A DNA stretch of 64,000 nucleotides from the IMG/VR virus record IMGVR_UViG_3300006155_000234. One strand, written 5' to 3'. The position numbers were made by a program, and so were the translations under genes. The stretch comes from a virus. Its lineage: Duplodnaviria > Heunggongvirae > Uroviricota > Caudoviricetes. Shown here in pieces: positions 1 through 64,000 of the stretch. Positions within the stretch are counted from its first letter, which is position 1; each line of letters opens with the position of its first letter. A model generated the notes under the pieces. The model was given only the letters and a program-made list of their open reading frames with translations, had not been told where the DNA came from and did no database searches.

Positions 1-810
1 ATAATCTGAACTTAAACTAAATATCTTTATATTCTTATTTGGGAATGCTTCTGTAAACCATTTATAACAACTTTCTTTTGCAGTATCAATATCTTTTAGT
101 CTTGATATATAAAGAACTACTTTTAGATTTTCTTTAAGTTTATTTTTTGATATATTCTCTCTAAGGATATTGGAAACATTTAAAAGTTTATCTATCTCAT
201 ATCTATCTACATCTTCCATTCTTTCATCATATATTTCTTTATCTAATCCTGATAAATCACAATATGCAACAACATAATCTATTTTAGGAGTATATCCTGC
301 CTGAATACCGTCTAATAAATCAAATCTTGATGTTTCAATGCCATCAAAAAAGTCTTCTACAACATTTATCATATCTCCTCTTTCTGGTGTTGCAGTAAAC
401 CCTATTATTTTTGTTTTTCCATTATTAATAATATCAAAAGCATTTATAATAGATTGTCTCCACTTATTTCTTCCTAGCCTATGTACTTCATCACAAATAA
501 TATAATCAATGTTAGAAAAGTTATCTTCTATTTCACTATCTTTCATAAACAATAATGATTGATATGTTTTAATAATTACGTCATAGTCTTGAAATATCTT
601 TTTATATCCTTTAATTAAACTTTTCGCTGGTACAAATACTATAAATTTCTTATCTGGTAATATTTCAATTAATCTTTTTATTAAATAATATGTCTTTCCA
701 TAACCAGTATATCTAACACAACATACCCTATCATTTTGTTTTAATTTACCCAATATTTCACCAATAGTTCTACTTCTATGCTCCTCTAAAGTTATAGATG
801 TACTATTCAT
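1..810 (-). CDS. Superfamily 2 (DEAD/DEAH-box) helicase, N-terminal part; runs off the window edge
   Basis: Manual translation from ATG at 810 (RBS GGAGGA upstream): MNSTSITLEEHRSRT..., Walker A YTGYGKT, DEVH box, TAT motif III. No stop before base 1, so absent from the ORF track. Confidence 0.85.
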   Translation of the reverse strand, partial: MNSTSITLEEHRSRTIGEILGKLKQNDRVCCVRYTGYGKTYYLIKRLIEILPDKKFIVFVPAKSLIKGYKKIFQDYDVIIKTYQSLLFMKDSEIEDNFSNIDYIICDEVHRLGRNKWRQSIINAFDIINNGKTKIIGFTATPERGDMINVVEDFFDGIETSRFDLLDGIQAGYTPKIDYVVAYCDLSGLDKEIYDERMEDVDRYEIDKLLNVSNILRENISKNKLKENLKVVLYISRLKDIDTAKESCYKWFTEAFPNKNIKIFSLSSDY

Positions 811-827
811 GTTATATTCCTCCTTTG

Positions 828-1199
828 TTACATATCTTTTAAAATTCTGTTTATTGCTTCGAAGCCACCAATATATTTATGTTGTTCAGTAGTTGCAGAA
901 GTAATATCATAACTACCTGCATTTTTTATACATTGTGCTCTTTCTTCTTTCAATATGTCCTTCCAATACTCATTATTTTCATATCTTGCTTGAGCAGCAC
1001 CTAATTCATATTCCTTACTCAAACTTTCATTTAATGATTTACATCTATTTAGATATTTATTAAATAATACTTCTATTATATGCAAATTTCCTTGCTGCAG
1101 ATTATTGACAAAAGGGCTTAAATTTTCATCTCCTATTTTTATAAGTCTGTTATAACAATCATTAAATGTTTCAATATCTCTCTTTATCTCTTCATCCAT
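828..1199 (-). CDS. Hypothetical protein (123 aa)
   Basis: ORF track; packed between neighbouring minus-strand genes. Confidence 0.6.
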   Translation of the reverse strand: MDEEIKRDIETFNDCYNRLIKIGDENLSPFVNNLQQGNLHIIEVLFNKYLNRCKSLNESLSKEYELGAAQARYENNEYWKDILKEERAQCIKNAGSYDITSATTEQHKYIGGFEAINRILKDM

Positions 1200-1201
1200 A
1201 T

Positions 1202-1813
1202 CTAATATTTCCTCCTAATCTTTGCTCTTGTTATAAATGAATGTAATCCAAATTTAGCCATATCTTCAAGTAAAAATTCTAATTGTTTTCTGGTTTCATC
1301 ATGTAAAAGCATTCTTTCTTTATTTTTATTATAAAATTCTAATGGAGATTCTTTATTCCATTTATCTCCTAAATATGTTTGTCCAGCAGCAATCATATTA
1401 CATATCATTTCAATTAAATAATTATATGGTATCTCAATAGGTTCTGGAATACTAATATATTTAGTGTAATGTATTGTTTGTCTTTTTGAATATTTACTAG
1501 GAATACTAGGTATAAATTCTCCTGTAGTTTGAATAGGTTTAGGTTCAAAGTTATCAACCCAATATTCCCAATGATGTGGATTATGTCCTCTATGGTGTAG
1601 CCAAGCAAAAGAATAACCTTTATCTTTCTTTTCTGCATCTATTGGGCTACTTGTTCCTTGATAATATTTTGCACTTGTAAAAAATTCAATAGAAGAATAC
1701 TTACTTAAATCGTGTAACAATCCTTGTTTATATAATCCTATTTTAAAACATAGTTTCATTACCTTATGTCTGTGTTTAGTAATTGTTTTAAAATGTTGCC
1801 AATATTTATTCAT
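1202..1813 (-). CDS. DUF5662-like HD-type metal-binding protein
   Basis: HFKTITKH...GLLHDLSKY...AWLHH.GHNPHHWEYW His-rich pattern typical of this phage/Firmicutes family. Confidence 0.7.
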   Translation of the reverse strand: MNKYWQHFKTITKHRHKVMKLCFKIGLYKQGLLHDLSKYSSIEFFTSAKYYQGTSSPIDAEKKDKGYSFAWLHHRGHNPHHWEYWVDNFEPKPIQTTGEFIPSIPSKYSKRQTIHYTKYISIPEPIEIPYNYLIEMICNMIAAGQTYLGDKWNKESPLEFYNKNKERMLLHDETRKQLEFLLEDMAKFGLHSFITRAKIRRKY

Positions 1814-1840
1814 TTATATATCTCCTTCCATTATAATTAT

Positions 1841-1852
1841 TACAACATCTTA
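1841..1852 (-). promoter_or_regulatory. AAGATG-type phage promoter motif, variant (TAAGATGTTGTA)
   Basis: Reverse complement of tacaacatctta; intergenic, upstream of the RBS of the 1813 ORF. Confidence 0.45.
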
Positions 1853-1990
1853 TAAATAGCTATCTAAATAATCTAGTATGTCAAGTTTAGCATCATCACC
1901 TGCTTTAGTAAACATTTCTGTATTCTCAATTAGATGTATTAAATATAAAATATCATCTACAACTGCATCTTTATATTCTTTATCGTCCAT
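1850..1990 (-). CDS. Small acidic hypothetical protein (46 aa, MDDKEYKDAVVDDILYLIHLIE...)
   Basis: Manual translation; GGAGG RBS and a sigmaA-type promoter directly upstream. Confidence 0.65.
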   Translation of the reverse strand: MDDKEYKDAVVDDILYLIHLIENTEMFTKAGDDAKLDILDYLDSYL

Positions 1991-2020
1991 AAATATTACC
2001 TCCTTGTAATTGTTATATTT

Positions 2021-2049
2021 AATATACTATAAGTTTTAAAATATGTCAA
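2021..2049 (-). promoter_or_regulatory. SigmaA-type early promoter with conserved spacer (TTGACA-TATTTTAAAACTTATAG-TATATT)
   Basis: 17-bp spacer identical to the copies at 32781, 49784 and 61402. Confidence 0.85.
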
Positions 2050-2075
2050 GCATTTTTGTAAAATTTTTATAAAAT

Positions 2076-2102
2076 ATAGATAGAGCGTTAAACTCTATCT
2101 AT
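2076..2102 (-). terminator. Intrinsic terminator hairpin ATAGATAGAG-cgttaaa-CTCTATCTAT
   Basis: 10-bp perfect stem just after the stop of the protease gene, followed by a T-rich tract on the minus strand. Confidence 0.75.
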
Positions 2103-2115
2103 TGTAGTATTATTC

Positions 2116-2994
2116 TTAAAATCCAAATATACCTTTAAAGAAATCTGCTATTTTCTCAAATATATTCTTTTCTTCTTGAGTTTGATTTTGTTGTTCTATA
2201 ATAGGTACTTCTGTTGTTTCTTCCTTTTCATCTTCAAGTTTAGTTTCTATAATTTCTCCATTTGCAAGTGTTAAACTTTCTATACCATAACAACCATTTG
2301 CTATTTGACATTTATCTTCATAAGATAACCAAGCTGTTCCATTATTTCCCCATTGAGTACCCCAAGAATTTAATACTAACCATGCACCATCATTTTCAGG
2401 TTTTTCATAGTAGAAATTGTCTTTTGAATAATTATCATCCCAACCTATTATCACTATTGCATGTCCAATAGGTCTTTCTTCTACAAATTTATCTTTACGA
2501 TATATTCCACCTTTATATCTATCTGTTTGTCTATCACATTGAATTGAAGCAAATGTTCCTCCATAGTTCATTATATATTTTTTAACTGTTTCTACATCTT
2601 TATTTATATTCATTGCATACTCAAATTTTTCTATTACTGCTTTTTTAGTTGCTTCATCAAACTTCTTTTGATTTGTTTCATTTATTGCATATTCTTTAGT
2701 AGGAAAATCACTCTCTAATACATGCTTCCCATAAGTACCACCAAAGTCGTTCCAATGTGAAAAATATCCTATTGATAGATTATAATTTATTCCTTTTGTT
2801 TTTTGTATATATGTTTCTATCATTTTTTGCTCTGCATAAATTCCACATAATGATGTTTGCTTTTGATTTTCTACTTCAATACTTATATCATTTCTTAAAT
2901 CATATTTACTTGGTATTTCCTCATCTGTTGCATAAACACTGGTACATAATAGAATTAGAATTAAAATAATACTACTTAAAATTTTATTTTTCAT
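2116..2994 (-). CDS. Secreted papain-like (C1A) cysteine protease
   Basis: Hydrophobic signal peptide (MKNKILSSIILILILLCTSVYA), YDLR, oxyanion Gln and catalytic Cys (NQKQTSLC), GHAIVIIGWDD, NSWG. ATG at 2994 fits the RBS better than GTG at 3003. Confidence 0.85.
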   Translation of the reverse strand: MKNKILSSIILILILLCTSVYATDEEIPSKYDLRNDISIEVENQKQTSLCGIYAEQKMIETYIQKTKGINYNLSIGYFSHWNDFGGTYGKHVLESDFPTKEYAINETNQKKFDEATKKAVIEKFEYAMNINKDVETVKKYIMNYGGTFASIQCDRQTDRYKGGIYRKDKFVEERPIGHAIVIIGWDDNYSKDNFYYEKPENDGAWLVLNSWGTQWGNNGTAWLSYEDKCQIANGCYGIESLTLANGEIIETKLEDEKEETTEVPIIEQQNQTQEEKNIFEKIADFFKGIFGF

Positions 2995-3036
2995 ATAAAA
3001 CACCTCTCAACTATATTATAAACTTAAATTTTAATT

Positions 3037-3065
3037 ATTATACAATAAGTTTTGAAATATGTCAA
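3037..3065 (-). promoter_or_regulatory. SigmaA-type early promoter (TTGACA-TATTTCAAAACTTATTG-TATAAT)
   Basis: Consensus -35/-10 with 17-bp spacer; drives the protease gene. Confidence 0.85.
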
Positions 3066-3141
3066 GTATTATTTTTATAGTTTAATAATTTTGTAAAATA
3101 TTAATGACAGGAAATTTTTATTGAAAGGAGGAATTTATGTA

Positions 3142-5811
3142 ATGGCAAATAAAAATCCACAGGGACCTAAAGTTGGTTCAAACCTACCATCTATAAATAA
3201 TCTTGCTATAAGAACTGAAAAATGGTCTTGGGTAGGGGGTGTGTTAGATGGACAAGAAGCAGGTATATTCATATTCACTAAAATAGAAGCTTGGAGAGAC
3301 CATGCCTATTATGATAAACAATTACATATAAAATTTTATATGGATAGTGAATCTAAATATATGGCAACCAATAAATATACACATGATTGGGAGGCTATTA
3401 TTGGAATACAAAATAAGAAAACAAGATTTTTTTACGAATCTGGTTATGGACAAGCACCATTTCCACCTCAACCTGTAAGTGAAGGAATTATAGGGCATTT
3501 ATGGAGTGGTACTAACCCTATTGAAATTATAGTAGAAAATACAGATAGAAGAGATAGTTGGATTGAACAAGAAGAGAAAGAAAATGGTTTGATACCTGAT
3601 GCTACAATTTATACATACGAAACTGGTAGATTTTCAGAAGCCTATGTAAAGGGATATGTTCATGCTAATGATGTTGGGTCTCATACTGCATCTAAACAAA
3701 TAAAAGCAGATTTCTTTTATCCTCCGTATAGAGAAATAGTAGATAATGATAAACACCCAGACCCTCCACCTGTAGGAAGTAATACTGGAGGAAAAGATAT
3801 AGGAAAAGGAACTGAAAATGAAACTGTAACAATATCTAGTACATATTCTATATCAAGGGTAGGAGATACTCAATCTGTAAGTTGGACTCCTAACGGAACA
3901 TCTGGAAACTATGGTGAATCTATAACAAATAAAGTAATTGTTGATAGAGTAGGTAATTCTAATAGTAGTCCATATAATTTTACAACACCATCTCCTGTTG
4001 CAAGTACCTATAATGCTTATGTAGAAAGATACTATACAAATTATCCAGATATTATGACAAGAAGTAATACACTTTCATTGAAAACTTACTCTAAACCAAG
4101 TCTAACAGGTATTACACTAGGTAAATACACTTTAAGTCCAAGAGCAGGAACAACTTTAGGTATTACATTTAATGGTATAAATAATAGAACACATTCTATT
4201 GAGAACAATTTTAGAAGTGGAATTTGGAGTAATATCAAAGGGAAGTATTATATAGATGAAGTTAAGACAGGAAGTTATAGAGAATTATCATTAGATGAAA
4301 TAAAAACAATGTTTCCAGATACATCTGCTGTAAATGGTATTGTTAATGGAACAGTTTATGGAAATAGAAGAAATTTAGGTGTAAATGGTGGAAATCCAGG
4401 AAATGGTCAACTTGTATATGAAACAAATACTTATTCAAGAGGAATTACTATAAAATATACACCAACAGAAACAATAGACCCAAATAAAGAACCAAATAAT
4501 GACCCATCAAGTAGTGGTTTAAGATATAATAAAAGAGAAAATAGAACACAAGGAGCTAAATTAACTGCAGGGCATACATGGGTTTTACCTAATACCTATA
4601 ATATAAGTAGTATGGATGGTGTTGATGTAACTATTCAATATCCTAAAATAGATAGTTCTGGTGTATTAAGTGGTTATAGAATTAGATTATATTCTGCAAA
4701 TGATGGTTCGCCACATGCAAATGAAAGATATTATGAACATCATTTTGATACTACGAATTATACAGATACTTTTTTAATTCCATATAATGATATTAGAAGA
4801 GGTGTAAGTGGTAATATAATTGAGATTACACCATATTATACATCAAGTAGTGGTGCTAGATGGTATGGACCAACAATTAGTAAAAAATTTGTAGATATTG
4901 CATGGATGTTAAATGACCCAGTAATTGATTGTCCTTTAACAGGAACAACATGGCATAATCATCAATATAGAGTATTATTTAAACTGCCTATTGATAGAGA
5001 TACAAATTATAAAGGACAAAATGATATAGAATTTTATTATGGTGCTGGAACTTATAGATACCAAGAAATTCAAATAGATATAAATGGAACTGTAACTACA
5101 ATAGGGAATAATGCTTATATGAATGCTCAAAATAACTGGAATGGTCCTATTAATATTAATAATGCAAAATTAACTTATTTAAGAAAAATAATAATAAATC
5201 AATCTTTAATACCAACATATAATAATACAAATTATTATATGATTAGAATTAGAATTAGAAAGGCATATGGACAAAATCCTAATTGGGATGGCTGGAGTAA
5301 TTGGTCATCATATATAAATGTTAGTAAACAAACAGTATCTAATGAAAATGTTTTAAGACATCAAACTATAATGGCTTCTCATTACATGAATGTTCAAAAT
5401 GCTTTTAATAGAAGTACTGCTTGTTATGCTAAAACAGCATCAGATAATCAAAATTTTGTAATAAAAGAAAGTTTTGACAGAAGTAGAGGAGATAATATAA
5501 ATGGACCACATTTATCTCCACCTCAAAATACACCATTAGGAACTGTAAAAGAATATGTAAGTGAATTTAATGATTTACATCAAATGAAAAATAAAATAAA
5601 TTCTTATGGAACATTTGATACAGATAAAAACAGAAATCCTGTTAAATTAGATTATCAAAATAAACTATTAGCTACTTTTGTTCCTTCCCAAGAATTTATA
5701 ACTGCTGAAAAAGACCAAAATGGTGCAACAGAATGTGATAGTCCTACAACAATATTAAAGGGTAGAAACTACATGAAATATATGTGTGATGAATTAAATA
5801 ATTTATGGTAG
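3142..5811 (+). CDS. Large G/N/T/Y-rich beta-sheet protein, probably virion structural (tail or receptor-binding)
   Basis: ORF 3121..5811; RBS GAAAGGAGG favours ATG at 3142. Composition and a Pro linker (HPDPPP) fit a multidomain tail protein. No family recognised. Confidence 0.45.
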   Translation: MANKNPQGPKVGSNLPSINNLAIRTEKWSWVGGVLDGQEAGIFIFTKIEAWRDHAYYDKQLHIKFYMDSESKYMATNKYTHDWEAIIGIQNKKTRFFYESGYGQAPFPPQPVSEGIIGHLWSGTNPIEIIVENTDRRDSWIEQEEKENGLIPDATIYTYETGRFSEAYVKGYVHANDVGSHTASKQIKADFFYPPYREIVDNDKHPDPPPVGSNTGGKDIGKGTENETVTISSTYSISRVGDTQSVSWTPNGTSGNYGESITNKVIVDRVGNSNSSPYNFTTPSPVASTYNAYVERYYTNYPDIMTRSNTLSLKTYSKPSLTGITLGKYTLSPRAGTTLGITFNGINNRTHSIENNFRSGIWSNIKGKYYIDEVKTGSYRELSLDEIKTMFPDTSAVNGIVNGTVYGNRRNLGVNGGNPGNGQLVYETNTYSRGITIKYTPTETIDPNKEPNNDPSSSGLRYNKRENRTQGAKLTAGHTWVLPNTYNISSMDGVDVTIQYPKIDSSGVLSGYRIRLYSANDGSPHANERYYEHHFDTTNYTDTFLIPYNDIRRGVSGNIIEITPYYTSSSGARWYGPTISKKFVDIAWMLNDPVIDCPLTGTTWHNHQYRVLFKLPIDRDTNYKGQNDIEFYYGAGTYRYQEIQIDINGTVTTIGNNAYMNAQNNWNGPININNAKLTYLRKIIINQSLIPTYNNTNYYMIRIRIRKAYGQNPNWDGWSNWSSYINVSKQTVSNENVLRHQTIMASHYMNVQNAFNRSTACYAKTASDNQNFVIKESFDRSRGDNINGPHLSPPQNTPLGTVKEYVSEFNDLHQMKNKINSYGTFDTDKNRNPVKLDYQNKLLATFVPSQEFITAEKDQNGATECDSPTTILKGRNYMKYMCDELNNLW

Positions 5812-5842
5812 AGGTAGGAACATATAAGTCCTACCTCTTTTT
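5810..5842 (+). terminator. Intrinsic terminator AGAGGTAGGA-acatataag-TCCTACCTCT-TTTT
   Basis: 10-bp perfect stem plus T run immediately after the stop at 5811. Confidence 0.85.
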
Positions 5843-5859
5843 ATATAAGGAGTGATTTT

Positions 5860-6033
5860 ATGTCTTTAAAAAGTAAATGCTATAAATGTGAAAAGAGATA
5901 TGTAGGTTGTCATTCAAATTGTAATGACTATAAGGAATATAGAAAGGCATTAGATGTTATTAATATTAGAAGGAATAAAATAAAAGAAGATGAAAGAATG
6001 GCTTGGAGGTGTAATCATGGAAAACCCATTTAA
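5860..6033 (+). CDS. Small Cys-rich protein (57 aa, KCYKCEKRYVGCHSNC)
   Basis: Manual translation; AAGGAG RBS; not in the ORF track. Confidence 0.65.
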   Translation: MSLKSKCYKCEKRYVGCHSNCNDYKEYRKALDVINIRRNKIKEDERMAWRCNHGKPI

Positions 6034-6274
6034 TATAAAAGAATTAGAAAAAAATTTAATTGAAAAATTAAGCGAGGTAAAAACAATAATGGATAAACAA
6101 AGAGATGAATTAGCTGTAAGTATTAGAAAGGATGTTGTAGCAGTTCAATTAAAAGATATACTAACTGAAAACTCTAGTTTTTATTCATTAAAAAATGCTT
6201 TAGAAGATTATATAAAAGATTTATATAATAATATACAACCAGTAGAGGAGGACAAAGAAGATGAAATCAACTAA
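6017..6274 (+). CDS. Hypothetical coiled-coil protein
   Basis: ORF 5990..6274; GGAGG RBS favours the internal ATG (MENPFNIK). Confidence 0.6.
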   Translation: MENPFNIKELEKNLIEKLSEVKTIMDKQRDELAVSIRKDVVAVQLKDILTENSSFYSLKNALEDYIKDLYNNIQPVEEDKEDEIN

Positions 6275-6431
6275 TAAAAGTGATTATATAGAATTGATTT
6301 GTAAAAACTTATGTAAAAATTATGATACATGTGATAAAAACCATATATACATAAACACAATTAGTGAGAAAACTTCAAACATAGGTTGTCCTGTTTTTAT
6401 GAAAAAGGGGGATACTATAAATGGAAATTAA
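6261..6431 (+). CDS. Small Cys-containing hypothetical protein (56 aa)
   Basis: Manual translation MKSTNKSDYIELICKNLCKNYDTC...; GAGGAG RBS; overlaps both neighbours. Confidence 0.55.
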   Translation: MKSTNKSDYIELICKNLCKNYDTCDKNHIYINTISEKTSNIGCPVFMKKGDTINGN

Positions 6432-6744
6432 AAGAGGGGAGATTTGGTATTGTAAAAATTTTGGAAATGGTTTACAAGGAATACTATCTGGACCAAGACC
6501 TGTGCTAATAATATCGAATGATGTATTTAATCAATTTAGTCCAGTAGTAAACATATTAGGAATATCAGAACAAAAGAAAGAAAGTCCAGTACATTTTTCT
6601 GTAAATCTTGAAGCAAAAAGCTATATTAACTGTGAACAAATATATACAGTAAATAAATCATCATTAGTTAGGAAAATGTCAACTTTAGATGACCATCAGA
6701 TGTTAGAAATAGAAAATTTATTAACTTTTCAATTACACTTATAA
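6421..6744 (+). CDS. mazF: PemK/MazF-family endoribonuclease (no adjacent antitoxin)
   Basis: IKRGEIW...RPVLIISND.FN.FSP...CEQI.TV.KS.L matches the MazF/PemK pattern. Confidence 0.85.
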   Translation: MEIKRGEIWYCKNFGNGLQGILSGPRPVLIISNDVFNQFSPVVNILGISEQKKESPVHFSVNLEAKSYINCEQIYTVNKSSLVRKMSTLDDHQMLEIENLLTFQLHL

Positions 6745-6755
6745 GATGTTATAAA
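6743..6755 (+). promoter_or_regulatory. AAGATGTTATAAA phage promoter motif
   Basis: Repeated intergenic motif, upstream of an AGGAGG RBS. Confidence 0.7.
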
Positions 6756-6774
6756 TAAATAGGAGGACAAATTT

Positions 6775-7035
6775 ATGGAAAATTCTAATATAGATTTACA
6801 ATCTATTATAAAGAGAATAAATATGTATAAAGTTTCTTCTAGTAATATTTCTGCACTAGGATATAATCAAACAACTCATGTATTAAGGGTCATATTTAGT
6901 AATAATGCTTCTTACTTATATTTTGAGGTAGAACCTTTAATATGGGATGCATTAATTAAAAGTCAAAGTAAGGGAAGATTTTTAACAGAAAATATAATTA
7001 GAAGAAAAGATAAATATAAATATTTAAAAATATAG
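6775..7035 (+). CDS. KTSC-domain protein
   Basis: VSSSNISALGY...L.V.F.N...Y.Y..V...W..L..S.SKG.F KTSC signature. Confidence 0.85.
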   Translation: MENSNIDLQSIIKRINMYKVSSSNISALGYNQTTHVLRVIFSNNASYLYFEVEPLIWDALIKSQSKGRFLTENIIRRKDKYKYLKI

Positions 7036-7050
7036 AAAGGAGGAAATAAG

Positions 7051-7581
7051 ATGTTTGACAGTTTAAAAAGATTACATAAAAGTAAAGCATTATCTAACCT
7101 ACCACATTATAATTATAAGAAATTTTGTAAAAGATTTTCAACATCAAACCCAGCAAGAATATTTTGGTTAGAATCTGATTTTGTTAGGAAATTTGAAATT
7201 AGAGATGCAATGACAAGAGCTTTATTAGAAACAAATTACACTAAAAGTAAAAATGAAAAATGGACTACATCGACTGTTGTTTCATTTATACATTTATATT
7301 TAGAAAGTTTAAGAGTAGATGCAAATGAAGAAATAACTAATGATTTATTAAGTGAAAGATTTAATGTAGGAAAAACAAAAATAAATACATACATATCTAC
7401 ATTTATAAATTTAAAACAAAATCATTATAATTTAAAACAATATTTTACTTGTTATGAATTAGTGTTTTTAAAATATAGAAATCCTAAAACACTAGCAAAG
7501 AACTTGAATGAAAATAAAATCCCATCAAATGAATTGCAACTATTAGATGAGGTGGGTTATATAAATGTAAATAGAAGATAA
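7051..7581 (+). CDS. Hypothetical basic protein, possibly DNA-binding
   Basis: ORF track; strong AAAGGAGG RBS. Confidence 0.6.
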   Translation: MFDSLKRLHKSKALSNLPHYNYKKFCKRFSTSNPARIFWLESDFVRKFEIRDAMTRALLETNYTKSKNEKWTTSTVVSFIHLYLESLRVDANEEITNDLLSERFNVGKTKINTYISTFINLKQNHYNLKQYFTCYELVFLKYRNPKTLAKNLNENKIPSNELQLLDEVGYINVNRR

Positions 7582-7749
7582 AATAAGACAGCAAAAACTA
7601 GGTAAAAAATTTGATGATAATTGGAAAGAAAACTTGGCTAATGCAAAAAAAGTAAAATACTTATGAATAATGGTATTATTGCAAAATATATAAATAGAGT
7701 AGAAGAACAAGATTACTTAAAAAAGGGATGGAAAAGAGGTAGAAAATGA
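7570..7749 (+). pseudogene. Possible frameshifted remnant of a homing-endonuclease-type DNA-binding tail
   Basis: IEDKIRQQKLGKKFDDNWKENLANAKK in one frame continues as SKILMNNGIIAKYINRVEEQDYLKKGWKRGRK if one A is added to an A7 run at 7645-7651. Confidence 0.35.
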
Positions 7750-8825
7750 TGAAACTTAATATTGAATTTGGAAGAACACTACTTATAGATGGTAGTTATG
7801 TCTTACATAGAATGTTATCACAACCAAACCAATGGGATTTACAAACAACAGCTGGTAAGAGAACTGGAGGCATATTTGGATGTTTAAAAAGTATATTTAA
7901 AGAAATGCAAAGATACAACTATTTCCCAATAGTTGTATTTGATGGTGGATTATCACCCAGAAGATTAAATGTATATTCTAATTATAAAAGAAATGAAGAA
8001 AAACAACTACTATTAGAATGTAAAGAATGTGAAAAAACAGAACAACAGATATTAGACGAAGCATTTATGAGAGAATATAGAACACAAAGAAAAGATATTA
8101 TAACAATGTTACATGGATTAGGTATTCCTTGTATTAGACTTGAAGGTTGGGAAGGTGATGACTTACTTTATATATTATCTAAAATGTCAAGAGATAGTAT
8201 TATAATATCAGATGATAAAGATTTAATTCAAGCAGTTTATGAAGATGAAAACAGAAAATGTAGAATTTGGAGAACAATGCACGAAGAAATGTGGGATATA
8301 AATACATTAAAAAGTAAAGAAATGGATGCATGGAAATACATAAACTGCAAAGCAATAATAGGTGACCCATCTGATAATATTCCATCTGCTTGTTATGGTG
8401 TAGGTGAAAAGACTGCTAGTGGGTTATTACAACTTATAGAATCTTGCAATAAATCTAATATTTCTTTTCCACACACAGAGGAAGATTTAGATTGTAAATG
8501 TAAAAACTTCAATATTCCAAAAAGAAAGGCATATATAAATTTTGATAAAGCACAATTTGTAGTGAATATGGAATTAATGAATTTAAAATTAGTTGATAAT
8601 GATATCACAGATGATTTTGTGAATAAATTATATGATGAAGTTATAATGGAATATAGTACAAATGATTTATATTTAGTAGACCAAAAAATAAAAGAATTCG
8701 AAATGTATTCTGTAAATATAAATGAAATATTAAAAAGAGTATCAAAGTTACATGATTATTTAAAAATAGAAGATGAATTAAAAGTAAAAAATAGTTCAGA
8801 AGAATCAATAAATAAATTATTTTAA
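7746..8825 (+). CDS. 5'-3' exonuclease / flap endonuclease (T4 RNase H-like)
   Basis: LLIDGS, VVFDGG, EGDDL, IISDDKDLIQ, GDPSDNIP and GVGEKTA motifs; C-terminus INKLF. Confidence 0.92.
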   Translation: MMKLNIEFGRTLLIDGSYVLHRMLSQPNQWDLQTTAGKRTGGIFGCLKSIFKEMQRYNYFPIVVFDGGLSPRRLNVYSNYKRNEEKQLLLECKECEKTEQQILDEAFMREYRTQRKDIITMLHGLGIPCIRLEGWEGDDLLYILSKMSRDSIIISDDKDLIQAVYEDENRKCRIWRTMHEEMWDINTLKSKEMDAWKYINCKAIIGDPSDNIPSACYGVGEKTASGLLQLIESCNKSNISFPHTEEDLDCKCKNFNIPKRKAYINFDKAQFVVNMELMNLKLVDNDITDDFVNKLYDEVIMEYSTNDLYLVDQKIKEFEMYSVNINEILKRVSKLHDYLKIEDELKVKNSSEESINKLF

Positions 8826-8837
8826 AATTAGATTGTC

Positions 8838-8850
8838 AAGATGTTATAAT
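8838..8850 (+). promoter_or_regulatory. AAGATGTTATAAT phage promoter motif
   Basis: Full consensus copy, intergenic. Confidence 0.7.
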
Positions 8851-8881
8851 GAATAAGATGAAAATTACATGATAAAAACAC

Positions 8882-8904
8882 TTGACAATCTTTAAAACTT
8901 ATAT
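8882..8904 (+). promoter_or_regulatory. Variant early promoter (TTGACA-ATCTTTAAAACTTATAT)
   Basis: Shares the -35 box and TTTAAAACTTATA spacer core with the other copies; the -10 box is poor. Confidence 0.5.
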
Positions 8905-8921
8905 AAGGAAGAGGTAGTTTA

Positions 8922-11453
8922 ATGAATTTTAAATTTGATGTACAAAGTACAAGTAAAGTAAATCCAGGATTAATATATAGTGTAAAAGAGGAACTTATAG
9001 AAACAAAAAATAAAAAATTCATTACAGATAATTTGCTAGATAACTTTGAAGAAGAATTAGAAGAAGATGGTACAGAATACAATCAAAGTTCATTTAATGA
9101 GGATAAAAGTGTAGAAAAACCAAATCAATTTGAACTAATGAATTCACCATATTACAGAATGTCAGAATTATCTAATAATGAATTGATAAGAAGATATTTG
9201 AATGATTCTATTGAAAATATTATAGTAGATGATGATGCATATACTAAATTTGAAAGAACACAAGATGATATTTTAAAAATTATCAAACTTATTAATGGTT
9301 CTAGTTTACAAGAAATAGCAGATACTCAAAATAAAGGCATTACATTATACAGAGAAGAATTTGTAGAAAATTTAAAATCTAAATTAAAAAGAAAAAGTAA
9401 GGGAAGTATAACAATAGATAAATTTGGTCTTAAAATAGATTATGAATTAGATACAGATGGAATAGTTAAATTTACTAGAGTTATATCCTTATATAATTAT
9501 ATTTTAAGTGGTACAGGAATAGACGAAACAATGTTTGATTTAGATAGAACAGAATATAGTACCATCTTTTGGGATTCGTTTTCAAAAACATATCCTGTTA
9601 TTCCAACTAATAAAAATATGATAATAGATTTTTCACTAATTTCTAAAAATTCTGATGGTAGAATGTCAACAATGGATGCAATAACAGAATTTAGAAATAT
9701 AGTAGATACAGGATGGGCTACTTTAATAGATACTAGAATTAATGCAGGTAATAATCATTATATGCAAGTATGTGAAATAAATGATAATACTCAAGTGCCT
9801 ATTATGGGTAGATATGGGAAAGTAGTATCACAATATATACCAATACATAAAACATTAACTAATAAACAATTATCAGAGTTCGAACTAAAAAATGGATTTG
9901 AATTATTTAGCCATTTAGAAACAGGTTATAATATAATAACTATGCCAGATGGTTTATTTGGCATACTTAATGAAGGTGAGTTTGCTTGTGCAAGAAAAAC
10001 AGGTATATCAACATTTGATGTATTAGTCATAAAAAATTTAAAAAAGATGAGCAGATTTAAAAATAAATATAAAGAAATGAAAGCAATAGACCCAACTTAT
10101 ACAGATATATTTGATGATGAAGATGGGGAACAAATACAAATAAAAACACTAGCAAAAAATAAAGTTATATCAACAGAAATGCAATTATATAATATATTCA
10201 TATCTACCCTACAAAAAAGCAGCAAAACATTGAGATATAAGGGTGGTAATTTCTCATTGCCTTATGAAGATATAAAACTTAATAAAAATATGATGTATGA
10301 ACCAGATACTCTATGGAAAGATTTTATAACAACAGATAGACTTATAGATGAAAGTGATAAAGCATATAATAGAAGACAATATACAATAGGAAATATGTTT
10401 AATAGATTTGTAACCCAATTTAATATTGAGGGAATGAAAGTAACAAGTAATGCTAAAAAATATGCAAATTCATTATTAAATAATATAAATGGAATTAATA
10501 AAAATTTTGGTATTATAAAACCAATAGACTATGAACAATTATCAAACATGACAGTAGGAGAAGTAGTCGATATAGATATGAAGTATTCATTTACAAAATC
10601 ATATTGTTCTTTTATGAATAAAAAGATTAAGGAAGAAAATAAGAACTTTAAAGAACAGGTTATAGACAAGATGCTTAAAGGGAATGGTGGAAAAAGAATA
10701 AAAGTATCAGAAATGATAAGTATAGACAAGTTCATGCATAATAAACTAAATAATATTATATCTAAATTAAGTGAGAATAACCCAGAAACTATTTTAAATT
10801 TAAAAGCAATAAAAGACTACAGGGATAAAATAAATAATATAAATAAAGAATTTGGTATAGATTTAGATATAGATGACTATATGATTGAATATTATAAACA
10901 AAAAAAGATATATAATGAATTTATTAATCAAATTCAAGTATATTCTAATATAAATACTTTATCATTTAGAACAAAACTAGATATACAAAAAATATTAGAG
11001 GAACACAATAAACTAACAGGAAATAATATACAAATACAAAATTTTAAAATGCAAGTAATAGACTTATCAAATGAAATTATAGAAGAAAATAAAGAAATAA
11101 TAAATAATTTAGAAGATAAACAAGTAAAATCAGTAGTAAGAAAAACAAATACAAATCTAAGAAGATTAAATAAGATATTGAAACAAAATATATATAGAAT
11201 AGTAAATTATAGAGATTATAAAACAGCAAAACAAGAAATAAATTTAAAAGAAATATGTATTAGTTTGAAAGAACAATTTAAAATTATATTAGAGAATAAA
11301 AATATAATTAAGACAAATAGATATATTGAAAATATTAATATTATGCAGAATTATATTGATAGTGTTCTAAAAGAATGTTATTCCATAGATTATTACGAAA
11401 AATATTCAATGAATTTATTATCACTAAATAATGTATGTGTTAATTGTGCATAA
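8922..11453 (+). CDS. Large hypothetical protein (843 aa) with K/N/I-rich helical C-terminal half
   Basis: ORF track; two promoter motifs upstream; no family recognised. Confidence 0.7.
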   Translation: MNFKFDVQSTSKVNPGLIYSVKEELIETKNKKFITDNLLDNFEEELEEDGTEYNQSSFNEDKSVEKPNQFELMNSPYYRMSELSNNELIRRYLNDSIENIIVDDDAYTKFERTQDDILKIIKLINGSSLQEIADTQNKGITLYREEFVENLKSKLKRKSKGSITIDKFGLKIDYELDTDGIVKFTRVISLYNYILSGTGIDETMFDLDRTEYSTIFWDSFSKTYPVIPTNKNMIIDFSLISKNSDGRMSTMDAITEFRNIVDTGWATLIDTRINAGNNHYMQVCEINDNTQVPIMGRYGKVVSQYIPIHKTLTNKQLSEFELKNGFELFSHLETGYNIITMPDGLFGILNEGEFACARKTGISTFDVLVIKNLKKMSRFKNKYKEMKAIDPTYTDIFDDEDGEQIQIKTLAKNKVISTEMQLYNIFISTLQKSSKTLRYKGGNFSLPYEDIKLNKNMMYEPDTLWKDFITTDRLIDESDKAYNRRQYTIGNMFNRFVTQFNIEGMKVTSNAKKYANSLLNNINGINKNFGIIKPIDYEQLSNMTVGEVVDIDMKYSFTKSYCSFMNKKIKEENKNFKEQVIDKMLKGNGGKRIKVSEMISIDKFMHNKLNNIISKLSENNPETILNLKAIKDYRDKINNINKEFGIDLDIDDYMIEYYKQKKIYNEFINQIQVYSNINTLSFRTKLDIQKILEEHNKLTGNNIQIQNFKMQVIDLSNEIIEENKEIINNLEDKQVKSVVRKTNTNLRRLNKILKQNIYRIVNYRDYKTAKQEINLKEICISLKEQFKIILENKNIIKTNRYIENINIMQNYIDSVLKECYSIDYYEKYSMNLLSLNNVCVNCA

Positions 11454-11899
11454 TCGATGAAATGCAGTATTTTCAAAGGTTTTAAGGTTTTCAAAAATTA
11501 AATGTTGAAAGCCTATTAAGTGTTCCAAGAAATTTTTAGAATTTAATAAAATATAAATAAGTTTTACTAAATAACAATATATTACTAAAATAGATATTAA
11601 ATATACTGAATAATTGTATGAATTTAGGAAGCAATTTTAATAATTATTTTTGAAGATAAATAAGAGTTTTCGTCATTCAACATTTTTGGCTATTTACTAT
11701 ATGCCTCCTCATATTCTAATATATATTATATTTTTCATGTTCTTTTATTTAAAATTTATTTTATATTTAAAATTATATTTTATATTAAAATCATATCAAG
11801 AATAAATTGAAGAAGAGGAAGAATGTAAATAATCTTACACGTAAATCAAAATCTGAAATTCCATCAAAATATTTCAAAATATAGAATATTGTGGTAATA
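11454..11899. other. Long AT-rich non-coding region, candidate replication origin
   Basis: About 450 bp with no ORF; 10-bp inverted repeat AAATGTTGAA (11500-11509) / TTCAACATTT (11676-11685); long A/T tracts. Confidence 0.35.
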
Positions 11900-11916
11900 T
11901 AGATGTTATATATAAT
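11900..11916 (+). promoter_or_regulatory. AGATGTTATATATAAT phage promoter motif
   Basis: Directly upstream of the GAGGAGG RBS of the DinG gene. Confidence 0.65.
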
Positions 11917-11929
11917 GAGGAGGTAACAA

Positions 11930-14248
11930 ATGAATACAATAGATGATTTGACTAAACAGGAAATAGAAGAAATTAATGAAGAGTATAATAAAGAATTAGA
12001 GCAATATTCTTTATTAGAAGATAATCTAGCAGAAATATTAAATTCAAAATGTAGTCTATCAACAAAAAGTATAGCTGCATTGAAATACTTAATTAGTAAA
12101 CTTCCAAATGGAGAAATTAGACCTCAACAATTAATCTTAATACATAAAATAAGTAATGTTATTGAGTATAAAGATGATGGCTTAATGCAAGCTGGGACTG
12201 GTGTTGGTAAAAGTATTGCATATTTAATACCTGCCATTATTAGTAAGAGAAAATGTTTTGTTAGTACCTCAACTATTCAGCTTACTTCTCAATTAGCAGA
12301 TAAAGATTTGCCAACATTAAAAAAGTATTTATTTCCAGAATTAGAATATTTAGCATTGCAGAGTTTGTCTAATTATATATGTCCAAGAAAAATGACAGAA
12401 TTATTAGATGAATTACATAAAGATGAAAAAATATTTATGAAATCAAGACCTGAAGAATATAAATCTTTACAGAAAGTAGTTCCTCAATATGAGGAATATT
12501 TAAAGGGGAATATAAAGGAAGAATATTTTACTATCGATAGTTTAGGTTGTAATTGTGAAAGTTTTTCTTGTGCTGGTTCTAATTGTATAAAAAATTGTAA
12601 ATTTGAAGGTAGAAATTCTTGTCCTGTTTATAAAATAGTAAATAGAGCATATTCAAGTAATGTAGTTATTACAAATCATGCATATATTAGTAGAATGATT
12701 GTAGATGCAAGTAAACAAAGGGACAAAAATTTGGGTGTATTAAAAAGTAGATATTTATGGATATGCGATGAAGCACATGATTTGGATAATTGGCTTGAGA
12801 AGGCTTTTTCAACAGAAGTTACACAAGGTGAGCTTAAGTATAATTTATTAGCAAAATTAAATAAATATGTAAATGAAACAAAGATTGAAGATACTTTCAG
12901 CGAGGAGTATGATAGGTATAATTATTGTATGCAAAAATTAGAAGAACATAATCCTGATATTAGAGATATTATGTATCAGTCAGGAAATGATGTAAAACAA
13001 GATGTAATTGAATTAGGTGTTGCTGTAGGTAGATTATATAATATAATGGATAAGTACAGACAGGATATTAAAGAAAAAATAGAAATATATAACACAAATT
13101 CAACAAAACCAATAACTTCTTTAGAAGATGTATTTGAATTTGAAAAAGATGATATAGAAACTATATCTAAAGACGTAAATAAGTTATTATCATTAAAGGT
13201 AAGATTAGATACATTATCATGTGTCAATGTTAAGTATATTCCAACAGTTAAAAGAATATTAGATACTTTATTAGAAATAGAAAGAATATTCAATCTTGCA
13301 TATATTGATAAAAATTCTTATGTTACATATTTTAATTATATTGAAACAGATAAAGAAAGTGTAGAACCATTTAGAATATCTGCAACATATCTAAATACAG
13401 GAGATGCTTTACAAGCAGGTTTAGGATTTTTAGATGGGGATAAATCAAATATAACTACTATAAATGAAAATAAAGTAAATTTAATTGGTGTATCTGCTAC
13501 ATTATGTGTTGAAAACAGTTTTAGAGATTCAGCAGATAAATTAGGTATGTTGAAGCTTAAAGATATAAAATGTCAATGTTCAGATGTAGGAACAGTATTT
13601 GACTACCCTAAACAAGGATTAATGTATATACCTCAAAATATTCCTGATGTAAAAACAAAAAGAAAAGAACATTTTGATTACTTTAAATCAAATGTAAAAA
13701 CATTAATTGAAGCATCTAATGGTGGTGCATTAATATTATGTACTACATCAAGAGAAACAAGTGAAACTTATACATATTTGTTAAATGAATTAGGAGATAA
13801 ATATACTATTTTATGTGCAGATGATAAAAGATGGAAAAATAAAAATGAACTAGTTACTACATTTAGAGAAGATACAAATAGTGTTTTAGTTGGTACTAGA
13901 GGTTTCTTTCAAGGTTTGGATGTACAAGGTGATTCATTAAGATTACTATGTTTGAATAAATTGCCTTTTGGAAATCCAGGAGTAGTAAGTAAAAGAAAAA
14001 GTGAGATTGCAGAATCAAAAGGATTAGATGCATTTAGAGTTACAGCTGTTGTCCCTACTACAATGATGTTATTACAGGCAATAGGTAGACTTATAAGACA
14101 TACATCTGATAAGGGTGTTGTAGCAATATTTGATAACAGATTATATAGTGGTGTAAGATGGCTATCTCCTGTAGTTCGTTCACTACCACCATTTACTGCT
14201 GTTGACACCGTAGAGGATGTTGAAGAATTTTTTACAAATAATTTATAA
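11930..14248 (+). CDS. dinG: DinG/YoaA-family ATP-dependent DNA helicase
   Basis: AGTGVGKS, STSTIQL, Cys cluster (Fe-S), ICDEAH, SATL, QGLDVQG..L..L...KLPF, QAIGRLIRH..D.G. Confidence 0.92.
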   Translation: MNTIDDLTKQEIEEINEEYNKELEQYSLLEDNLAEILNSKCSLSTKSIAALKYLISKLPNGEIRPQQLILIHKISNVIEYKDDGLMQAGTGVGKSIAYLIPAIISKRKCFVSTSTIQLTSQLADKDLPTLKKYLFPELEYLALQSLSNYICPRKMTELLDELHKDEKIFMKSRPEEYKSLQKVVPQYEEYLKGNIKEEYFTIDSLGCNCESFSCAGSNCIKNCKFEGRNSCPVYKIVNRAYSSNVVITNHAYISRMIVDASKQRDKNLGVLKSRYLWICDEAHDLDNWLEKAFSTEVTQGELKYNLLAKLNKYVNETKIEDTFSEEYDRYNYCMQKLEEHNPDIRDIMYQSGNDVKQDVIELGVAVGRLYNIMDKYRQDIKEKIEIYNTNSTKPITSLEDVFEFEKDDIETISKDVNKLLSLKVRLDTLSCVNVKYIPTVKRILDTLLEIERIFNLAYIDKNSYVTYFNYIETDKESVEPFRISATYLNTGDALQAGLGFLDGDKSNITTINENKVNLIGVSATLCVENSFRDSADKLGMLKLKDIKCQCSDVGTVFDYPKQGLMYIPQNIPDVKTKRKEHFDYFKSNVKTLIEASNGGALILCTTSRETSETYTYLLNELGDKYTILCADDKRWKNKNELVTTFREDTNSVLVGTRGFFQGLDVQGDSLRLLCLNKLPFGNPGVVSKRKSEIAESKGLDAFRVTAVVPTTMMLLQAIGRLIRHTSDKGVVAIFDNRLYSGVRWLSPVVRSLPPFTAVDTVEDVEEFFTNNL

Positions 14249-14261
14249 GAGGTGAAAAATT

Positions 14262-14417
14262 ATGGCATTTGATTTAGATGATGAGGAATTGGAAATGACA
14301 AGGGTTTATATAAATCATTTAGAACCTAAAAATAAAGATGTTAAAAATAATAGTATTGATAAGTTTAAATATTTGTCAAGTAATAAATTAAAGGAGGATA
14401 AAGAAAATGGGAAATGA
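14262..14417 (+). CDS. Small hypothetical protein (51 aa, MAFDLDDEELEMTR...)
   Basis: Manual translation; AGAGGTG RBS. Confidence 0.6.
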   Translation: MAFDLDDEELEMTRVYINHLEPKNKDVKNNSIDKFKYLSSNKLKEDKENGK

Positions 14418-14709
14418 TAGTTTCTTAAAATTATGTAAATTGTTAGTAAAGGATTATTATAATGATATTGTTGAAAAAACTGATGATTTTAAAATAACAG
14501 AAGATAATATTTATATTGTATGGAGTTGTAAAACATTACAAAATAATAAAGCATTAGTAAGTACATCTGTTAGCGATGGTATGTACTATGAAATTACTTA
14601 CAACGGTGATAAAGATGAAGTTTATTTTGATGCCTATAAAAAATGGGAAAATAAAGCAAAGAAAGTTACAGAATTTCTTAAAGAGAAAGGTATTGATTTA
14701 GATGATTAA
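14407..14709 (+). CDS. DUF6275-like phage protein
   Basis: VWSCKTLQNNKALVST...DGMYYEITYNGDKDE.Y.DAYKKWEN. Confidence 0.75.
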   Translation: MGNDSFLKLCKLLVKDYYNDIVEKTDDFKITEDNIYIVWSCKTLQNNKALVSTSVSDGMYYEITYNGDKDEVYFDAYKKWENKAKKVTEFLKEKGIDLDD

Positions 14710-14995
14710 TAAAGTATCTGATTTAGCAGATTATGACAGGAATATGACAGTAGGGGAAGTTATAGAACAATTTAAGAAGGAAAGACCTCATATATGCCCT
14801 AAATGTAATGGTACTGGAGAAGTTTATAATGATGTAGATGAAAATTATGATTTATGTGGACCTCATTCAAGTAGTGGTTATATAAAATGTGATATATGTA
14901 GTGGGCATGGAAGAACTATTGATAAATATGTACCTGTTTATAAGTTAATTGGATATAAGACAGGAGTTGAAACACCTATTTATGAAACAGATTAA
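14702..14995 (+). CDS. Zinc-finger protein (two CxxCxGxG motifs)
   Basis: CPKCNGTG and CDICSGHG. Confidence 0.65.
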   Translation: MINKVSDLADYDRNMTVGEVIEQFKKERPHICPKCNGTGEVYNDVDENYDLCGPHSSSGYIKCDICSGHGRTIDKYVPVYKLIGYKTGVETPIYETD

Positions 14996-15281
14996 AATTA
15001 AAGATACTATTGATTTATACAAATTGACTATGCCACCCTTTAATTTTTCATTTGTAATAGATTATGCATGTGTAGATAAGTATAAGGCTAATTTTTATTG
15101 TAAAAAGATTTATACTGGAAATGATAATGATGATAAGACGTTTTATAAGATATTTGAGTATGATAGAATTATAAGAATACCTAGATTAGATGGTGCATTA
15201 GATGATACATTATATCATCTAATTAAAAATGATTTAACGGAGGTTATTGAAACAGATGGAAACAATAAAGTTTGGTATTAG
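14982..15281 (+). CDS. Hypothetical protein
   Basis: ORF 14949..15281; the ATG overlapping the previous stop (MKQIKIK) is the likely start. Confidence 0.5.
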   Translation: MKQIKIKDTIDLYKLTMPPFNFSFVIDYACVDKYKANFYCKKIYTGNDNDDKTFYKIFEYDRIIRIPRLDGALDDTLYHLIKNDLTEVIETDGNNKVWY

Positions 15282-15597
15282 TTTTGCAAATTGGTATAAA
15301 TATATAATACCTAAAAGAATGGTAACTCACTATTATATATTTAGATGGTTATGTTTTATTTGGGTAGTAGATAGAGAAAGATACCAGAAAAATCAGGTAC
15401 AAAAGGGAATTAGAAGTTCTTTTATATATTGTCCCAAATGTAATGCTGATTTAATTGAAAATAATAGTTTTATAGAAGATACAGATTTTGTTTATTATAA
15501 GTGTACTAATTGTGGTACTAAAAGTAAATGGGATTTTGATGCCCCATGTCCAATATTAATGGATAGTGATATAAAATTAGATGGGAGAGGTAAATAA
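15256..15597 (+). CDS. Zinc-ribbon protein (CPKC...CTNC)
   Basis: ORF 15247..15597; paired CxxC motifs. Confidence 0.55.
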   Translation: METIKFGISFANWYKYIIPKRMVTHYYIFRWLCFIWVVDRERYQKNQVQKGIRSSFIYCPKCNADLIENNSFIEDTDFVYYKCTNCGTKSKWDFDAPCPILMDSDIKLDGRGK

Positions 15598-15866
15598 TGA
15601 AAATTAAAGAGAATGTAGACTTACAAAAGCTAAAAAGTTTTGGGTATAAATATGACCCATCTACTGGAGGATATTATAAAGTTTATTTTCCTAAATTTTT
15701 AAAACTTATACCAATACCATATCATAATATGGTTAGAGGATTAGCAATATATGATGATAGAAAAATTATAATTAAAAAGAAATATGGTTTTGCATGGATA
15801 CCAGCACTTAATGATTTATTTGCAATTAGAGATTTAATTCATGCAGGATTAGTTGAGGAGGTATAG
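15597..15866 (+). CDS. Hypothetical protein (MKIKENVDLQKLKSFGY...)
   Basis: ORF track; translationally coupled to the upstream gene. Confidence 0.6.
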   Translation: MKIKENVDLQKLKSFGYKYDPSTGGYYKVYFPKFLKLIPIPYHNMVRGLAIYDDRKIIIKKKYGFAWIPALNDLFAIRDLIHAGLVEEV

Positions 15867-15868
15867 TA

Positions 15869-16255
15869 ATGAGTTTAAGAATAAATATTTGCCAAGCAAA
15901 GGGATATGAGGGAGAAACAGTTGGTGACATTGAGAAGAGAAGATATCCTATATTAAAAGAATTAGAATTTATATCAGGTGGTGAAAAGAATGTAATTAAG
16001 TATTTATCAGAGAGCCAGATAGAAGAAATTATAATGATGGGTAATATTTTATTGAGTTATAATGCAAATAATAGTGATGATTATGTTAAATTTAGTGTGA
16101 ATGTGGATACTTATGATGATAATGGTGTTACTTGTTACCACTTGCTTATAACAACATCAGACTACGATGAAGAAGGAATGACATTTGGTGGTGTTGAATT
16201 TTTTTATGATATATCAAAAGATTTATATAATAAGTTTAAAAGCAGGGGGTTGTAG
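15869..16255 (+). CDS. Hypothetical protein
   Basis: ORF track; GAGGAGG RBS. Confidence 0.6.
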   Translation: MSLRINICQAKGYEGETVGDIEKRRYPILKELEFISGGEKNVIKYLSESQIEEIIMMGNILLSYNANNSDDYVKFSVNVDTYDDNGVTCYHLLITTSDYDEEGMTFGGVEFFYDISKDLYNKFKSRGL

Positions 16256-16257
16256 CA

Positions 16258-17427
16258 ATGAGATTATTTATATATTCAGATGTACATATAAGTAGAACAA
16301 GTAGTATATTACCTATTACAAGTAGTTATAGAAAATATACATATAGACAAGATATGATAGTAAAAACTGCACAATGGATGACAGATATTATTCAACAAAA
16401 TAATGTTGATATGATTATAAATTTAGGAGATACATTCGACCAAAATACAATAACAAGCTATGATATAGATACTGCAAGTGAATTTTTTAAAGTATTTCAA
16501 TATCTAAATAAACAACATATAATATTATGTGGAAATCATGAGATGCTTAATACAGATTATAATGTATTAAAATTATTAGACAATATACAAGGAATACAAG
16601 TTATTGATACACCAACAGTTATTGACAATTTATTATTCTTACCATATTGTGACTATAAAGATTTAGACTTATCAAATTATAATGGTAGTGATTATGCTTT
16701 TATGCACCACGATATATATGGTAGTAAAATTTCTGCAAATAGAATACTTGATTTTGGAATAGAGAAAGACAGTTTATCTAAATTTAAGAAAGTATTTAAT
16801 GGGCATGTTCATGCTTGTAGTAAATTTGCAAATATAGTAAATGTAGGAAGTATAACAACTCATTCTTTTGCAGATAGCACTGATTCAGTTCCTACTTGTT
16901 ATATATTTGATACAATTACACAAGAATTGAAAGAGTTTGAAAATAAAATATGCCCTTTATTTAGAAAAATAAAAATAGATACTATTGAAGAAGCTAATGA
17001 TTATATTAAAGAAGCAGAGAATAGCACCTATAATTTTATATTACAGGTTGAATGTGATTTTGAGATGAAAAATGATATAGAAGCATTATTACAAAATTGT
17101 AATAAAATACTTAATTATAAAATAGTTACAAAATCAATTAAGCAAGAAGAACAAAATCAAAATAGTAATATTACATTGGAAAGTAATTTAGATATAAAAC
17201 AATCTTTTAAAGATTTTTTAAATTCAGGTGTTGAGTTAAGATATCCTATGAATTTATATAATGTAGTTATTGGAGAAGTTAAAGGGCAAGAAGAAGTTAA
17301 TGTAAATGATATAACTAATTATGATACTGGAGAAGTTATAAATACTTGGGAAGCTAAATATGGAATTGAAAATAAAAGTCAAGAAAATATGGATAAGATT
17401 TCAAATAAATCAAGTAATTTATTTTAG
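16258..17427 (+). CDS. sbcD: SbcD/Mre11-like metallophosphoesterase nuclease
   Basis: SDVH, LGDTFD, CGNHE, FMHH and NGHVH calcineurin-like motifs; C-terminus SSNLF. Confidence 0.88.
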   Translation: MRLFIYSDVHISRTSSILPITSSYRKYTYRQDMIVKTAQWMTDIIQQNNVDMIINLGDTFDQNTITSYDIDTASEFFKVFQYLNKQHIILCGNHEMLNTDYNVLKLLDNIQGIQVIDTPTVIDNLLFLPYCDYKDLDLSNYNGSDYAFMHHDIYGSKISANRILDFGIEKDSLSKFKKVFNGHVHACSKFANIVNVGSITTHSFADSTDSVPTCYIFDTITQELKEFENKICPLFRKIKIDTIEEANDYIKEAENSTYNFILQVECDFEMKNDIEALLQNCNKILNYKIVTKSIKQEEQNQNSNITLESNLDIKQSFKDFLNSGVELRYPMNLYNVVIGEVKGQEEVNVNDITNYDTGEVINTWEAKYGIENKSQENMDKISNKSSNLF

Positions 17428-17438
17428 GGGTGTTTTGA

Positions 17439-18314
17439 ATGGGTAAACATATAAAAAAGTCTAATAAAGGTGTATATGGATTTAAGTTGTTAGATTATTT
17501 AGAATATATTGTATATTCTAATCTTAATACTAAAATATATAAGGTCGAGGAGGTTGGACTAAAGGGAGAGTTATTCGCAGATATACCAAAATTCAATGGA
17601 GAATATATGATTAGTAATAAAGGAAACATATTTAGAAAGATTTACAATAAGTCTTTTAGTAAATGGGAATATACAAAGGTATCTGTATTTATGGATAAAT
17701 TTATATCTGAAAAGGAACAGGGTAATGGAACTGTAAACAATTATTTATATGCAAATATTATTAGTGATGGTAAATCTTATAAATTATGGGTAGGAAGAAC
17801 AGTTGCAGAATTATTTGTTCCTAAACCAAAATACATTTTATTTAAAGATGGACTATTTGAATCTAAAATACCAATAGACCAAAGTAAGCTTAGAGTGTGC
17901 TATAAAAATAATACTGGAACAGATGTAAGTAGCGATAATATAAGATGGGTGTTTAGAAATGATGTGAGCTATAAAGGTGTTACTATTGGAAATAATACCT
18001 TACCTAAATATAATAATAACGGAGAGCGTTATGTTGTTTATAGAGTTAGCGATGGATTTGTTAAAAAGATATTTTCTAATATTAGAGATACTGGTGCATT
18101 CCTAGGATACCCAAATGCAAATGGTGACGTTACTATAAGATTGTGTAAAGGAAGAAGAAAAACAATTACAGATATAGAAGGTGACGTTGTATCCTGTAGA
18201 AAACTAAGTCAACTTAAAAATGATACTACAAGAGAATGTGTCAATTTGTATGAAAGTGCATTAAAGGTGCTGAATATGGAAAAAGAAAAAGAGATTTCTA
18301 ATAAATTATTTTAA
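17439..18314 (+). CDS. NUMOD4 + degenerate HNH + NUMOD1-like protein (probably nuclease-dead homing endonuclease derivative)
   Basis: DIPKFNGEYMISNKGNI (NUMOD4); VGRTVAELFV...VCYKNNTGTDVSSDNIRWV aligns to the HNH_3 pattern but with the His residues lost; KIFSNIRDTGAFLG (NUMOD1-like); ends SNKLF. Confidence 0.6.
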   Translation: MGKHIKKSNKGVYGFKLLDYLEYIVYSNLNTKIYKVEEVGLKGELFADIPKFNGEYMISNKGNIFRKIYNKSFSKWEYTKVSVFMDKFISEKEQGNGTVNNYLYANIISDGKSYKLWVGRTVAELFVPKPKYILFKDGLFESKIPIDQSKLRVCYKNNTGTDVSSDNIRWVFRNDVSYKGVTIGNNTLPKYNNNGERYVVYRVSDGFVKKIFSNIRDTGAFLGYPNANGDVTIRLCKGRRKTITDIEGDVVSCRKLSQLKNDTTRECVNLYESALKVLNMEKEKEISNKLF

Positions 18315-18327
18315 GGAGTGTATAAGT

Positions 18328-18561
18328 ATGTTTGATATGAGATGTAAAGAAGATGTAATGAGGGATATATCTATATTAAATGATATATGTTTAGAATATC
18401 AAAATTATAAAGGAATTATAGCAGCTTGTTTAAAACAATGTAATATTAAAGAGATAAAGGTTTGTAAATGTTCTAAAAATAAAAAGTTAGACAATATTCA
18501 AGAAAGATTAAATTGTAAAGAGTGTCAAGGGACAGGATATAAAATCATATTTAATAAGTAG
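18328..18561 (+). CDS. Small Cys-rich protein (CKC...CKECQGTG)
   Basis: ORF track; AAGGAG RBS. Confidence 0.6.
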   Translation: MFDMRCKEDVMRDISILNDICLEYQNYKGIIAACLKQCNIKEIKVCKCSKNKKLDNIQERLNCKECQGTGYKIIFNK

Positions 18562-18565
18562 ATTA

Positions 18566-18578
18566 AAGATGTTATAAA
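18566..18578 (+). promoter_or_regulatory. AAGATGTTATAAA phage promoter motif
   Basis: Intergenic, upstream of the methyltransferase pair. Confidence 0.7.
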
Positions 18579-18600
18579 TAGCAGAGAGGTGTAAGAGAAA

Positions 18601-21600
18601 ATGAATTTAATACAAAATATTTTTCAAAACCCTGAATTTAAAATTGAGGGAGACCAACATAAATTAAAAAAGAGAATATTAAAAGATATAATCAATATGA
18701 ATTGGTTTAACAGTTGCGATTTATTAGTTGGATATAAAGATGGTCAGAGAGAATACACAAATCCACAAAGATGGCAACTAGATGCAGCAAATAGTTTATT
18801 TGAGTTTTACTGGAACTATACAGTAGATAGATATACTAATTATCAAGATTTAGAGAATGAAATTTATAATCACATGAAAAATTCTAAATATATAGGAGTA
18901 CAAACAACAGTATTACCTAAATTTACAATTCCATTTAGAGCAGATAAGGGACAATGTATGGTAGATGAAAATGGAAATCAAACATTTAGAGATGGTACAC
19001 CTACAAGACCTTTTTACTCATTGATATATATTGCACAGAATGGATTTATTGATTTTGATAATAAAGTAAGATTGAAAGACTGGAATGAAGTTGTAAAATC
19101 AAATCCTAAATACTTGAAATATTTTGAAACTTGTATAGACCATTTTGATGATGGAGAGAATGGTGTTAAAAAAGAAATAAGAGATTTGGCTAAATCATAT
19201 AAGGATTTTAGAGAATACCTAGACCCAAATCTACCAATTTTAGAAGATAGAAAATGGTTATATGATTTTTGTGTTAATGTAGAAGTAAAATGTGACCCAT
19301 ATAAAAATTATGAAACAGAGTTATTAAGAAAAAATGGTTTTATAGTTATGGGTGGAAATGAATTTATATATTATAATGATATTGCATGTGTAAATTGTGG
19401 TAAACCTCATTTTAGAAACGGCTTATGTAAAGACTGTTGTGAAATGAATTTTAAAGATAGAATGATAGGAAATAAATTATATGGGAATATAAGTCAAAAA
19501 AGTAATTCAATTCAACAAGATGCAGTTAAATTAGCAGGGGCAGCTTCAAGTGCAAGTTCAGGAAGTTTTAGAGTTAGTGATGGTACATCAAGACAAGGAC
19601 ATTCTGTAAGCGATGAGAGTATAGATAATGTGTCTTGGAACTCTGTTGCAAGTAGAGCTAGTAGAGCAGCAGGATTAAATGTTGGTACTGCACCTTCTGG
19701 AAATAGTGGTGTGATAGGTGATGATGAGTTATCAAGTGCTGGAAATACAGCAGTAAAAAGTAATGCCAGTAAGTCTGTTGGGTATAATGTAGGAGAAGTA
19801 ACAGTAAGTAACAATACAACAGGAATATCAACAGCAGTTGCAGAAGAAAGAATGTCAGATGCAAGTCATACAGCAGTTGCAAGTAAAGTAAGTAGAATGC
19901 CAGGTCAAAATGTAAGTGTAAATATAACTGGTAAATCTCATACAGTACTTGATGATACAATATCTATTGTAAGTGGTGCTTCTGCAGCAAGTATAGCTAG
20001 TAGAGCTTCAGGAATGCAATTAGAAAATCAAAGTGTGCAAGTAGGTACACAAACAACATCAAATAGTGAAACAATGAGAGCAGATATTTTAACAGAAGCA
20101 GGACATAATGCTTCTAAATCTGCAAGTAATTCAAATACAGTTCAAGTTGGCACATCAACATCTGCACATAGCACATCAATATCAGATGATAGTGTAGGTT
20201 CTGTTGCAAATGTTAGTGTTTCAAGTGGTAGTTCACAATCAAGAGGCTTAAATATAGGTATGCAAAAATCAAGTGCAAATTCAAGTGTAATTGATGATGA
20301 AACATTGCAATTTGCAAGTCATGATAGTAGAATTGCAGCATTTACACATTCATCAGGGGCATCAAATGTAACATCAGAAGAGAGTGTTCAAAGAGCTGGT
20401 TTAGAATCAAGAACTGCTGGATTCCAAACCGCTGTTAGAGCTGTAAATGTAGGTAATAATGAGTTTGCAAACTCAAAAACAAGAGTGGGAAATTCAACTT
20501 CAGGAAATTCACATACAACAGGAGATAATACAGTATCTCAAATAGGTATGGAGGCTAGAACCAGTGCATTTCAAACAAAATTAAGTTCTGAAAATGTAAT
20601 AAATGTTGGAACAACTACATCAAGAGTTTCTAATGTAAATGTAGAAGAAACTACAGCAGAAGCAGGTATGACAAGTAGAAGTAGTATGACAACATCTGTT
20701 TCTGCAAATAGTGTAAATGTAGGTACAACTACATCTGAACAATCATTTGCAAGAAATAAAGATACAGTTGATGAGGCAGGAAAAGCAAGTAGAAGTAGCA
20801 TAACAACCTCACCATCTGCATTAAATAGTAATGATGTTAAATTTATTGGAAATATAAAAGATTTTGTTTATACATCTGAAAATACTGTTAGATACTATTC
20901 ATCTCAAGGTAAAATATTTGATATGACAATTCCAGATGGTTATAAATATCCAGATAATATATCTACAAATAGATTTTTTATGTTTGGAAGTTTTAATGGG
21001 AATTTAGAATTATTAAAACAATTTTGCCCTTCAAATGCTTTTGTATTTGACCCATTTGCAGGACACGGAGACAGAGCATTATTCTTTATGGAATATGGCT
21101 GTAAAACATATATAGGAAATGATACAAATGAACGTGAATGGAATTTCCTAAATAATAATCTAATTGAATTAATAAATAAATATAAGAGATTTAACCAAAG
21201 ATGTGAGGTTAGAATCAAAAATTCAATGATTTATGAACCAGAATTAGAGAATAAGGTTGATTTTGTTTACACATCTCCTCCATATTTTGATTTTGAAATG
21301 TATGATGGGTTTACAGAGCAAATCGCTGGTATGAAAACTTATGATGATTTCCATAGAGAATTTTCAATACCTATCTTTAAAAATGTATATAGATATATGA
21401 AAGATGGTGGTGTTGTAATATTACAAACAGAGAAAGATAAAAAACTAAAACAAAAATGGATAGATATGATGGTAAGTGTTGGATTTAAAAATATTACAGA
21501 GAATGATTTAAGTAATGAACAGAAACATGGTATTAATAAAACTATTCAAGAAATAGGAATTTTTGTTAAAGGTGACTATGGAAGAGCAGAAGCAAAACAA

Positions 21601-21621
21601 TCAAGCAACACATTATTTTAG
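18601..21621 (+). CDS. Multidomain DNA amino-methyltransferase (N4-C/N6-A), paralog 1: unknown N-domain + Zn finger + about 13 repeats + MTase
   Basis: C-terminal FDPFAGHG (motif I) and YTSPPYF (motif IV); CVNC...CKDC; residues about 301-750 are an imperfect repeat array; ends SNTLF. Confidence 0.8.
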   Translation: MNLIQNIFQNPEFKIEGDQHKLKKRILKDIINMNWFNSCDLLVGYKDGQREYTNPQRWQLDAANSLFEFYWNYTVDRYTNYQDLENEIYNHMKNSKYIGVQTTVLPKFTIPFRADKGQCMVDENGNQTFRDGTPTRPFYSLIYIAQNGFIDFDNKVRLKDWNEVVKSNPKYLKYFETCIDHFDDGENGVKKEIRDLAKSYKDFREYLDPNLPILEDRKWLYDFCVNVEVKCDPYKNYETELLRKNGFIVMGGNEFIYYNDIACVNCGKPHFRNGLCKDCCEMNFKDRMIGNKLYGNISQKSNSIQQDAVKLAGAASSASSGSFRVSDGTSRQGHSVSDESIDNVSWNSVASRASRAAGLNVGTAPSGNSGVIGDDELSSAGNTAVKSNASKSVGYNVGEVTVSNNTTGISTAVAEERMSDASHTAVASKVSRMPGQNVSVNITGKSHTVLDDTISIVSGASAASIASRASGMQLENQSVQVGTQTTSNSETMRADILTEAGHNASKSASNSNTVQVGTSTSAHSTSISDDSVGSVANVSVSSGSSQSRGLNIGMQKSSANSSVIDDETLQFASHDSRIAAFTHSSGASNVTSEESVQRAGLESRTAGFQTAVRAVNVGNNEFANSKTRVGNSTSGNSHTTGDNTVSQIGMEARTSAFQTKLSSENVINVGTTTSRVSNVNVEETTAEAGMTSRSSMTTSVSANSVNVGTTTSEQSFARNKDTVDEAGKASRSSITTSPSALNSNDVKFIGNIKDFVYTSENTVRYYSSQGKIFDMTIPDGYKYPDNISTNRFFMFGSFNGNLELLKQFCPSNAFVFDPFAGHGDRALFFMEYGCKTYIGNDTNEREWNFLNNNLIELINKYKRFNQRCEVRIKNSMIYEPELENKVDFVYTSPPYFDFEMYDGFTEQIAGMKTYDDFHREFSIPIFKNVYRYMKDGGVVILQTEKDKKLKQKWIDMMVSVGFKNITENDLSNEQKHGINKTIQEIGIFVKGDYGRAEAKQSSNTLF
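19501..20850 (+). repeat. Intragenic array of about 13 imperfect protein repeats, mostly 33-41 aa
   Basis: Recurring T-x-S..S..(V/I)x(D/E)(D/E)x(V/L)..AG..S(R)...NVG, e.g. TTTSRVSNVNVEETTAEAGMTSRSSMTTSVSANSVNVG followed by TTTSEQSFARNKDTVDEAGKASRSSITTS. Confidence 0.75.
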
Positions 21622-21635
21622 AAAGAGGTTTAATA

Positions 21636-23534
21636 ATGAATTTAGTACAGAATATTTTTCAGAATCCTGAATTTAAAATTACAGGGGATAAAAATAAGCT
21701 AAAACAGAAAATTGCTAAAGATATTATTAATATGTATTGGTGGAATGATTGTCATATCCTAATTGGGTATGACAGTTCATTTCGAGTATATTCTAACCCA
21801 GAATTATGGCAAATAGATATTGCAAATGACCTTTACGAATATTATTGGAATAAACAACAAGATAGTATTACAATAGATAAGTTGGAAGATAGTATTTATA
21901 AATATTTTAAAGGTAAGCAACAAGATTTTGATACAAATAATGGATATTTATCTGCATTTAATATGAAATACAGAATGGACACACAACAGTTTATGCATGA
22001 CGAAAATGGAAATCAAACATTTAGAGATGGTACACATAATAGAGCATTTTATTCATTAATATATTTAGGACAAAATGGATTTATTGATAGAGATGGATTT
22101 ATGAAAATCAAAGATTTTGATACAGTAATAAAAGGAACTAAATTTGAAAAGTTTTTTGAATTATCAAAACATAAAATTAAAAGTGAAAAAAGTATGGTAT
22201 CTGAGGAGATAAATGCACTAAAAAATACATATAGACAGTTTGATGAATACCTAGACCCAAATTTACCAATTTTAGAAGACAGAAAATGGTTATATGAAAT
22301 ATATTTAGATTTAAAATTAAAATGTGACCCATTTAAAAATTATGAATTAGAATTATTAAATAAGAATGGTTCGATAGTTGGTTCTGGGAATGAAGATATT
22401 TATATAGACATAGATGGTAATAAATGCGATTGTTGTGGTGTTAATAATAGGTATATAAATGGTTTGTGTAAAAATTGCCAAGATGTTAAAATATCTAAAA
22501 ATGGTAGGGTTTCAAGGGTATCTGGAACAAGTATTGCAACTAGAAGTATTGATGCAGGTGTTCAAGATGCATCTGTTATGGTAAATACTACAAGTCATAC
22601 ATATCAACCAAGAGGAATAAGAGCAGATAGGATATCAAGTACAAGTACATCATGTATATCTGATAATGATATGACAACTGCTGCTGCATTTTCAACAAAG
22701 GCTTCAGCAACATATCGTCCTAGAGGAATAAGAGTAGATGATGAAGATTGTATTGGTGGTATTAAATATTTTAAATATAATGAAGATGGAACAGTACATT
22801 ATGATTTTCCAAGTGGTAAGATACAAATGGATATGTCTGTACCAAAAGGATATACATACCCTAAACAAATTGCAATAGATAGATTTGCCATATATGGAAG
22901 TTTTAAAGGTAATCCTGAATTATTAAAAGAATTTTGCCCTAAAAGTGCATTTGTATTTGACCCTTTTGCTGGGCATGGAGATAGGGTTTTAATGTTTGCT
23001 AAATATGGTGTTAAAACATATATAGGAAATGATACAAATTCAAAAGAATGGAATTATCTTAACAGTACTTTTATGCCTATATTAAATAAATATAAAAAAT
23101 TTGGACAACATTTTGAAGTTAGAATAAAAGATTCTAAAATTTATGAACCAGAATTAGAGAATAAGGTTGATTTTGTTTACACATCTCCACCTTACTTTGA
23201 CTTTGAAATGTATGATGGTTTTGAAGAACAGATACAAGGTATGAAAGATTATGATGATTTCCATAAGTATTTTTCAACACCTATATTCACAAATGTTTAT
23301 AAGTACATGAAAGACGGAGGAATAGTAATTTTACAAACTGAAAGAATTGATAAATATAAAGAAAAATGGATAAAAATGATGGAAAATGTTGGTTTTAAGT
23401 GTTTATCTAGTAATGTACTAAATATGAAAAATGCAATGGCAAAAAGAGTAAATATGCTACAAGAAGTTGCTATTTTTGTTAAAGGTGACTATAAGATAGA
23501 TGAAGTCAAAACACAACAGAATAAATTATTTTAG
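21636..23534 (+). CDS. Multidomain DNA amino-methyltransferase, paralog 2 (short linker)
   Basis: N-domain clearly homologous to paralog 1 (MNL.QNIFQNPEFKI.GD; FRDGT; YLDPNLPILEDRKWLY); CDCC...CKNC; FDPFAGHG, YTSPPYF; ends QNKLF. Confidence 0.82.
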   Translation: MNLVQNIFQNPEFKITGDKNKLKQKIAKDIINMYWWNDCHILIGYDSSFRVYSNPELWQIDIANDLYEYYWNKQQDSITIDKLEDSIYKYFKGKQQDFDTNNGYLSAFNMKYRMDTQQFMHDENGNQTFRDGTHNRAFYSLIYLGQNGFIDRDGFMKIKDFDTVIKGTKFEKFFELSKHKIKSEKSMVSEEINALKNTYRQFDEYLDPNLPILEDRKWLYEIYLDLKLKCDPFKNYELELLNKNGSIVGSGNEDIYIDIDGNKCDCCGVNNRYINGLCKNCQDVKISKNGRVSRVSGTSIATRSIDAGVQDASVMVNTTSHTYQPRGIRADRISSTSTSCISDNDMTTAAAFSTKASATYRPRGIRVDDEDCIGGIKYFKYNEDGTVHYDFPSGKIQMDMSVPKGYTYPKQIAIDRFAIYGSFKGNPELLKEFCPKSAFVFDPFAGHGDRVLMFAKYGVKTYIGNDTNSKEWNYLNSTFMPILNKYKKFGQHFEVRIKDSKIYEPELENKVDFVYTSPPYFDFEMYDGFEEQIQGMKDYDDFHKYFSTPIFTNVYKYMKDGGIVILQTERIDKYKEKWIKMMENVGFKCLSSNVLNMKNAMAKRVNMLQEVAIFVKGDYKIDEVKTQQNKLF

Positions 23535-23553
23535 TAATGAGGTAGGTTTTCAA

Positions 23554-25551
23554 ATGAATATTGTATTTAAAAAAATTCATATAAAGAATTTTCAATCAGT
23601 AGAGAATATAGAACTTGAACTTGACAGTAAAGGAATAGTTGTAGTTAAAGGAATAAATAACTATGAGGCTAATGTTAAAAGCAATGGTAGTGGAAAATCA
23701 AGTATTTTTGAATCTATTATATTTTCTTTATATGGAGAAACAAGTTTAGGGATAAAAGACCCAGAGAATAGGATATTAAATCAAGGATATAGAGTTAGTT
23801 TAGATTTAAGTATAAATGGAATTAATTACACAATTATTAGATATAAAGAAAATGGAAAATCTAATATACAATTATTAGAAAATGGTATAGATGTATCTGG
23901 GAGAAATAAAACAGATACAGATAAGTTAATACAAAAATATTTAGGAATAAATAAAGACTTATTCCTTGATAGTATATTTTTAGCACAGGGGGTAAGTACA
24001 AATTTAAGTTCTTTATCACCAACTGCTAGAAAAGAAAGATTAGAAATATTAACAGGAACTGAAAAACTAATTGAAGATTTTAAACTATATATAAAGAACA
24101 AACAAATAGAGTATGAAGCTGAGTGTACTAGATTGACTTTAGACAAAACAAAATTAGAAGGTAATATACAATCATTACAAAGTCAAATAAATACCTTAAA
24201 TTCTAAAATAAATGATATTAAGATAGAGAATGAAAAAAAGAAGTCTTTGGGAAATGTAGAAGAAATAGATATTGAAATAAATCAAATACATAAAGATATT
24301 AATATATTGAATAATGATATTGTAGATATTGAAAATATAGTTATACCTGAATTTGATTCTGTAATTAGTAATAAACAATTAGATATGAATAATCTTAAAT
24401 CTAATAGAGTAGAAATAGAGAATAAGAGAGAAGAAATAAACAATATACTAAATACACAAAGAGATTTAGTTAATAAATTAAGTTCTGAGGTAGATAAGTG
24501 GGAATTTGAAATATCTAATTTTGAAAGTTCTATTAATAGATTAAATAGTGAGATAGATAGTATTAGGAAGTCAGACACATGCCCTACTTGTGGTAGAAAA
24601 TATGATAATGCTAATGAGGAACATATTTTAAATTTAATAAAAGAGAAAGAAACAGAAATATTAGATATACAAAATAAGATACAAGATAATAAAAATTTAA
24701 TAAATAATAAGAGTATTGAAATAAATACAGAAACAGAAAAAGGAAAACAGATAAGAGAACAATATGATTTAGAGCAAAATAGGATACAGAATATAGATAA
24801 TCAAATACAAGATATTGAAAAATATATACAAGATAATCAAAATAAGATAAGAGAACAGAGAGAGCTTATATCATCTAAGCAAAATCAAATAAGAGAATTA
24901 CAAAATAAAAAGGATATGCTACAAGGTAAAAAAGAGGAATTATTAAAAGTTGAAATTCAAAGTACAGCAGAATATGAAGAAATGATAGATGAAGCAAATA
25001 GTAATATAAATAGTAGCAACATTCAAATAAGGGAAATTGAATCAAAATGGAATGAGCAAAATGATTTAGTAGATGTATGTAAATATTCGCAACAACTAAT
25101 AACAAAACCATTTAGAACTTATTTATTACAAAATAGTATAAAAATATTAAATGATAAGTTAGAATATTTAAGTAATAGATTATTTAGTAACCATAAAGAT
25201 GTTATAATTATTGATGGTGACGATTCTAAGTTAGATATAAGATTAGGTGATGCTTCTTATGAGAGTTTAAGTGGTGGTGAGAAAACAAGAGTAAATATTT
25301 GTTTGTTATTAGCACAGAAATATTTAGCATCAAATCTTGGAAATGTTGACTGTAATTTAATAGTTTTGGATGAGGTTTTAGGACAATGTGATAGTGACGC
25401 TGAAATGAATATTATAGATTTGATAATAGAAGAATTACAAAGTGTTTCTAGTATAATATTTATTGGACATAAAGAACTTACAATACCTAATGATGGAACA
25501 ATTACAGTTATAAAAGATGAGAATGGACTATCAAGATTATTAAATAAATAG
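23554..25551 (+). CDS. sbcC: SbcC/Rad50-like SMC ATPase
   Basis: IKNFQS, SNGSGKSS, long coiled coil with CPTC zinc hook, LSGGEK, LDE. ATG at 23554 (GAGGTAGG RBS) within ORF 23500. Confidence 0.92.
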   Translation: MNIVFKKIHIKNFQSVENIELELDSKGIVVVKGINNYEANVKSNGSGKSSIFESIIFSLYGETSLGIKDPENRILNQGYRVSLDLSINGINYTIIRYKENGKSNIQLLENGIDVSGRNKTDTDKLIQKYLGINKDLFLDSIFLAQGVSTNLSSLSPTARKERLEILTGTEKLIEDFKLYIKNKQIEYEAECTRLTLDKTKLEGNIQSLQSQINTLNSKINDIKIENEKKKSLGNVEEIDIEINQIHKDINILNNDIVDIENIVIPEFDSVISNKQLDMNNLKSNRVEIENKREEINNILNTQRDLVNKLSSEVDKWEFEISNFESSINRLNSEIDSIRKSDTCPTCGRKYDNANEEHILNLIKEKETEILDIQNKIQDNKNLINNKSIEINTETEKGKQIREQYDLEQNRIQNIDNQIQDIEKYIQDNQNKIREQRELISSKQNQIRELQNKKDMLQGKKEELLKVEIQSTAEYEEMIDEANSNINSSNIQIREIESKWNEQNDLVDVCKYSQQLITKPFRTYLLQNSIKILNDKLEYLSNRLFSNHKDVIIIDGDDSKLDIRLGDASYESLSGGEKTRVNICLLLAQKYLASNLGNVDCNLIVLDEVLGQCDSDAEMNIIDLIIEELQSVSSIIFIGHKELTIPNDGTITVIKDENGLSRLLNK

Positions 25552-25562
25552 GAGGTTTTTCA

Positions 25563-26033
25563 ATGATTAAATTTGAATATGTAAATAGGCTAAAAGAAAT
25601 CGGTGTAGACCCAAGTGCAGATGGTTCTGAAATGAGATTACCATATAGAAGCACAAAGAAGTCAGCAGGGTATGACTTTATAAATCCAGAAACAGTTACA
25701 ATTCAACCGAAGGAAATTAAGTATGTAAAGACAGGAATTAAAGCATTATTTCCAGATGATTTTGTATTAAAATTATACAACAGAAGCTCAAATCCAAAGA
25801 AATTAGGATTAGTATTAGCAAATGGTGTTGGAATTGTAGATGCAGACTATTATAATAACCCTGATAATGAAGGAGAAATTGCATTTGCATTTGTGAATAT
25901 TAAAGATGAGCCAGTTACATTAGAATATGGTTGTAAATTAGGACAAGGAATATTTGAAAAATATTATATTGTTAATGAAGAAGATACTATTACAGCAGAA
26001 AGAACTTCTGGGTTTGGTTCAACAGGAGAATAA
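25563..26033 (+). CDS. dut: Trimeric dUTPase
   Basis: SAGYDF, RSS, GIVDADY, GQGIF and RTSGFGSTG motifs. Confidence 0.93.
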   Translation: MIKFEYVNRLKEIGVDPSADGSEMRLPYRSTKKSAGYDFINPETVTIQPKEIKYVKTGIKALFPDDFVLKLYNRSSNPKKLGLVLANGVGIVDADYYNNPDNEGEIAFAFVNIKDEPVTLEYGCKLGQGIFEKYYIVNEEDTITAERTSGFGSTGE

Positions 26034-26034
26034 T

Positions 26035-26226
26035 ATGATATATGAAGTTAGAACGACAGACTTTAAAGGAAAATGTGGTAATTGTTTCTATTTTGAAACA
26101 TCGAATGGAATTGATGGAAATTGTACTAGTTTAGAAACACAAATCAGACCATGGAACAGGTTTAGAAGTTATAATAGTAAAGCATGTGTTCATAAGGAGG
26201 TAAGTAGTGAGAAGACAAGACCTTGA
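26035..26226 (+). CDS. Small Cys-rich protein (CGNC...C...C)
   Basis: Internal ATG of ORF 25954..26226, coupled to the dut stop. Confidence 0.55.
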   Translation: MIYEVRTTDFKGKCGNCFYFETSNGIDGNCTSLETQIRPWNRFRSYNSKACVHKEVSSEKTRP

Positions 26227-26560
26227 AAAGGGAATAGAGGATTTAAAAGAAATTAGAAATATAGCCTCAAAACAAGATTATAATACATCTGTTGCAATAA
26301 ATCAAAAGTTAATTAAAATAATACCACTATTAGAAAGTGAATATAATAGAATGGTTAAAGATAATATAGATTTAGACAGTCCAATGTACAGAGAAATAAC
26401 AATGTGTGATTGTGAAGAAGTACATAAAACAATGGAAGAATTTTTAAATAATTATATGGCAGAGTTAGTTGATAATGACTTCTTTATTGTAGATTATGGA
26501 ATAATCTATATAGATAAACAAAATAAGTATGGATATGTTAAGTATAGTAGAAATAAGTAA
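26207..26560 (+). CDS. Hypothetical protein
   Basis: ORF track; AAGGAGG RBS with GTG start. Confidence 0.6.
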   Translation: MRRQDLEKGIEDLKEIRNIASKQDYNTSVAINQKLIKIIPLLESEYNRMVKDNIDLDSPMYREITMCDCEEVHKTMEEFLNNYMAELVDNDFFIVDYGIIYIDKQNKYGYVKYSRNK

Positions 26561-26573
26561 GGTGGTGTTATAG

Positions 26574-26864
26574 ATGATTGCAATGATAAGTCAACCAATG
26601 GGAAATAAAACAAATAAAGAAATAGAAGAAGAAAGAAAAGAATTGGTAGAAGTTTTAGAAGAACAAGGATATGATGTTTTAGATACAGTTCTTACAGCAG
26701 ATGATGTTTCTAAAGATGACCCAATATGCTATTTAGCAAAATCATTAGAATTATTAGCAGAAGCAGATATTTTAGTATGTATGAGCGGTTGGGAAAATGC
26801 AAGAGGTTGTAGAATAGAGCATTTAGTAGCAGAAGAATATGGTAAGCAGATAATGGAATTATAG
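26574..26864 (+). CDS. DUF4406-like (nucleoside deoxyribosyltransferase fold) protein
   Basis: MISQPMGNK...ER...LAKSLELLAEAD...GWENARGCRIEH.VA..YG. Confidence 0.7.
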   Translation: MIAMISQPMGNKTNKEIEEERKELVEVLEEQGYDVLDTVLTADDVSKDDPICYLAKSLELLAEADILVCMSGWENARGCRIEHLVAEEYGKQIMEL

Positions 26865-26876
26865 GAGGAATTTGTT

Positions 26877-27230
26877 ATGCAATATTTCCTTAAAGTATAT
26901 AATCTAAATAAAGAAACATTGGTAGGTTATTATAAATCAACAGGTTTAAGTTGTATTTCTAAATTACCTAAGGGAATCAAATATTGGAATAATAGAGAAG
27001 AAGCATTAGAAGTTGCAAGAGATATGAATTATAATGGTTTTATGAGAGATTCTGATGGTAAGTATTATACACCTTTTTGGGTGGTTTGTGGTGACCATAC
27101 CAAAGAACCTAAAAAGAATACATTTAAAAATCAATTTGAAAATGAAGAAGGAGAGAACAATTATGGTATTGAAGCCTATTTACGACAAAATAGTAGTAAA
27201 GATGAAAAATACACAGGAGATACATTCTGA
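26877..27230 (+). CDS. Hypothetical protein
   Basis: ORF track; AGGAGG RBS; 3' end overlaps groES. Confidence 0.55.
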   Translation: MQYFLKVYNLNKETLVGYYKSTGLSCISKLPKGIKYWNNREEALEVARDMNYNGFMRDSDGKYYTPFWVVCGDHTKEPKKNTFKNQFENEEGENNYGIEAYLRQNSSKDEKYTGDTF

Positions 27231-27474
27231 AACAGGTTTGGTATATCAGAAAGACATGAGCCAAACATCAAATACAACCCTAGTTGCTGAAATAGTTGCA
27301 GTTGGAGATGGAAGATTATTAAGTGATGGTTCAATAGTACCATTAAAAGTAAAAGTAGGAGATAATATTGTTATATCTAAACATCAAGGAGAAAGTTTTA
27401 GTGATGGTAAAAATGAATATACAATATTATCTGAAAGTCACGTATTATCAATAATTGAGGAGGATAACCAATAA
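27163..27474 (+). CDS. groES: Co-chaperonin GroES
   Basis: LKPIYDKIVV, AEIVAVGDG, PLKVKVGDNIVISK, Y.ILSESHVL; start at ATG 27163 (AAGGAG RBS). Confidence 0.9.
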   Translation: MVLKPIYDKIVVKMKNTQEIHSETGLVYQKDMSQTSNTTLVAEIVAVGDGRLLSDGSIVPLKVKVGDNIVISKHQGESFSDGKNEYTILSESHVLSIIEEDNQ

Positions 27475-27752
27475 TGAATGGTATTGAAATTACAGATATA
27501 AAGATAAAAAAATTAAATAATTTAGGAAGATTAATAGGAGAAGCATCTATAACATTAAATGAATGTTTGGTAATACATAATATTCAAATTATTCAAACAG
27601 ATGAGAGAAGATTTATTAGTTTTCCACATAAAAAATTACATGATAAGATAGTAGACACAGTACATCCGATAACAAGAGAATTTAGGAGTTATGTTGAGGA
27701 TAATATTTTTGAAATGTTTGATAGGGGAGAGGTAGATGAAAGTATTAGATAA
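27474..27752 (+). CDS. spoVG: SpoVG-family nucleic-acid-binding protein
   Basis: ITDIKI...ASITL...VIHNI.II......FISFP......D.VHPIT.E.R. Confidence 0.85.
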   Translation: MNGIEITDIKIKKLNNLGRLIGEASITLNECLVIHNIQIIQTDERRFISFPHKKLHDKIVDTVHPITREFRSYVEDNIFEMFDRGEVDESIR

Positions 27753-27957
27753 TGGTATTGAAATTGGTGAATTATCAAAAATACATTTAGAAGAAAATGA
27801 TATTGTAGTTTTTGATTTTAAAGATAAAACTTTAAACCAAGAATCTATAAATAATATATATAATAATATGAAATCTATTTTTCCTAATAATAAGATTCTA
27901 TTTAAAAATAATGATGTTGAGATTAAAATTATAGAAGGGAGAAAAGATAATGAGTAA
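27736..27957 (+). CDS. Hypothetical protein
   Basis: ORF track; overlaps both neighbours. Confidence 0.55.
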   Translation: MKVLDNGIEIGELSKIHLEENDIVVFDFKDKTLNQESINNIYNNMKSIFPNNKILFKNNDVEIKIIEGRKDNE

Positions 27958-29590
27958 AGATATTAAGTTTGGTGATGATGCTCAAAAATCAATTATAAAA
28001 GGTATAAATTCTGTTTCAAATATTGTAAAAACAACAATAGGACCAAAAGGTAGAAATGTTTTGATTAGAGAGAATGGAAGCATTCCAGTAATAACAAATG
28101 ACGGTGTTACGATAGCAAAATCAATAAAATTAAAAGATAATACAGAGGATGCAGGAGCAGCACTAATAATATCTGCTGCAAATAAAACAAATATGGTAGC
28201 AGGAGATGGAACAACAACTACAACTGTATTAGCATCTGAAATGATAAATAAGGGTTTTGAAACATTAAGTAACTTAAACTTAAATCCAGTACAAATACAA
28301 AAAGAATTAAATAATATAGCAGAAGATATTAGTAATAAATTATTAGAAAGTGCTATTGAAGTTAAAGATGATGAATCAATTAAGAGAGTTGCAACTATTT
28401 CAAGTGGTAATGAGAAAACTGGCGAACTTATTGCAGATGCATTTAAACAAGCTGGTGAACATGGAACAGTAATTGTAGAAGATAGTAAAACTGGAATTAC
28501 AGGTTTAACTTCTGTAATGGGAATGAGATTACCAAATGGCTCTGTATCTCCATATTTATTAGAAAGAAGAACACTTGTATCAGAGATAGATGATGTTAGT
28601 GTTTTAATATCAAAGGATAGACTAGATAATGTACCAGATTTATTACCTATATTAGATACTTGTAATAAAGAAGGCAGAAGATTGCTAATTATATGTGAAG
28701 ATATAGATGTTGAACCTTTAAATTTTATTGTAATGAATAAAGCTAATGGAGCATTAAATGTAAACATTATTAGACTTCCTGGATTTAATATGGACTTAAA
28801 AAATTCTATGATAGATGATTTATGTATTGCAACAGGTTCCACAACAATTAGTAGAGAGGCAGGAAGACCTATTAAATCATTTAATTCTTCTTGGTTTGGT
28901 GAATTAAGTAGTGCAAAAATAGAATTAGATGAAACAATATTAAAATTTAAAGATGTAAATTCTTTTGGAGTTAATTTATTAGAAGATAGAACTGCAAGAG
29001 TTGAGGAACTATTAGAACAGAAAAAGACTTTAGGTGTAGGTAAGGATACAACTCAATATGATAAAAGGATTGCCAATTTAGCTGGTGGAATATCTGTTAT
29101 AGAAATAGGTGGAAATTCAGACGTGGAAATAAAAGATACTAAATTAAGAGTTGAAGATGCTTTAAATTCAGTCAAAGCAGCTATGGAAGAAGGAATTGTT
29201 GCAGGTGGTGGATATAGTTTATTAAAAGTTGCTAATGAAATATCAGAAGATTTATCAAACATGTCATTAGAAAAAGCAACAGCTTATACTATAATGCAAG
29301 AATCTTTAACCAAAGTTACACAACAAATTGCTAACAATGCTGGATTTGATGGTAAAGATGTGGTAATGAAATGTATTGAAATACAAAAAGGATTTAATGC
29401 TTTAACAAATGAATATGAAGATTTAATTGAAACTGGTGTTATAAATGCAGTAAAAGTTGATAGATATTGTGTTTTAAATGCTGCTAGTGTAGCAGGAACT
29501 ATACTTACTATGGGTGGTGCAATTATAGAGGAAAATGAAAAAGACCAAAATTTATTACAACTTATTCAACCAAATGTACCAATAATATAG
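27950..29590 (+). CDS. groEL: Chaperonin GroEL
   Basis: TIGPKGRNV, ITNDGVTIAK, AGDGTTTTT, EEGIVAGGG; lacks the GGM C-terminal tail. Confidence 0.95.
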   Translation: MSKDIKFGDDAQKSIIKGINSVSNIVKTTIGPKGRNVLIRENGSIPVITNDGVTIAKSIKLKDNTEDAGAALIISAANKTNMVAGDGTTTTTVLASEMINKGFETLSNLNLNPVQIQKELNNIAEDISNKLLESAIEVKDDESIKRVATISSGNEKTGELIADAFKQAGEHGTVIVEDSKTGITGLTSVMGMRLPNGSVSPYLLERRTLVSEIDDVSVLISKDRLDNVPDLLPILDTCNKEGRRLLIICEDIDVEPLNFIVMNKANGALNVNIIRLPGFNMDLKNSMIDDLCIATGSTTISREAGRPIKSFNSSWFGELSSAKIELDETILKFKDVNSFGVNLLEDRTARVEELLEQKKTLGVGKDTTQYDKRIANLAGGISVIEIGGNSDVEIKDTKLRVEDALNSVKAAMEEGIVAGGGYSLLKVANEISEDLSNMSLEKATAYTIMQESLTKVTQQIANNAGFDGKDVVMKCIEIQKGFNALTNEYEDLIETGVINAVKVDRYCVLNAASVAGTILTMGGAIIEENEKDQNLLQLIQPNVPII

Positions 29591-29610
29591 TAATAAGGTG
29601 GTAGAAAACC

Positions 29611-29787
29611 ATGAAATTGAATCAAAAATATTTAAGGTGTAAAAGATGTCATAGAAGGTTGAAAACAGAAGAGGCACAAAAAAGAGGGTATGGTTATCAC
29701 TGTTTTCAACTATACCTTGAAGAGAGAAAGAAAAAGAGTAAAAATTTAATAGATATTGCAGAGGAAATGAAACAAGGTAATATCTAA
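29611..29787 (+). CDS. Small Zn-binding protein (DUF6011-like, CKRCHRRL...GYGYHC)
   Basis: Manual translation, 58 aa; AAGGTGG RBS. Confidence 0.65.
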   Translation: MKLNQKYLRCKRCHRRLKTEEAQKRGYGYHCFQLYLEERKKKSKNLIDIAEEMKQGNI

Positions 29788-29801
29788 AATTGGAGTGAGA
29801 T

Positions 29802-30224
29802 ATGATGAAACAAAGTGATTTTGAAAAGAAATTAAATAAGGTACTTACAGAGGAAGAACATTATGTTCTTAATATCTTATTGCTATCATATCTAACCAAT
29901 GATGAAAGTTATAAAGATATAGCAGAATTATGCTTTATGTTTGATGAATATTCTAATTTTAAAAAATTTATAAAATATTATGGTGGTAGAACTTTAAAGA
30001 TACCAACACAAGAAGAGTTAAGACTTGCATTGAAACATTTACTATTATTCCAATATGTAAAAATAGATGGTGCAGATTTTGAAGATAGCTATAAAAGAGT
30101 TAAACTAAAAGAACTAAATATTAGTAAGGAAGATGCAAGTAATACTATTGAAAGATTTTACAATTACTTAAAGGAGAATGGAAATCAAGTATTTAGAGGT
30201 AGAAAAAGAAATAGATTATTTTAG
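29802..30224 (+). CDS. Mor-like transcriptional regulator
   Basis: FIKYYGGRTLKIP resembles the Mor-family YGG..lyIP motif; ends RNRLF. Confidence 0.5.
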   Translation: MMKQSDFEKKLNKVLTEEEHYVLNILLLSYLTNDESYKDIAELCFMFDEYSNFKKFIKYYGGRTLKIPTQEELRLALKHLLLFQYVKIDGADFEDSYKRVKLKELNISKEDASNTIERFYNYLKENGNQVFRGRKRNRLF

Positions 30225-30233
30225 GGGGTATAT

Positions 30234-30596
30234 ATGAAAATAATAACAAAGCCTAAAGTATATTTATATCCTACTAGATACAGATATGATATTGTAAAGA
30301 ATATATTTTGTTTAGATGAAAGTATTATTAAATATCTACAAGCAGATATTATAAGTCATAGGGTAGAAGTTAAATCTGATATGTTAAGTAAAAGAATTGA
30401 AGAAAGAATATCTAAAATAAGTATAGACTATGACAATAAAGTAAATAAAATGCTAGATAGATTAATTATAAATAATGACCTTGAAAAATATTCTATTGAA
30501 AACTTAAATAGATTAGTAACTTCTGTAATGAGAGTAACAAAATCATTAAGCAGTTCATTAACAAGTATAGTCATTGGTTTGGAGGATATAAAATAA
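30234..30596 (+). CDS. Hypothetical protein
   Basis: ORF track. Confidence 0.6.
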   Translation: MKIITKPKVYLYPTRYRYDIVKNIFCLDESIIKYLQADIISHRVEVKSDMLSKRIEERISKISIDYDNKVNKMLDRLIINNDLEKYSIENLNRLVTSVMRVTKSLSSSLTSIVIGLEDIK

Positions 30597-31699
30597 TGAT
30601 AGTATCAGCATTTGCAGGTGTAGGTAAAACTACACTTGCTAAAAAATATGGTAAAGATGTTATAGATTTAGAAAGTGGAAATTTTAAATGGTTAGAAAAT
30701 GGAAATACAGAGGCAACAAAAGGAGATAATAAAAGAACACAAAATCCAAAGTATCCTATAAACTATTTGGAAGCGATAAAGAAAGCAAATGCAGAATATA
30801 AAGTTGTTTTAATAAGTCAACATTCTATAATAAGAAAGTGTCTTGATGCTGTTAAATTAGATTATGTATTAGTTTATCCAAATATAGACATGAAAGATGA
30901 ATTTATACAAAGATATAAAAATAGAGGTAATAATGAGAATTTTATAAATCTTATTTTAAATAATTGGGATAGCTGGATATATGATTTAGATAATGTTCAA
31001 AATCATACTAAAATAGTTTTGAATAAAGGTCAATATTTAACAGATTTTGTTGTAGAATTAGGACTTGAAGAAAAAGTTGAAGAATCTATTTCAGATGAAA
31101 TTATTGAACAAGTTACAGATGAAATTGTGGATAATGTGGATAACAATGTGGAAAACTTACCACAGATTTTAGGTAATAAAGATATAACTATTTCAGATAT
31201 GATGGATGATAAATTTTATATAGATGACCTTACTTTGAGGGAGTTTAAAGTAGTTGAAAATAAAGTAAGAGCAGGAATGCTAATACAAGCAAAAAATAGA
31301 TTAACTCGAGTAGATAAACTTTTAAATACATTAAATACATTAGAAGATGAGTTGTTTAATAGAATTGAGGAAGATATATCAACGATGAGATTAGATAGAA
31401 TTATGGAAACAACAAAATTTATCAGCACACTCATAAAAGATACTAATGATATGATAATGTCTGTTATAGGAAATCCAAAGCTACAAAATTTCTTTATCGT
31501 AGATAACAGTAGTAATGTTACAGTTGAAGATACAAATGGATTAGATGTAGTTAAAAGAAAGAAAATTAGACACGCTGTTCAGGTAGTACTTGAAAATATA
31601 GATAAAGTTGAGAATGGAAATTTACAAGATATATCAAATCCAAATATTATAGTACAATCTAACAATCAAAAGGAGGATAATACAAATGTCAATACCTAA
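30596..31699 (+). CDS. P-loop nucleotide-kinase-like domain fused to an acidic linker and helical C-domain
   Basis: IVSAFAGVGKTT, DLES, LVYP......F..RY..RGN. Confidence 0.7.
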   Translation: MIVSAFAGVGKTTLAKKYGKDVIDLESGNFKWLENGNTEATKGDNKRTQNPKYPINYLEAIKKANAEYKVVLISQHSIIRKCLDAVKLDYVLVYPNIDMKDEFIQRYKNRGNNENFINLILNNWDSWIYDLDNVQNHTKIVLNKGQYLTDFVVELGLEEKVEESISDEIIEQVTDEIVDNVDNNVENLPQILGNKDITISDMMDDKFYIDDLTLREFKVVENKVRAGMLIQAKNRLTRVDKLLNTLNTLEDELFNRIEEDISTMRLDRIMETTKFISTLIKDTNDMIMSVIGNPKLQNFFIVDNSSNVTVEDTNGLDVVKRKKIRHAVQVVLENIDKVENGNLQDISNPNIIVQSNNQKEDNTNVNT

Positions 31700-32396
31700 A
31701 CCATCTCAATATGAATGCGATAATATGCAAAATGGTGATATTGTAATGGTACAAAGAAGACCATTTTTATATAAGTGGTTTAGGAACACTTTTCAGAAAG
31801 ATAAGATAAAAATAAAAATAAGACCAGTATTAACCTCTGATGATAGGATTGAAGTATATCAAGAAGATTGCACATTGGTATTTAGCTGGGAGATAAATGG
31901 AAAAAGTGAATATAATGATGAAGTACCATATTATATAGGTTATAATGGTAGATTTTCTAAAAAAGTAAATAAGCTTCCAACATTACAAGTTGGAAGTGAA
32001 AATACTTATATTATGTTACAAAATAAGTTATCTATTTTAATACCAACAACATATTTAAGAGATGCAATAAATAAGATGGATAATGTTAGAAATAATATAG
32101 ATGTAGAAAGACAGATGCAACAAGCTATTAAATTTTCAAGATATAAGGGTGATTTCTTTAAGAAAAGGTGCAAGGAATTAAATTTAAGTGAGTGGGTATT
32201 AACATATTGCTCTATATGTGGAAACTCTGTTAAAATTAAATTTGATAATGATAAATTACATATAGTAAATACATGTGATTGTGGAAATACACAAATACTA
32301 GAAGAAGATATTACTTGGGATACGGTTGCATATTTATTTAATAGCCAAGTTCAACCACTTATTGCAAAAAAGTATAAGGAATTTTGGAAGATTTAA
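31686..32396 (+). CDS. Hypothetical protein with C-terminal Zn ribbon (CSICG...CDCG)
   Basis: ORF track; AAGGAGG RBS. Confidence 0.6.
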   Translation: MSIPKPSQYECDNMQNGDIVMVQRRPFLYKWFRNTFQKDKIKIKIRPVLTSDDRIEVYQEDCTLVFSWEINGKSEYNDEVPYYIGYNGRFSKKVNKLPTLQVGSENTYIMLQNKLSILIPTTYLRDAINKMDNVRNNIDVERQMQQAIKFSRYKGDFFKKRCKELNLSEWVLTYCSICGNSVKIKFDNDKLHIVNTCDCGNTQILEEDITWDTVAYLFNSQVQPLIAKKYKEFWKI

Positions 32397-32405
32397 GGTG
32401 TTTTT

Positions 32406-32774
32406 ATGAAAACAAGTGAGATATATGATAGATATAAAGAATTATGTAATTGTAATGAGTTTATTTGTAGTCAATCTGAGTTAAATGATTTTATGCTTTG
32501 TGGTTTAATTATAGAATCAGGTAAAAATAAATATATATTGAGAAATACAGATAAATCTAAAATAACTATAATAAAAGACCCAAATTTAGAATTTGATATA
32601 GATTTAAGTTCATTAATAAATATAGATTTAAGTAAGTTTGGTACAAATAAGGTATATTATATGTCAAATGATACATATAATAAGTATAAAGAGAATAATT
32701 TAATAATAAATAAAGATGGTTATGATTTTTATAGATTATTTTCAAATGAATTATGGCTTGTAAAAATTTTATAA
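32406..32774 (+). CDS. Hypothetical protein
   Basis: ORF track. Confidence 0.55.
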   Translation: MKTSEIYDRYKELCNCNEFICSQSELNDFMLCGLIIESGKNKYILRNTDKSKITIIKDPNLEFDIDLSSLINIDLSKFGTNKVYYMSNDTYNKYKENNLIINKDGYDFYRLFSNELWLVKIL

Positions 32775-32780
32775 AAACAC

Positions 32781-32809
32781 TTGACATATTTTAAAACTTA
32801 TAGTATAAT
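32781..32809 (+). promoter_or_regulatory. SigmaA-type early promoter (TTGACA-TATTTTAAAACTTATAG-TATAAT)
   Basis: Perfect consensus with 17-bp conserved spacer. Confidence 0.9.
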
Positions 32810-32849
32810 CATAATATAATAGGTAAATAATAAGGTAGGAGGATATAAT

Positions 32850-33230
32850 ATGATTATAAGTAAGTGGTTAGAAGAGGTAAATAAAAATAATTTCCCATCA
32901 AAAGAAAGACAATTAGACTTGGGTTGGATAAGTTGGGAATGTGCAGTTAATTTATTAGATAGTAAGAATAAATATACACAATTTGTATTAGAAAGGCTAA
33001 ATCAAGATATACAAGATAATTATGATATATCTTTTACAAACAGATTACAAAAAGAAAATTTTGGGTGGACATATACAACATATCATTTTAAGTCTACAAA
33101 AAGAAATTTAGATATAACAAAACAAGATTTTACTATGATGTATAGATATAATATTTATGAGAATGGGAAGTTAATAAAAGAGATAGAAGAAAGAGAAGAT
33201 TTAATTGTTTGGTTAAATGAAAATCTATAA
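32850..33230 (+). CDS. Hypothetical early protein in a stand-alone promoter-gene-terminator cassette
   Basis: ORF track; own promoter (32781) and terminator (33243). Confidence 0.7.
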   Translation: MIISKWLEEVNKNNFPSKERQLDLGWISWECAVNLLDSKNKYTQFVLERLNQDIQDNYDISFTNRLQKENFGWTYTTYHFKSTKRNLDITKQDFTMMYRYNIYENGKLIKEIEEREDLIVWLNENL

Positions 33231-33242
33231 TTTATAATAAGT

Positions 33243-33268
33243 AAAGGTATGCTTTTGCATACCTTTTA
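33243..33268 (+). terminator. Intrinsic terminator AAAGGTATGC-tttt-GCATACCTTT-T
   Basis: 10-bp perfect stem plus T tail. Confidence 0.85.
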
Positions 33269-33276
33269 TGGTCTGA

Positions 33277-33323
33277 AAGATGTTAATAATATTGAGGATA
33301 AAACTCTATTAAGATGTTATAAA
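33277..33323 (+). promoter_or_regulatory. Two tandem AAGATG promoter motifs (33277-33290 and 33311-33323)
   Basis: AAGATGTTAATAAT and AAGATGTTATAAA upstream of an AGGAGG RBS. Confidence 0.65.
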
Positions 33324-33344
33324 ATATAGGAGGTACTACATATT

Positions 33345-34160
33345 ATGAATGAAGAAGATATTGATAAGAGATGGCATGAATATGTTGATTTGTTACTGAA
33401 AACAAGAAGAGAAGGAATAGAGGGTTTGATAGAATGGTTAGATAACTCTGATTTTAAAACAGCTCCTGCAAGTACAAGGTATCATCTAAACTGTAAAGGT
33501 GGTTTGTTAGAGCATTCTTTAAATGTTTATTATTGTTTTTCAAAAGATTTAAAACCTTATATAGATTTATTACAAATACCTGAAGACACTATTATATTAA
33601 CTTCATTATTACACGATATTTGTAAGGCAAATACATATATAACAGAGATGCGAAATGTTAAAAGAGATAATGAATGGGTACAAGAACCATTTTATAAAAC
33701 AGATGACTTATTACCTTATGGACATGGTGAAAAAAGTGTTTTAATTATTCAAAATAGAGGTGTTAAGTTGAGTGCAATAGAATCAATGATGATTAGATGG
33801 CACATGGGATTTTCGGATAGAATGCCTTATGATGTACTTACATCTAATGCTTTTGAAAAGTATCCACAATCTTTATTATTGCATACTGCTGATGTAATGG
33901 CTACTTATTTTGTAGAAGGAAATTCAGAAGGAATGGATAAGTATAGTCAATGTGGGTTTAATGATTTATTTTTAGGAAGGTGTGCAACAGATAGTATCAA
34001 AAAGCCTAAAGAACAAAAAGAAATTGTTGCTGATGGTTTTAAATACGAATTAGCACCTGTAGATGCTGTTGTAGATAATATAAATATAATAATAGTAAAT
34101 GATTATAAAGGACAGCCTATTAAAGTATATGCACCACATAAAGATGGGTTGCCATTTTAG
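33345..34160 (+). CDS. HD-domain phosphohydrolase
   Basis: APAST.YH...GGLLEHSLNV, LLHDICK, GHGEKS, IRWHMG, LLHTAD; C-terminus DGLPF. Confidence 0.85.
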   Translation: MNEEDIDKRWHEYVDLLLKTRREGIEGLIEWLDNSDFKTAPASTRYHLNCKGGLLEHSLNVYYCFSKDLKPYIDLLQIPEDTIILTSLLHDICKANTYITEMRNVKRDNEWVQEPFYKTDDLLPYGHGEKSVLIIQNRGVKLSAIESMMIRWHMGFSDRMPYDVLTSNAFEKYPQSLLLHTADVMATYFVEGNSEGMDKYSQCGFNDLFLGRCATDSIKKPKEQKEIVADGFKYELAPVDAVVDNINIIIVNDYKGQPIKVYAPHKDGLPF

Positions 34161-34172
34161 GAGGATATAAAT

Positions 34173-34925
34173 ATGAAATATAAATTATCTAAATACAGAT
34201 TAACAATTCCACAAGAAATAAGAGAACATACTAATATAACCAGAGATGGTTATATTGATATATCGTTTGATGATACTACAGGAAATATTATAATAAGTAG
34301 TATAAAAAATATAGAAATTAAAGAAGAACAAAAAATTAAACAAGAGAATAAACAAAAAGAAACTAAAGTGAATCAAGTTAAATCTAAAAAGCCTAGAAAA
34401 ATAGAAGCAAATTATATGGATGCTGATAAGTTATATAAAGCATATTATAGTCCGTGTGGATTGCTTGTAAGAACTAAAAATTCTTATGTAAAAAGTGCCT
34501 GTGAAAGGTGTCAAGGAAAACTTGTAAAAGAATATGAAGATAGAATAGATGTACAATGTGGTTATGTAGATAAGAAAGCAATTAGAGATGAAATTGTATA
34601 TGAAATAACAAAAAGAGTTCACCCAGAAATAGAAAATGTAAAGAAACAAAGGAAAGAAGAAATGGAAACTGTAACGAATAATATAAAAGAAGCAGTAAAA
34701 GTAATTGATAAAAAAGTAAAGAAATTAAATAAGAAAGATAAGCCAAAAAGACGTACTGCTGATAACACTACAATAAAACCTATTAGGGCAGGTAATGATA
34801 TGCTTTTAAAATGTAAAGAGTGTGGTCAACTTGTTAAAAGTGGGTTTTATGTTGACAAAGATATATTATGTAAAGAGTGTACAGTAGATGATTTTAAAAA
34901 ATATATGAAAAAGAGAGGTAAATAA
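34173..34925 (+). CDS. AbrB-like N-terminal DNA-binding domain with Cys-rich C-terminal region
   Basis: YRLTIPQEIREHTNIT.DG.IDISFD (swapped-hairpin pattern); CERC and CKEC...CKEC. Confidence 0.55.
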   Translation: MKYKLSKYRLTIPQEIREHTNITRDGYIDISFDDTTGNIIISSIKNIEIKEEQKIKQENKQKETKVNQVKSKKPRKIEANYMDADKLYKAYYSPCGLLVRTKNSYVKSACERCQGKLVKEYEDRIDVQCGYVDKKAIRDEIVYEITKRVHPEIENVKKQRKEEMETVTNNIKEAVKVIDKKVKKLNKKDKPKRRTADNTTIKPIRAGNDMLLKCKECGQLVKSGFYVDKDILCKECTVDDFKKYMKKRGK

Positions 34926-34927
34926 AG

Positions 34928-36028
34928 ATGTTTGATTTATTAAGTGCAAAATCTTTGGATAAAGAAAGTGTTGAGTTAATAAGACCTAATGAAATAATTA
35001 TTGCAGAAAAGGATGACGAAAAAGGTAGAATATATACTATTGAAAAAGGAGCAAATAAGTATCTATATAAACAATTAGGTGTTACTGCAAGTTTGAGTAA
35101 AGAATTATTTAAAATAAATAAAGATTTTTGGAAAAATGTTATAGATTACCAATTAGAAGATAAAGATGGAAAACGTGCACCATTTAAGTTTGAAGACGAT
35201 AATGTTAGATATTTAGTTGATAATAATTATAGTTTAATTGATATGACTATAATGTCTGATGATTATTTTGATGATTTTAAGTCTAAATTAGATATGTTTA
35301 TGATGGAGGTAAATTCATTAGAACATACTAGAAAATTTTATGTTGAAGGTAATGGTGGATTAGTAAAATTAGTTTTATATAGGGCAGATGCAAATATAGC
35401 AGAAGATACATATACACCAGTAGTTATACTAGAAGTAAATAATAAAAAAGCAGAATACTCAATATACACAGGAATTCTAATATATAAATCATTTACATTT
35501 ATTCCATCGATGAATCCTGTTGCTACTTATCAATCTTATATAGATTTTGTATGGGGATTAAATATTTTAGGAACACTTGAATTATCTGAAAATAGTGCTG
35601 AAGAGTTATATAATTCATATTTAGATTTTAAATCAGGACATATTGAAATATCTGCAAGAGAATTAATTAGAATATTAAATAAAGTTGGCTATAAATTAGA
35701 ATTAAAAGAAGATATGTCATTAGATGATATTGACAAATTACAGGATGAAGAATCTAATATGACAATTAAAAACTTTTTCAACTCATTTAAAATGTCAACA
35801 GGAGAAACTGCTGAAGATATTTTAAATTTGAGTGAGGTTAAAAAGATTTTTAGATATAATAATTTAACCATAGTAGATTTATTAGAAATTCTTTCAAAAG
35901 AATATTTAAAGGATGATGGGGCTAAAATAACTGCTCAAATATTAAGTGATTTGGTATTTGGATTATATACAAAGAAAATAGATAATATAGATGCTAAAAG
36001 CATTATAGATGATATAAATAATAGATAG
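34928..36028 (+). CDS. Hypothetical protein (366 aa)
   Basis: ORF track. Confidence 0.65.
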   Translation: MFDLLSAKSLDKESVELIRPNEIIIAEKDDEKGRIYTIEKGANKYLYKQLGVTASLSKELFKINKDFWKNVIDYQLEDKDGKRAPFKFEDDNVRYLVDNNYSLIDMTIMSDDYFDDFKSKLDMFMMEVNSLEHTRKFYVEGNGGLVKLVLYRADANIAEDTYTPVVILEVNNKKAEYSIYTGILIYKSFTFIPSMNPVATYQSYIDFVWGLNILGTLELSENSAEELYNSYLDFKSGHIEISARELIRILNKVGYKLELKEDMSLDDIDKLQDEESNMTIKNFFNSFKMSTGETAEDILNLSEVKKIFRYNNLTIVDLLEILSKEYLKDDGAKITAQILSDLVFGLYTKKIDNIDAKSIIDDINNR

Positions 36029-36030
36029 AG

Positions 36031-36519
36031 GTGTTACAAGTGTCATTTTCATTGAGTAATCTTCCTAGAGTAAAGGAAATTAAAAAACAAGATGGATTAG
36101 CAAAAAGGGATACTATTGCTAAGTGTTTTGCATTAATAAAAAGTCAAAATAATGTTACAGAAATAGTGAAAAATGCACTAGAGGTTTATTTAGAAAATAG
36201 ATTAAATAATACATCTAATACTAATCTATCTTATAAATTATTCAAGGATAATATTATTGAATTATTAGAATATTGTTGTAATAAAAGTGTAGATGATATT
36301 AAAAAAGAAGATGTTTTAAATAATGAAAAGTCTATATTACAACATTTAAAATGGTGTACTGAATATGGAAATACAAAAAGATTAATATGGATTGAAGATG
36401 ATTTCAATGTATTATCTAAAACAAAAGATTCCAAAAGTATGGGGAAAGTAAAAGTGTTTGAAGATAGTGATGAGGACATCTATAACTATTTTGAGATAAG
36501 GAGAAGACTACATGGATGA
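36031..36519 (+). CDS. Hypothetical protein
   Basis: ORF track (GTG start). Confidence 0.55.
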   Translation: MLQVSFSLSNLPRVKEIKKQDGLAKRDTIAKCFALIKSQNNVTEIVKNALEVYLENRLNNTSNTNLSYKLFKDNIIELLEYCCNKSVDDIKKEDVLNNEKSILQHLKWCTEYGNTKRLIWIEDDFNVLSKTKDSKSMGKVKVFEDSDEDIYNYFEIRRRLHG

Positions 36520-37183
36520 TGAAATAGAGTTTATAGAGAGATTAGCACCTGACCTAGAAAAGTATGAAAATAGAGAATTTAAACTTAGTAGATATAACTT
36601 ATATAAAAAATATATGGAACAATCTGAAATACCAAAAATATATAGATATGAAATAATACAAAACCCATTTATAAATAGCCCAGCATTTAAAGATGCTGAT
36701 GTTAAAGATTTTGTAAATGATGTAACAGATTTTATATCTGGAGAATTTAATTGTATATTTAATTTTTCATGTTATATAGATACAGATATTTTAGCATCTC
36801 ATATTATACAAAACTACATAAAGAACTATTTGGTACAAGATAAGCCAATGAAAAGAATAATATATATAAATGTACCTTTATTGTTAAGCGATTTTAAAAA
36901 GATGATTGGGTATAATATGGATGATATGGAAAGAGATTTTTCACATAATATAGATACTATAAGAAAAGGTGTAGAAAATGCAGATTTAATTATATGGGAT
37001 AGAATGACTATGATAAGTACAGAGTATGATAGAGCTGAGTTATATAGGATATTATCTGTTAGACATAAGAAAGGATTAAGTAACCTATTTTTTATTACTG
37101 GTGGTAAGCAGGATGCAATAAAAAACCTATCTACGAATATAGTAGATTTCTTATATGGCAAAGGTATGGTAAACATAAATTAG
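36512..37183 (+). CDS. DnaC/IstB-like helicase loader (degenerate)
   Basis: Directly upstream of dnaB; YINVP.LL..., DLIIWD, I...R......LF.T resemble the DnaC Walker B region; no canonical Walker A. Confidence 0.5.
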   Translation: MDDEIEFIERLAPDLEKYENREFKLSRYNLYKKYMEQSEIPKIYRYEIIQNPFINSPAFKDADVKDFVNDVTDFISGEFNCIFNFSCYIDTDILASHIIQNYIKNYLVQDKPMKRIIYINVPLLLSDFKKMIGYNMDDMERDFSHNIDTIRKGVENADLIIWDRMTMISTEYDRAELYRILSVRHKKGLSNLFFITGGKQDAIKNLSTNIVDFLYGKGMVNIN

Positions 37184-37202
37184 TATAGAAAAGAGGTTCA
37201 AT

Positions 37203-38456
37203 ATGTTTGATAGAGGTGAATTAGAGTATGCACTTCTTTTGAAAGTTGTGCAAGAGAAAAGATTTGAGATATTGTTAAAAAATGATATAACTGTTGAACA
37301 ATTTAGTGATATGGGTAAGGTAATGTATAGACATATCGAAGATTACTTAGATAAGTATTCTGAATATATGCATGTAAATCAGTTACTAAAAATGTTCAAC
37401 ATAGAACCTGAATTTTATACAGATTTAATGAATTTTGGAAATACAGAATTTTTAATAAAGCTTTTAAAAGGAAGTGTTGCATCTGAGGAAATTACAAATG
37501 AATTACAATTATTAAATTCAAATTCAGGTTTGGTTGGAAGTCAACCAATGGAATTTATAAAAAAGTTTGATGAAACAAATGACAGATTAAAAAGTATTGG
37601 TTTAGTTAAAAAGTCTGTAAATTTGTTAGATGATATAGATGAAATTTTACAGTTAGATGTAAATAATGTAATAAAGACAGGATTTAAAGAATTAGATAAT
37701 AAGTTAATAGGCTGGAATAAAGGGGAAGATTTAATAGTTTTGATGGGTAGACCTGGACAAGGTAAATCATTTTTAGGGTTAAAATTTGCTTTATCTGCAG
37801 CTCTTCAGGGTAAAAGAATTGGAATATACTCTGGTGAGATGTCAAAAGCTCAGGTACAAAGAAGATTATTAATGTTAAATAAATTAGGTAGGGCTTGGAG
37901 TGATAAAGAATCATTAGATGATATGAGAAGTAAACAATTAAATATGACACTTTTAACTCAAAGAGAGTTACAGGGAAAGGCAAATGTTAAAGATTTAGAA
38001 CAAATGATAGCAAAAGATGAATTAGATTTTTTATTTGTTGACCAATTATCATTAATGGATGATTATCGTCCAAAAGTATATGATACTAGAACTAGATTTT
38101 CAAATATCTCAGCAGACTTATTTACACTATCTACAAAGTATCAAATACCAATAATATTAGCAGTACAGAGTAATAGAGATGGTGGTATGCAAAAAGATGC
38201 ACCATTACTTGAAAATATAGCAGAATCTGACGCAGTAGGGCAAAATGCTACAAGAGTTATAGGTATGAGAAGGGAATCTAATATTTTGACAATGAATATA
38301 TCTAAAAATAGATATGGTGATGATACCTTTATGCAGAAATATGATGTTGAGTTTGCATTAGGTAAATTTACACCATTAATAACAACAGATATACCAAAAC
38401 CAGTAGCAGGTCAATCTCAAACAAGAAGAACATTAGGTTCTAGTACATTTAGATAA
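37203..38456 (+). CDS. dnaB: Replicative DNA helicase DnaB
   Basis: TGFKELDN, GRPGQGKS, YSGEM, FVDQL, AVQSNR, AESDAVGQNA, KNRYG. Confidence 0.93.
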   Translation: MFDRGELEYALLLKVVQEKRFEILLKNDITVEQFSDMGKVMYRHIEDYLDKYSEYMHVNQLLKMFNIEPEFYTDLMNFGNTEFLIKLLKGSVASEEITNELQLLNSNSGLVGSQPMEFIKKFDETNDRLKSIGLVKKSVNLLDDIDEILQLDVNNVIKTGFKELDNKLIGWNKGEDLIVLMGRPGQGKSFLGLKFALSAALQGKRIGIYSGEMSKAQVQRRLLMLNKLGRAWSDKESLDDMRSKQLNMTLLTQRELQGKANVKDLEQMIAKDELDFLFVDQLSLMDDYRPKVYDTRTRFSNISADLFTLSTKYQIPIILAVQSNRDGGMQKDAPLLENIAESDAVGQNATRVIGMRRESNILTMNISKNRYGDDTFMQKYDVEFALGKFTPLITTDIPKPVAGQSQTRRTLGSSTFR

Positions 38457-38469
38457 ATGGAGTTAAATT

Positions 38470-39492
38470 ATGTATGATGTGCAATATATTGAAAATTTAA
38501 GAGATTATATATTTTCAAAAACAGGAAAATATTATTTTAAAAATATTAGAGATGGTAAAGAAAATATATTAGTTACTTGTCCGAAACATAAAGAAGGACA
38601 AGAAAGACATCCAAGTTGTGGTTTTTCAAAAATAGACAAAGATAATATATCTGCTGGATTTTTTCATTGTTTTAATTGTGGTTTTACTGGAAATACCTAT
38701 GATGTTTTAAAGATGATATTGGGTGCAGATTTCAATAGGGATGAAGTAGATTCAAAATTAGGAATTGATGATTTAGAATTTGAATACAGATTAAATGCTA
38801 ACCCAGTTTTATTTACAATTCCAAACCTAACTCCTACTAAATATGTTAGTAGAAATGAATTAAAACAATATAGATATTATTCAAAGTATTTAGAAAGTAG
38901 AAATATATCAATGAATACAGCTAATAAATATGATGTTGGGTATGATGTAAGAACAGATGAGATAACATTCCCTATAAAAGATAAATATGGTAATTGTCTT
39001 GCAGTTGGTAGAAGAAGTGTTCAGAATAAAAGATATGAATATCCAAAAGGTTTTACAAAGCCAGTATATGGTGTATATGAGTTACCAAGTAGAATGGATA
39101 ATTTTTATGTTTATGTAGTTGAAGGACCTTTTAATTTATGGAGTTTATATGAGTATAAAAAGTGTGGTGTTGCTTTATTAGGAACAGGAACAAAAAATCA
39201 ATTAGAACAACTATTAACTATAAATTGTAAAGGTTATGTATTAGCATTAGACGGTGATTCTGCTGGTAGAAAGGGAAATATGAAAATTGCTAAATTTCTA
39301 TTAAAACATAAAAAAAGTGTATTTGTTGCATGTGTACCAGATTTTGAGGATATAAATAGTATGACATCTCAAATGTTCAAACAAATGGAAATAATGGAAT
39401 ATTGGGATTGGTTCCATACCATAACAAATAGATTTAATAGTTATGAATATAATACAAATGAGGATTTGACCTACGAAGATTTTATAGATTAA
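38470..39492 (+). CDS. dnaG: DNA primase (Zn finger + TOPRIM)
   Basis: CPKH...HCFNC, VVEGPFN, ALDGDSAG, DIN. Confidence 0.9.
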   Translation: MYDVQYIENLRDYIFSKTGKYYFKNIRDGKENILVTCPKHKEGQERHPSCGFSKIDKDNISAGFFHCFNCGFTGNTYDVLKMILGADFNRDEVDSKLGIDDLEFEYRLNANPVLFTIPNLTPTKYVSRNELKQYRYYSKYLESRNISMNTANKYDVGYDVRTDEITFPIKDKYGNCLAVGRRSVQNKRYEYPKGFTKPVYGVYELPSRMDNFYVYVVEGPFNLWSLYEYKKCGVALLGTGTKNQLEQLLTINCKGYVLALDGDSAGRKGNMKIAKFLLKHKKSVFVACVPDFEDINSMTSQMFKQMEIMEYWDWFHTITNRFNSYEYNTNEDLTYEDFID

Positions 39493-39513
39493 TTTAGATA
39501 ATTACATCTAAAT

Positions 39514-39526
39514 AAGATGTTATTAT
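39514..39526 (+). promoter_or_regulatory. AAGATGTTATTAT phage promoter motif
   Basis: Intergenic, upstream of the SSB leader. Confidence 0.6.
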
Positions 39527-39609
39527 ATATGAGGATATATTCCTTAAAATTTTTAAGTAAGCTCAATTTAGGGGATGAGCTCCCAGGCAAAGAAAGGAGA
39601 AATGTAACA

Positions 39610-40266
39610 ATGGGAAAAATATCATTGGAACAAGCAGGTAAATTAAATTCAGGAGGTGGAAAATACTTTAGTCTAAAAGCTGATGAAAGTAAGCAAGTAA
39701 GATTCCTATGGGATAGATGGGAAGAAGTTGGAAATGATTATTGTTATGGTGTACATGAAGTTAGTCATAAAACAGCAGATGGACAAATAAGATGGAATAC
39801 TATTGATTGTCCTAAAACATCTGACCCTAATGCACATTGTAAATATTGTAATGGAGAGGTAACAAATCACGATGGTAAGAGAAGTGGACAAGTAGGTAGA
39901 ATAATCATACCTTTATATAATATTGAAGAAGATTGTATTCAATATTGGAAAAAGAGTGATAAATGGGTTACAGGTACATTAAAACCAGTATTAGATGAAG
40001 CAGCAAATATGTCAAGTATTGCAAATCAAACTTATAAAATAAAAAGAACTGGAAATGGATTAGATACTACATATTCTGTAATACCAGTCTTAAATGCTTC
40101 CGATAATAGAACTAAAAAAGATTTTGGTGAAATAGAAGACCCATATAAACTAAATATGATTTTAAATTATGATGCTAATAATCAAGCACAAGGACAAGTA
40201 CAAACACAAAATCAACCACAACCAAGTCAAGATTATCAACCAAGAAGAACAACAGAAGTATTTTAG
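39610..40266 (+). CDS. ssb: Single-stranded DNA-binding protein (gp32-like)
   Basis: Start at ATG 39610 (AAAGGAG RBS); YFSLK...VRFL, CP...C..C Zn site, YKIKRTG.GLDT.YSV; located between primase and polymerase. Confidence 0.75.
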   Translation: MGKISLEQAGKLNSGGGKYFSLKADESKQVRFLWDRWEEVGNDYCYGVHEVSHKTADGQIRWNTIDCPKTSDPNAHCKYCNGEVTNHDGKRSGQVGRIIIPLYNIEEDCIQYWKKSDKWVTGTLKPVLDEAANMSSIANQTYKIKRTGNGLDTTYSVIPVLNASDNRTKKDFGEIEDPYKLNMILNYDANNQAQGQVQTQNQPQPSQDYQPRRTTEVF

Positions 40267-40282
40267 ATAGTGGGGTGTATTT

Positions 40283-42538
40283 ATGGCAGATTTGTTTAAT
40301 TTAACATCAAATCTACAAGCATCTTCTTCTGTTAGAAAAACAAAGAAAAGTGGAGGTATGGGGTTAGGAGAAAGAATAGTAGAGGCTAATGTTTTAGTTG
40401 AAAAGAGTTTAGGAAATTATAAAAAATTATGTAGAAAGATTATAACATTAGACGAACTAATCTCATATTTTGAAAATTCAGGAGATATTATTGCAATAGA
40501 TACTGAAACAATGGGATTAAATTATTTTAGCGATTATATTGTAGGTATCTCAATGAGTGACGGAGGGGATGGTGTATATATCCCTCTTAATCACTCAAGT
40601 TATGTATATGGTGGTAGGACTATGGGACAACTTGAGGTAAAAGATGTTGCAGAAGTATTTAAAAAATACAAAGACAGCAAAAAATGGGTTTACCATAATG
40701 GAAAGTTCGACCATAATGTATTAAAGACTGCATTTGGATATTGGATGCCTATGCAATATTGGGATACTCTTATATTTGCTCATTTATATAGAAGTAATGA
40801 AGAGCATGGTTTGAAGTATCTATATAATAAATATATTGCAGAAGAAGACGAAGGTGTAAATAAATTTGATAAACTATTTAATGGTTTAACATTTGATTTA
40901 ATTCCAATAGATACAGCAACAATATATGCTGGTAAGGATGCTATAATGACTTATAAATTATTTGAATGGCAAAGAAGTATATTAGATACAGAATTTGCAG
41001 AATCGAAAGATTTATTTTTAAATATAGAAAATCCATTATCTTATTATGTTGCAGAAATGCAAAGAACAGGTGTTGAATATGATATGAAAGCATCTGATGA
41101 ATTAAGTCAAACATTATTGGAACAACAAAAAGAAAAAGAGCAACTTGTTTATGCAGAAATAGATAAATATAAAAGTCAAATAGATGAATATAAAATAACA
41201 CATCCTAAAAACCCTTTAGAAGACCCAATAAATCTAAAAAGTGAAAAACAATTAAGTACATTGTTTTATCAAATTATAGGATATAAAACAAAAGCAGGGA
41301 AAGGTACAGGTAAAGAAATATTGTTAGAATTGAATACACCATTAACTAAAGCATTATTAGAGTTAAGAACACTAACAAAGTTAATAGATGCATTTATAGT
41401 AAGTTTACCTGGATTTATAGAACCATCAACAGGAAGAATACATACAAATCTAAATCAAGATGGAACTGAAACTGGTAGGTTTAGTTCTAGTAAACCAAAC
41501 TTACAACAAATTCCTGCAAGAAACCCAATAGGCAAAAAGATAAGACAATTATTTAAAGCATCTGATGGTTATGTAATGATGAGTTCAGACTTTAGTCAGC
41601 AAGAACCACGTATTTTATGTCATTTATGTAATGATGAGCATTTAAGACAGGCTTATGCTGATGGTAAGGATATATATGCTGAAATGGCATCAAAAGCATT
41701 TCATAAATCTTATGATGAGTGTAGAGAATTCTATACTGATGAAAATGGGAATAAGATTTTAGGTGATGATGGCGAACCATTATTGAATAAAGAAGGCAAG
41801 AAAAGAAGGTCAAAAATAAAAGGTGTATTATTAGGCTTGTTATACGGAGAATCAACTGCTACTATGGCTGAAGGTGCTGGTATATCAACACAAGAGGCAC
41901 AACAAATAATTGATGATTTCTTTACTGCATATCCTAGAATACAAGAGTATATTAACAGTCAACAGAAATTAGCAAAAGAAAGAGGATATACATTAACCTT
42001 ATGGGGTAGAAAAAGAATAATACCAAATATACAGAGAGATGAGTTTGAATTCTCATATAATGAGAATAGAAAGGTTGACTTTAATCCTATGTTTTGGAGC
42101 GATGATGTTGCAAGTGTAGAGGTTAAAGAAGAAACTAAACAATTTTATATTCAAAAACTACAAAATGCTAACTATACTAAAAGAATGAAAATAATAGAAA
42201 ATGCAAAATTAGCTGGAATTGATATTAGAGATAATAGAAGTTATATTGCTGAAGCAAATAGAAAAGTTGTTAATAGTATAGTGCAAGGTAGTGCAGCAGA
42301 TATGAGTAAGTTAGCAATGTTAAAGATAGCAACTAATAAAGAAATGAGGGAATTAGGTTTTAGGCAATTATTCCCAGTACATGACGAAATCATAGGAGAG
42401 TGTCCTATGGAAAATAAGGATAGGTGTGCAGAATTAATGAGCCAAATGATGATAGAGGCAGGTGCATCTAAAGTTACAGTGCCTATGAAATGTGACGTTG
42501 CAAAATTCCTAAATTGGGAAGGTGACGGTGTTAAATAA
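40283..42538 (+). CDS. polA: Family A DNA polymerase (3'-5' exonuclease + polymerase)
   Basis: AIDTET, HNGKFD, YAGKDA; TETGRFSSSKPNLQQIP, DFSQQEPR, LGLLYG, VQGSAAD, VHDE. Confidence 0.95.
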   Translation: MADLFNLTSNLQASSSVRKTKKSGGMGLGERIVEANVLVEKSLGNYKKLCRKIITLDELISYFENSGDIIAIDTETMGLNYFSDYIVGISMSDGGDGVYIPLNHSSYVYGGRTMGQLEVKDVAEVFKKYKDSKKWVYHNGKFDHNVLKTAFGYWMPMQYWDTLIFAHLYRSNEEHGLKYLYNKYIAEEDEGVNKFDKLFNGLTFDLIPIDTATIYAGKDAIMTYKLFEWQRSILDTEFAESKDLFLNIENPLSYYVAEMQRTGVEYDMKASDELSQTLLEQQKEKEQLVYAEIDKYKSQIDEYKITHPKNPLEDPINLKSEKQLSTLFYQIIGYKTKAGKGTGKEILLELNTPLTKALLELRTLTKLIDAFIVSLPGFIEPSTGRIHTNLNQDGTETGRFSSSKPNLQQIPARNPIGKKIRQLFKASDGYVMMSSDFSQQEPRILCHLCNDEHLRQAYADGKDIYAEMASKAFHKSYDECREFYTDENGNKILGDDGEPLLNKEGKKRRSKIKGVLLGLLYGESTATMAEGAGISTQEAQQIIDDFFTAYPRIQEYINSQQKLAKERGYTLTLWGRKRIIPNIQRDEFEFSYNENRKVDFNPMFWSDDVASVEVKEETKQFYIQKLQNANYTKRMKIIENAKLAGIDIRDNRSYIAEANRKVVNSIVQGSAADMSKLAMLKIATNKEMRELGFRQLFPVHDEIIGECPMENKDRCAELMSQMMIEAGASKVTVPMKCDVAKFLNWEGDGVK

Positions 42539-42561
42539 TTTTATTATAAAGGAGAATTGTT

Positions 42562-43911
42562 ATGGAAGAAAATCAAAATTTTGGAATACCATCAGAAGAT
42601 AGGGGTGTTCAAATTAATTCAGATGAAGGTGTAAGTATTACAAATAATTATAGTGAAGGTGTTACAGCACAAGCAGTTTATACTCAACCACAAGAACCTA
42701 TAAATGAAGTGCAAGAAGAGGCACAAGCAGTAAACCAACCACCAGTACAAGCACAACCACAAACAATAATACAAGAAGTAACACCTATGGAAGGAAATGG
42801 GTTTAAAGTAAAAACAAGTCTTTTAAAAGAAGCTCTTAAAAAAGCAGATGTTGTAGCAAGTAAAGTAGAATTAGACCCAATTACAGAAGTAGTTATGTTT
42901 AGGGTTGTAGGGAATGTACTACAAGTAAGGTCAACAGATAGAGAAAATATTTTAACAGTTAATGTACCAGTTATTCAAGCAACAGATGGTACTATAATTA
43001 CTTTAAAAATATCCGATATTAAACCATTAATAGACAGATTAAATTCAGAAGAGGTAACAGTTGTTGCAGATAATTTAGTAGCAAAAGTTAGTGTTGCATC
43101 TGGGGAATATAATTATAATCAAGCAATAGACTTAACAACTAATTCAGTAATTGTATTACCTGATATAGATAAGGATTCAATATTGATAAATGAAACAGTT
43201 GAATTAGATAAATCTCAATTTTTACCACATATAGAATCTGTATATCCTATTATATCTGGATTACCTAATACATCAGCATTATCAGCAATACATTTTGGAG
43301 AATTTATATCTGCAACAACAGGAGATAATATTGCAGTTGTTAGAGAAAATCTAACACCTTTATTTAGAACAACTGCTTTTATAAAATCTTCAACAATTAA
43401 AGATATAATATCAATGGGAACAGATGATAAAATTCGTATTGGGTTTGGACAATTAAATGGAATTGCAACAATGTGTATATATTCAGGAGAATATAGATTA
43501 TATTCAGTATTGAAGGAAGAAGAAAGTGAATACCCTATAACAGAAATAAGTGATATTCTAAATTCTAATAAAGGGACAACAATTAAACTAAATAAGGCTA
43601 GTTTATTAGGTTCAATAGATAGATTAACATTATTCTTTATATCTTCTGTTGTAAGACAAATATTAGATTTTGAGATTACTAATGGTGTATTAAAAGTGTC
43701 AAATGAAAGTAAAGCATTTGAAACATTACCAGTATCATCTACTAATAATCTTAAAATAAAATTTGATGTAAAAGATTTAGTAACTATATTAAAAGCATTA
43801 AAAACAGATGATGTCATTATAGAACCAATAGTAAATGGGGACGAACCAGTAACACATGTTCAAATTAGTGATGGTAATAAAAATGCTTATGTTATAGGTG
43901 TTGCTATATAA
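42562..43911 (+). CDS. dnaN: Beta sliding-clamp-like protein with acidic/Q-rich N-extension
   Basis: Three repeated DnaN-like segments (L..RSTDRE; ATTGDNIAV; LNK..L...IDRL; IKFDVK.L..IL..L..D.V.I); follows polA. Confidence 0.65.
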   Translation: MEENQNFGIPSEDRGVQINSDEGVSITNNYSEGVTAQAVYTQPQEPINEVQEEAQAVNQPPVQAQPQTIIQEVTPMEGNGFKVKTSLLKEALKKADVVASKVELDPITEVVMFRVVGNVLQVRSTDRENILTVNVPVIQATDGTIITLKISDIKPLIDRLNSEEVTVVADNLVAKVSVASGEYNYNQAIDLTTNSVIVLPDIDKDSILINETVELDKSQFLPHIESVYPIISGLPNTSALSAIHFGEFISATTGDNIAVVRENLTPLFRTTAFIKSSTIKDIISMGTDDKIRIGFGQLNGIATMCIYSGEYRLYSVLKEEESEYPITEISDILNSNKGTTIKLNKASLLGSIDRLTLFFISSVVRQILDFEITNGVLKVSNESKAFETLPVSSTNNLKIKFDVKDLVTILKALKTDDVIIEPIVNGDEPVTHVQISDGNKNAYVIGVAI

Positions 43912-43922
43912 TATAAAGGTAG

Positions 43923-44366
43923 GTGTGTAAAATGAGTAAGGCTAAAAGAATAGGAACAGCTGCTGAAACAGCAGTTGTTAAATATATGATAGAATGTGGA
44001 TATGCAGATACAAAAAGAGTAGTATTACATGGAAATAGAGATGAGGGAGATATTCATATAGGCTGTAACAGTGAAGGTACTCCTAGTATAATTATTGAAG
44101 TAAAATCAAGAAAAAATGAATGTACTTATAAAGAAATAGATGGTTTTATGAAAGAATTAGAAGAAGAGTGTAAGAATACTTGGGGAGATATTATTGTTGA
44201 TAATGATAGAGTACCATTTTACAAAGCCTACCTTATTGTTAAAAGACCTGGAAAAGGTAAGGTTGAAGATTGGTGGTTATGTTGGTTAAACAGACCACTA
44301 AACCAAAAACCTGTAATTGTTAGGTGTAGACTTGGAGATTACTTTATGAAAAAAGAGGTAAATTAA
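43923..44366 (+). CDS. Holliday-junction-resolvase-like PD-(D/E)xK nuclease
   Basis: K.IGT.AE..VV.Y, LHG.RDEGDI, IIEVK. Confidence 0.75.
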   Translation: MCKMSKAKRIGTAAETAVVKYMIECGYADTKRVVLHGNRDEGDIHIGCNSEGTPSIIIEVKSRKNECTYKEIDGFMKELEEECKNTWGDIIVDNDRVPFYKAYLIVKRPGKGKVEDWWLCWLNRPLNQKPVIVRCRLGDYFMKKEVN

Positions 44367-44367
44367 T

Positions 44368-44871
44368 ATGAGTAATGACAGATTTCAAATATCAGGAAAA
44401 ATAGAAGAAAGAAGTCAACCTATACAAGAGGTTGTTGAAAAAATAGTAGATAAGTACTGTAAAGATTTAGATAGAATTATGGAAACAATAAAAAAATGGC
44501 TTAATGATGAAAGTAATGCTTTGAATGACCAGGAATTAGAAGATTTAATGATTAGAATACCACTATTTTTATATGATGTTTGTTCTAGTCAGGAACTTGT
44601 AGGTTTACAAAGCTCCATTGCAGACCAGATACATAAAGAATCATATTCAGAAGCATTTAGAATGGCAAGGGGTACTATTGCTGATAAAAATAGTGTTGCA
44701 GATTTGAACACTAGGAGTGAGCAATTAGAAAAGATTATATTTGATAGGGCATATAAGGGAATTAAACTCAAAATAGAAATGGCAACTGAAATGTTAGCAA
44801 GCATAAAGAAGGTACAATCAGCAAGAATGCAACAATATGATATGAGTAGGTTTGCAAGTAATAGAATGTAA
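44368..44871 (+). CDS. Helical hypothetical protein (recombination-mediator position)
   Basis: ORF track; between the resolvase and recA. Confidence 0.65.
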   Translation: MSNDRFQISGKIEERSQPIQEVVEKIVDKYCKDLDRIMETIKKWLNDESNALNDQELEDLMIRIPLFLYDVCSSQELVGLQSSIADQIHKESYSEAFRMARGTIADKNSVADLNTRSEQLEKIIFDRAYKGIKLKIEMATEMLASIKKVQSARMQQYDMSRFASNRM

Positions 44872-44885
44872 TAAGGAGGAATTTC

Positions 44886-45971
44886 ATGAGTAGATTAGAT
44901 GACTTGATGAAGAATGTAAACAAGAAATATGGAGAGGTAATTACAGAAGGACAAGCAGAGTTAGTTTATGATAAAATACCTTTTACTGCACCTAGACTAA
45001 ATTACATGACTTATGGTGGTTTAGTTGAAGGAAGATTTCACATGTTTGCAGGAACAGAGGGTAGTGGTAAAACCCTTACAGCATTAGATGTATGTAAAAA
45101 TGCTATGGAAAAATACCCAGATAAAAAAGTATTTTATGCAGATTTAGAACAAACATTAGACCCAGTATGGGGATTAAAAAATGGTGTAGATATAAATAAA
45201 TTCATAATATTTAAACCAGATGTATGTGAAACAGAGATGGTATTAGATACTTTGGTAGAAGCAATTAAAACAGAGGAATGTAGTTTAGTAGTATTGGATA
45301 GTATTCCAACGATGGTATCAGGACAAATAATGGGTGATAGTGTAGGACAAAATAAGTATGGTGGAAATGCTCAAGCAATAGCAAGATTTTGTAATAAAGT
45401 ACAGGGATTAATTAGACGTACAAATACAACAGTATTATTTATAAACCAAGTTAGAGATGACTTAAATTCTCCTTATGGTGGATTTATAACTCCTGGAGGT
45501 AGAGCCTTGAAATTTGCATTATCAACATGGCTTGAATTTAGAAAAGGTAAATTTATAGACATAGATGGAAAAGAATTAACAAATAGTGCAGAAAATCCAG
45601 CAGGTAATCTTGTAAATGTTACATTAAAGAAAAGTAAGGTATGTGTAAGTGATAGAAGATTAGGATATTATACTTTGAATTATGTACATGGAATCGATAC
45701 TATTGCAGATTATGTTGAAATAGGTTTGCAAGTTGGTGTACTAAATCAAAAGGGTTCATTCTTTGATGTTATTGACCCAGAAACAGGTGAGGTACTTAAC
45801 CCAAATAAAATACAAGGAAGAGTAAAATTGAAAGAACAACTTGCAGAACATAAAGATTGGATTGACCTTATAGATAACCAATTACAAGATAAAGAGATAG
45901 AAGATTTAATATCTAAAGCAGAATTAGATAAAGCAAATTTATATCTAAACGATTCAAAGGACACAGATTAG
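44886..45971 (+). CDS. recA: RecA recombinase
   Basis: GTEGSGKT, DLEQTLD, VVLDSI, FINQVR, TPGGRALKF. Confidence 0.93.
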   Translation: MSRLDDLMKNVNKKYGEVITEGQAELVYDKIPFTAPRLNYMTYGGLVEGRFHMFAGTEGSGKTLTALDVCKNAMEKYPDKKVFYADLEQTLDPVWGLKNGVDINKFIIFKPDVCETEMVLDTLVEAIKTEECSLVVLDSIPTMVSGQIMGDSVGQNKYGGNAQAIARFCNKVQGLIRRTNTTVLFINQVRDDLNSPYGGFITPGGRALKFALSTWLEFRKGKFIDIDGKELTNSAENPAGNLVNVTLKKSKVCVSDRRLGYYTLNYVHGIDTIADYVEIGLQVGVLNQKGSFFDVIDPETGEVLNPNKIQGRVKLKEQLAEHKDWIDLIDNQLQDKEIEDLISKAELDKANLYLNDSKDTD

Positions 45972-46255
45972 TGGAAACAAAAGAACAAGAGTTAGGGAGA
46001 TATAAGCATGAGGTACATTGTTATTTAGATACATTATGGCTTATATCTTCTAATAAATCACAAGCAAGAAATTCTTGGTATAATTGGTTAGCCTTGCAAA
46101 TGGGTAAAGATAGAAAAGACACACATGTTTCAAAGTTTGATTTAGAAGACTGTAAATTAGCATTACATATTTTAAAGAAAAAATATATACAATTAACAGG
46201 TAAGAGAAATATATCAAAATCTCAAAAGAAGGCTATGGGAAGGAGGAAAAAGTAA
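45971..46255 (+). CDS. Small basic protein (DUF3268 C-terminal-like)
   Basis: H..LD.LW......R...Y.WLA.QMG.....HVS.F....C pattern. Confidence 0.55.
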   Translation: METKEQELGRYKHEVHCYLDTLWLISSNKSQARNSWYNWLALQMGKDRKDTHVSKFDLEDCKLALHILKKKYIQLTGKRNISKSQKKAMGRRKK

Positions 46256-46656
46256 TGTATATTACATATAGTATATTTAGAAGTAAAAATGGTGAACACA
46301 TTGATACAAGAAAAATTAGCTTACCAATAGGAGATTTTAGACAACTGCTAAATTTAGATGGAATTATAGTATCTGTTTTGAAGAGAGATATTGAATCATT
46401 ACCTATTATTAAAAAATTTGGTACTGCTTATGTAGGAGAAACAAGATGTATTGAATTTGAGATAGTAGATGAAGATAATACAGATGCAATGAATGAAGAA
46501 CAATTTAGAGAGTATTTTAAAGATATTTCAAATGTACCTCTTAAATGGTCAAAGAAGGAGAATGTTGAAAATGAAAAAGAAAGTACCAACAAGACAAGTG
46601 AGCACAAAACAAGAAAAAGCAATAGCAAAACAACTGAGAATGAAAAGAACAAGTAA
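46255..46656 (+). CDS. Hypothetical protein
   Basis: ORF track. Confidence 0.55.
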   Translation: MYITYSIFRSKNGEHIDTRKISLPIGDFRQLLNLDGIIVSVLKRDIESLPIIKKFGTAYVGETRCIEFEIVDEDNTDAMNEEQFREYFKDISNVPLKWSKKENVENEKESTNKTSEHKTRKSNSKTTENEKNK

Positions 46657-46912
46657 TTCTGGTGCAACTCCCTATGATAAAGGAGACCTACAGGATGAAA
46701 GATGGGTTGTAGAGGCAAAAACTTGCATGCAACCCAAGAAATCATTCTCTATTAAAAAAGATTGGTTAGATACATTGAGAGAAGAGATGTATGCTTCAAA
46801 TAAAGATTATAGAGCACTATGTTTTGATTTTGGTGATGAGAAAGATAGGTACTATATTTTAGATGAGGGTACATTTTCTTATATAAAGGAAATACTAGAT
46901 AATCAAGAATAA
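46571..46912 (+). CDS. Second PD-(D/E)xK resolvase-like nuclease
   Basis: STKQEKAIAK, NSGAT..KGD, VEAKT; AAGGAG RBS before ATG 46571. Confidence 0.7.
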   Translation: MKKKVPTRQVSTKQEKAIAKQLRMKRTSNSGATPYDKGDLQDERWVVEAKTCMQPKKSFSIKKDWLDTLREEMYASNKDYRALCFDFGDEKDRYYILDEGTFSYIKEILDNQE

Positions 46913-46924
46913 AGATGTTATAAT
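46912..46924 (+). promoter_or_regulatory. AAGATGTTATAAT phage promoter motif
   Basis: Full consensus copy upstream of dnaX. Confidence 0.7.
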
Positions 46925-46957
46925 TACTGATATAATAAGTTTAGGAGGCATTTTTAT

Positions 46958-47969
46958 ATGAGTAAAGAAAGCTGGGCTGTACAATATAGACCCAAGTCGT
47001 GGGATGCATTAATTCGGACAGCCACATATTAGAAAGATATTAGAAAATCAAATACAAACAAATAATATAAAACACGCATATTTATTTTGTGGTGGTGCAG
47101 GTACAGGTAAAACAACATCAGCAAGAATAGTTGCAAATTTAATTAATGAAGGTAAAGGAAGACCTATTGAATTGGACTGTGCTAGTAAAAATGGTGTTGA
47201 GGATGTAAGGGATATTATAGAAGAAAGTAAACATAAACCTTTTGATTGTAAATATAAGATATTTATAATGGATGAATGTCACATGTTATCTACAGGTGCT
47301 AATAATGCACTGCTAAAGATATTAGAGGAACCTCCAGAGTGGGTTATCTTTATATTTTGTACTACTGACCCACAAAAGGTAATAGGAACTATTCATAGTA
47401 GGGTACAAAAACTAGCATTTAAGAAAGTAAGTGTACCAGATTTAGTATCTAATATGAAAAGAATATTAAGTAATGAAGGAATAACAACATATACAGAAGA
47501 GGCTTTAACATATATTGCTAGATTAGCAAAAGGTGGAGTTCGTGATAGTGTTACAACATTGGAAAAATGTTATGACTATGATACAAATATAAATATTGAA
47601 AATGTTATTACTGCTACTGCTGGTGGTGTTACAGAAGATATGCTTATGAATTTTATGAGTTTGATTTATGATAAAAAAGCAAAAGAATCGATATTAGCTT
47701 TAAATGATATTTATATGAGTGGTATTGATATGGCTTTATTCAATAAATTATTTAAAGAGTTTATACAAGATTGTATAATATATCTTATTGTATTAAATGG
47801 GAATATAACAACATTATCAGAGAATGCAATACAAATATTAAATAGTGGTAGATTTGATAGAGTTATTTTAGGAGATATATTACAAAGTTATAATAATAAA
47901 AATGGAAATCTATTTTCAGATGAAATGAAAGTTATGATAGAGGGGTGGATTATAAAAGTATGTACTTAG
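46958..47969 (+). CDS. dnaX: Clamp-loader ATPase DnaX (gamma/tau-like), interrupted by one extra base at about 47015
   Basis: MSKESWAVQYRPKSWDALI (frame of 46958) joins GQPHIRKIL...GGAGTGKTT...DCASKNG...IMDECHML...LKILEEPP...IHSR (frame of 47016/47172) if C47015 is skipped; about 336 aa. Confidence 0.85.
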
Positions 47970-48766
47970 TAGGACAAACAAAGAATTTAGATTTAATTAA
48001 AAATTGGACTACAATGCCTAGTTTCCTTATAGTACAAGGGAATAATGATATGGGTAAAACATATTTTATAAAATATCTATGTAAAAAGTATGGTTTAGGC
48101 TATATGCTGTTGGATAATAAAGTTGATACTATTAGGAAATTAGTATCAACTACAAAACCTAATGGGAATATAGTATATCATTTTAAAGATTTCCATCTAG
48201 CAAGTTTAGGTGCTAAAAATGCTTTGTTAAAGATAACAGAGGAACCATTACAAGGTAATTATATAGCAATATCAGGTTTAAAACAAATAGATACATTAGA
48301 GAGTAGGGCAAGAATATTAAAAATGCAACCATATTCAGATAAGGAACTACATGATTTTATAGATAAATCTAGTTTAGATAAGAACATTGTTGAAAGACTT
48401 TTAAAATACAATTTTAGAACACCATCTACATTATTGAAGTATGGAAGTTTAGAAGATATTGACGATATACTATCATTTGCAGAATATACAGTAACAGATA
48501 TACTTCATCTAAATCAAACGGATATAAATAAGATTGCATCAAAATTTGATAGAAGCTATGAAAAAGGAAAAATAGATAAAGCATTAGTATTTGTTGAAAT
48601 ACTATGTAATTTATTAGAATCTCAAATGTTAAAGAAAAATTATTTATCATTTGCAGAAGAATTTAATGTACTATTCCAAGTTAAACACATGCTTAGCCAA
48701 GGTGTAAATTTTAACAGAAGATTACTATTACAAAGTGCATTTGAAAGTTTATTATTTAAGGGGTAG
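47960..48766 (+). CDS. Clamp-loader subunit, delta-prime-like
   Basis: VGQ, degenerate Walker A GNNDMGKT, A.NALLKITEEP, TLESR. Confidence 0.7.
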   Translation: MYLVGQTKNLDLIKNWTTMPSFLIVQGNNDMGKTYFIKYLCKKYGLGYMLLDNKVDTIRKLVSTTKPNGNIVYHFKDFHLASLGAKNALLKITEEPLQGNYIAISGLKQIDTLESRARILKMQPYSDKELHDFIDKSSLDKNIVERLLKYNFRTPSTLLKYGSLEDIDDILSFAEYTVTDILHLNQTDINKIASKFDRSYEKGKIDKALVFVEILCNLLESQMLKKNYLSFAEEFNVLFQVKHMLSQGVNFNRRLLLQSAFESLLFKG

Positions 48767-48768
48767 AT

Positions 48769-49758
48769 ATGAAAAATATTAAGAACTTAAAAGAAGATAT
48801 ATTGAATAAGTCTGCTGGTAATTTATTTGTGTTTAATGGAACAGAGTGGGCTATAAAGAAACATTATATAGATAAAATAGCAGAGGATTATAAAGTTATA
48901 AAGTATTTAGATAATACAATAGATTTAGCAAATAATATGATTACAAAGGGTTTGTTTAAGAAGAAGACTTTATATGTAGTACCACATGACCTAGAATTTT
49001 TAAAAGCAACAGGAAAAGAATTTGATGAGATTATAAGAAAAGTAAAAAGTAGTGATAATGGTGCAATATGGATATATTCTGCTGAAATTCCAAAAACATT
49101 TATAACTCATTTTGATGAATATATAACAGATTTTGAGGAAGTAGAAGATGATATATTTAAAGAACTGATATTACATGAAATAAGTTTAAGACCAGACCAT
49201 GTTAATATGCTATGTATAAATTGTAAAAGAAATTATGGAATGGCATTGATGGAGATTGATAAGATAAAAAGTTATGCACAGTATGAAAATGTGTCAAATG
49301 ATGTTGCTTTTGATGATTTATATATGCACGGATTACTAAATATAGAGAAGGAAAAATTTAGTTGCCAAGATTTTATGAATCATTTCTTAATAAAAGATTT
49401 TAAAGGATTATATAAAAGTTTAAAAGCATTATATGATACAGACTTTAAAGATGTGTGGTATCATTTAGAAGAAATGGTACAAGATTTAAAGATTGCTTAT
49501 TGTTTTGTTAAGTATGGGAAATGGGAAGGTGCTAAAAGAGCTTATGATGTTGAGAACTTATTTTGGGGTAGAATAAAAGAATTAAGAGATACCATTGCAT
49601 TTAGTACAATAGATTATAAAACTATATGTAATATCCCATGGACAGAAGATGATTTACAATGGTTAATTCTAAATATATCTAGGTATGATAGTTTGGTTAA
49701 ACAGGGTAAAATAACAGATAGAGAAGTAATTGAAAATATATTCTATTATCTTGTATAA
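48769..49758 (+). CDS. Clamp-loader subunit, delta (HolA)-like
   Basis: LFVFNGTE, GLFKKK, ALMEIDKI; position after dnaX and the delta-prime-like gene. Confidence 0.55.
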   Translation: MKNIKNLKEDILNKSAGNLFVFNGTEWAIKKHYIDKIAEDYKVIKYLDNTIDLANNMITKGLFKKKTLYVVPHDLEFLKATGKEFDEIIRKVKSSDNGAIWIYSAEIPKTFITHFDEYITDFEEVEDDIFKELILHEISLRPDHVNMLCINCKRNYGMALMEIDKIKSYAQYENVSNDVAFDDLYMHGLLNIEKEKFSCQDFMNHFLIKDFKGLYKSLKALYDTDFKDVWYHLEEMVQDLKIAYCFVKYGKWEGAKRAYDVENLFWGRIKELRDTIAFSTIDYKTICNIPWTEDDLQWLILNISRYDSLVKQGKITDREVIENIFYYLV

Positions 49759-49783
49759 GATTATATAAATTTTTATTAAACAC

Positions 49784-49812
49784 TTGACATATTTTAAAAC
49801 TTATAGTAGTAT
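49784..49812 (+). promoter_or_regulatory. SigmaA-type early promoter (TTGACA-TATTTTAAAACTTATAG-TAGTAT)
   Basis: Spacer identical to the other copies. Confidence 0.85.
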
Positions 49813-49857
49813 GTGATATGCTAATTATAAATTTTAAATTTGAAAGGTGGTGTAGCT

Positions 49858-50094
49858 ATGTCAATACAAAATAATACAGTTGCAGAAGTAATTAAGAAGT
49901 CTCTTGAAGATATTGGGCATCAAAATGTAAATGTTTGGTTTGAAGATTCTGATGGAGAAAATAAATACAGTGGAGGATGGGTTTTTACTTCTAATACTAT
50001 TATAGATGGTGTTGAACACAATTATTTTGATGTATTAGGAAATGATATAAATGATATTTCTTTAAATATTGAAAATTATAGAATTATCAAATAA
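49858..50094 (+). CDS. Small early protein, paralog A
   Basis: ORF 49840..50094; homologous to 50154..50432. Confidence 0.65.
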   Translation: MSIQNNTVAEVIKKSLEDIGHQNVNVWFEDSDGENKYSGGWVFTSNTIIDGVEHNYFDVLGNDINDISLNIENYRIIK

Positions 50095-50106
50095 ATGTCA
50101 AATTTC

Positions 50107-50135
50107 AAGGAATTGTGTTATATACAATTCCTTTT
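50107..50135 (+). terminator. Intrinsic terminator AAGGAATTGT-gttatat-ACAATTCCTT-TT
   Basis: 10-bp perfect stem plus T tail. Confidence 0.8.
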
Positions 50136-50153
50136 AAATATTCATAGAAAGAG

Positions 50154-50432
50154 ATGGTTTGTATGGGAAGATATACAGATAGGAATGTAAATAAGACAGC
50201 AAGAGCAGGTTATATAAGAAAACAATTAGAAGATTATGGACATAAGAATATAGAGGTATGGTGGGAACCTATACGAAGAGGTTGTGAAATGTCTGGTTAT
50301 GAGGGTGGTTGGTTCTTTTGTAGTAACTGGTTAGATGAGAATGAAGAAGAGTACGATTATTTTGAACCAATAGGATATAATTTTCAAGAAGCATTGGAGA
50401 ATATAAAAGAGTATGATTTAAGGGAGGATTAA
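50154..50432 (+). CDS. Small protein, paralog B
   Basis: LED.GH.N..VW.E...Y.GGW.F.S...YF...G shared with paralog A. Confidence 0.65.
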   Translation: MVCMGRYTDRNVNKTARAGYIRKQLEDYGHKNIEVWWEPIRRGCEMSGYEGGWFFCSNWLDENEEEYDYFEPIGYNFQEALENIKEYDLRED

Positions 50433-50433
50433 T

Positions 50434-50730
50434 ATGAACTTAGGGGAATTTAAGAAAAAGATTGATTATATGTATGAAAGATATGGTGGGGACATTGATG
50501 TTACAGTAGATATAATAGCAGACGAAGAATTAGATGATACTTTATATATAACAGAAAGTGATATATGGACAGAAGAAATAAGAGATGTAACAGAAGTATT
50601 AAATATTCCACCACACAGGCATAATACAGTAATAGATTTAGATAAAGAACCAGAGTTAGTTTCTGGTATATGTATTTCAAATCATATTATGGAAGATAAT
50701 AATTGGGGGATGGTGAGTGATAATGTATAA
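50434..50730 (+). CDS. Acidic hypothetical protein
   Basis: ORF track; GGGAGG RBS. Confidence 0.6.
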   Translation: MNLGEFKKKIDYMYERYGGDIDVTVDIIADEELDDTLYITESDIWTEEIRDVTEVLNIPPHRHNTVIDLDKEPELVSGICISNHIMEDNNWGMVSDNV

Positions 50731-51919
50731 ACCAAAAAGAGGATTATGGACATCTGAGGATGTAAGTCCACAGCACCCAGACAGGGCTATGGATTTTGTT
50801 GCAGATTATATTTTAGATAAATATGTAGAATTAGACCCAAAGGCTCATGTTGCAATAGATGGTACAAATAAAAATGAATGGGTTATCCTAACAGGAGAAA
50901 TATCTTCAATAATAGAAGTAGATATAGAAGAATCTGTAAAGGAAGCATATAGAATTTTAGGTTATGAATTTGAACCAAGAATAATGAATTTAGTGTATAA
51001 ACAATCTCCTGATATAGCACAAGGAATAGAAAAAGACGATGAAGAAATTGGTGCAGGTGACCAAGGGATAATGATAGGTTATGCAAATATAGAATCCGAT
51101 GAGTATTTACCATTAGCCTTATACTTATCAAAAAGAATAATTAGTAGATTATATGAAGCAAAAGGACATTATCCATTTCTAAAAGGAGATATGAAGGCAC
51201 AAGTTACAATAGATTATGATAAAGATGAACCAGAGGTACATACAGTAGTTGTTGCTTGTCAACATACAGATACAGCTAATTACGAGGATTTACAAGAAAC
51301 AATTAAAGATATAGTTAATAGGGTATTTGTTGCTGCGAAAGTAAAAGTGTCTGAAAATTTAATTTGGCACATTAATGGTACAGGTAAATTTGTTATTGGT
51401 GGACCAGAAGGTGATAGTGGAGAAGTTGGTAGAAAACTTATTTGTGATAGTTATGGTGGTTATGCAGCTATTGGTGGTGGAAATACACATGGAAAAGATG
51501 CAACAAAAGTAGATGCTTCAGGAGCTTATGCTACAAGATGGTTAGCAAAGAATATAGTTGCTGCAGGTTTATCTGATGAGTGTGAGGTTCAATTAGGATA
51601 TGTTATAGGTGTAGCAGAACCTGTATCAATAAATGTAGACTTAAAAGGACAACAAAGAACAGATGTTACAGAAGAAGATATAGAAGATTATATTAAAAAT
51701 AATATATCATTATCTGTAAAGGGAATTATAGATAGATTTAATTTAAGAAGACCATTAAGACATGATTGGTCAAGACAGGGTTACACTGGGGATAATTCAA
51801 GTTGGGCTGGTGAGTTTGCTCCTTGGGAGAAATTAGATTTACAATTTGATTTAGATGTGCTAAAATTTAAGGTAGCTAAAGAAAAATTAGAAAGAGAGCT
51901 ATATATGAAAGGGGAATAA
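50717..51919 (+). CDS. metK: S-adenosylmethionine synthetase
   Basis: SEDVS.QHPD, QSPDIAQG, GAGDQG, FVIGGP.GDSGE.GRK, GGG..HGKD.TKVD.SGAY. Confidence 0.93.
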   Translation: MIMYKPKRGLWTSEDVSPQHPDRAMDFVADYILDKYVELDPKAHVAIDGTNKNEWVILTGEISSIIEVDIEESVKEAYRILGYEFEPRIMNLVYKQSPDIAQGIEKDDEEIGAGDQGIMIGYANIESDEYLPLALYLSKRIISRLYEAKGHYPFLKGDMKAQVTIDYDKDEPEVHTVVVACQHTDTANYEDLQETIKDIVNRVFVAAKVKVSENLIWHINGTGKFVIGGPEGDSGEVGRKLICDSYGGYAAIGGGNTHGKDATKVDASGAYATRWLAKNIVAAGLSDECEVQLGYVIGVAEPVSINVDLKGQQRTDVTEEDIEDYIKNNISLSVKGIIDRFNLRRPLRHDWSRQGYTGDNSSWAGEFAPWEKLDLQFDLDVLKFKVAKEKLERELYMKGE

Positions 51920-51921
51920 TA

Positions 51922-52710
51922 ATGACAGAAATACAAAAGGCAGGTAATTTATTATTTAAAAGAGATGACCTATTTGAATTCGGTGGTATGTATGGTGCAA
52001 AAGTAAGAGCAGCTAAAGTATTATGTGAAAAAGCAAAAGAAAATGGATATACAACTATTACTACTTTGGGTGCTAAATCTTCTCCCCAAATAAATATAAT
52101 GGCAAGTGTTTGTAAAGAATTAGGTTTAAAAGCAGTAGGACATACAACTACATCTGAATTACAATTAGATATGAGAAGAGCAGTTGAAAAGGGTGCTGAG
52201 ATAATTCAACATTCTTATGGATATACAAATGTACTAATAAAAAGGGCAAAAGAATATGCAGTAAATAATAATGCTTTTTACTTACCTTTCGGAATGGATG
52301 ATAATATTGCAGTTGAAACAACTGCTGCTGAAGTATCATCTATTCTACCATATATTGATGATATAAATAGAGTTGTTATTGTTGTTGGTTCTGGTATTAA
52401 TCTTGCAGGTTTAATAAGAGGATTTATGAAATACAAAATAAATAAACCAATATTAGGTGTTCAGGTAGGATTTACAGGTGTACCTAAAATATTAGATAAG
52501 TATATTGGTGAGAATATATGGCAAAAACATTGTGAGTTGGTTACTGCAAAACAAAAGTATAATGACTACTCTGAATATACTAAAGTTAATGGAATTGATG
52601 TAGATAGTACCTATGAAGGGAAATGTGTACCATTTTTACAAAAAGGAGATTTATATTGGTTAATTGGTAAAAAGGAAAATCAACATCAAGGCAAAAGTAT
52701 TGAAATTTAA
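51922..52710 (+). CDS. PLP-dependent enzyme, fold type II (ACC deaminase / D-cysteine desulfhydrase-like)
   Basis: KRDDL, GAKVR (PLP lysine), VGSG (phosphate loop), DSTYEGK. Confidence 0.75.
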   Translation: MTEIQKAGNLLFKRDDLFEFGGMYGAKVRAAKVLCEKAKENGYTTITTLGAKSSPQINIMASVCKELGLKAVGHTTTSELQLDMRRAVEKGAEIIQHSYGYTNVLIKRAKEYAVNNNAFYLPFGMDDNIAVETTAAEVSSILPYIDDINRVVIVVGSGINLAGLIRGFMKYKINKPILGVQVGFTGVPKILDKYIGENIWQKHCELVTAKQKYNDYSEYTKVNGIDVDSTYEGKCVPFLQKGDLYWLIGKKENQHQGKSIEI

Positions 52711-52739
52711 TATAATTTGAAAATATTTTACATAATTTA

Positions 52740-52768
52740 TTGACATTGTGTAAAATATATGTTAAAAT
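52740..52768 (+). promoter_or_regulatory. SigmaA-type promoter (TTGACA-17 nt-TAAAAT) with no downstream gene before a terminator
   Basis: ttgaca-ttgtgtaaaatatatgt-taaaat. Confidence 0.6.
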
Positions 52769-52840
52769 GAAACAAGGTGATTGAAATAGAGTTCATTCTT
52801 ATATTTCGAATAATTGCCTATACATATTAAATTTAAAAAC

Positions 52841-52881
52841 TGCAATAAAAGGTAGAGAATTAAACTCTACCTTTTATTGCA
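52841..52881. terminator. 17-bp perfect stem TGCAATAAAAGGTAGAG-aattaaa-CTCTACCTTTTATTGCA (bidirectional terminator-like)
   Basis: Read directly from the sequence. Confidence 0.8.
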
Positions 52882-52897
52882 TCTTAATTACATGAAT

Positions 52898-52930
52898 TTT
52901 TTGTAATATTTTTGTAATATTTTTGTCATA
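52898..52930 (+). repeat. Three tandem 11-bp repeats TTTTTGT(A/C)ATA
   Basis: 52898-52908, 52909-52919 and 52920-52930. Confidence 0.75.
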
Positions 52931-52960
52931 AAACTGTAATAATTTTTTTATAAAATCCTA

Positions 52961-52989
52961 TTGACATATTTTGAAATTATATATAAACT
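52961..52989 (+). promoter_or_regulatory. Early promoter variant (TTGACA-TATTTTGAAATTATATA-TAAACT)
   Basis: 17-bp spacer related to the conserved family. Confidence 0.7.
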
Positions 52990-53040
52990 AATACCAGTTT
53001 TTAAATTTAAAAATTTAATATGTATAGGAGGGTTATTCTT

Positions 53041-54045
53041 ATGGCAAGTAATCAATTACCTGTTGCTGAAAAGGCAAGAATAATATCTGAAACTTTTGTA
53101 GTTCCAGAAAAGGATGTAGAAAGAATTAAAGGGAAATCTTTAGAAAGTTGTACCAAATTAGAAGAATTTATACATAATGGTAATACTAAAATTCCATTTG
53201 ATATGGTGAGGGAGGTGCAAAAGAAACAAGTTGCAGATTGTTCACCATTGGAATTAAAAATAAGATACAATGACCCTGATTTAGGTAAATTACCAAATTG
53301 GGTAGATTTAGATAAAGTAGACACTATAATAAAAAAAGTTGTAAATTCAACATGGACAGGACAACTAGAACCAGTCTATTTTAGGGAAGATATTTATAGT
53401 GCTTGTTGGGAACATATTCTTTTAAAGTCTAAACAAATCTGTGATGTTGGAAAAGATGATTATGAAAGATTTATATGTCATCTTGCAAAATGGCATACAA
53501 GTAATTTTTATTATTATCATGAAAAACATAGTAAGTATGTTAATTTTAAATTAAAGGCAGATACAGATGTTGGTACATACAAAGGTAAAGGAAAAGATAC
53601 TATAAGTAGACTTCCAGAAGTAATATATAATTTGAATGAAGTAGATAAAGAAATTAAAGAACAAGAAAAATTTGTTTACATAGAAGATAGAAACAGAAAT
53701 GAACAAGAAAATTATATATTAGATGTATTAGAAGAAGAGATGGATATGCTGAATACAATAAAATCAATAAAGGATGTTACATTAAGAGATTTATTGAGTA
53801 TTGCATCATATTTATTAGCACATTTAGATAGTTTTGAAGAATTGTATCAAGAAGCAGTAGATAGGTTGTCTGAAACAGAAAGAAAGAAATTCTTTGAAAT
53901 AATACATAATAAAGATGGGAGGAAGTTTGACTTTAAGAAAATTGCCAAAATCATAGTTGGCAAAGAAACTAATGCCTATTTAGTAATTATAAAGGATTAT
54001 TTGCATGATTTAATTGCTAATTCAAAAAAATTAGCAGAAGTTTAA
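53041..54045 (+). CDS. Hypothetical protein with possible sigma region-2-like segment
   Basis: IIKKVV...REDIYSACWEHILLK...FICHLAKWHTSNFY loosely resembles ECF sigma region 2; adjacent to a clear sigma gene. Confidence 0.35.
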   Translation: MASNQLPVAEKARIISETFVVPEKDVERIKGKSLESCTKLEEFIHNGNTKIPFDMVREVQKKQVADCSPLELKIRYNDPDLGKLPNWVDLDKVDTIIKKVVNSTWTGQLEPVYFREDIYSACWEHILLKSKQICDVGKDDYERFICHLAKWHTSNFYYYHEKHSKYVNFKLKADTDVGTYKGKGKDTISRLPEVIYNLNEVDKEIKEQEKFVYIEDRNRNEQENYILDVLEEEMDMLNTIKSIKDVTLRDLLSIASYLLAHLDSFEELYQEAVDRLSETERKKFFEIIHNKDGRKFDFKKIAKIIVGKETNAYLVIIKDYLHDLIANSKKLAEV

Positions 54046-54079
54046 ATATTTTACATATATTTATAAAATTTTACATTAA

Positions 54080-54092
54080 AAGATGTTATAAT
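54080..54092 (+). promoter_or_regulatory. AAGATGTTATAAT phage promoter motif
   Basis: Full consensus copy upstream of the sigma factor gene. Confidence 0.7.
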
Positions 54093-54200
54093 ATATAGAA
54101 GATGTTTTAATTACACTATTTTTGAATACTATATTATCTCCTTAGAGAATACTTTATATGATTTTAGAACATTATGTGTATATCTTATGGGGGTATTGTT

Positions 54201-54845
54201 ATGAGTAATTCAGAAGATGGTAACAATAGTCTGGAGCTTACACATGATGAGGCTCTAGAACTATTTGAAAAAAATAAAGCACTTGCTGAAAGTTTTGCAA
54301 AGAAATATTATAAAACAGGATATTGGGAGTTTGACCATGCATTGCAAATTGCTTATGAAGGATTGTGGAGAGCATGTGTTCATTACAAGCCATCAAAAGG
54401 TTTTCAACTTTCAACATTGGCTTGGAGAATAATGACAAATAGATTTATAGAAGAACAGAAAGAGAAAGACAGACAACCAAGTATTGCGTTTAGTTTAGAT
54501 GAATTTTCTGTTGTTGATGGATTAGATGAAGGAAATCTTCCAATAGCATTAATGGATGTATTAGAAGATGATTATAGTAATATAGACAGGATGGAAGAAC
54601 AAGAAAATTTAAAAGATTTGAAACAAGATATTGTTTATATATTAGATGACATAGCAGAGGAACTTAAAGTTTCAAAAAGAGTTATAAAGACTGCTTATAT
54701 GTGTTTAAATGAACAAATCTTATATAAAAATCAGCAGGAAACTAAACAAGAGTTAAATAATTTATCTAAACTTGTTGGAACATCTTTGATTAGAAAAGTA
54801 AAAGTTATGCTACAAGAGAGATTATCAGATTTAGATTATAATTAA
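54201..54845 (+). CDS. Sigma-70-family RNA polymerase sigma factor
   Basis: LFEKNKALAESFAKKY...DHALQIAYEGLWRAC..Y.PSKGFQLST.AW..M.N.F = regions 2.1-2.4. Confidence 0.85.
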   Translation: MSNSEDGNNSLELTHDEALELFEKNKALAESFAKKYYKTGYWEFDHALQIAYEGLWRACVHYKPSKGFQLSTLAWRIMTNRFIEEQKEKDRQPSIAFSLDEFSVVDGLDEGNLPIALMDVLEDDYSNIDRMEEQENLKDLKQDIVYILDDIAEELKVSKRVIKTAYMCLNEQILYKNQQETKQELNNLSKLVGTSLIRKVKVMLQERLSDLDYN

Positions 54846-54856
54846 AGATGTTATAT
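54845..54856 (+). promoter_or_regulatory. AAGATGTTATAT phage promoter motif
   Basis: Begins at the sigma gene stop codon. Confidence 0.65.
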
Positions 54857-54890
54857 ATAATGTAAGATTTTAAAGAAAGGTAGATGTAAA

Positions 54891-55565
54891 ATGTCAAATA
54901 GTTTGATAGAAGAAACAAAGAAAAAATATGAGGATGAAATTAATAGGTTAAGAGATGTTGCAGAAGCAACACAAGAATTATACCAAAGACAATTTAATGA
55001 AATAAAAAATCAAGAAAAAATACTTGTTGATGAATACAATACTAAAATACAAGAAATTACAATAGGTATTGAAAGATTAAGAGGGGCTTATACTGCAATA
55101 GTTGATATGGAAGAAGGGAAAGACCCAACATTAGTAACAAATGGAATGTTATCTGATAGTAAAATAGATAATACAGAAACAGAACCTGTTGAAGATAGCA
55201 CAGTAGAAGATAAGACAGGAATTAGTGAAGAAGTAAAACAAAAGGCACATAAAGCAGTTAGCAAAGCAATGGAAAAAGATTTAGTGACACCTTATAAAGA
55301 ATTTGCTGAATCTGAATTAGGTAAAGAAACAGCAGTAAAAGATGTTAAAAAAATAGTATCAAAAGTACCTGAACCAGAACTAGCAAAACCACATAAGAAT
55401 GATGGAAGTACATTAACACCAGATGAAGCAGAGGCATTAAAAAGTGTAATAAATGGTGCAGAAGATGTATCTACAAAATCTACTAATTTTGAAGGAAATA
55501 TAGAAAAAGAAGTAGACCCAAAAGATATACCTGACTATTTGAAAGAAGAATATAATGCAAAATAA
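54891..55565 (+). CDS. Acidic coiled-coil hypothetical protein
   Basis: ORF track; AAAGG RBS. Confidence 0.65.
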   Translation: MSNSLIEETKKKYEDEINRLRDVAEATQELYQRQFNEIKNQEKILVDEYNTKIQEITIGIERLRGAYTAIVDMEEGKDPTLVTNGMLSDSKIDNTETEPVEDSTVEDKTGISEEVKQKAHKAVSKAMEKDLVTPYKEFAESELGKETAVKDVKKIVSKVPEPELAKPHKNDGSTLTPDEAEALKSVINGAEDVSTKSTNFEGNIEKEVDPKDIPDYLKEEYNAK

Positions 55566-55576
55566 GATGTTAATAT
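55564..55576 (+). promoter_or_regulatory. AAGATGTTAATAT phage promoter motif (variant)
   Basis: Begins at the stop codon, upstream of a GAGGTG RBS. Confidence 0.55.
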
Positions 55577-55588
55577 AGAGGTGTTAAT

Positions 55589-56131
55589 ATGAATAGTAAT
55601 GATGTGTGGAAGCATAATGTAGAAGGTATTATAGAAAATATTAAGAAGGAATCAAAACTTACTATCCTATTTAAAAAGTTTGATGGTATAACTTTTGAAT
55701 GTAGAACACCTATTGACGGAGATATAAATGCTGCAATTCATGAGATGGAAGAAATATTAAATAAAAATGATTTAGTACCATTTCAAATTGAAACTAATAA
55801 AGAAGTTTCTAATGCTTATATAGTACAATTTCCTGAATTGGATGTTATATATAGTAATGAAGAAAAAATAAATATGTATAAAATGATATTTAAGTTTCTA
55901 TTGGACAATATAAATCAAAATAGAAAGGAACCAGTTTCAAAAGGATTTATATTAGATTCCAAAGACATATATATAAAACAAACAATTCAGGCATTTGCAA
56001 GAAGTAATCTTAATAGATACAAAATGAATGTTACAGACTTATTAAATGATATTGAATATAGAAATCATTTAGAATCATTCTTTGTTAGATATGTAGATGA
56101 TTACATGAAGGATAAGGTTTTGACTGAATAA
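55589..56131 (+). CDS. Hypothetical protein
   Basis: ORF track. Confidence 0.6.
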   Translation: MNSNDVWKHNVEGIIENIKKESKLTILFKKFDGITFECRTPIDGDINAAIHEMEEILNKNDLVPFQIETNKEVSNAYIVQFPELDVIYSNEEKINMYKMIFKFLLDNINQNRKEPVSKGFILDSKDIYIKQTIQAFARSNLNRYKMNVTDLLNDIEYRNHLESFFVRYVDDYMKDKVLTE

Positions 56132-56141
56132 GGTGATTATA

Positions 56142-56357
56142 ATGAAGATTTTAGTTATGGTTGAATTATTATTAATATTGATAGTATTTTCAATAAAATA
56201 TATAATAAGACTATATCAAAAACATAAAGATAAAACTAGGGTAAAAACTGTTTTAAATTATTTACATCAAAAAACAGGAAACATAGAAGTAGAAAAACTA
56301 CAAAAGATGTTAGGAGTTGGTGATGATGCAATTAAGAATAAGAACAAAAAAAGATAA
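56142..56357 (+). CDS. Small membrane protein (N-terminal TM helix)
   Basis: MKILVMVELLLILIVFSI hydrophobic segment within ORF 56133..56357. Confidence 0.55.
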   Translation: MKILVMVELLLILIVFSIKYIIRLYQKHKDKTRVKTVLNYLHQKTGNIEVEKLQKMLGVGDDAIKNKNKKR

Positions 56358-56520
56358 TGAAGATATGTATGTTATATTAAGTAATCATATTCCACAGTAT
56401 AAAGAATTTATAGATATTGGTGAACATAGATTTATTGTAGAATATGTAACACATGTTGTAGATGATACTACATTCGATGTTATTACAGATGTTATAATAT
56501 ATGTAAAAGAAATTTATTAG
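56326..56520 (+). CDS. Small hypothetical protein
   Basis: ORF 56317..56520; AGGAG RBS. Confidence 0.5.
   Translation: MQLRIRTKKDNEDMYVILSNHIPQYKEFIDIGEHRFIVEYVTHVVDDTTFDVITDVIIYVKEIY
56487..56498 (+). promoter_or_regulatory. AGATGTTATAAT phage promoter motif upstream of the non-coding array
   Basis: Near-full consensus 34 nt before the first repeat unit; lies inside the end of the 56326 ORF. Confidence 0.55.
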
Positions 56521-56531
56521 ATTGGTTATAT

Positions 56532-56934
56532 GGTTAAAGAAGTTCCTATTAGAGAGATACTGATAATATCTTAACAATACTTCTCACCTATAATATAAAG
56601 TCTTGGTTAAAGAAGTTCCTATTCAACAATAAAAAACATTGGGTACAAATGTGACTATTTCCCATTGTGGAAAATAGCACAGAATACTTCTCACCAGACA
56701 TATAAGCAATATTAGAATTTATTATAATTTCTCTTGCAAGAGTTCCTTTTTCGGAGAGGTTTTCCATGAGCTTTTGAAAATCATGTTATGTAGAAATAGG
56801 ATGAGTGAAGAGTTATTTGGTAAAGGAAAGATTAAAAGAGTTCCTATTTAAAAGATGAAAATTTATCAGATTATTGACCCATATTCTAATTTTAGTTAGA
56901 ATGGTTGATAATCAAGCAGTTGTTACTCTTCATC
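56532..56934 (+). ncRNA. Candidate structured non-coding RNA made of repeated stem-loop units
   Basis: Units 56532-56588, 56605-56695 and 56830-56934 share G(G/A)T-TAA-[6 bp]-TCCTATT...[6 bp]-C-A(C/T)C with compensatory changes; a partial unit starts at 56738; no plausible ORF. Confidence 0.6.
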
Positions 56935-56968
56935 GCAATATTGCTTCTTTAATTTTAAATAATTTATT

Positions 56969-56999
56969 AAAAACCAATTTCATTATGATTTTGGTTTTT
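56969..56999. terminator. Hairpin AAAAACCAA...TTGGTTTTT closing the non-coding array
   Basis: 9-bp outer stem plus inner TCAT/ATGA; A/T tails on both sides. Confidence 0.65.
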
Positions 57000-57009
57000 C
57001 TATATTATA

Positions 57010-57020
57010 AAGATGTTATA
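57010..57020 (+). promoter_or_regulatory. AAGATGTTATA phage promoter motif
   Basis: Upstream of the GAGG RBS of the next ORF. Confidence 0.6.
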
Positions 57021-57036
57021 TTAAGTGAGGTATATT

Positions 57037-57240
57037 ATGAGAAATCCAGAACGAATACCAAGAATATTGGAGAAAATAGAAGCAATTTGGATAAATGAAC
57101 CTGATACCAGATTGGGTCAATTACTTGTTAATTTTGCACCACCAAGAATGCAAAGTGATATTTTTTATTTTGAAGATGATAATTTAGAGGTGGAGTTAGA
57201 TAAAAAAATTGAAAAGATAATGAAAGGAAGGGGTAAATAA
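57037..57240 (+). CDS. Small conserved phage protein (MRNPERIPRIL...W...PD.RLGQLL.N)
   Basis: Pattern common in phage hypothetical proteins; ATG at 57037 within ORF 57025. Confidence 0.65.
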   Translation: MRNPERIPRILEKIEAIWINEPDTRLGQLLVNFAPPRMQSDIFYFEDDNLEVELDKKIEKIMKGRGK

Positions 57241-57557
57241 TGTCTTTATTTGGTTATGTAGAAGGAGATTCTAATTGTGACATTAATAATGTTATATTGA
57301 GATGTGCTTGTGTAGATAGATGTGAACTGGAAGTTGAAAAAGGAGTAAATGTAAATGCACCTAATGAATATTATTTTATACTTAAATCAAAATCAAGATA
57401 TGATAATCTAAATATTATTGAAGTGATAAAGTTAAAATTAAAAAAGATATGGTGTATTTTGAGAGGGAAAGATTATACATATTATGATATTGTAGTAGAA
57501 GAACCATCAATGAAAAAGTTTATTGAAAGTTTACAAAAATTAGTAGAAAGTAAATAG
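57240..57557 (+). CDS. Hypothetical protein
   Basis: ORF track; translationally coupled. Confidence 0.6.
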   Translation: MSLFGYVEGDSNCDINNVILRCACVDRCELEVEKGVNVNAPNEYYFILKSKSRYDNLNIIEVIKLKLKKIWCILRGKDYTYYDIVVEEPSMKKFIESLQKLVESK

Positions 57558-57564
57558 ATGGGTT

Positions 57565-58020
57565 GTGATTAGTTTGTCTAATAGTGAATATTATATATTA
57601 AAATGTCCTGTATGTGATGTAGATATAACAAAAGTTATTGAACAACCAAGTAGAGAGGTTATATGCCCTAATTGTAAGAGAGTATTAGATTTATATTCTA
57701 TATTTGGTTATAATATGTGGTTATCTGAAATTGGTAAAACTACAAAAGTTAATAAAAAGCCAATTAAAGATGTTGTATATGATGAAACAGATATTGAATA
57801 TGACAGTGATGATTATGAATATGATGAAGAAACAATTATAGAAGATTACTTAAATAATAGTCATCTGTTTCAAAAAAGACCAGAAGCATTACATGAATTA
57901 TTACTTTTTAATGCAGATACTTGCTTAATGCAATTAAAGTATCTGATGAAAGTGGGATTTACTAGAAAAGAATCAATAGAAATAATTAAAAAATTAATAG
58001 AACAAAGTTTTCTATTATAG
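57565..58020 (+). CDS. Zinc-ribbon protein with acidic linker
   Basis: CPVC...CPNC; DEY-rich middle. Confidence 0.6.
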   Translation: MISLSNSEYYILKCPVCDVDITKVIEQPSREVICPNCKRVLDLYSIFGYNMWLSEIGKTTKVNKKPIKDVVYDETDIEYDSDDYEYDEETIIEDYLNNSHLFQKRPEALHELLLFNADTCLMQLKYLMKVGFTRKESIEIIKKLIEQSFLL

Positions 58021-58033
58021 TGGAGGTAGTTTT

Positions 58034-60145
58034 ATGAGTATGTTTGAAAGTACATTAAGGTTATTTAAAAGTGTTGTAGTAAAGAATTCTAAAAATTTAT
58101 CAGATATCCCTAATGAAAAAGCATTAAAATATGGTGTTTTTATATCTAAGGATGTTCCTAATAATATTATAGATGAGGCTATAAAACAATATGGTAGAAA
58201 TGGAGAAGAATTAAACCAAACATTTCATAAGTCATTATTTAAAGTAGCAAATGCAGATATAGAACAATTATATTATGAGCAATTATTACATTATTTTACT
58301 ACTTATGGAGCAGAAGCATTAGGTGTGTATAGTTCGGATAATGTTATAATACCAAAAGAAAAATTAGAAGTACCTGAATTAAAGGAAGATACTAAATTAA
58401 TTGTTATTAAACCTATAACAGAAGATGAACTTATATTGAGAATAAATAACTTGGTTACACAGAATTTAGCACTATCTAAAACAACAGTAAATGATATAAT
58501 GAATTTAAGTGATTACATAAATATTGATATGCACAAAAACACAGATGGATACTTTACAGATATAAAAAATAAAGAGATAAAGATTGCTTTATGTAGTAAG
58601 TTTAATATATTACCTAAGAGAGGCGATGAATTTTTAAGATACATACTTGCAAAATATTGTAATAAAACATTACTAATAAAAGATGAAGAAACAAAAAGAG
58701 CAATTAGATTTATTGATGAGAAAGAGCTAATAAAAGTTTTAGATAGATATAATGAATTATATGGATTTATTCCATTAGCAGAAACATATAATAGATTTAA
58801 AGATTTATTTATTTCTATGAAAAGAAAAGTACAACCATCAATTTCAAACTATTACAAAGAAGAAGATTTGAATGCCATTAAGAGAATAAATAAAATTATA
58901 AATCATATTATGCGATTGAGTAAAGACTACCATAAACCAATGCCAACAAATGATTTGAATAATTTTATAGATTATTTAGATAGATTGAAAAAAAATCTAA
59001 AATCAAATGATGACTATATAAAAATAGTTACAGATAAGGTTAAGGATTCAGGAGTATATACTGCAATAAAATTATTGAACTATTTAGAGTATATTAAATG
59101 TAGCAACTTAGATTATAGTATGTATAAAATAAGAAACAATAAGATATTTATAAAAGATAAAATAAATTATAAGTCAGTTGATAGTTTTGATATATTATTA
59201 CTAAAGAATATTATTAAAAATTATTTGAAAGAGAATGTAAGTGGAAAAACTGTATATATTCCTCATAATGTTTTATATAAATTACCACAATCTGAAAAAC
59301 AATTTGTAGGTAATATTCCATTTGGTACTAAGATATTATTTAATAAGCAACCTTTATTAGTGGGTATTCATTGGTGTAATTACAAAGACGATAATAAAGA
59401 AGTGAGAACAGATATAGATTTACATTTAACATCTGAAAAATATAATCTTGGATGGAATACTTCATATAGAAAAGATGATGATATATTATTTACAGGAGAT
59501 AATACGAATGCACCTTTACCACTAGGAGCATCTGAATTCATGTATATTAGTAATGATGTGGAAAATACAACATTTAATCTTAAATTAAATAACTATACAA
59601 GAGATGTTGGACCTCTAAAATATGAATTAATTATAGCATCTGGTTACTATTTAGATAAAGATAGCTTGAATAAAAATTTTGTAGTAGACCCTAATTCTAT
59701 TATAGCAAAAATACCAATGGAAATGGAATTAGGAAAAGCAGAACAGGTTATAGGTATTTTAGATATTAATGATAGTAATATCAATTTCACATTTACAGAT
59801 TTAGTTACTTCAAATTCAAGTGTATCAGGAAATAAACAGTTTGAAGAAAAATTAAGAAATTTTATAAAAATACAAACTCAAACACAATTAGATTTAGGAT
59901 TAATGCTTATTGAAAGTGGTGCTAGAATTGTAGATGGACCAACAATTCCTGTTGAAGTATCTTATGTATTAGATGAAAATATGAATTTAATTAAACAAGA
60001 AGAAGCAGATGAAAAAGGAATAACATATACAGGTGATGAGATGTATTTTAGGAAAGAAGAAGTACCTGTTGATTTTGATTTTAGTTTAGAAGCTTTGACT
60101 AAAGATAGTTTTATTAAATTATTAAGTTTCGGTATTGAAGGTTAA
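58034..60145 (+). CDS. Large conserved hypothetical protein (703 aa), possible C-terminal TerD-like region
   Basis: N-terminal NQTFHKS...EQLLHYFTTYG; C-terminal VGIHW...DIDLH...GWN..YR...FTGD.T.AP...GASEF. The family assignment is tentative. Confidence 0.5.
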   Translation: MSMFESTLRLFKSVVVKNSKNLSDIPNEKALKYGVFISKDVPNNIIDEAIKQYGRNGEELNQTFHKSLFKVANADIEQLYYEQLLHYFTTYGAEALGVYSSDNVIIPKEKLEVPELKEDTKLIVIKPITEDELILRINNLVTQNLALSKTTVNDIMNLSDYINIDMHKNTDGYFTDIKNKEIKIALCSKFNILPKRGDEFLRYILAKYCNKTLLIKDEETKRAIRFIDEKELIKVLDRYNELYGFIPLAETYNRFKDLFISMKRKVQPSISNYYKEEDLNAIKRINKIINHIMRLSKDYHKPMPTNDLNNFIDYLDRLKKNLKSNDDYIKIVTDKVKDSGVYTAIKLLNYLEYIKCSNLDYSMYKIRNNKIFIKDKINYKSVDSFDILLLKNIIKNYLKENVSGKTVYIPHNVLYKLPQSEKQFVGNIPFGTKILFNKQPLLVGIHWCNYKDDNKEVRTDIDLHLTSEKYNLGWNTSYRKDDDILFTGDNTNAPLPLGASEFMYISNDVENTTFNLKLNNYTRDVGPLKYELIIASGYYLDKDSLNKNFVVDPNSIIAKIPMEMELGKAEQVIGILDINDSNINFTFTDLVTSNSSVSGNKQFEEKLRNFIKIQTQTQLDLGLMLIESGARIVDGPTIPVEVSYVLDENMNLIKQEEADEKGITYTGDEMYFRKEEVPVDFDFSLEALTKDSFIKLLSFGIEG

Positions 60146-60641
60146 TAACCTATTATATAAATAAATTTTTAAATATTGTGGCTAGAAAAGGTTACAATTA
60201 AAGGAGGAATTATTATGATAGAAAGATTTGTAAGTGATTTATTTGGGTTTGACCCAGATTTTCTACAAACAAACAGAGTAACATCTGTTAAAAAACCTTA
60301 TACTATAAAGAATGAGGAAAAGAAATCAATAATAGTACATGAGGCTTTAGGTATAAAACCTGAAGATATTAATGTAACTATCGAAACTATAAAAGGAATT
60401 ACTTATTTATTCATTTCTGGGGAAACTAAAAATGGAGTAAATGGTTCTAATTATAGTATTAGAAGTAGATTTTCTATAAATCCTGATATGGTAGACCATA
60501 TTGAGAAAGAAGCGATAGATGGTTTATTATATATAGAGATTTATTTAAAAGAAAGTCAAAAACCTAAAATCAATATTATTGATAAGGTTTCTAATAAAAA
60601 GAAAGTATTAGGATAATTTAAAGGTTATTAACCTTCAGTAC
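60132..60641. repeat. 20-bp inverted repeat pair (19/20) bracketing the Hsp20 gene
   Basis: GTATTGAAGGTTAATAACCT (60132-60151) versus AGGTTATTAACCTTCAGTAC (60622-60641). Confidence 0.75.
60215..60616 (+). CDS. Small heat-shock protein (Hsp20 / alpha-crystallin)
   Basis: HEALGIKPEDINVTIE..LFISGE...RF.I...V..I...A.DGLLYIEI; ATG at 60215 with AAAGGAGG RBS. Confidence 0.8.
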   Translation: MIERFVSDLFGFDPDFLQTNRVTSVKKPYTIKNEEKKSIIVHEALGIKPEDINVTIETIKGITYLFISGETKNGVNGSNYSIRSRFSINPDMVDHIEKEAIDGLLYIEIYLKESQKPKINIIDKVSNKKKVLG

Positions 60642-60665
60642 AATTATTAAAGGGGATATGTTATT

Positions 60666-61343
60666 ATGAGTAGAAAAAAAGTTATAGAAATAGGTAATTT
60701 TACAATAATATCAAAAACACCTAAAGGAAGAAAATCAAATGTTGTATATACATTTGAATATCAAAGAACTGGAAAACCAGAGATATTTAAAGTACAAATG
60801 CTTTGGTTAGATTTTAGAAAAGGAAATGAAACTTGGGCATTTATGGATGGTAGGGAATCAGAAAAATTATCCATAGAGGAAAGAAAAGAATTTATAGCAG
60901 AAATACCAAAATTTCAAAAAGGTGGTTCTTACAGAAAGACACATCCGATAACATATAGTAAAAGTGGGTTATTGAAACAAAGTATTAAGCATAAAGAGTA
61001 TGAATTACAAGTATTAAAAGATGAATTAGAATCAGCAGAGAATAAAGAATTAGTATGTAAATGTAATAAGTATAGAAATATGATAGATACAAAAAAATTA
61101 GATTTTATATCTAAGCAATTAAGTAAAATAGAAGAAAAGACAAATTGTATTATACGATTGAAGTATGTTGGTTATTGTAGTAAGATTATCATATATGATA
61201 GAGATACTTCTATTCCTATTGGTGAAATTAGAAATGTATTGAATAATAATATAGAATCATGGAGGGTAGGACAATTAGATGACTATGATATAAAGTCCAT
61301 TATAAAAAATAATGAAAATTTATCAAATAGTTTAGAAGAGTAG
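60666..61343 (+). CDS. Hypothetical protein
   Basis: ORF track. Confidence 0.6.
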   Translation: MSRKKVIEIGNFTIISKTPKGRKSNVVYTFEYQRTGKPEIFKVQMLWLDFRKGNETWAFMDGRESEKLSIEERKEFIAEIPKFQKGGSYRKTHPITYSKSGLLKQSIKHKEYELQVLKDELESAENKELVCKCNKYRNMIDTKKLDFISKQLSKIEEKTNCIIRLKYVGYCSKIIIYDRDTSIPIGEIRNVLNNNIESWRVGQLDDYDIKSIIKNNENLSNSLEE

Positions 61344-61401
61344 TTATTAAGCTACTCTTTTATCATATTTTAAAATTTATTTAAAAATTTTTCAAAAATA
61401 C

Positions 61402-61430
61402 TTGACATATTTTAAAACTTATAGTATTAT
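61402..61430 (+). promoter_or_regulatory. SigmaA-type early promoter (TTGACA-TATTTTAAAACTTATAG-TATTAT)
   Basis: Spacer identical to the other copies. Confidence 0.85.
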
Positions 61431-61460
61431 AGTAACAGATAAAACAAAGGAGGATTTAAA

Positions 61461-61793
61461 ATGAATACAAGAGAAATTAAAAGAAAGGTACAATTAAGAA
61501 AAAGAAAGGAAAGAATAAGAAAGTTAATTATACAATCTATACTATTATTTACAATTATTACAGGTTTTACTGTTTCTTTTGCAAGTTGGTTAAGTGGGAA
61601 TATATCTCTAAAATATGAAGGAGATTTCTCAACATATATTGTATCTGATGGAGATAGACTATGGAATATTGCAGAAGATGTTTCTACAAATAGAGATGTT
61701 AGAGAAGTTGTATATATAATTGAGCAAGATAACAATTTAGATAGTGCAAATTTACATATTGGACAAGAATTAAAAATAAGAAATAATTATTAA
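61461..61793 (+). CDS. Membrane-anchored LysM protein (YneA-like architecture)
   Basis: Basic N-terminus, one TM helix, LysM pattern YIVSDGDRLWNIA...I.Q.N.L....L.IGQEL.I. Confidence 0.8.
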   Translation: MNTREIKRKVQLRKRKERIRKLIIQSILLFTIITGFTVSFASWLSGNISLKYEGDFSTYIVSDGDRLWNIAEDVSTNRDVREVVYIIEQDNNLDSANLHIGQELKIRNNY

Positions 61794-61798
61794 GGAGT

Positions 61799-63649
61799 AT
61801 GGTTATAATGATTATATTAGAATTTGGTACAGCAGAAAACCAAAGTTTAACCCAAAATAGTATGTTTATAAAATTTCCAAAAGGAAGTACTACATTTTGG
61901 GAGGATAAAGATAAAATTAAAAACTTCTGGAATAGTACATATCTAAAAGATGATAAGGAATGGGAAGTACCCTATACAGAAGAAATATTAACAGAAATAC
62001 AAACATTATTTAATAATGATATATATTATTTAAACGAAAGACCTAGAAGAAAAGCAGATGCAGAACTTACAAAGTTATTAGAAGAACATGATTGGGGTAA
62101 ATTTAAACCATATCCATATCAGTTAGAAGGTATTAAATATGGTTTAAGACACAGAAATTGGATACTAGGAGACACAATGGGGTTAGGTAAATCATACCAA
62201 ACTATTCAATTAGCCAATATTTATAAAAAAGATAATAAAATAAAACATTGTTTAGTAGTTTGCTGCATAAATTCTCTGAAATATAACTGGTTAAATGAAA
62301 TAGGGAAATTTACAAATGAGAGTGCTGTTATATTAGGAACTAGGTATGGAAAAACAGAAAAAACTAAAAATAAGTTATATGATATGTCTATAAATGAAAC
62401 AAAAGAACAGATTAAAGATAAACCTGAAGAGTTCTTTTGGATAATAAATATAGAGAAGTTGAGAGCTTCTAAAGAAGAAGAGAAACTGAAAGATACAATC
62501 GTAGATGCACTTAATACACACATAGAAAACGGAGATTTAGGTTTAATAATTATAGATGAGATACACATGTGTAGAAATTCAAAAGCCCAACAAAGTAAAA
62601 TGCTTATAAAACTTGATGATAAAGCAATGAAAGTAGGTATGTCAGGAACACTTGTAGTAAAAGACCCACTTAATTTATATGTACCTATGAGAGTTGTAGG
62701 ATTGATAAACTCTAGTTTTTGGAATTTCAGCGAAAGATATTTGATAAAAGATATATTCGGAGGTTTTAGTGGATTTCAAAATATAGAAGAATTACAATCT
62801 ATATTACATAAATCATTTATTAGAAGAACTAAAGAGGAAGTTGCTAAAGACTTACCACCAGTTGTATTTAAAAATGAAATTCTTGAAATGTCTAGCGATG
62901 AACAGAAAGTATTTGATGAGATTACTGGAGAGATAAGAAATGAATTAAATGGTATAGAATCAAAAAATAAAAATGTATTGATAGATTTAGTACCTAGAGG
63001 AAGATTGCTAGATAAAATAAATGTACCAACAACACTAATGTCTATATTAACAAGACTTAGACAATGTACAACACATACAGGGTTATTAAGTACACAAATA
63101 CAAAAGTCTACAAAATTTGAAAGATTAAAAGATATATTAGATGAGGCTAAATCTAATGGAGAAAAAGTATTAGTATTTTGTCAATTCACACAAGCAATAG
63201 ATATTGCAATGGATTATTTTAAAGAATATAGCCCTAAAAAAATTGTAGGTGGTATGGGAAATGAAATAATGAATGTAATAAATACACATGAAAATACAGA
63301 TGGGTTTAGTGTTATATTTGCACAAACACAAACATTAGGTGCTGGACATTCATTGCCTAATACTACACAAGTAGTATTTATATCAATACTATGGGATTAT
63401 GCAACATTTGAACAGTGTTTTAATAGGTGTCATAGAATTACAAGTAAAAATAGTGTTACAGTTACTAATTTAATTATGAAAGATACCTATGATGAGAATA
63501 TATATGATAAAATATATGCTAAGAAAGCAATGGGGGATGTTATAGTTGATATGCATGAGATAAATGCTTGTATGGATTATATTAAGAAACTTGGAATAGA
63601 GTTTTTAGGTGGAAAAGTAACAAAGAATAATGTATTGCTAGGTGATTAA
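61799..63649 (+). CDS. SNF2-family helicase/translocase
   Basis: YQLEG, GDTMGLGKS, IIDEIH, GMSGT, RRTK, KVLVFCQF, GAGHSL, QCFNRCHRI. Confidence 0.9.
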   Translation: MVIMIILEFGTAENQSLTQNSMFIKFPKGSTTFWEDKDKIKNFWNSTYLKDDKEWEVPYTEEILTEIQTLFNNDIYYLNERPRRKADAELTKLLEEHDWGKFKPYPYQLEGIKYGLRHRNWILGDTMGLGKSYQTIQLANIYKKDNKIKHCLVVCCINSLKYNWLNEIGKFTNESAVILGTRYGKTEKTKNKLYDMSINETKEQIKDKPEEFFWIINIEKLRASKEEEKLKDTIVDALNTHIENGDLGLIIIDEIHMCRNSKAQQSKMLIKLDDKAMKVGMSGTLVVKDPLNLYVPMRVVGLINSSFWNFSERYLIKDIFGGFSGFQNIEELQSILHKSFIRRTKEEVAKDLPPVVFKNEILEMSSDEQKVFDEITGEIRNELNGIESKNKNVLIDLVPRGRLLDKINVPTTLMSILTRLRQCTTHTGLLSTQIQKSTKFERLKDILDEAKSNGEKVLVFCQFTQAIDIAMDYFKEYSPKKIVGGMGNEIMNVINTHENTDGFSVIFAQTQTLGAGHSLPNTTQVVFISILWDYATFEQCFNRCHRITSKNSVTVTNLIMKDTYDENIYDKIYAKKAMGDVIVDMHEINACMDYIKKLGIEFLGGKVTKNNVLLGD

Positions 63650-63716
63650 TATATAAATTATTTAAAATTACCTATAAACCAATTCTCGTTTGAATGAGAT
63701 ATGTGAAGAAGTTAAT

Positions 63717-63878
63717 ATGGAAGACAAAATTTGTAGTATTTGTGATAAACAATTTAAGGGATATGGGAATAATGCTTATCCAGTAAACGATGGTATTTGT
63801 TGCAATGAGTGTAATCATTTGATAGTTTTATCAATGAGGTTTAATTTAAAGTATAGAGGAGGTTATAAAAATGATTAA
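63717..63878 (+). CDS. Small Zn-binding protein (CSIC...GNNA.PV..G.CC..CN)
   Basis: ATG at 63717 within ORF 63690..63878. Confidence 0.6.
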   Translation: MEDKICSICDKQFKGYGNNAYPVNDGICCNECNHLIVLSMRFNLKYRGGYKND

Positions 63879-64000
63879 ACAAGAAATGATTAAATTGAGT
63901 GAGATTTTTGGAATATATGAAAGCGATAAGGAATTAAAAATAATTAAGACAGAACCTTATATAGTAAGGGTAAAACAACAAGAGTTTAAGGAGTTTTGTA
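63871..64000 (+). CDS. Partial ORF running off the window end (MIKQEMIKLSE...)
   Basis: GAGGAGG RBS; open to base 64000. Confidence 0.55.
   Translation, partial: MIKQEMIKLSEIFGIYESDKELKIIKTEPYIVRVKQQEFKEFC

Follow-up and report, generated by a model that had tools for sequence, protein, structure and literature searches.

Why should proteins of several families, encoded along one stretch of a giant uncultured phage genome, end in almost the same residues? The window, i.e., the whole 64,000-nucleotide stretch of DNA analysed here, encodes six proteins with a C-terminal N-x-L-F, which an earlier note interpreted as a docking code for a phage sliding clamp. All six C-termini, and the MADLF start of the polymerase (40283-42538), were re-read and agree with that note. 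The six carriers are as follows.

7746-8825, + strand: 5'-3' exonuclease/flap endonuclease (FEN), 359 aa, ending INKLF (Pfam 5_3_exonuc_N, E = 7e-20)
16258-17427, + strand: SbcD/Mre11-type nuclease, 389 aa, ending SSNLF (Pfam Metallophos; phrog_100 SbcD)
17439-18314, + strand: HNH/NUMOD4-like protein, 291 aa, ending SNKLF (phrog_959 HNH, E = 2e-10; NUMOD4)
18601-21621, + strand: DNA methyltransferase (MTase) 1, 1006 aa, ending SNTLF (motif I DPFAGHG; SPPY)
21636-23534, + strand: DNA MTase 2, 632 aa, ending QNKLF (MTase 1 paralog)
29802-30224, + strand: small all-helical protein, 140 aa, ending RNRLF within a basic RKRNRLF tail (AF2 model)

In MTase 1, motif I (DPFAGHG, ~residue 817) precedes SPPY (residue 892) and ~110 aa remain before the C-terminus, from which its catalytic domain is judged complete. 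The two MTases share ~52% identity, so that the description of these proteins as six unrelated ones is right in that several families are represented and wrong for this pair. Beyond the window, the 220-kb phage contig to which it belongs (C3) encodes two more carriers.

C3:127755-129386: NAD-dependent ligase, ending NNSLF
C3:211036-212055: third MTase, ending SNKLF

Credible carriers of an LF tail therefore number eight and all act on nucleic acids (FEN, SbcD, the HNH-like protein, three MTases, the ligase and the small basic helical protein), with the motif at the extreme C-terminus of every carrier.

The abundance of these endings had been called greater than chance without computation, and calculation confirms it. 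Among 83 crude open reading frames (ORFs), 0.28 LF ends are expected from composition and six are seen; the observed LF dipeptide frequency gives a probability of 9e-7 for six or more LF ends, and for N-x-L-F the probability is 3e-11. The 2.39-Mb assembly has 2481 ORFs in all, of which 24 have an LF end and eight an N-x-L-F end; seven of those eight belong to the phage contig. These numbers bear on the alternative that the tails have no function and arise from the codon bias of AT-rich DNA, from paralogy or from a nucleotide signal (TTATTTTAR with a ribosome-binding site after it). At 27% GC, the codons TTA (leucine) and TTT (phenylalanine) are indeed cheap, the two MTases of the window are paralogs, and the HNH-like protein may owe its tail to copying from SbcD. 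Against this stand the small number of ends that composition predicts and the remainder of the assembly, which is similarly AT-rich and has LF ends in only 14 of 2204 ORFs. Tail leucine and phenylalanine codons follow background usage and switch synonymously between orthologs, and stop codons vary too; L-F stays the same throughout, which indicates selection at the protein level. LF tails have also been added independently to non-homologous proteins (SbcD, the ligase, a SNF2 helicase and an MTase of relative L137). The absence of function is thus largely refuted as an explanation, and we give it very little credence.

Conservation in related phages, which had been proposed as a check, is found for the FEN, SbcD, MTase, ligase and small-protein tails. 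FEN ends in LF in all six genomes examined, with ortholog ends NSHLF, ITHLF, RKTLF and IGRLF; the pair is retained even in outgroup phages, and the four nearest 50%-cluster representatives are likewise LF-ended. SbcD has an added linker of ~45 aa before SSNLF. Every one of its 15 closest homologs has an LF end (L388 and F389 are invariant) after a linker that varies in length and sequence, and ~105 homologs at greater distance have no such extension and stop ~25-45 aa earlier. Orthologs of MTase 1 end in SNTLF or TNTLF and those of MTase 2 in SDTLF or QNTLF, and the MTase and ligase tails are retained in every close relative examined. C3 and its relative G001 have the ligase tail, which outgroups G002 and G003 lack; the SNF2 helicase of G003 has gained HNSLF, and the unrelated beta-class MTase of L137 ends NMLF. 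The small protein ends in [KRN]LF in 30 of 32 homologs. Ortholog tails also include THLF, SVLF, GALF, KTLF and GRLF, so that the proposed N-x-L-F code stands as regards an invariant L-F-COOH, and Asn at -4, which is frequent and variable, is not part of it; the motif is really x-x-L-F-COOH. The helicase, primase, SbcC, UvsX and RusA of the phage have no LF tail, which suggests that the code is selective rather than general.

What could read such a terminus? A candidate is encoded in the same window, together with genes for a polymerase and for clamp-loader subunits, the latter 3 kb downstream of the clamp.

40283-42538, + strand: family A DNA polymerase with 3'-5' exonuclease, starting MADLF (Pfam DNA_pol_A, E = 9e-90)
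42562-43911, + strand: phage beta-type sliding clamp, 449 aa (phrog_947, E = 4e-19; AF2; Foldseek)
46961-47969, + strand: clamp-loader ATPase, DnaX/delta'-like (PF13177, E = 5e-30; AAA; DNAX lid)
47945-48766, + strand: second clamp-loader-like subunit, 273 aa (weak PF13177, E = 1e-4)

The earlier claim that the 42562 protein is a DnaN-like clamp is upheld by its predicted structure. A 72-aa disordered N-terminal extension is followed by three clamp domains, modelled by AF2 with pLDDT above 90 over residues 78-449, and the top 50 Foldseek matches in the PDB are all bacterial DnaN (best 3t0p, TM 0.84, E = 4e-23). Pfam DnaN models do not match the protein, a sequence search reaches PDB 8dt6 at E = 0.007, and a homolog (P0129) has PF00712 in precomputed annotation; by sequence, it is a very divergent member of the DnaN family. 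In a sequence alignment at ~18% identity, T252, G254, I257, P325, I332 and V444 occupy the positions of E. coli T172, G174, L177, P242, V247 and V360. Over 17 phage clamps, again by sequence alignment at ~18% identity, the equivalents of E. coli subsite 1 are kept and those of subsite 2 are not, which matches tails in which L-F alone is fixed. Two E. coli clamp entries in the PDB, 4k3l and 4k3o, are titled as complexes with AcLF and AcQADLF. The clamp evolves rapidly, with 37-39% identity between C3 and G001 compared with ~70% for most other proteins, and a fixed LF tail facing a fast-changing clamp fits a generic LF pocket and gives no co-variation signal. MADLF is identical in the polymerases of G001, L137 and L138, and G002 has MPLFE. 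The second clamp-loader-like subunit has a conserved near-terminal LLFK (SLLFKG here, SLLFKELL in L137 and GLLFKE in L138).

The reading that we favour, and consider probable, is that LF-COOH is a minimal docking code for the phage's own clamp. It is favoured by the beta fold, the apparently conserved LF subsite, the presence of a clamp loader, the enrichment and conservation of the tails, and a list of clients such as a clamp should have: a flap nuclease, a ligase, a nuclease, MTases and a polymerase N-terminus. LF-COOH would then be a short linear motif at the tip of a flexible polar linker, with Leu-Phe lodged in subsite 1, the hydrophobic cleft of the DnaN-type clamp (42562-43911), which the phage clamp loader (~46961-48766) would place on phage DNA. 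The loaded clamp could serve as a tool-belt: MADLF at the polymerase N-terminus would anchor that family A enzyme, the flap nuclease and NAD-ligase would dock to mature Okazaki fragments, and SbcD, together with SbcC, would dock to process ends and hairpins. Three docked MTases would methylate new phage DNA at the fork or just behind it, and through the small helical basic protein some DNA transaction, perhaps late transcription, may be linked to replication. We infer the binding of tails to the clamp and all of its downstream consequences; replication-coupled methylation and clamp-coupled transcription, both proposed in the earlier note, would follow by analogy with known systems. Several observations count against clamp docking, among them the selectivity of the code noted above. 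The clamp-loader ATPase has a one-base frameshift at ~47015 relative to its relatives, which places its first 18 codons in another frame (L138 has an intact 335-aa form), and in outgroup G003 a clamp was undetected although its FEN is LF-ended.

Bacterial beta clamps bind clients through QL[SD]LF or QxxLF motifs, among them Pol III alpha, PolC, Pol II, Pol IV, Pol I, LigA, MutS/L and Hda. The phage tails match the L-F core of these motifs only; Q is absent at -5 and there is no hydrophobic residue at -4, so that affinity could be low. The phage system resembles the bacterial one in its clamp fold, in a terminal Leu-Phe on a flexible tail, in apparent retention of subsite-1 residues and in having ligase and 5'-3' exonuclease among its putative clients. 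It differs in that fixation is confined to the final two residues, Asn or another polar residue taking the positions of Q and the first Leu; that the clamp is phage-encoded, shares ~18% identity with the bacterial protein and has a 72-aa disordered N-extension; and that its putative clients include MTases, SbcD and the HNH-like protein, none of which is, to our knowledge, a known beta client.

Alternatively, the tails could dock on the host beta clamp, either instead of the phage clamp or in addition to it, which would either bring phage enzymes to clamps that the host has loaded or set them in competition with host clients. Bacterial beta subsite 1 takes LF as its minimal ligand (AcLF entry 4k3l), PolC in the same assembly has a C-terminal QLSLF, the DnaN of that assembly has a canonical pocket, and the G003 FEN keeps its tail where a phage clamp is undetected. 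Mu proteins provide a precedent for phage use of the host clamp: MuC and Mor contact beta by DLF-type motifs at their termini (N-terminal Qx[DE][LM]F, C-terminal QPDLF; PMC12867686). The phage studied here, however, has its own clamp and loader near its polymerase, and that clamp appears to keep the LF subsite; the bacterium of the bin may not be the phage host; and tails that lack the upstream Q and L would be weak ligands for a canonical host clamp. We regard host-clamp docking as unlikely.

Less probable still is that LF-COOH is read by another hub, either a protease or unfoldase, for which the tails would be degrons that time the removal of early enzymes, or a replisome protein such as the polymerase or a single-stranded DNA-binding protein (SSB). 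Known degrons include hydrophobic or basic C-termini, e.g., ssrA LAA and the RRKKAI tail of MuA for ClpX, and the RKRNRLF tail of the small protein is basic. In T7, C-terminal Phe tails dock on gp5, and the SSB of this phage has a conserved C-terminal tip, RRTT[ED][VM]F, which suggests that docking through a terminal Phe occurs more than once in this replisome. The carriers, in contrast, are exactly classical clamp clients, the phage encodes a clamp whose LF subsite appears conserved, the polymerase motif is N-terminal and would be invisible to a reader of C-terminal degrons, and T7-type tails are acidic whereas those found here are polar or basic.

The AF2 model of the small protein (pLDDT 84) is helical, with residues 135-140 disordered at pLDDT below 50. 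The earlier note had labelled this protein Mor-like, a label that stays unproven: Pfam Mor (PF08765) scores 12.6 bits, below the gathering cut-off of 24.9 (E = 0.14), a PDB profile search returned no matches, and there is no clear fold match. Foldseek places MuC (9l0x_H) only at rank 11 (E = 1.0, TM 0.41), and VIA-align reaches a Z of 5.1 at best and gives ~4 for several rows of sigma region 4. It is possibly a DNA-binding or transcription factor. RKRNRLF is basic and could instead be a DNA-binding or ClpX-type tail. Likeness to Mu lies in a small regulator-like protein that ends in LF and in MADLF, which resembles the DLF core important in Mor; differences are that Mu uses the host clamp and that membership of the 140-aa protein in the Mor/C family is not demonstrable.

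Clamp docking on the phage's own clamp has its nearest phage parallel in T4/RB69, where gp45 binds terminal motifs of the polymerase (gp43), ligase, gp33 and gp55 (PMC7892883, PMC6212786). Both systems have a phage clamp and loader and unrelated proteins with terminal hydrophobic peptides, with ligase and polymerase as clients (putative here) and a small transcription-type protein as a possible one. T4 gp45 is a PCNA-like trimer rather than a DnaN-like clamp, its motifs are longer than LF-COOH, and the phage described here differs also in having a family A polymerase with an N-terminal motif and MTases and SbcD as extra putative clients. A functional parallel extends beyond phages. DNMT1 is a PIP-box client of PCNA. 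With FEN1, Lig1 and archaeal Mre11, which binds PCNA by a C-terminal motif (PMC6009593), it makes up the same functional set: a maintenance methyltransferase, a flap nuclease, a ligase and a Mre11-type nuclease, each held on the replication clamp by a terminal peptide (a putative tether in the phage). The likeness is one of analogy only, since PCNA is of another clamp family, its motif is Qxx[LIM]xx[FY][FY], and the domain of life is another one.

Clamp-binding peptides are already known as a principle; in the literature searched, we found no description of clamp-tethered DNA MTases in bacteria or phages and no published report of an LF-tail code. Should the tails bind, methylation would reach phage DNA as it left the fork, and host restriction enzymes would have no interval in which to meet it unmodified, which would give a simple reason why giant phages carry many MTases. 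A wider proposal, which we consider plausible at somewhat short of even chances, is that in a clade of ~210-kb gut phages with a DnaN-like clamp, the two-residue LF-COOH code makes the clamp a platform for Okazaki enzymes and several MTases. Self-protective methylation would be coupled to replication, as an analogue of DNMT1-PCNA; SbcCD and a small regulator would also be recruited, the latter perhaps as a T4- and Mu-like link between replication and late transcription; and the code would spread readily, as to SbcD, the ligase, the SNF2 helicase, unrelated MTases and an inserted HNH gene. A rule based on sequence only (terminal LF on a polar linker, plus a phage clamp) would predict replisome-associated proteins among the unknown genes of large phages.

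C3, G001, G002, G003 and host contigs contain no homolog of the HNH-like protein, and L007 lacks the gene between SbcD and MTase 1; the gene is an insertion specific to this phage. Its tail resembles that of the neighbouring SbcD (NMDKISNK..LF versus NMEKEKEISNKLF) and may have been copied from it, with weak support at the DNA level. As a very small motif, LF-COOH would be a convenient model for the spread of linear motifs between proteins.

The window (G000:C3:31994-95993) lies within a 220-kb contig (C3, 27% GC) of the source assembly G000, which comprises 2.39 Mb in 29 contigs. It belongs to a large phage genome in which almost every gene is on the same strand; complete relatives in IMG/VR are ~196-214 kb long with terminal repeats, and a whole-genome census of relatives was based on IMG/VR records G001-G003. 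Genes of the phage region include those for a family A polymerase, DnaB-like helicase, primase, SSB, UvsX-like recombinase, RusA, SbcCD, and GroEL, while an Rfam scan of the window gave no match. Six window proteins end in Leu-Phe (LF) and the polymerase begins with a related motif, exactly as the earlier note gave them:

7746-8825, FEN, ending INKLF
16258-17427, SbcD, ending SSNLF
17439-18314, HNH-like protein, ending SNKLF
18601-21621, DNA methyltransferase (MTase) 1, ending SNTLF
21636-23534, MTase 2, ending QNKLF
29802-30224, 140-aa protein, ending RNRLF
40283-42538, family A polymerase, beginning MADLF
42562-43911, 449-aa clamp protein

The impression that such endings exceed chance is borne out by calculation: amino-acid composition predicts 0.28 LF endings among the 83 window ORFs versus six seen (P(>=6) = 9e-7 for LF and 3e-11 for N-x-L-F). 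A crude ORF set for the whole assembly has 24 LF endings in 2481 ORFs, 10 of them on C3, and eight N-x-L-F endings, seven of them on C3. C3 carriers outside the window include an NAD-dependent DNA ligase (NNSLF) and a third N4/N6-type methyltransferase (MTase 3, SNKLF); the remaining two are short hydrophobic minus-strand ORFs that are probably not genes. The sole striking LF ending off C3 belongs to PolC (contig C10, 1943 aa), which terminates in QLSLF, the textbook beta-clamp motif. This PolC (L004, G000:C10:64706-70537) is ~500 aa above the usual length and its PHP domain is matched in two stretches; an inserted element, such as an intein, is a possible source of the excess.

The most economical reading, which we hold with moderate confidence, is that LF-COOH is a putative minimal code by which proteins dock on the phage's own clamp. 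In other systems, flap nuclease, ligase, and polymerase are classical clamp clients. The LF-tailed MTases have a PCNA-binding counterpart in the maintenance methyltransferase DNMT1. A counterpart of the Mre11-type nuclease SbcD also binds PCNA (PMC6009593). If the MTases dock in this way, nascent phage DNA would be methylated at the fork. In T4, polymerase, ligase, gp33, and gp55 carry terminal motifs to which gp45 binds (PMC7892883, PMC6212786), and in phage Mu the host beta clamp is bound by terminal DLF-type motifs of MuC and Mor, which are required for late transcription (PMC12867686). The clamp-docking principle is already known; new in the literature searched is the variant, which pairs a DnaN-type phage clamp with a motif of two residues and has MTases and SbcD among its putative clients. 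The tails could instead be a degron or dock on another hub; the N-terminal position of the polymerase motif and so strongly clamp-like a set of carriers make this less likely.

Related phages keep the tails, a point raised in the earlier note, in orthologs of FEN, SbcD, the MTases, the ligase, and the 140-aa protein. Comparison of these sequences indicates that LF tails are under protein-level selection and were independently gained. Among 120 SbcD homologs, an LF terminus is present in 15/15 of the closest (60-99% identity), with L388 and F389 as invariant columns, and is preceded by a linker of varying length and sequence; endings comprise NTLF, SVLF, TTLF, GALF, NSLF, NILF, and KTLF. The remaining 105 of the 120 homologs (<=51% identity) terminate where the folded domain ends and none ends in LF. 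When viral contigs were searched with SbcD, a single-protein scan gave no match and an alignment-based scan gave matches. FEN, SbcD, MTase 1, and MTase 2 retain LF in the syntenic loci L007 and L009 and in the complete genome G001, where the ligase C-fragment, MTase 3, and the 140-aa protein also retain it. Each of the four nearest 50%-identity FEN representatives has an LF terminus, and terminal LF or NLF[IK] also occurs in a few that are more distant; for the 140-aa protein, 30 of 32 homologs terminate in [KRN]LF. Among outgroups, FEN keeps LF in G002 and G003 and the 140-aa protein keeps it in G002; SbcD and ligase are without LF in both, and the MTases are absent from both. The SNF2 helicase of G003 has gained HNSLF, and an unrelated canonical beta-class MTase in the related locus L137 has an NMLF terminus. 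The motif proposed earlier, N-x-L-F, holds in part: L-F is fixed, while Asn at -4 is frequent and dispensable.

Tail Leu and Phe codons match background usage and differ between orthologs (TTA, CTA, CTT, TTG; TTT, TTC), and the stop codon that follows may be TAA or TAG. Constraint thus falls on the residues rather than the DNA, and synonymous codon variation rules out a nucleotide-level motif behind the endings. TAG follows five of the six tails. However, the next genes have ribosome-binding sites of their own and lie in other frames, TAA is as frequent as TAG among orthologs, and TAG is the stop of one third of phage genes, which rules out read-through or recoding.

The carriers are not six unrelated proteins, as had been claimed: MTase 2 is a paralog of MTase 1, which makes their tails a single event rather than two, and MTase 3 is a distant paralog (27-31% identity). 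Only the first half of PF01555 is matched in the MTases; truncation is ruled out because motif I lies upstream of SPPY, which makes the domain complete with I-to-IV order. The HNH-like gene is an insertion found in this phage alone. Its tail may, judging by a DNA identity of ~55-60% with the SbcD 3' end that only weakly suggests duplication in AT-rich sequence, have been copied from the neighbouring SbcD tail, in which case the protein may be a passenger and not a client kept by selection. Its description as a dead HNH agrees with our reading by eye: the two positions of catalytic His in HNH_3-type homing endonucleases seem to hold Gly (..LWVGRTVAELF..) and Tyr (..RVCYKNN..) here. Relative to the adenylation-domain profile, the ligase ORF (L002, G000:C3:127755-129386) begins at position 65, and its alignment with the G002 ortholog starts at residue 108 of the latter, so its N-terminal ~107 aa are missing or separately encoded. 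In relatives, polymerase and ligase genes are broken up by inserted ORFs (G001:C1:76913-78235, 132744-135566; L137:5687-9604); insertions that split replication genes in L137 include two GIY-YIG genes, and a NUMOD3 endonuclease gene lies directly upstream of its clamp-loader gene. In this clade, homing-endonuclease/intron insertion has its hot spots in replication genes.

The candidate receptor is indeed a clamp, as proposed, based on a phrog_947 (processivity factor) match (E 4e-19) and a predicted beta-clamp fold; it has no Pfam match and matches a solved beta clamp weakly in sequence. An AlphaFold2 model (15 homologs) has three repeated clamp domains, with pLDDT >90 at residues 78-449 and a disordered 72-residue N-extension. 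All top Foldseek matches to this model are bacterial DnaN (3t0p, TM 0.84, E 4e-23). In the E. coli cleft, subsite 1 seats the Leu-Phe of client peptides. When 17 phage clamps are aligned with the DnaN of E. coli and that of the assembly, the E. coli subsite-1 residues T172, G174, L177, P242, V247, and V360 are retained as phage T252, G254, I257, P325, I332, and V444, and subsite-2 positions N320, Y323, V344, S346, M364, and R365 are not kept; at ~18% identity, this correspondence is supportive rather than proven. Local motifs pair as ATDGHRLAV/ATTGDNIAV and, C-terminally, AYVVMPMRL/AYVIGVAI (E. coli/phage). A kept subsite 1 and lost subsite 2 would fit tails in which L-F alone is fixed. PDB entries 4k3l and 4k3o are titled as complexes of the E. 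coli clamp with AcLF and AcQADLF, respectively. LF is a generic subsite-1 ligand, and no phage clamp was detected in G003 even though its FEN is LF-tailed; the host clamp is therefore a possible receptor, or second receptor, alongside the phage clamp that we favour. A single complex prediction without controls (clamp 73-449 with SbcD tail 355-389; score 0.18, mark 0.32) speaks neither for nor against docking. The N-extension (window 42562-42780, residues 1-72) starts with MEEN..YG.P, invariant in 15/15 homologs, and is otherwise variable, so the clamp bears a second conserved linear motif.

In four relatives, whose clamps share just 37-46% identity, the polymerase starts with the identical MADLF; in G002 its start is MPLFE. 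For the 140-aa protein, membership in the Mor family, as its earlier label implied, is not demonstrable (Pfam E 0.14): relaxed Pfam, profile versus PDB, Foldseek, and VIA-align searches gave no clear match to Mor. Its model is helical with a free basic tail, and it possibly links replication and transcription.

A DnaX/delta'-like AAA+ ATPase (46961-47969; PF13177 E 5e-30, DNAX lid) lies 3 kb downstream of the clamp and is adjoined by a second, weakly related clamp-loader subunit; both genes are kept in relatives. The second subunit has [SG]LLFK 2-4 residues before its C-terminus (window 47945-48766, L137:16596-17408, L138:15374-16180), which may be its own clamp-contact element. The ATPase gene is frameshifted, with codons 1-18 (MSKESWAVQYRPKSWDALI) in one frame and the remainder (GQPHIRK.., including Walker A) in the next; an additional base at ~47015 (ATTCGGACAG) is lacking in the relative L138 (ATAGGACAA). 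Candidate explanations are misassembly, a genuine lesion, and +1 frameshifting at a rare CGG codon. SSB (39517-40266) has a C-terminal tip, RRT[TL][ED][VM]F, in 6/6 genomes (with G001, G002, G003, L137, and L138 orthologs); it differs from the LF tails, and its terminal Phe probably marks an SSB partner-docking tip.

Follow-up and report, generated by a model that had tools for sequence, protein, structure and literature searches.

The two paralogs and their surroundings

Two tandem genes of an uncultured jumbo phage from the mouse gut, at 18601–21621 and 21636–23534 in the window (the whole stretch of DNA that was analysed, 64,000 nt), encode paralogous proteins, and their parts and nearest neighbours were assigned as follows.

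16258–17427, plus strand: Mre11/SbcD-like phosphoesterase (Pfam Metallophos), ending S-N-L-F
17439–18314, plus strand: NUMOD4-type homing endonuclease, ending N-K-L-F, position variable between relatives
18601–21621, plus strand: long paralog P0001, 1006 aa (ORF and translation; intact orthologues of 893–1048 aa)
18601–19374, plus strand: long paralog, N-domain, aa 1–258 (52 % identity to the short paralog; family profile)
19387–19440, plus strand: long paralog, putative Zn ribbon, C263/C266/C276/C279, invariant in 15 clade members
19441–19629, plus strand: long paralog, Ser/Ala-rich lead-in with relics of x-A-S triplets
19630–20868, plus strand: long paralog, 11 degenerate units of 28–49 aa each, aa 344–756 (self-similarity and unit alignment)
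20869–21579, plus strand: long paralog, permuted beta-type core with motif I (FDPFAGHG, 21046–21069) and motif IV (TSPPYF, 21271–21288)
21580–21618, plus strand: long paralog, tail ending N-T-L-F (ending invariant in orthologues, preceding residues variable)
21636–23534, plus strand: short paralog P0002, 632 aa (ORF, translation and orthologues)
21636–22409, plus strand: short paralog, N-domain, aa 1–258 (AF2 pLDDT 90.9, pTM 0.86)
22425–22478, plus strand: short paralog, putative Zn ribbon, C264/C267/C278/C281, invariant in 15 clade members
22500–22775, plus strand: short paralog, two-unit linker, TY(Q/R)PRGIR(A/V)D, aa 289–380
22776–23492, plus strand: short paralog, permuted beta-type core with motif I (22956–22979) and motif IV (23181–23198)
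23493–23531, plus strand: short paralog, tail ending N-K-L-F (ending invariant in orthologues)
23500–25551, plus strand: Rad50/SbcC-like ATPase, its start overlapping the 3' end of the short paralog gene

When P0001 and P0002 were compared by BLASTP they were 52 % identical over residues 1–281 and 53 % identical over the last ~340 residues, whereas their middle parts gave no alignment; the linker comprised about 470 aa in the long paralog and about 95 aa in the short paralog. This bears out a preliminary description of the two ORFs as tandem methyltransferase (MTase) paralogs that differ in linker length. The four-Cys site that it had placed in both proteins was likewise present, with a putative role in binding Zn; the four Cys were invariant among 15 clade members and missing from distant family members.

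The C-terminal N-x-L-F tail was common to both MTases and to the Mre11, FEN and HNH genes, and LF endings were found in six of the 77 plus-strand ORFs (0.26 expected) and were retained in L001 and L002. The phage polymerase belonged to family A and lacked this tail, and the sole match for a candidate clamp was phrog_947. The phage also encodes MetK (SAM synthetase), followed by a PLP enzyme. A promoter and terminator scan of 15500–26500 returned counts at the level of shuffled sequence. Contigs of RNA library X6 spanned both MTase genes, which is no proof of their transcription.

The MTase core and the orphan N-domain

The motifs FDPFAGHG and TSPPYF occurred in both paralogs, S-P-P-Y being invariant across 42 family members and the motif I glycines G65 and G67 across the family; motif I could be aligned with that of 2ZIE, M.MboIIA, N4CMT and DpnA. 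Both proteins passed the PF01555 cut-off of 26.7 bits with modest scores (34.3 and 30.9 bits, respectively) from matches that spanned only the motif IV half (profile positions 1–97 and 1–121 of 221), in agreement with the C-terminal amino-MTase that had been proposed from these motifs. Motif I precedes motif IV by 75 aa, and the two halves aligned to 2ZIE in swapped order, which is not the canonical beta order (IV–VIII, TRD, X plus I–III). The relatives of solved structure were all beta-class DNA MTases (2ZIE, 6e-9; M.MboIIA; N4CMT 8S9N; DpnA; CcrM), and weak matches to RsmD-like and RNA MTase models were also seen. On sequence evidence the core is thus a circular permutant of the beta-class N4-C/N6-A DNA MTases, with motifs X and I–III before IV–VIII and with no internal recognition domain.

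Beta-class DNA MTases are often orphan enzymes of phages. The class (PF01555; TTHA0409/2ZIE, M.MboIIA, M.PvuII, CcrM and the rotifer N4CMT) is homologous to the present core in motifs I (F-x-G-x-G) and IV ((D/S)PPY) and their surroundings, but the paralogs differ from it in the permuted order, in the lack of a recognition domain between VIII and X and in the added N-domain and loop. The same permuted core was found in an MTase of Twort-like Staphylococcus/Mammaliicoccus phages (Alsa_4 WNM51395.1, 328 aa; phrog_12517), with 38 % identity over about 170 aa. This homologue matched PF01555 at profile positions 84–219 followed by 1–84 (E 5.8e-17) and also adjoins SbcD/SbcC-type genes, but four features of the paralogs are missing from it, namely orphan N-domain, repeat linker, Zn ribbon and N-x-L-F tail.

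The family to which both proteins belong comprised about 70 clusters, was found in phages only and consisted entirely of proteins with N-domain, repeat linker and MTase core: the core was always preceded by an N-domain of ~255 aa and was always joined to it via a low-complexity repeat tract. Members were present on T4-like, RecT-type and PolA-type phage contigs with no conservation of gene neighbourhood, one homologue being embedded in a nucleotide-sugar gene set. When 50,697 phage records were searched by tblastn with sequences of both clades, the core was detected but never the N-domain. The view that this architecture has no described counterpart held up, as Pfam, PDB and fold searches were empty and a literature search for the combination of N-domain, repeat linker and MTase core turned up no account of it.

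An AF2 model of the N-domain built from 15 close sequences reached a pLDDT of 50 and was unusable; a rerun with 60 diverse sequences gave, for the N-domain of the short paralog, the values listed above. No credible match to this model was found in the PDB with Foldseek (best E 1.5) or with VIA-align over 48,161 chains (best Z 3.2), in AFDB clusters (best E 0.38), in BFVD (best E 1.2) or in the ESM Atlas (TM at most 0.29). The N-domain profile had no match among PDB sequences at E values up to 10, its language-model neighbours were unnamed viral clusters only (at 0.79), and hhalign gave a probability of 0.3 % for a relationship with the Twort-type MTase. The N-domain, which had been called unrecognised from the sequence, is accordingly a confidently predicted fold with no detectable relative in five structure libraries. 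At an overall identity of ~28 % it retains ~44 near-invariant positions, most of them polar or aromatic.

Complex prediction for N-domain and core gave an ipSAE of 0.62, compared with 0.11 for the best control. For calibration, 58 of 80 solved complexes and two of 110 mismatched pairs attained this mark; the calibration holds only roughly because the docking run used custom alignments. At least 86 % of contacts were shared between runs, and the partner pLDDT was at least 71. The predicted interface involves residues 52–138 and 175–176 of the N-domain and residues 386–427, 447–457 and 468–486 of the core (short paralog numbering), such that the N-domain is predicted to pack on the N-terminal segment of the core and on the helices flanking the motif I loop. 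If the N-domain docks directly on the core in this way, the linker would not fix a distance but bulge out as a loop. We infer that the N-domain substitutes for the missing target-recognition domain, giving the order TRD-like, I, IV.

The predicted interface showed no enrichment of conserved N-domain residues (about six of 44), and as most of them lie outside it the N-domain may serve a different or a further function. It might, for instance, act as a second enzyme or read a modified base, in which case the protein would carry out two-step DNA modification or the MTase would act on a non-canonical base. The succession of MetK and PLP enzyme and the homologue amid nucleotide-sugar genes would suit such a role, but no known enzyme fold resembles the N-domain, neighbourhoods were not conserved and no other hypermodification genes were identified beside the two genes, so that we regard it as unlikely.

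The substrate could alternatively be an amino group of RNA or of protein (a HemK-like glutamine), possibly on a replication or repair partner. A zeta arrangement (N-terminal domain, motif I, motif IV) was once proposed for HemK, according to the reference list of PMC7544214, and the zeta/gamma-type HemK/PrmC has the same linear module order as the paralogs, ending in (S)PPY; the weak RsmD-like and RNA MTase matches point in the same direction. The N-domain of HemK, however, has no sequence or fold similarity to the orphan N-domain, and whilst HemK methylates protein, the significant relatives nearest to both halves of the present core are beta-class DNA MTases. Given also the strong match of the Twort-like homologue to PF01555 and a phage context that fits anti-restriction, a substrate other than DNA seems quite unlikely.

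The repeat linker in the window and across the family

The long linker had been described as roughly 13 imperfect S/T/A/G repeats. The repetition is real, but the number of units that can be aligned, after the lead-in, is 11, with a size of about 38 aa. The mean segment self-score of this linker was 34.6 (23.8±0.6 in shuffles) and its maximum self-score 89 (42±4), and none of 100 shuffles attained this. The doubled TY(Q/R)PRGIR(A/V)D seen earlier in the short linker does correspond to two units, which follow the long-linker pattern; orthologues carry two or three. The repeats in the window genes were visible in the protein alone, Ser and Ala codons being mixed and a long DNA-level array being absent according to Tandem Repeats Finder. 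The long linker carries a slight acidic excess (net charge −8), no language-model look-alikes of the repeat region were found, and a charge-hydropathy index failed to tell the linker apart from folded domains.

Linker identity among orthologues was 62–79 % for the long form and 74–92 % for the short form. A plainly disordered linker without conservation in homologues, which the preliminary description had named as a finding that would refute its reading, was not borne out, as the units proved to be conserved in orthologues and the linker under purifying selection. In the lineage of the window the long paralog was intact and of constant length in four independent samples; its array showed no indels across these samples, with nine synonymous vs five conservative nonsynonymous changes, and its domains showed 12 synonymous changes vs one nonsynonymous change. 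In this phage the array is an old one that keeps its length and evolves under purifying selection.

Elsewhere the long paralog was less uniform. Its orthologues are separated by unit-sized indels, several lineages have it split within the array, L001 carries a +1 frameshift (a single-base insertion) inside the array, and truncated forms (P0021–P0025) were present on several contigs in which the short paralog was intact. These observations would be expected of a redundant duplicate heading for loss, whose expanded array arose neutrally as a side effect of repeat instability. Against this, the gene was intact and length-stable in four studies with the substitution ratios given above, there is no variation in its catalytic motifs or tail, and docking of the domains, if it occurs, could still bring the parts of a split form together; decay of this kind is therefore very unlikely.

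Across the family the linker ranged from about 30 to about 517 aa. In distant members it was an (x-Ala-Ser)n tract coded by an in-frame 9-nt minisatellite, (NNY GCN AGY)n, in which entropy was 1.5–1.9 bits at positions 1–2 and about 0–0.6 elsewhere; the x residues were mostly basic. One gene held two blocks with different coding of x-Ala-Ser, and in the distant members x-Ala-Ser is under selection as a protein sequence. Strains with nucleotide-identical MTase parts had tracts of 30, 87, 87, 90 and 153 aa, and whole 9-nt units and cassettes had been shuffled between strains in which 681 nt of DNA coding for the MTase differed by 0–1 nt. DGR-like hypermutation of the two variable bases, which would bring adenine-specific changes copied from a template repeat, was considered and rejected because it was whole units and cassettes that had been rearranged between strains; the A residues in the fixed 7 nt were constant.

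A tandem repeat within a modification gene, with a copy number that varies between strains, is also known from EcoR124I HsdS and from phase-variable Type III mod genes. Here, unlike in either, a low-complexity tract joins one orphan domain to a catalytic core. The HsdS repeats form a rigid, fixed helical spacer between two recognition domains, their copy number setting the target spacing, whereas each protein of the present family has one N-domain and a tract of anything from 30 to 517 aa; the repeats of Type III mod are not multiples of 3 and serve as an on/off switch by shifting the frame, whereas the present unit of 9 nt stays in frame. The proposal that the array is a DNA-reading module or molecular ruler, by which the long and short paralogs methylate differently spaced targets, draws on the fact that the paralogs differ chiefly in array length, on the conservation and purifying selection of the units and on the protein-level selection of x-Ala-Ser, but it has become highly improbable in view of the five-fold variation in tract length between strains with identical catalytic parts, the family-wide range, the predicted docking of N-domain and core independently of the linker, the splitting of the long paralog inside the array in several lineages and the net acidic character of the long linker, whose units are too degenerate to encode the reading of bases. 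The repeat linker seems to be a loop that is accessory or simply tolerated, and not a device for measuring DNA.

Proposed role and origin of the pair

We favour, with moderate confidence, the reading that both genes encode orphan phage DNA amino-MTases (N4-C or N6-A) of an undescribed, phage-only family with an extruded loop. N-domain and core would form a compact two-domain body from which the linker is extruded. The loop would have originated as an in-frame 9-nt minisatellite giving (x-Ala-Ser)n, which is still reshuffling in other phages; following gene duplication in this jumbo-phage lineage it would have decayed into higher-order units of ~38 aa and grown to 11 units in one copy, the long loop thereafter being stable and weakly constrained. 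Both copies would have acquired the Zn ribbon and the C-terminal N-x-L-F peptide, which probably docks the MTases on a common replication/repair hub. Newly made phage DNA would be methylated at two different targets and so escape host restriction, with the phage's own SAM synthetase supplying the cofactor.

The family is new in that databases hold no name for it, and it combines three unusual traits: a natural permutant of the beta core, a confidently folded domain without structural relatives, which by prediction completes the enzyme, and a loop encoded by an in-frame minisatellite. If the N-domain is indeed the recognition module, it would represent a new kind of fold for DNA recognition, with potential for engineering. 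The tract that is being reshuffled offers a clean natural case of the origin, turnover and later fixation of a low-complexity linker, and the tail points to an undescribed docking code joining methylation, Mre11/Rad50, FEN and homing endonucleases in a jumbo gut phage.

A more speculative variant, which we consider very improbable, is that the docked N-domain and core close with the long loop into a protein ring round DNA, so that the enzyme is self-tethered and methylates processively, the N-x-L-F tail coupling it to replication or recombination. The shortest tract, of about 30 aa and roughly 10 nm when extended, would just enclose duplex DNA. The x residues are mostly basic, and in such a ring length above the minimum would be free to vary, matching the variation observed.

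The tandem MTase genes and their surroundings

The window's phage contig is about 220 kb long with 26% G+C, comes from an uncultured phage and was binned with a Clostridium-like MAG from mouse gut. Two MTase ORFs, the long paralog P0001 and the short paralog P0002, are separated by 14 nt, and P0002 extends into the beginning of a Rad50/SbcC-like gene.

Features of the window (coordinates, strand where assigned, description)
7746-8825, +, FEN-like exonuclease, ending in LF
16258-17427, +, Mre11, ending in LF
17439-18314, +, HNH endonuclease, ending in LF
18328-18561, Cys-rich ORF of 77 aa with a C-x-x-C-x-G-x-G motif, just upstream of P0001
18601-21621, +, P0001, long paralog, ORF of 1006 aa, MTase ending in LF
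19630-20868, 11 repeat units of 28-49 aa each, from alignment of the units to one pattern
21636-23534, +, P0002, short paralog, ORF of 632 aa, MTase ending in LF
29802-30224, +, ORF of 140 aa, ending in LF
50717-52710, SAM synthetase (three S-AdoMet_synt domains), directly followed by a PLP-dependent (PALP) enzyme gene

The two proteins were 52% identical over residues 1-281 and 53% identical over the last ~340 residues, the middle being unalignable. The ORFs, these identities and the linker alignment confirmed the preliminary description of tandem MTase paralogs with a long and a short repeat linker. Exactly two copies of the N-domain, those of P0001 and P0002, were found in the phage genome, and the four Cys that follow it were invariant across the clade.

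The pair is flanked by Mre11/SbcD-like and Rad50/SbcC-like genes and preceded by a homing endonuclease and the small Cys-rich ORF. Gene order was maintained in relatives, where the homing endonuclease was different or missing; in the related phage L002 an 82-aa ORF occupied the position of the Cys-rich ORF. The phage has its own SAM synthetase gene. Two additional PF01555 matches were present in the assembly (G000), one in a 408-aa ORF far along the window's phage contig (C3:211687-212046) and the other on a bacterial contig (C1:406236-406886), where it marks a canonical beta-class MTase of 273 aa.

A permuted core and an orphan N-domain

In both proteins FDPFAGHG is followed 75 aa downstream by TSPPYF, and both passed the PF01555 cut-off, the match spanning only the profile's motif IV half. 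When the core family profile was compared with PDB sequences, the only significant matches were beta-class DNA amino-MTases (best 2ZIE, 6e-9, then M.MboIIA, N4CMT 8S9N, DpnA and CcrM), always with the core's motif I half and motif IV half in swapped order. The closest annotated relative, a Twort-like Staphylococcus phage MTase (328 aa), matched PF01555 at profile positions 84-219 and then in the motif IV part (E 5.8e-17). By both orders the core is a circularly permuted version of the beta class that leaves no space for a recognition domain within it. Ser at motif IV occurs more often in N4-cytosine enzymes, which does not decide the base. HemK proved to be a protein MTase, so the DNA substrate of the present enzymes, which share its proposed module order, is only putative. 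That order (N-domain, motif I, motif IV) had once been proposed for HemK, as a review relates (PMC7544214). The same review describes permutation as tolerated by the MTase fold and dimers as the probable working form of beta enzymes.

The Twort-type homologue has SbcD/SbcC neighbours, echoing the Mre11/Rad50 position of the window's pair: in Staphylococcus phage Alsa_4 (L040, 2096-5504) the permuted MTase adjoins SbcD-like and exonuclease (SbcC-type) genes. In the distant homologue P0029 (870 aa), motif I is interrupted (FDPF | C...N | CGHG) by an insertion of ~340 aa that weakly matches LAGLIDADG_3; lying in the SAM-binding loop, this insertion looks like an intein.

An AF2 model of the N-domain, built from 60 diverse sequences, reached pLDDT 90.9 and pTM 0.86. 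Foldseek (E no better than 1.5) and VIA (Z at most 3.2) found no credible fold match in the PDB, and AFDB clusters, BFVD and ESM Atlas gave none either; the sequence profile had no match in the PDB, so the domain remained as unrecognised as it had first appeared. It has about 44 invariant or near-invariant positions at ~28% overall identity. Predicted as a complex, N-domain and core exceeded the ipSAE mark (0.62, best control 0.11). Of 80 solved complexes 58 reached this mark, as did two of 110 mismatched pairs, counts that are only rough here because our own alignments were used. At least 86% of contacts agreed between runs, with partner pLDDT of at least 71. The predicted interface joins N-domain residues 52-138 to core residues 386-427, 447-457 and 468-486 (P0002 numbering), beside the motif I loop. 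The model supports, rather than shows, a compact two-domain enzyme with the linker looping out. Because only about six of the 44 conserved positions fall within this interface, the N-domain probably has an additional functional site.

Searching 1.84 billion representatives with the N-domain profile gave only 12 clusters, and a second search enlarged the family to about 70 (90% identity), all from metagenomic phage contigs of very diverse kinds (e.g. T4-like of 108 kb, RecT-type, PolA of 38 kb). All share one architecture, in which a repeat tract lies between an N-domain of ~255 aa and an MTase core of ~240 aa; neither N-domain nor tract was found among 50,697 cultured phage records. The member on the 38 kb PolA-type contig (L007, 7833-13923) lies within a nucleotide-sugar gene set (epimerase/dehydratase, oxidoreductase, cytidylyltransferase, aminotransferase, acetyltransferase). 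A ParB_N-like gene is immediately upstream of the member on a T4-like contig (L004, 9311-9994), and an Acb2/Tad1-like gene (faint match) adjoins another (L005, 9474-9878).

Repeat arrays and x-Ala-Ser tracts

Self-similarity of the long linker (mean 34.6, maximum 89) was reached by none of 100 shuffles (mean 23.8 ± 0.6, maximum 42 ± 4). Its units run from small residues through G-x-N-V and V-G-T-x-x-S to a final acidic pair, a pattern that both units of the short linker match. There was no DNA-level array in the long linker and its Ser/Ala codons were mixed, so the array is old. In orthologues on contigs of 211-225 kb, long paralogs measured 893-1048 aa (linkers 362-517 aa) and short paralogs 631-682 aa (linkers 98-149 aa), the linkers differing by whole units; aligned linker identity was 62-79% (long form) and 74-92% (short form), compared with 77-96% for the flanking domains. 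Contigs spanning the long array, from four independent mouse-gut studies, had zero indels in it, with nine synonymous and five conservative nonsynonymous substitutions in the linker versus 12 and one in P0001's two domains. The array is thus real and keeps its length in the short term, and it is under purifying selection that is weaker than on the domains. In the related phage L001 (7147-9985), a one-base insertion within the array splits the long paralog into ORFs of 402 and 513 aa; other contigs carried further truncated forms (P0021-P0025), with the short paralog intact.

Distant members have an (x-Ala-Ser)n linker of about 10-60 triplets, with conserved borders on both sides, encoded by a 9-nt unit, NNY GCN AGY. 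Position x is filled mainly by Arg, Asn, Ala, Asp, Ser and His, making the tract net basic. Unit entropy was 1.5-1.9 bits at positions 1-2 and about 0-0.6 bits at the remaining seven, and one gene had 31 units with zero wobble variation. Targeted mutagenesis, suggested by this pattern, was rejected given differently coded blocks and whole-unit mosaics. One gene has two blocks, coded GCG AGT and GCT TCG, so Ala-Ser is selected at the protein level and each block is homogenized at the DNA level. In three strains whose MTase-coding DNA differed at 0-1 of 681 nt, each tract arranged one shared alphabet of whole 9-nt units into a mosaic of its own, and unit-specific linked variants and multi-unit cassettes reappeared at different positions; compared as proteins, five such strains had tracts of 30, 87, 87, 90 and 153 aa. 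From the protein-level selection and these mosaics, read from short-read assemblies, the tract is an in-frame minisatellite evolving by unequal recombination or slippage. Both ends of one 41 kb contig (L013 and L016) cut the family gene inside the tract, which shows that assemblers break there.

The earlier proposal that the array acts as a molecular ruler or DNA-reading module was unsupported, because tract length varies freely among otherwise identical enzymes and the two domains are predicted to dock directly. We lean, somewhat cautiously, towards reading both proteins as putative orphan DNA amino-MTases from a phage-only, permuted family that is new. The orphan-fold N-domain would then be of recognition type, and the repeats would form an extruded loop that expanded and became fixed in one paralog.

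The C-terminal N-x-L-F ending

The last residues of both MTases are N-(T/K)-L-F, an ending that was invariant in all orthologues, the residues before it drifting, and was absent from distant family members. Endings in LF occur in six of the window's 77 plus-strand ORFs, compared with 0.26 expected. The orthologues of L001 and L002 retained the (N)-x-L-F endings, and even an unrelated HNH_3 endonuclease gene carries one there. A possible role is that of a docking peptide for a common hub.

What the first reader, a model, noticed from the sequence alone, without database searches (positions are those of the whole stretch)
56487..56999. Non-coding array of covarying stem-loop units with its own promoter and terminator
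Seen: units 1 and 2 read GGT-TAA-AGAAGT-TCCT-ATT...AAT-ACTTCT-C-ACC (56532-56588, 56605-56695). Unit 4 reads GAT-TAA-AAGAGT-TCCT-ATT...ACTCTT-C-ATC (56830-56934). Both stems change in a compensatory way (GGT/ACC to GAT/ATC; AGAAGT/ACTTCT to AAGAGT/ACTCTT), while the UAA/C internal loop and UCCU bulge stay fixed. Each unit encloses a different inner hairpin, e.g. GATTATTGACC/GGTTGATAATC in unit 4. A partial unit starts at 56738, and AAATAGGA (56794-56801) is the exact complement of TCCTATTT. The phage promoter motif sits 34 nt upstream and a terminator-like hairpin lies downstream. Inference: a multi-unit structured RNA, perhaps processed into small RNAs. Possible roles include a protein sponge or decoy (antitoxin or anti-defence mimic), an anti-Shine-Dalgarno UCCU display, a scaffold with variable cargo, or an unknown ribozyme. 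It matches no family I recognise.
Basis: partly seen in the sequence, partly recalled or inferred. Interest (0 to 1): 0.82.

Follow-up and report, generated by a model that had tools for sequence, protein, structure and literature searches.

The report
Phage RNA handles carrying variable cargo
In relatives the hairpin encloses tRNA mimics or real tRNAs, so it looks like a new phage RNA-protein system tied to tRNA biology.

Summary
Three hairpin units (56532-56588, 56605-56695, 56830-56934) share a base of 3 bp, an A-N-A/C internal loop, 6 bp, then UCCU. They are the only such units in the 2.39-Mb assembly and match no Rfam family.

Homologous phage loci settle the structure. I found 192 distinct units, with 58 inner-stem and 20 outer-stem variants, and 8 of 9 pairs covary. 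Single non-Watson-Crick pairs are G·U 41 times and A·C 8 times, which points to RNA from the + strand.

Units sit on the gene strand beside homologs of the window's 703-aa protein (58034-60145) in 72 of 76 distinct loci. These include cultured cyanophages S-CRM01 and S-CBWM1 and gut phage Phass-1. The protein is an alpha-solenoid plus a TerD-like domain, not Ro60.

The enclosed "cargo" varies: short loops, anticodon-arm-like hairpins (window unit 1), circularly permuted tRNA-like bodies, or real tRNAs, including Phass-1's amber suppressor.

Best reading: a modular handle-plus-cargo RNA family built like Y RNAs and probably bound or processed by the neighbouring protein. Function is inferred, not shown. 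The "partial unit" is not conserved; it lies inside a larger domain closed by a covarying long-range helix.

The scan noted this same stretch before in another genome record (e1-5431237).

The parts
56487..56498 (+). Phage promoter-like motif AGATGTTATAAT (extended -10, TGnTATAAT) that would start the non-coding transcript about 56505
   Evidence: The motif occurs 20 times in the window against about 6 expected, mostly upstream of + strand genes. Its core AGATGTTA is invariant, and the rest nearly so, at this position in 10 related loci. Function as a promoter is inferred.
56532..56588 (+). Unit 1: handle GGU-UAA-AGAAGU-UCCU ... ACUUCU-C-ACC. It encloses an anticodon-arm-like hairpin, AGAUA-CUGAUAA-UAUCU.
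   Evidence: (E 1.2e-10). In relatives the 7-nt loop is CUGGUAA, CUGUUAA or AUGGUAA, or the hairpin is AGAU-UGGUU-AUCU.
56605..56695 (+). Unit 2: the same handle, enclosing two hairpins (ACAUU-GGGUACA-AAUGU and an 8-bp hairpin)
   Evidence: (E 1.7e-8). Relatives carry AGGAGU/ACUCCU, GGAAGU/ACUUCC and GAGAGU/ACUCUC variants at the orthologous unit.
56704..56946 (+). Third RNA domain, closed by a long-range helix (56704-56713 with 56937-56946). It contains the degenerate half-unit region and unit 4.
   Evidence: The arms form a 10-nt perfect inverted repeat (I14). The 7-bp core, 56707-56713 with 56937-56943, shows changes on both sides in 6 of 7 pairs across 10 relatives.
56734..56750 (+). Degenerate 5' half-unit (UUGC-AAGAGU-UCCU-UUU) without a 3' partner
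   Evidence: 2 mismatches. The TCCT is not conserved in relatives, which have for example AAGAGTATTT.
56830..56934 (+). Unit 4: handle GAU-UAA-AAGAGU-UCCU ... ACUCUU-C-AUC. It encloses the GAUGA-AAAU-UUAUC hairpin and a long hairpin, GAUUAUUGACC/GGUUGAUAAUC, with two G·U pairs.
   Evidence: E 1.3e-6; z -3.5. Relatives have GAC/GUC with GAAAGU/ACUUUC and GAU/AUC with ACAAGU/ACUUGU.
56969..57004 (+). Intrinsic-terminator-like hairpin AAAAACCAA...UUGGUUUUU followed by a U run
   Evidence: -10.1 kcal/mol, z -4.05. The stem covaries in relatives: CCAG/CUGG, GCCAGUAU/AUACUGGU, ACCGAU/AUCGGU. The simple scan does not call it.
58034..60145 (+). 703-aa protein, the candidate protein partner of the handle. 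It has an N-terminal alpha-solenoid (1-405) and a TerD-like beta-sandwich (about 437-608).
   Evidence: A unit lies within 2.5 kb of a homolog in 72 of 76 distinct loci. In five 180-214-kb phage genomes all model hits lie next to the gene. AlphaFold2 model pLDDT 86.7. TerD fold: 2qz7 Z 10.4, Foldseek probability 1. No Pfam, NCBIfam or PDB sequence match. Binding itself is not shown.

Best explanation
The 516-nt gap encodes a non-coding RNA on the + strand. It runs from the phage promoter motif at 56487 to the terminator hairpin at 56969-56999.

The RNA carries three copies of a conserved 'handle'. The 5' and 3' ends of each unit pair into a 3-bp helix, an A-N-A/C internal loop and a 6-bp helix ending in G/C-U. 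An invariant UCCU follows on the 5' side, and U-U-A leads back in on the 3' side. Whatever lies inside the handle is free to vary.

The handle defines a widespread phage RNA family that is not in Rfam. In relatives the cargo can be nothing, an anticodon-arm-like hairpin, a circularly permuted tRNA-like body with a closed acceptor stem, or a genuine tRNA.

The family travels with one protein, the window's 703-aa alpha-solenoid/TerD-like protein. Most likely (inferred) this protein recognises the handle, as Ro60 recognises the terminal stem of Y RNAs. The particle would then present or control tRNA-like cargo, for example as decoys for host factors that target tRNA, or to hold tRNA precursors.

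Shown: the structure, the strand, the family, and the linkage to the gene and to tRNA clusters.
Inferred: transcription, protein binding and the biological role.
For: Structure:
- Of 305 distinct sequence-only 5' anchors on the gene strand, 201 have a perfect 9-bp partner within 200 nt. About 22 do when partners are swapped, and 2 of 76 do on the other strand.
- The units show 58 inner-stem and 20 outer-stem variants.
- On 63 short units, 8 of 9 pairs change on both sides, and the covariation score is 0.717 against 0.235 for shuffles.

Strand:
- Among near-perfect partners, single G·U pairs outnumber A·C 41 to 8.
- Units are always co-oriented with the gene.
- The promoter motif and terminator are conserved.

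Family and linkage:
- 72 of 76 distinct loci with a homolog of the 703-aa protein have a unit within 2.5 kb. In 40 of 70 the last unit ends within 55 nt of the gene start, and none lies inside the gene.
- In five 180-214-kb phage genomes every model hit lies beside the gene.
- Units flank the homolog in cultured phages S-CRM01, S-CBWM1 and Phass-1, inside or beside tRNA clusters.
- 233 unrelated loci gave 5 chance matches, and none carries the gene.

Cargo:
- ARAGORN in circular mode calls a wrap-around cloverleaf in 39 of 57 long inserts. Three of these 39 units also hold an ordinary linear tRNA.
- A Phass-1 unit encloses the annotated Sup-CTA tRNA.

Not a known family: no Rfam match for the units.
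Against:
- Protein binding is untested. The TerD fold has no established RNA-binding role, and the N-terminal solenoid has no informative structural match.
- In the window's clade a terminator, a new promoter motif and three small ORFs separate the RNA array from the 703-aa gene. This weakens a simple co-transcription picture here.
- The window's own cargos are not tRNA-like by ARAGORN.
- Folding energies of units 1 and 2 are unremarkable, and the minus strand folds them as well or better.
- The handle is conserved in phages of very different hosts. Its partner could therefore be a universal host factor rather than the phage protein.
Confidence: 0.55

Rival explanations
1. Processing or stability cassette. 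The handle is a leader-trailer clamp that marks tRNAs, tRNA mimics and small hairpins for excision, timed maturation or protection. The nuclease could be a host enzyme (RNase III, E or P) or the 703-aa protein acting as the processing enzyme. On this view the handle is transient and is not part of a lasting particle.
For: Some units enclose complete ordinary tRNAs with encoded CCA: Ile, Met and the Phass-1 amber suppressor. There the handle pairs the 5' leader with the 3' trailer. Units are packed head to tail with short AU-rich spacers. The family lies in tRNA clusters in cyanophages and Phass-1.
Against: Most cargos are closed tRNA-like bodies, capped by UUCG- or GNRA-type loops, or short unstructured loops that yield no obvious mature product. 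The invariant UCCU and A-N-A/C across phages of unrelated hosts, together with genome-wide linkage to one phage gene, suggest a dedicated partner rather than general RNases.
Confidence: 0.2
2. A purely cis-acting 5'-UTR operator. The handle is the autoregulatory binding site that controls translation of the 703-aa gene, and the arrays are duplicated operators.
For: In 40 of 70 loci the last unit ends within 55 nt of the gene start. In 25 of 76 loci there is a single unit upstream of the gene, and in several (for example L253-L259) it is short.
Against: In the window the array has its own terminator and lies 1 kb and three ORFs upstream. Units also lie downstream of the gene, and in Phass-1 10 kb away among tRNAs. 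tRNA and tRNA-like cargos are not needed for an operator.
Confidence: 0.1
3. A DNA-level element: folded single-stranded DNA hairpins or inverted repeats that act as recombination or cassette-insertion sites, similar to integron attC sites.
For: Lengths vary from 39 to 181 nt, with a conserved imperfect stem and unpaired bases that resemble attC sites. Unit number and cargo differ between related phages, as in cassette shuffling.
Against: The cargo lies inside the hairpin, not between hairpins. G·U outnumbers A·C 41 to 8. Orientation is strictly that of the neighbouring gene. A conserved promoter motif and terminator bracket the array. No recombinase family was found among the neighbouring proteins.
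Confidence: 0.04
4. A small self-cleaving ribozyme, or another catalytic motif, that releases the cargo.
For: About ten invariant unpaired nucleotides sit in two loops, and the motif is often arrayed in phages, as some ribozyme classes are.
Against: There is no match to any Rfam ribozyme. The two conserved loops are separated by a plain 6-bp helix. Nothing here tests cleavage.
Confidence: 0.04
5. A divergent Y RNA (YrlA-type) that serves a Ro60/Rsr protein.
For: It has the same modular layout as YrlA: a terminal stem plus a tRNA-like domain with a closed acceptor stem (PMC4201824).
Against: No TROVE protein is found in the assembly, while the controls were positive. The handle lacks the GNCGAAN0-1G or GGUCCGA motif. 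No Rfam Y RNA or YrlA model matches. The linked protein has a TerD-like fold rather than a TROVE/vWA fold.
Confidence: 0.02

Closest known systems
Bacterial and phage Y RNAs (YrlA) with Ro60/Rsr (Chen et al. 2014, PMC4201824)
   Same: Both are modular small RNAs whose 5' and 3' ends form a conserved terminal stem. In many members this stem carries a tRNA-like domain with a T arm, a D arm and an acceptor-like stem closed by a loop. Both are encoded next to a large protein gene and are found in phages near tRNA genes.
   Different: The handle sequence is unrelated: A-N-A/C loop plus UCCU, instead of GNCGAAN0-1G. There is no TROVE protein, and the linked protein is an alpha-solenoid plus a TerD-like domain. 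Units come in arrays of 1-7. The cargo may be absent, a single hairpin or a real tRNA, and some units keep an intact anticodon arm as a side branch.
Circularly permuted and split tRNA genes (Cyanidioschyzon merolae, Nanoarchaeum) with leader-trailer helices
   Same: The 3' half of the tRNA body precedes the 5' half, and the ends of the transcript pair in a helix.
   Different: Here the acceptor end is sealed by a 3-5-nt loop, often UUCG- or GNRA-like. No mature tRNA can be released by RNase P or Z, and no bulge-helix-bulge motif is present. The window's own units carry no tRNA-like body.
Type III toxin-antitoxin RNA arrays (ToxI-like)
   Same: Both are a promoter-driven array of structured RNA repeats ending in a terminator, located upstream of protein genes in a phage-related setting.
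   Different: ToxI repeats are near-identical and of fixed length (about 36 nt) and are cut by the adjacent ToxN. Here the units are 57, 91 and 105 nt with different interiors, and no ToxN-like gene was detected.
rRNA and tRNA operon leader-trailer processing stems (RNase III type)
   Same: In both, a helix made from the flanks encloses a variable structured RNA.
   Different: Processing stems are long and not conserved in sequence between distant hosts. This handle is short, has invariant unpaired nucleotides and is linked to one phage gene.

Membership tests
Handle-cargo RNA family defined here (units beside homologs of the 703-aa protein) | A 3-bp outer helix, an A-N-A (or U-A-A) loop opposite a single C, a 6-bp helix ending G/C-U, UCCU on the 5' side, and U-A entering the 3' strand | tested here: met
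   All three window units match. The covariance model built from other phages scores them at E 1e-10, 2e-8 and 1e-6.
Handle-cargo RNA family defined here (units beside homologs of the 703-aa protein) | Same strand as, and close to, a homolog of the 703-aa protein | tested here: met
   The window units lie 1.1-1.5 kb upstream of 58034-60145 on the + strand. Across the family, 72 of 76 loci have a unit within 2.5 kb.
Y RNA / YrlA | Terminal stem carrying the Ro60/Rsr-binding motif (GGUCCGA, or bacterial GNCGAAN0-1G) | tested here: not met
   The consensus of 192 units has no such motif. The motif is as given in PMC4201824.
Y RNA / YrlA | Encoded near a TROVE-domain Ro60 ortholog | tested here: not met
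   PF05731 gives no match in the assembly, while the control genomes were positive. The linked protein has a TerD-like fold.
Y RNA / YrlA | tRNA-like domain with a T arm, a D arm and a closed acceptor-like stem | tested here: inconclusive
   The domain is present in relatives: 39 of 57 long inserts give a wrap-around cloverleaf, of which three units also hold an ordinary linear tRNA. It is absent from the window's three units.
Y RNA / YrlA | Match to the Rfam Y_RNA or YrlA covariance models | tested here: not met
   No match in the window at gathering score or at E up to 10, and none over the units in 12 related loci.
tRNA gene (ordinary or permuted) | A cloverleaf recognised by ARAGORN or Rfam RF00005 | tested here: not met
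   There are no tRNA calls in the window, and no circular-mode call for the window's long inserts.
Type III toxin-antitoxin antitoxin array (ToxI-like) | Near-identical tandem repeats of one fixed length | tested here: not met
   The units are 57, 91 and 105 nt. Only the handle is shared.
Type III toxin-antitoxin antitoxin array (ToxI-like) | An adjacent ToxN/AbiQ-type endoribonuclease gene | tested here: inconclusive
   The downstream ORFs have no Pfam, PHROG or NCBIfam match. A very divergent toxin is not excluded.
Integron attC-like single-stranded DNA site | Folding that needs no RNA and works on the recombined strand, with an integrase nearby | tested here: not met
   G·U outnumbers A·C 41 to 8, which favours + strand RNA. 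The cargo lies inside the hairpin. No recombinase was found among the neighbours.

The most novel reading that the evidence does not exclude
A phage-encoded ribonucleoprotein system that parallels Ro60-Y RNA but is unrelated to it. An alpha-solenoid/TerD-like protein would grip a universal RNA handle, and phages would swap the cargo in that handle: tRNA mimics, anticodon-arm mimics and real tRNAs, including a recoding suppressor tRNA. The cargo would serve to decoy tRNA-targeting host immunity or to time tRNA maturation, including the switch of genetic code in recoded phages.
Probability: 0.3. Interest if true: 0.92.

Novelty: new variant of a known kind. Interest (0 to 1): 0.82.

Why it matters
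Phage tRNA clusters are known to matter in conflicts with tRNA-cleaving host defences, yet the non-tRNA RNAs inside them are largely uncharted.

This work defines a structured RNA family with very strong covariation: 192 distinct units. It has one conserved protein neighbour of unknown function and spans T4-like cyanophages, a stop-codon-recoded human-gut phage, rumen and marine phages, and mouse-gut jumbo phages.

It gives an unannotated, virus-dominated protein family its first functional lead. It also shows that permuted tRNA mimicry on a protein-linked stem is not confined to Ro60/Y RNA.

Two cultured cyanophages, S-CRM01 and S-CBWM1, offer systems in which the idea can be tested directly.

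The handle around Phass-1's amber suppressor tRNA hints at a way of controlling code switching.

The handle is also a natural modular scaffold that tolerates 13-155 nt of arbitrary insert.

Tried and rejected
- **Rfam.** Searched at gathering score and at E up to 10. Only noise-level snoRNA and U7 matches appeared.
- **DNA searches.** A search of GenBank phages found no homolog. Among 27 genomes of the same genus, only short E>1e-6 matches to the AT-rich 3' end appeared, and none covered the units.
- **17-mer scans.** Re-checking those 233 loci gave 5 chance structural matches and no 703-aa homolog.
- **Single-protein back-translation.** IMG/VR searches with two neighbouring proteins found nothing. 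An alignment was needed.
- **Ro60 idea.** No TROVE match, and the fold of the linked protein is TerD-like.
- **N-terminal domain folded alone.** Only generic helical-repeat matches, Z up to 7 and Foldseek E above 0.06. No family can be named.
- **Sequence libraries for the protein.** PDB sequence search, Pfam, NCBIfam and PHROGs gave nothing.
- **Host chromosomes.** The protein was not found in the 398 other genomes of the same phylum that were scored.
- **FRT lead.** Unit 2 contains GAAGTTCCTATTC (56612-56624), which from memory equals an arm of the yeast FLP FRT site. There is no inverted partner or spacer, and the covariation is RNA-like. I treat it as coincidence.
- **Motifs read by eye.** K-turn, T-loop, tetraloop-receptor and hammerhead readings of the conserved nucleotides did not fit.
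- **Literature.** Searches found no description of this motif. A 2023 catalogue of 10,006 candidate viral RNAs (PMC10690425) may contain it unnamed. Its supplementary tables are not held, so this could not be checked.
- **Complex prediction.** Not used, because it does not take RNA.
Full report
**Setting.** The window is part of a 220-kb contig (C3) binned with a 2.39-Mb, 27% G+C assembly. Its genes are almost all on the + strand and are phage-like: DNA polymerase A, clamp, helicases, SbcC, GroEL, methyltransferases and a sigma factor. It has no close relative among GenBank phages. The finding lies in a 516-nt gap between ORF 56317-56520 and ORF 57037-57240, in otherwise tightly packed coding sequence.

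**The observation.** A structural pattern search (three bases, TAA, six bases, TCCT, then within 200 nt the complement of the six, a C, and the complement of the three) finds exactly these three sites in the whole assembly. Even a much looser search adds only AT-rich chance matches that lack the full signature.

- The promoter-like motif AGATGTTATAAT lies 34 nt upstream of unit 1. It recurs 20 times in the window against about 6 expected, usually just before genes.
- A hairpin followed by a U run lies at 56969-56999.
- Folding energy alone is not persuasive for units 1 and 2, and it does not favour the + strand.
- Rfam has nothing here.

**Relatives.** DNA searches failed, and a bare 17-mer scan of large collections returned chance hits. 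The breakthrough came from the 703-aa protein encoded 1.1 kb downstream (58034-60145). It has hundreds of relatives in metagenomic phage contigs.

The closest loci are syntenic and keep a gap of about 500 nt that holds the same units with compensatory changes. Examples:
- GGC/GCC replaces GGU/ACC.
- AGGAGU/ACUCCU, GGAAGU/ACUUCC and GAGAGU/ACUCUC appear at unit 2.
- GAC/GUC with GAAAGU/ACUUUC appears at unit 4.

An alignment-based scan of metagenomes and IMG/VR brought in 114 further loci at 25-55% protein identity. Nearly all carry the same hairpin on the gene strand, in arrays of one to seven.

**Is the structure real?** I anchored on sequence only: the A-N-A loop, four free bases, G/C-U, then TCCT.
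- Of 305 distinct anchors on the gene strand, 201 have a perfect 9-bp partner within 200 nt.
- About 22 do when each anchor is given another anchor's partner, and 2 of 76 do on the opposite strand.
- There are 58 different inner stems and 20 outer stems.
- On an alignment of 63 short units, 8 of 9 pairs show changes on both sides. The covariation score is 0.717, against 0.235 for shuffles and at most 0.16 for slid registers. The units in that alignment were chosen for pairing, so the 100% paired figure is circular. The diversity of pair types is not.
- Invariant or nearly invariant unpaired positions are A4, A6, U12-U13-C14-C15-U16, the U-A entering the 3' strand, and the single C opposite the loop.

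**Strand and molecule.** Among near-perfect partners with a single non-Watson-Crick position, G·U occurs 41 times and A·C 8 times. This fits RNA made from the + strand and does not fit a symmetric DNA element. Orientation always follows the gene. In ten close relatives the core of the promoter motif (AGATGTTA) is invariant, and the terminator stem covaries.

**Linkage to the protein.**
- Of 76 distinct loci that include the gene start and at least 600 nt upstream, 70 have a unit upstream and 72 have one on either side.
- In 40 loci the last unit ends within 55 nt of the gene start, and no unit lies inside the gene.
- A covariance model built from short units finds hits only beside the gene in five complete or nearly complete 180-214-kb phage genomes.
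- In the window it finds only the three units. In the rest of the assembly its only other match is a weak partial one at C2:341129-341158, E 0.04.
- In 233 unrelated loci the structural pattern gave five chance matches and no gene.
- The protein was not found in the 398 other genomes of the host's phylum that were scored.
- Atlas clusters of its relatives are mostly viral.

**Cultured phages.** The protein has homologs in Synechococcus phages S-CRM01 (g174) and S-CBWM1 (gp22) and in the human-gut phage Phass-1. In both cyanophages the gene sits inside the tRNA cluster. The units flank it: five to six in S-CRM01 and two in S-CBWM1. Phass-1 has ten units. Six lie beside a tmRNA gene 1.3 kb from the homolog, and four lie in the tRNA array 10 kb away.

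**Cargo.** The interior ranges from 13 to about 155 nt.
- About a quarter of units have only a short A/U-rich loop.
- Others hold a single hairpin with a 7-nt anticodon-like loop. Window unit 1 is of this kind (AGAUA-CUGAUAA-UAUCU). Its orthologs have CUGGUAA, CUGUUAA or AUGGUAA, or the hairpin AGAU-UGGUU-AUCU, and that last hairpin recurs in a Phass-1 unit.
- In 39 of 57 units with inserts of 62 nt or more, ARAGORN in circular mode calls a cloverleaf that wraps around the joined ends. In 36 of them the body is circularly permuted, and in three units ARAGORN also calls an ordinary linear tRNA.
- In the permuted bodies the order is T arm, acceptor stem sealed by a 3-5-nt loop, D arm. Often an intact anticodon arm (Thr, Asn, Ile or Ser) branches off beside the handle.
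- The three linear tRNAs encode CCA (Ile-GAU, Ile-AAU, Met-CAU). One Phass-1 unit encloses the annotated amber suppressor tRNA.
- The window's units 2 and 4 are not tRNA-like.

**The window's third domain.** The 'partial unit' at 56738 has no 3' partner, and its TCCT is not kept in relatives. Instead, a long-range helix (56707-56713 with 56937-56943, extended to 10 bp in the window) closes a 243-nt domain that contains this region and unit 4. Six of its seven pairs change on both sides among ten relatives. AAATAGGA at 56794-56801 is only partly conserved, and its possible pairing with the invariant UCCUAU cannot be judged by covariation.

**The protein.** The AlphaFold2 model is confident (pLDDT 86.7, pTM 0.83).
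- Residues 437-608 adopt a TerD-like beta-sandwich (2qz7: Z 10.4, rmsd 3.3 Å, 149 aligned residues; Foldseek probability 1).
- AlphaFold DB neighbours are uncharacterised or 'TerD family' proteins.
- The N-terminal 405 residues form an alpha-solenoid with only generic matches.
- No Pfam, NCBIfam, PHROG or PDB sequence match exists.
- It is not Ro60. TROVE is absent from the assembly.

**Interpretation.** What is shown is a new, widespread, + strand RNA structure family with a fixed handle and free cargo. It is genetically tied to one phage protein family and, in many phages, to tRNA clusters.

The closest known design is the bacterial Y RNA YrlA, which has a conserved terminal stem bound by Ro60 and a tRNA-like domain with a closed acceptor stem (PMC4201824). 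The defining Y RNA features fail here: motif, TROVE neighbour and Rfam models. So this is an analogue, not a member.

I therefore favour a handle-binding particle that presents or controls tRNA-like cargo, at 0.55. A leader-trailer processing or timing cassette is the main rival, at 0.2. Pure cis-regulation, DNA-level sites, a ribozyme and true Y RNA trail behind.

**Prior records.** The same stretch was noted earlier in another genome record (e1-5431237). I found no paper describing the motif. An unnamed entry in the viral csRNA catalogue of PMC10690425 cannot be excluded.

Noticed in passing
L378:14233-14344 (minus strand; OQ749652.1 105732-105843): In the stop-codon-recoded gut phage Phass-1, the annotated amber suppressor tRNA (Sup-CTA) lies inside a handle unit, and two further units flank it. 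The encoded CCA is followed directly by the handle's U-U-A-C entry. This may bear on the timing of code switching.
   Followed up: partly
L269:628-1051 and L368:6635-7073: Rfam calls phage-borne tmRNA genes close to the unit arrays and to the 703-aa homolog in two unrelated phages.
   Followed up: no
window, 20 sites, e.g. 8839, 25197, 46913, 54081, 56487, 57011: The motif AGATGTTATAAT (extended -10 type) recurs far above chance, mostly just upstream of + strand genes. It is probably this phage's main promoter class. The window also encodes a sigma-70-like factor at 54174-54845.
   Followed up: partly
L374:about 835-880 and L376:about 885-930 (alignment A4, columns 108-146): Two relatives carry an extra inserted TTGACA-17-TATAAT promoter-like block between the phage motif and unit 1.
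   Followed up: no
window 56612-56624: Unit 2 contains GAAGTTCCTATTC, which from memory is identical to a 13-bp arm of the yeast FLP FRT site. There is no inverted partner, so I judge it a coincidence.
   Followed up: partly
L248:10980-11828 and L251:10880-11737: A Thg1-like gene (tRNA-His guanylyltransferase family) lies about 4 kb downstream of the 703-aa homolog in close relatives. The window ends before the equivalent position.
   Followed up: no
G000:C3:123300-124323 and 135029-135188 (outside the window): ARAGORN finds this phage's tRNA genes 27-40 kb beyond the window. None is enclosed by a handle unit, so in this clade the RNA array and its protein gene have moved away from the tRNA cluster.
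   Followed up: partly
window 57037-58020: Three small ORFs (67, 105 and 151 aa, the last with a zinc-ribbon-like CxxC start) lie between the RNA array and the 703-aa gene. They are conserved only in the close clade, not in the wider family.
   Followed up: partly
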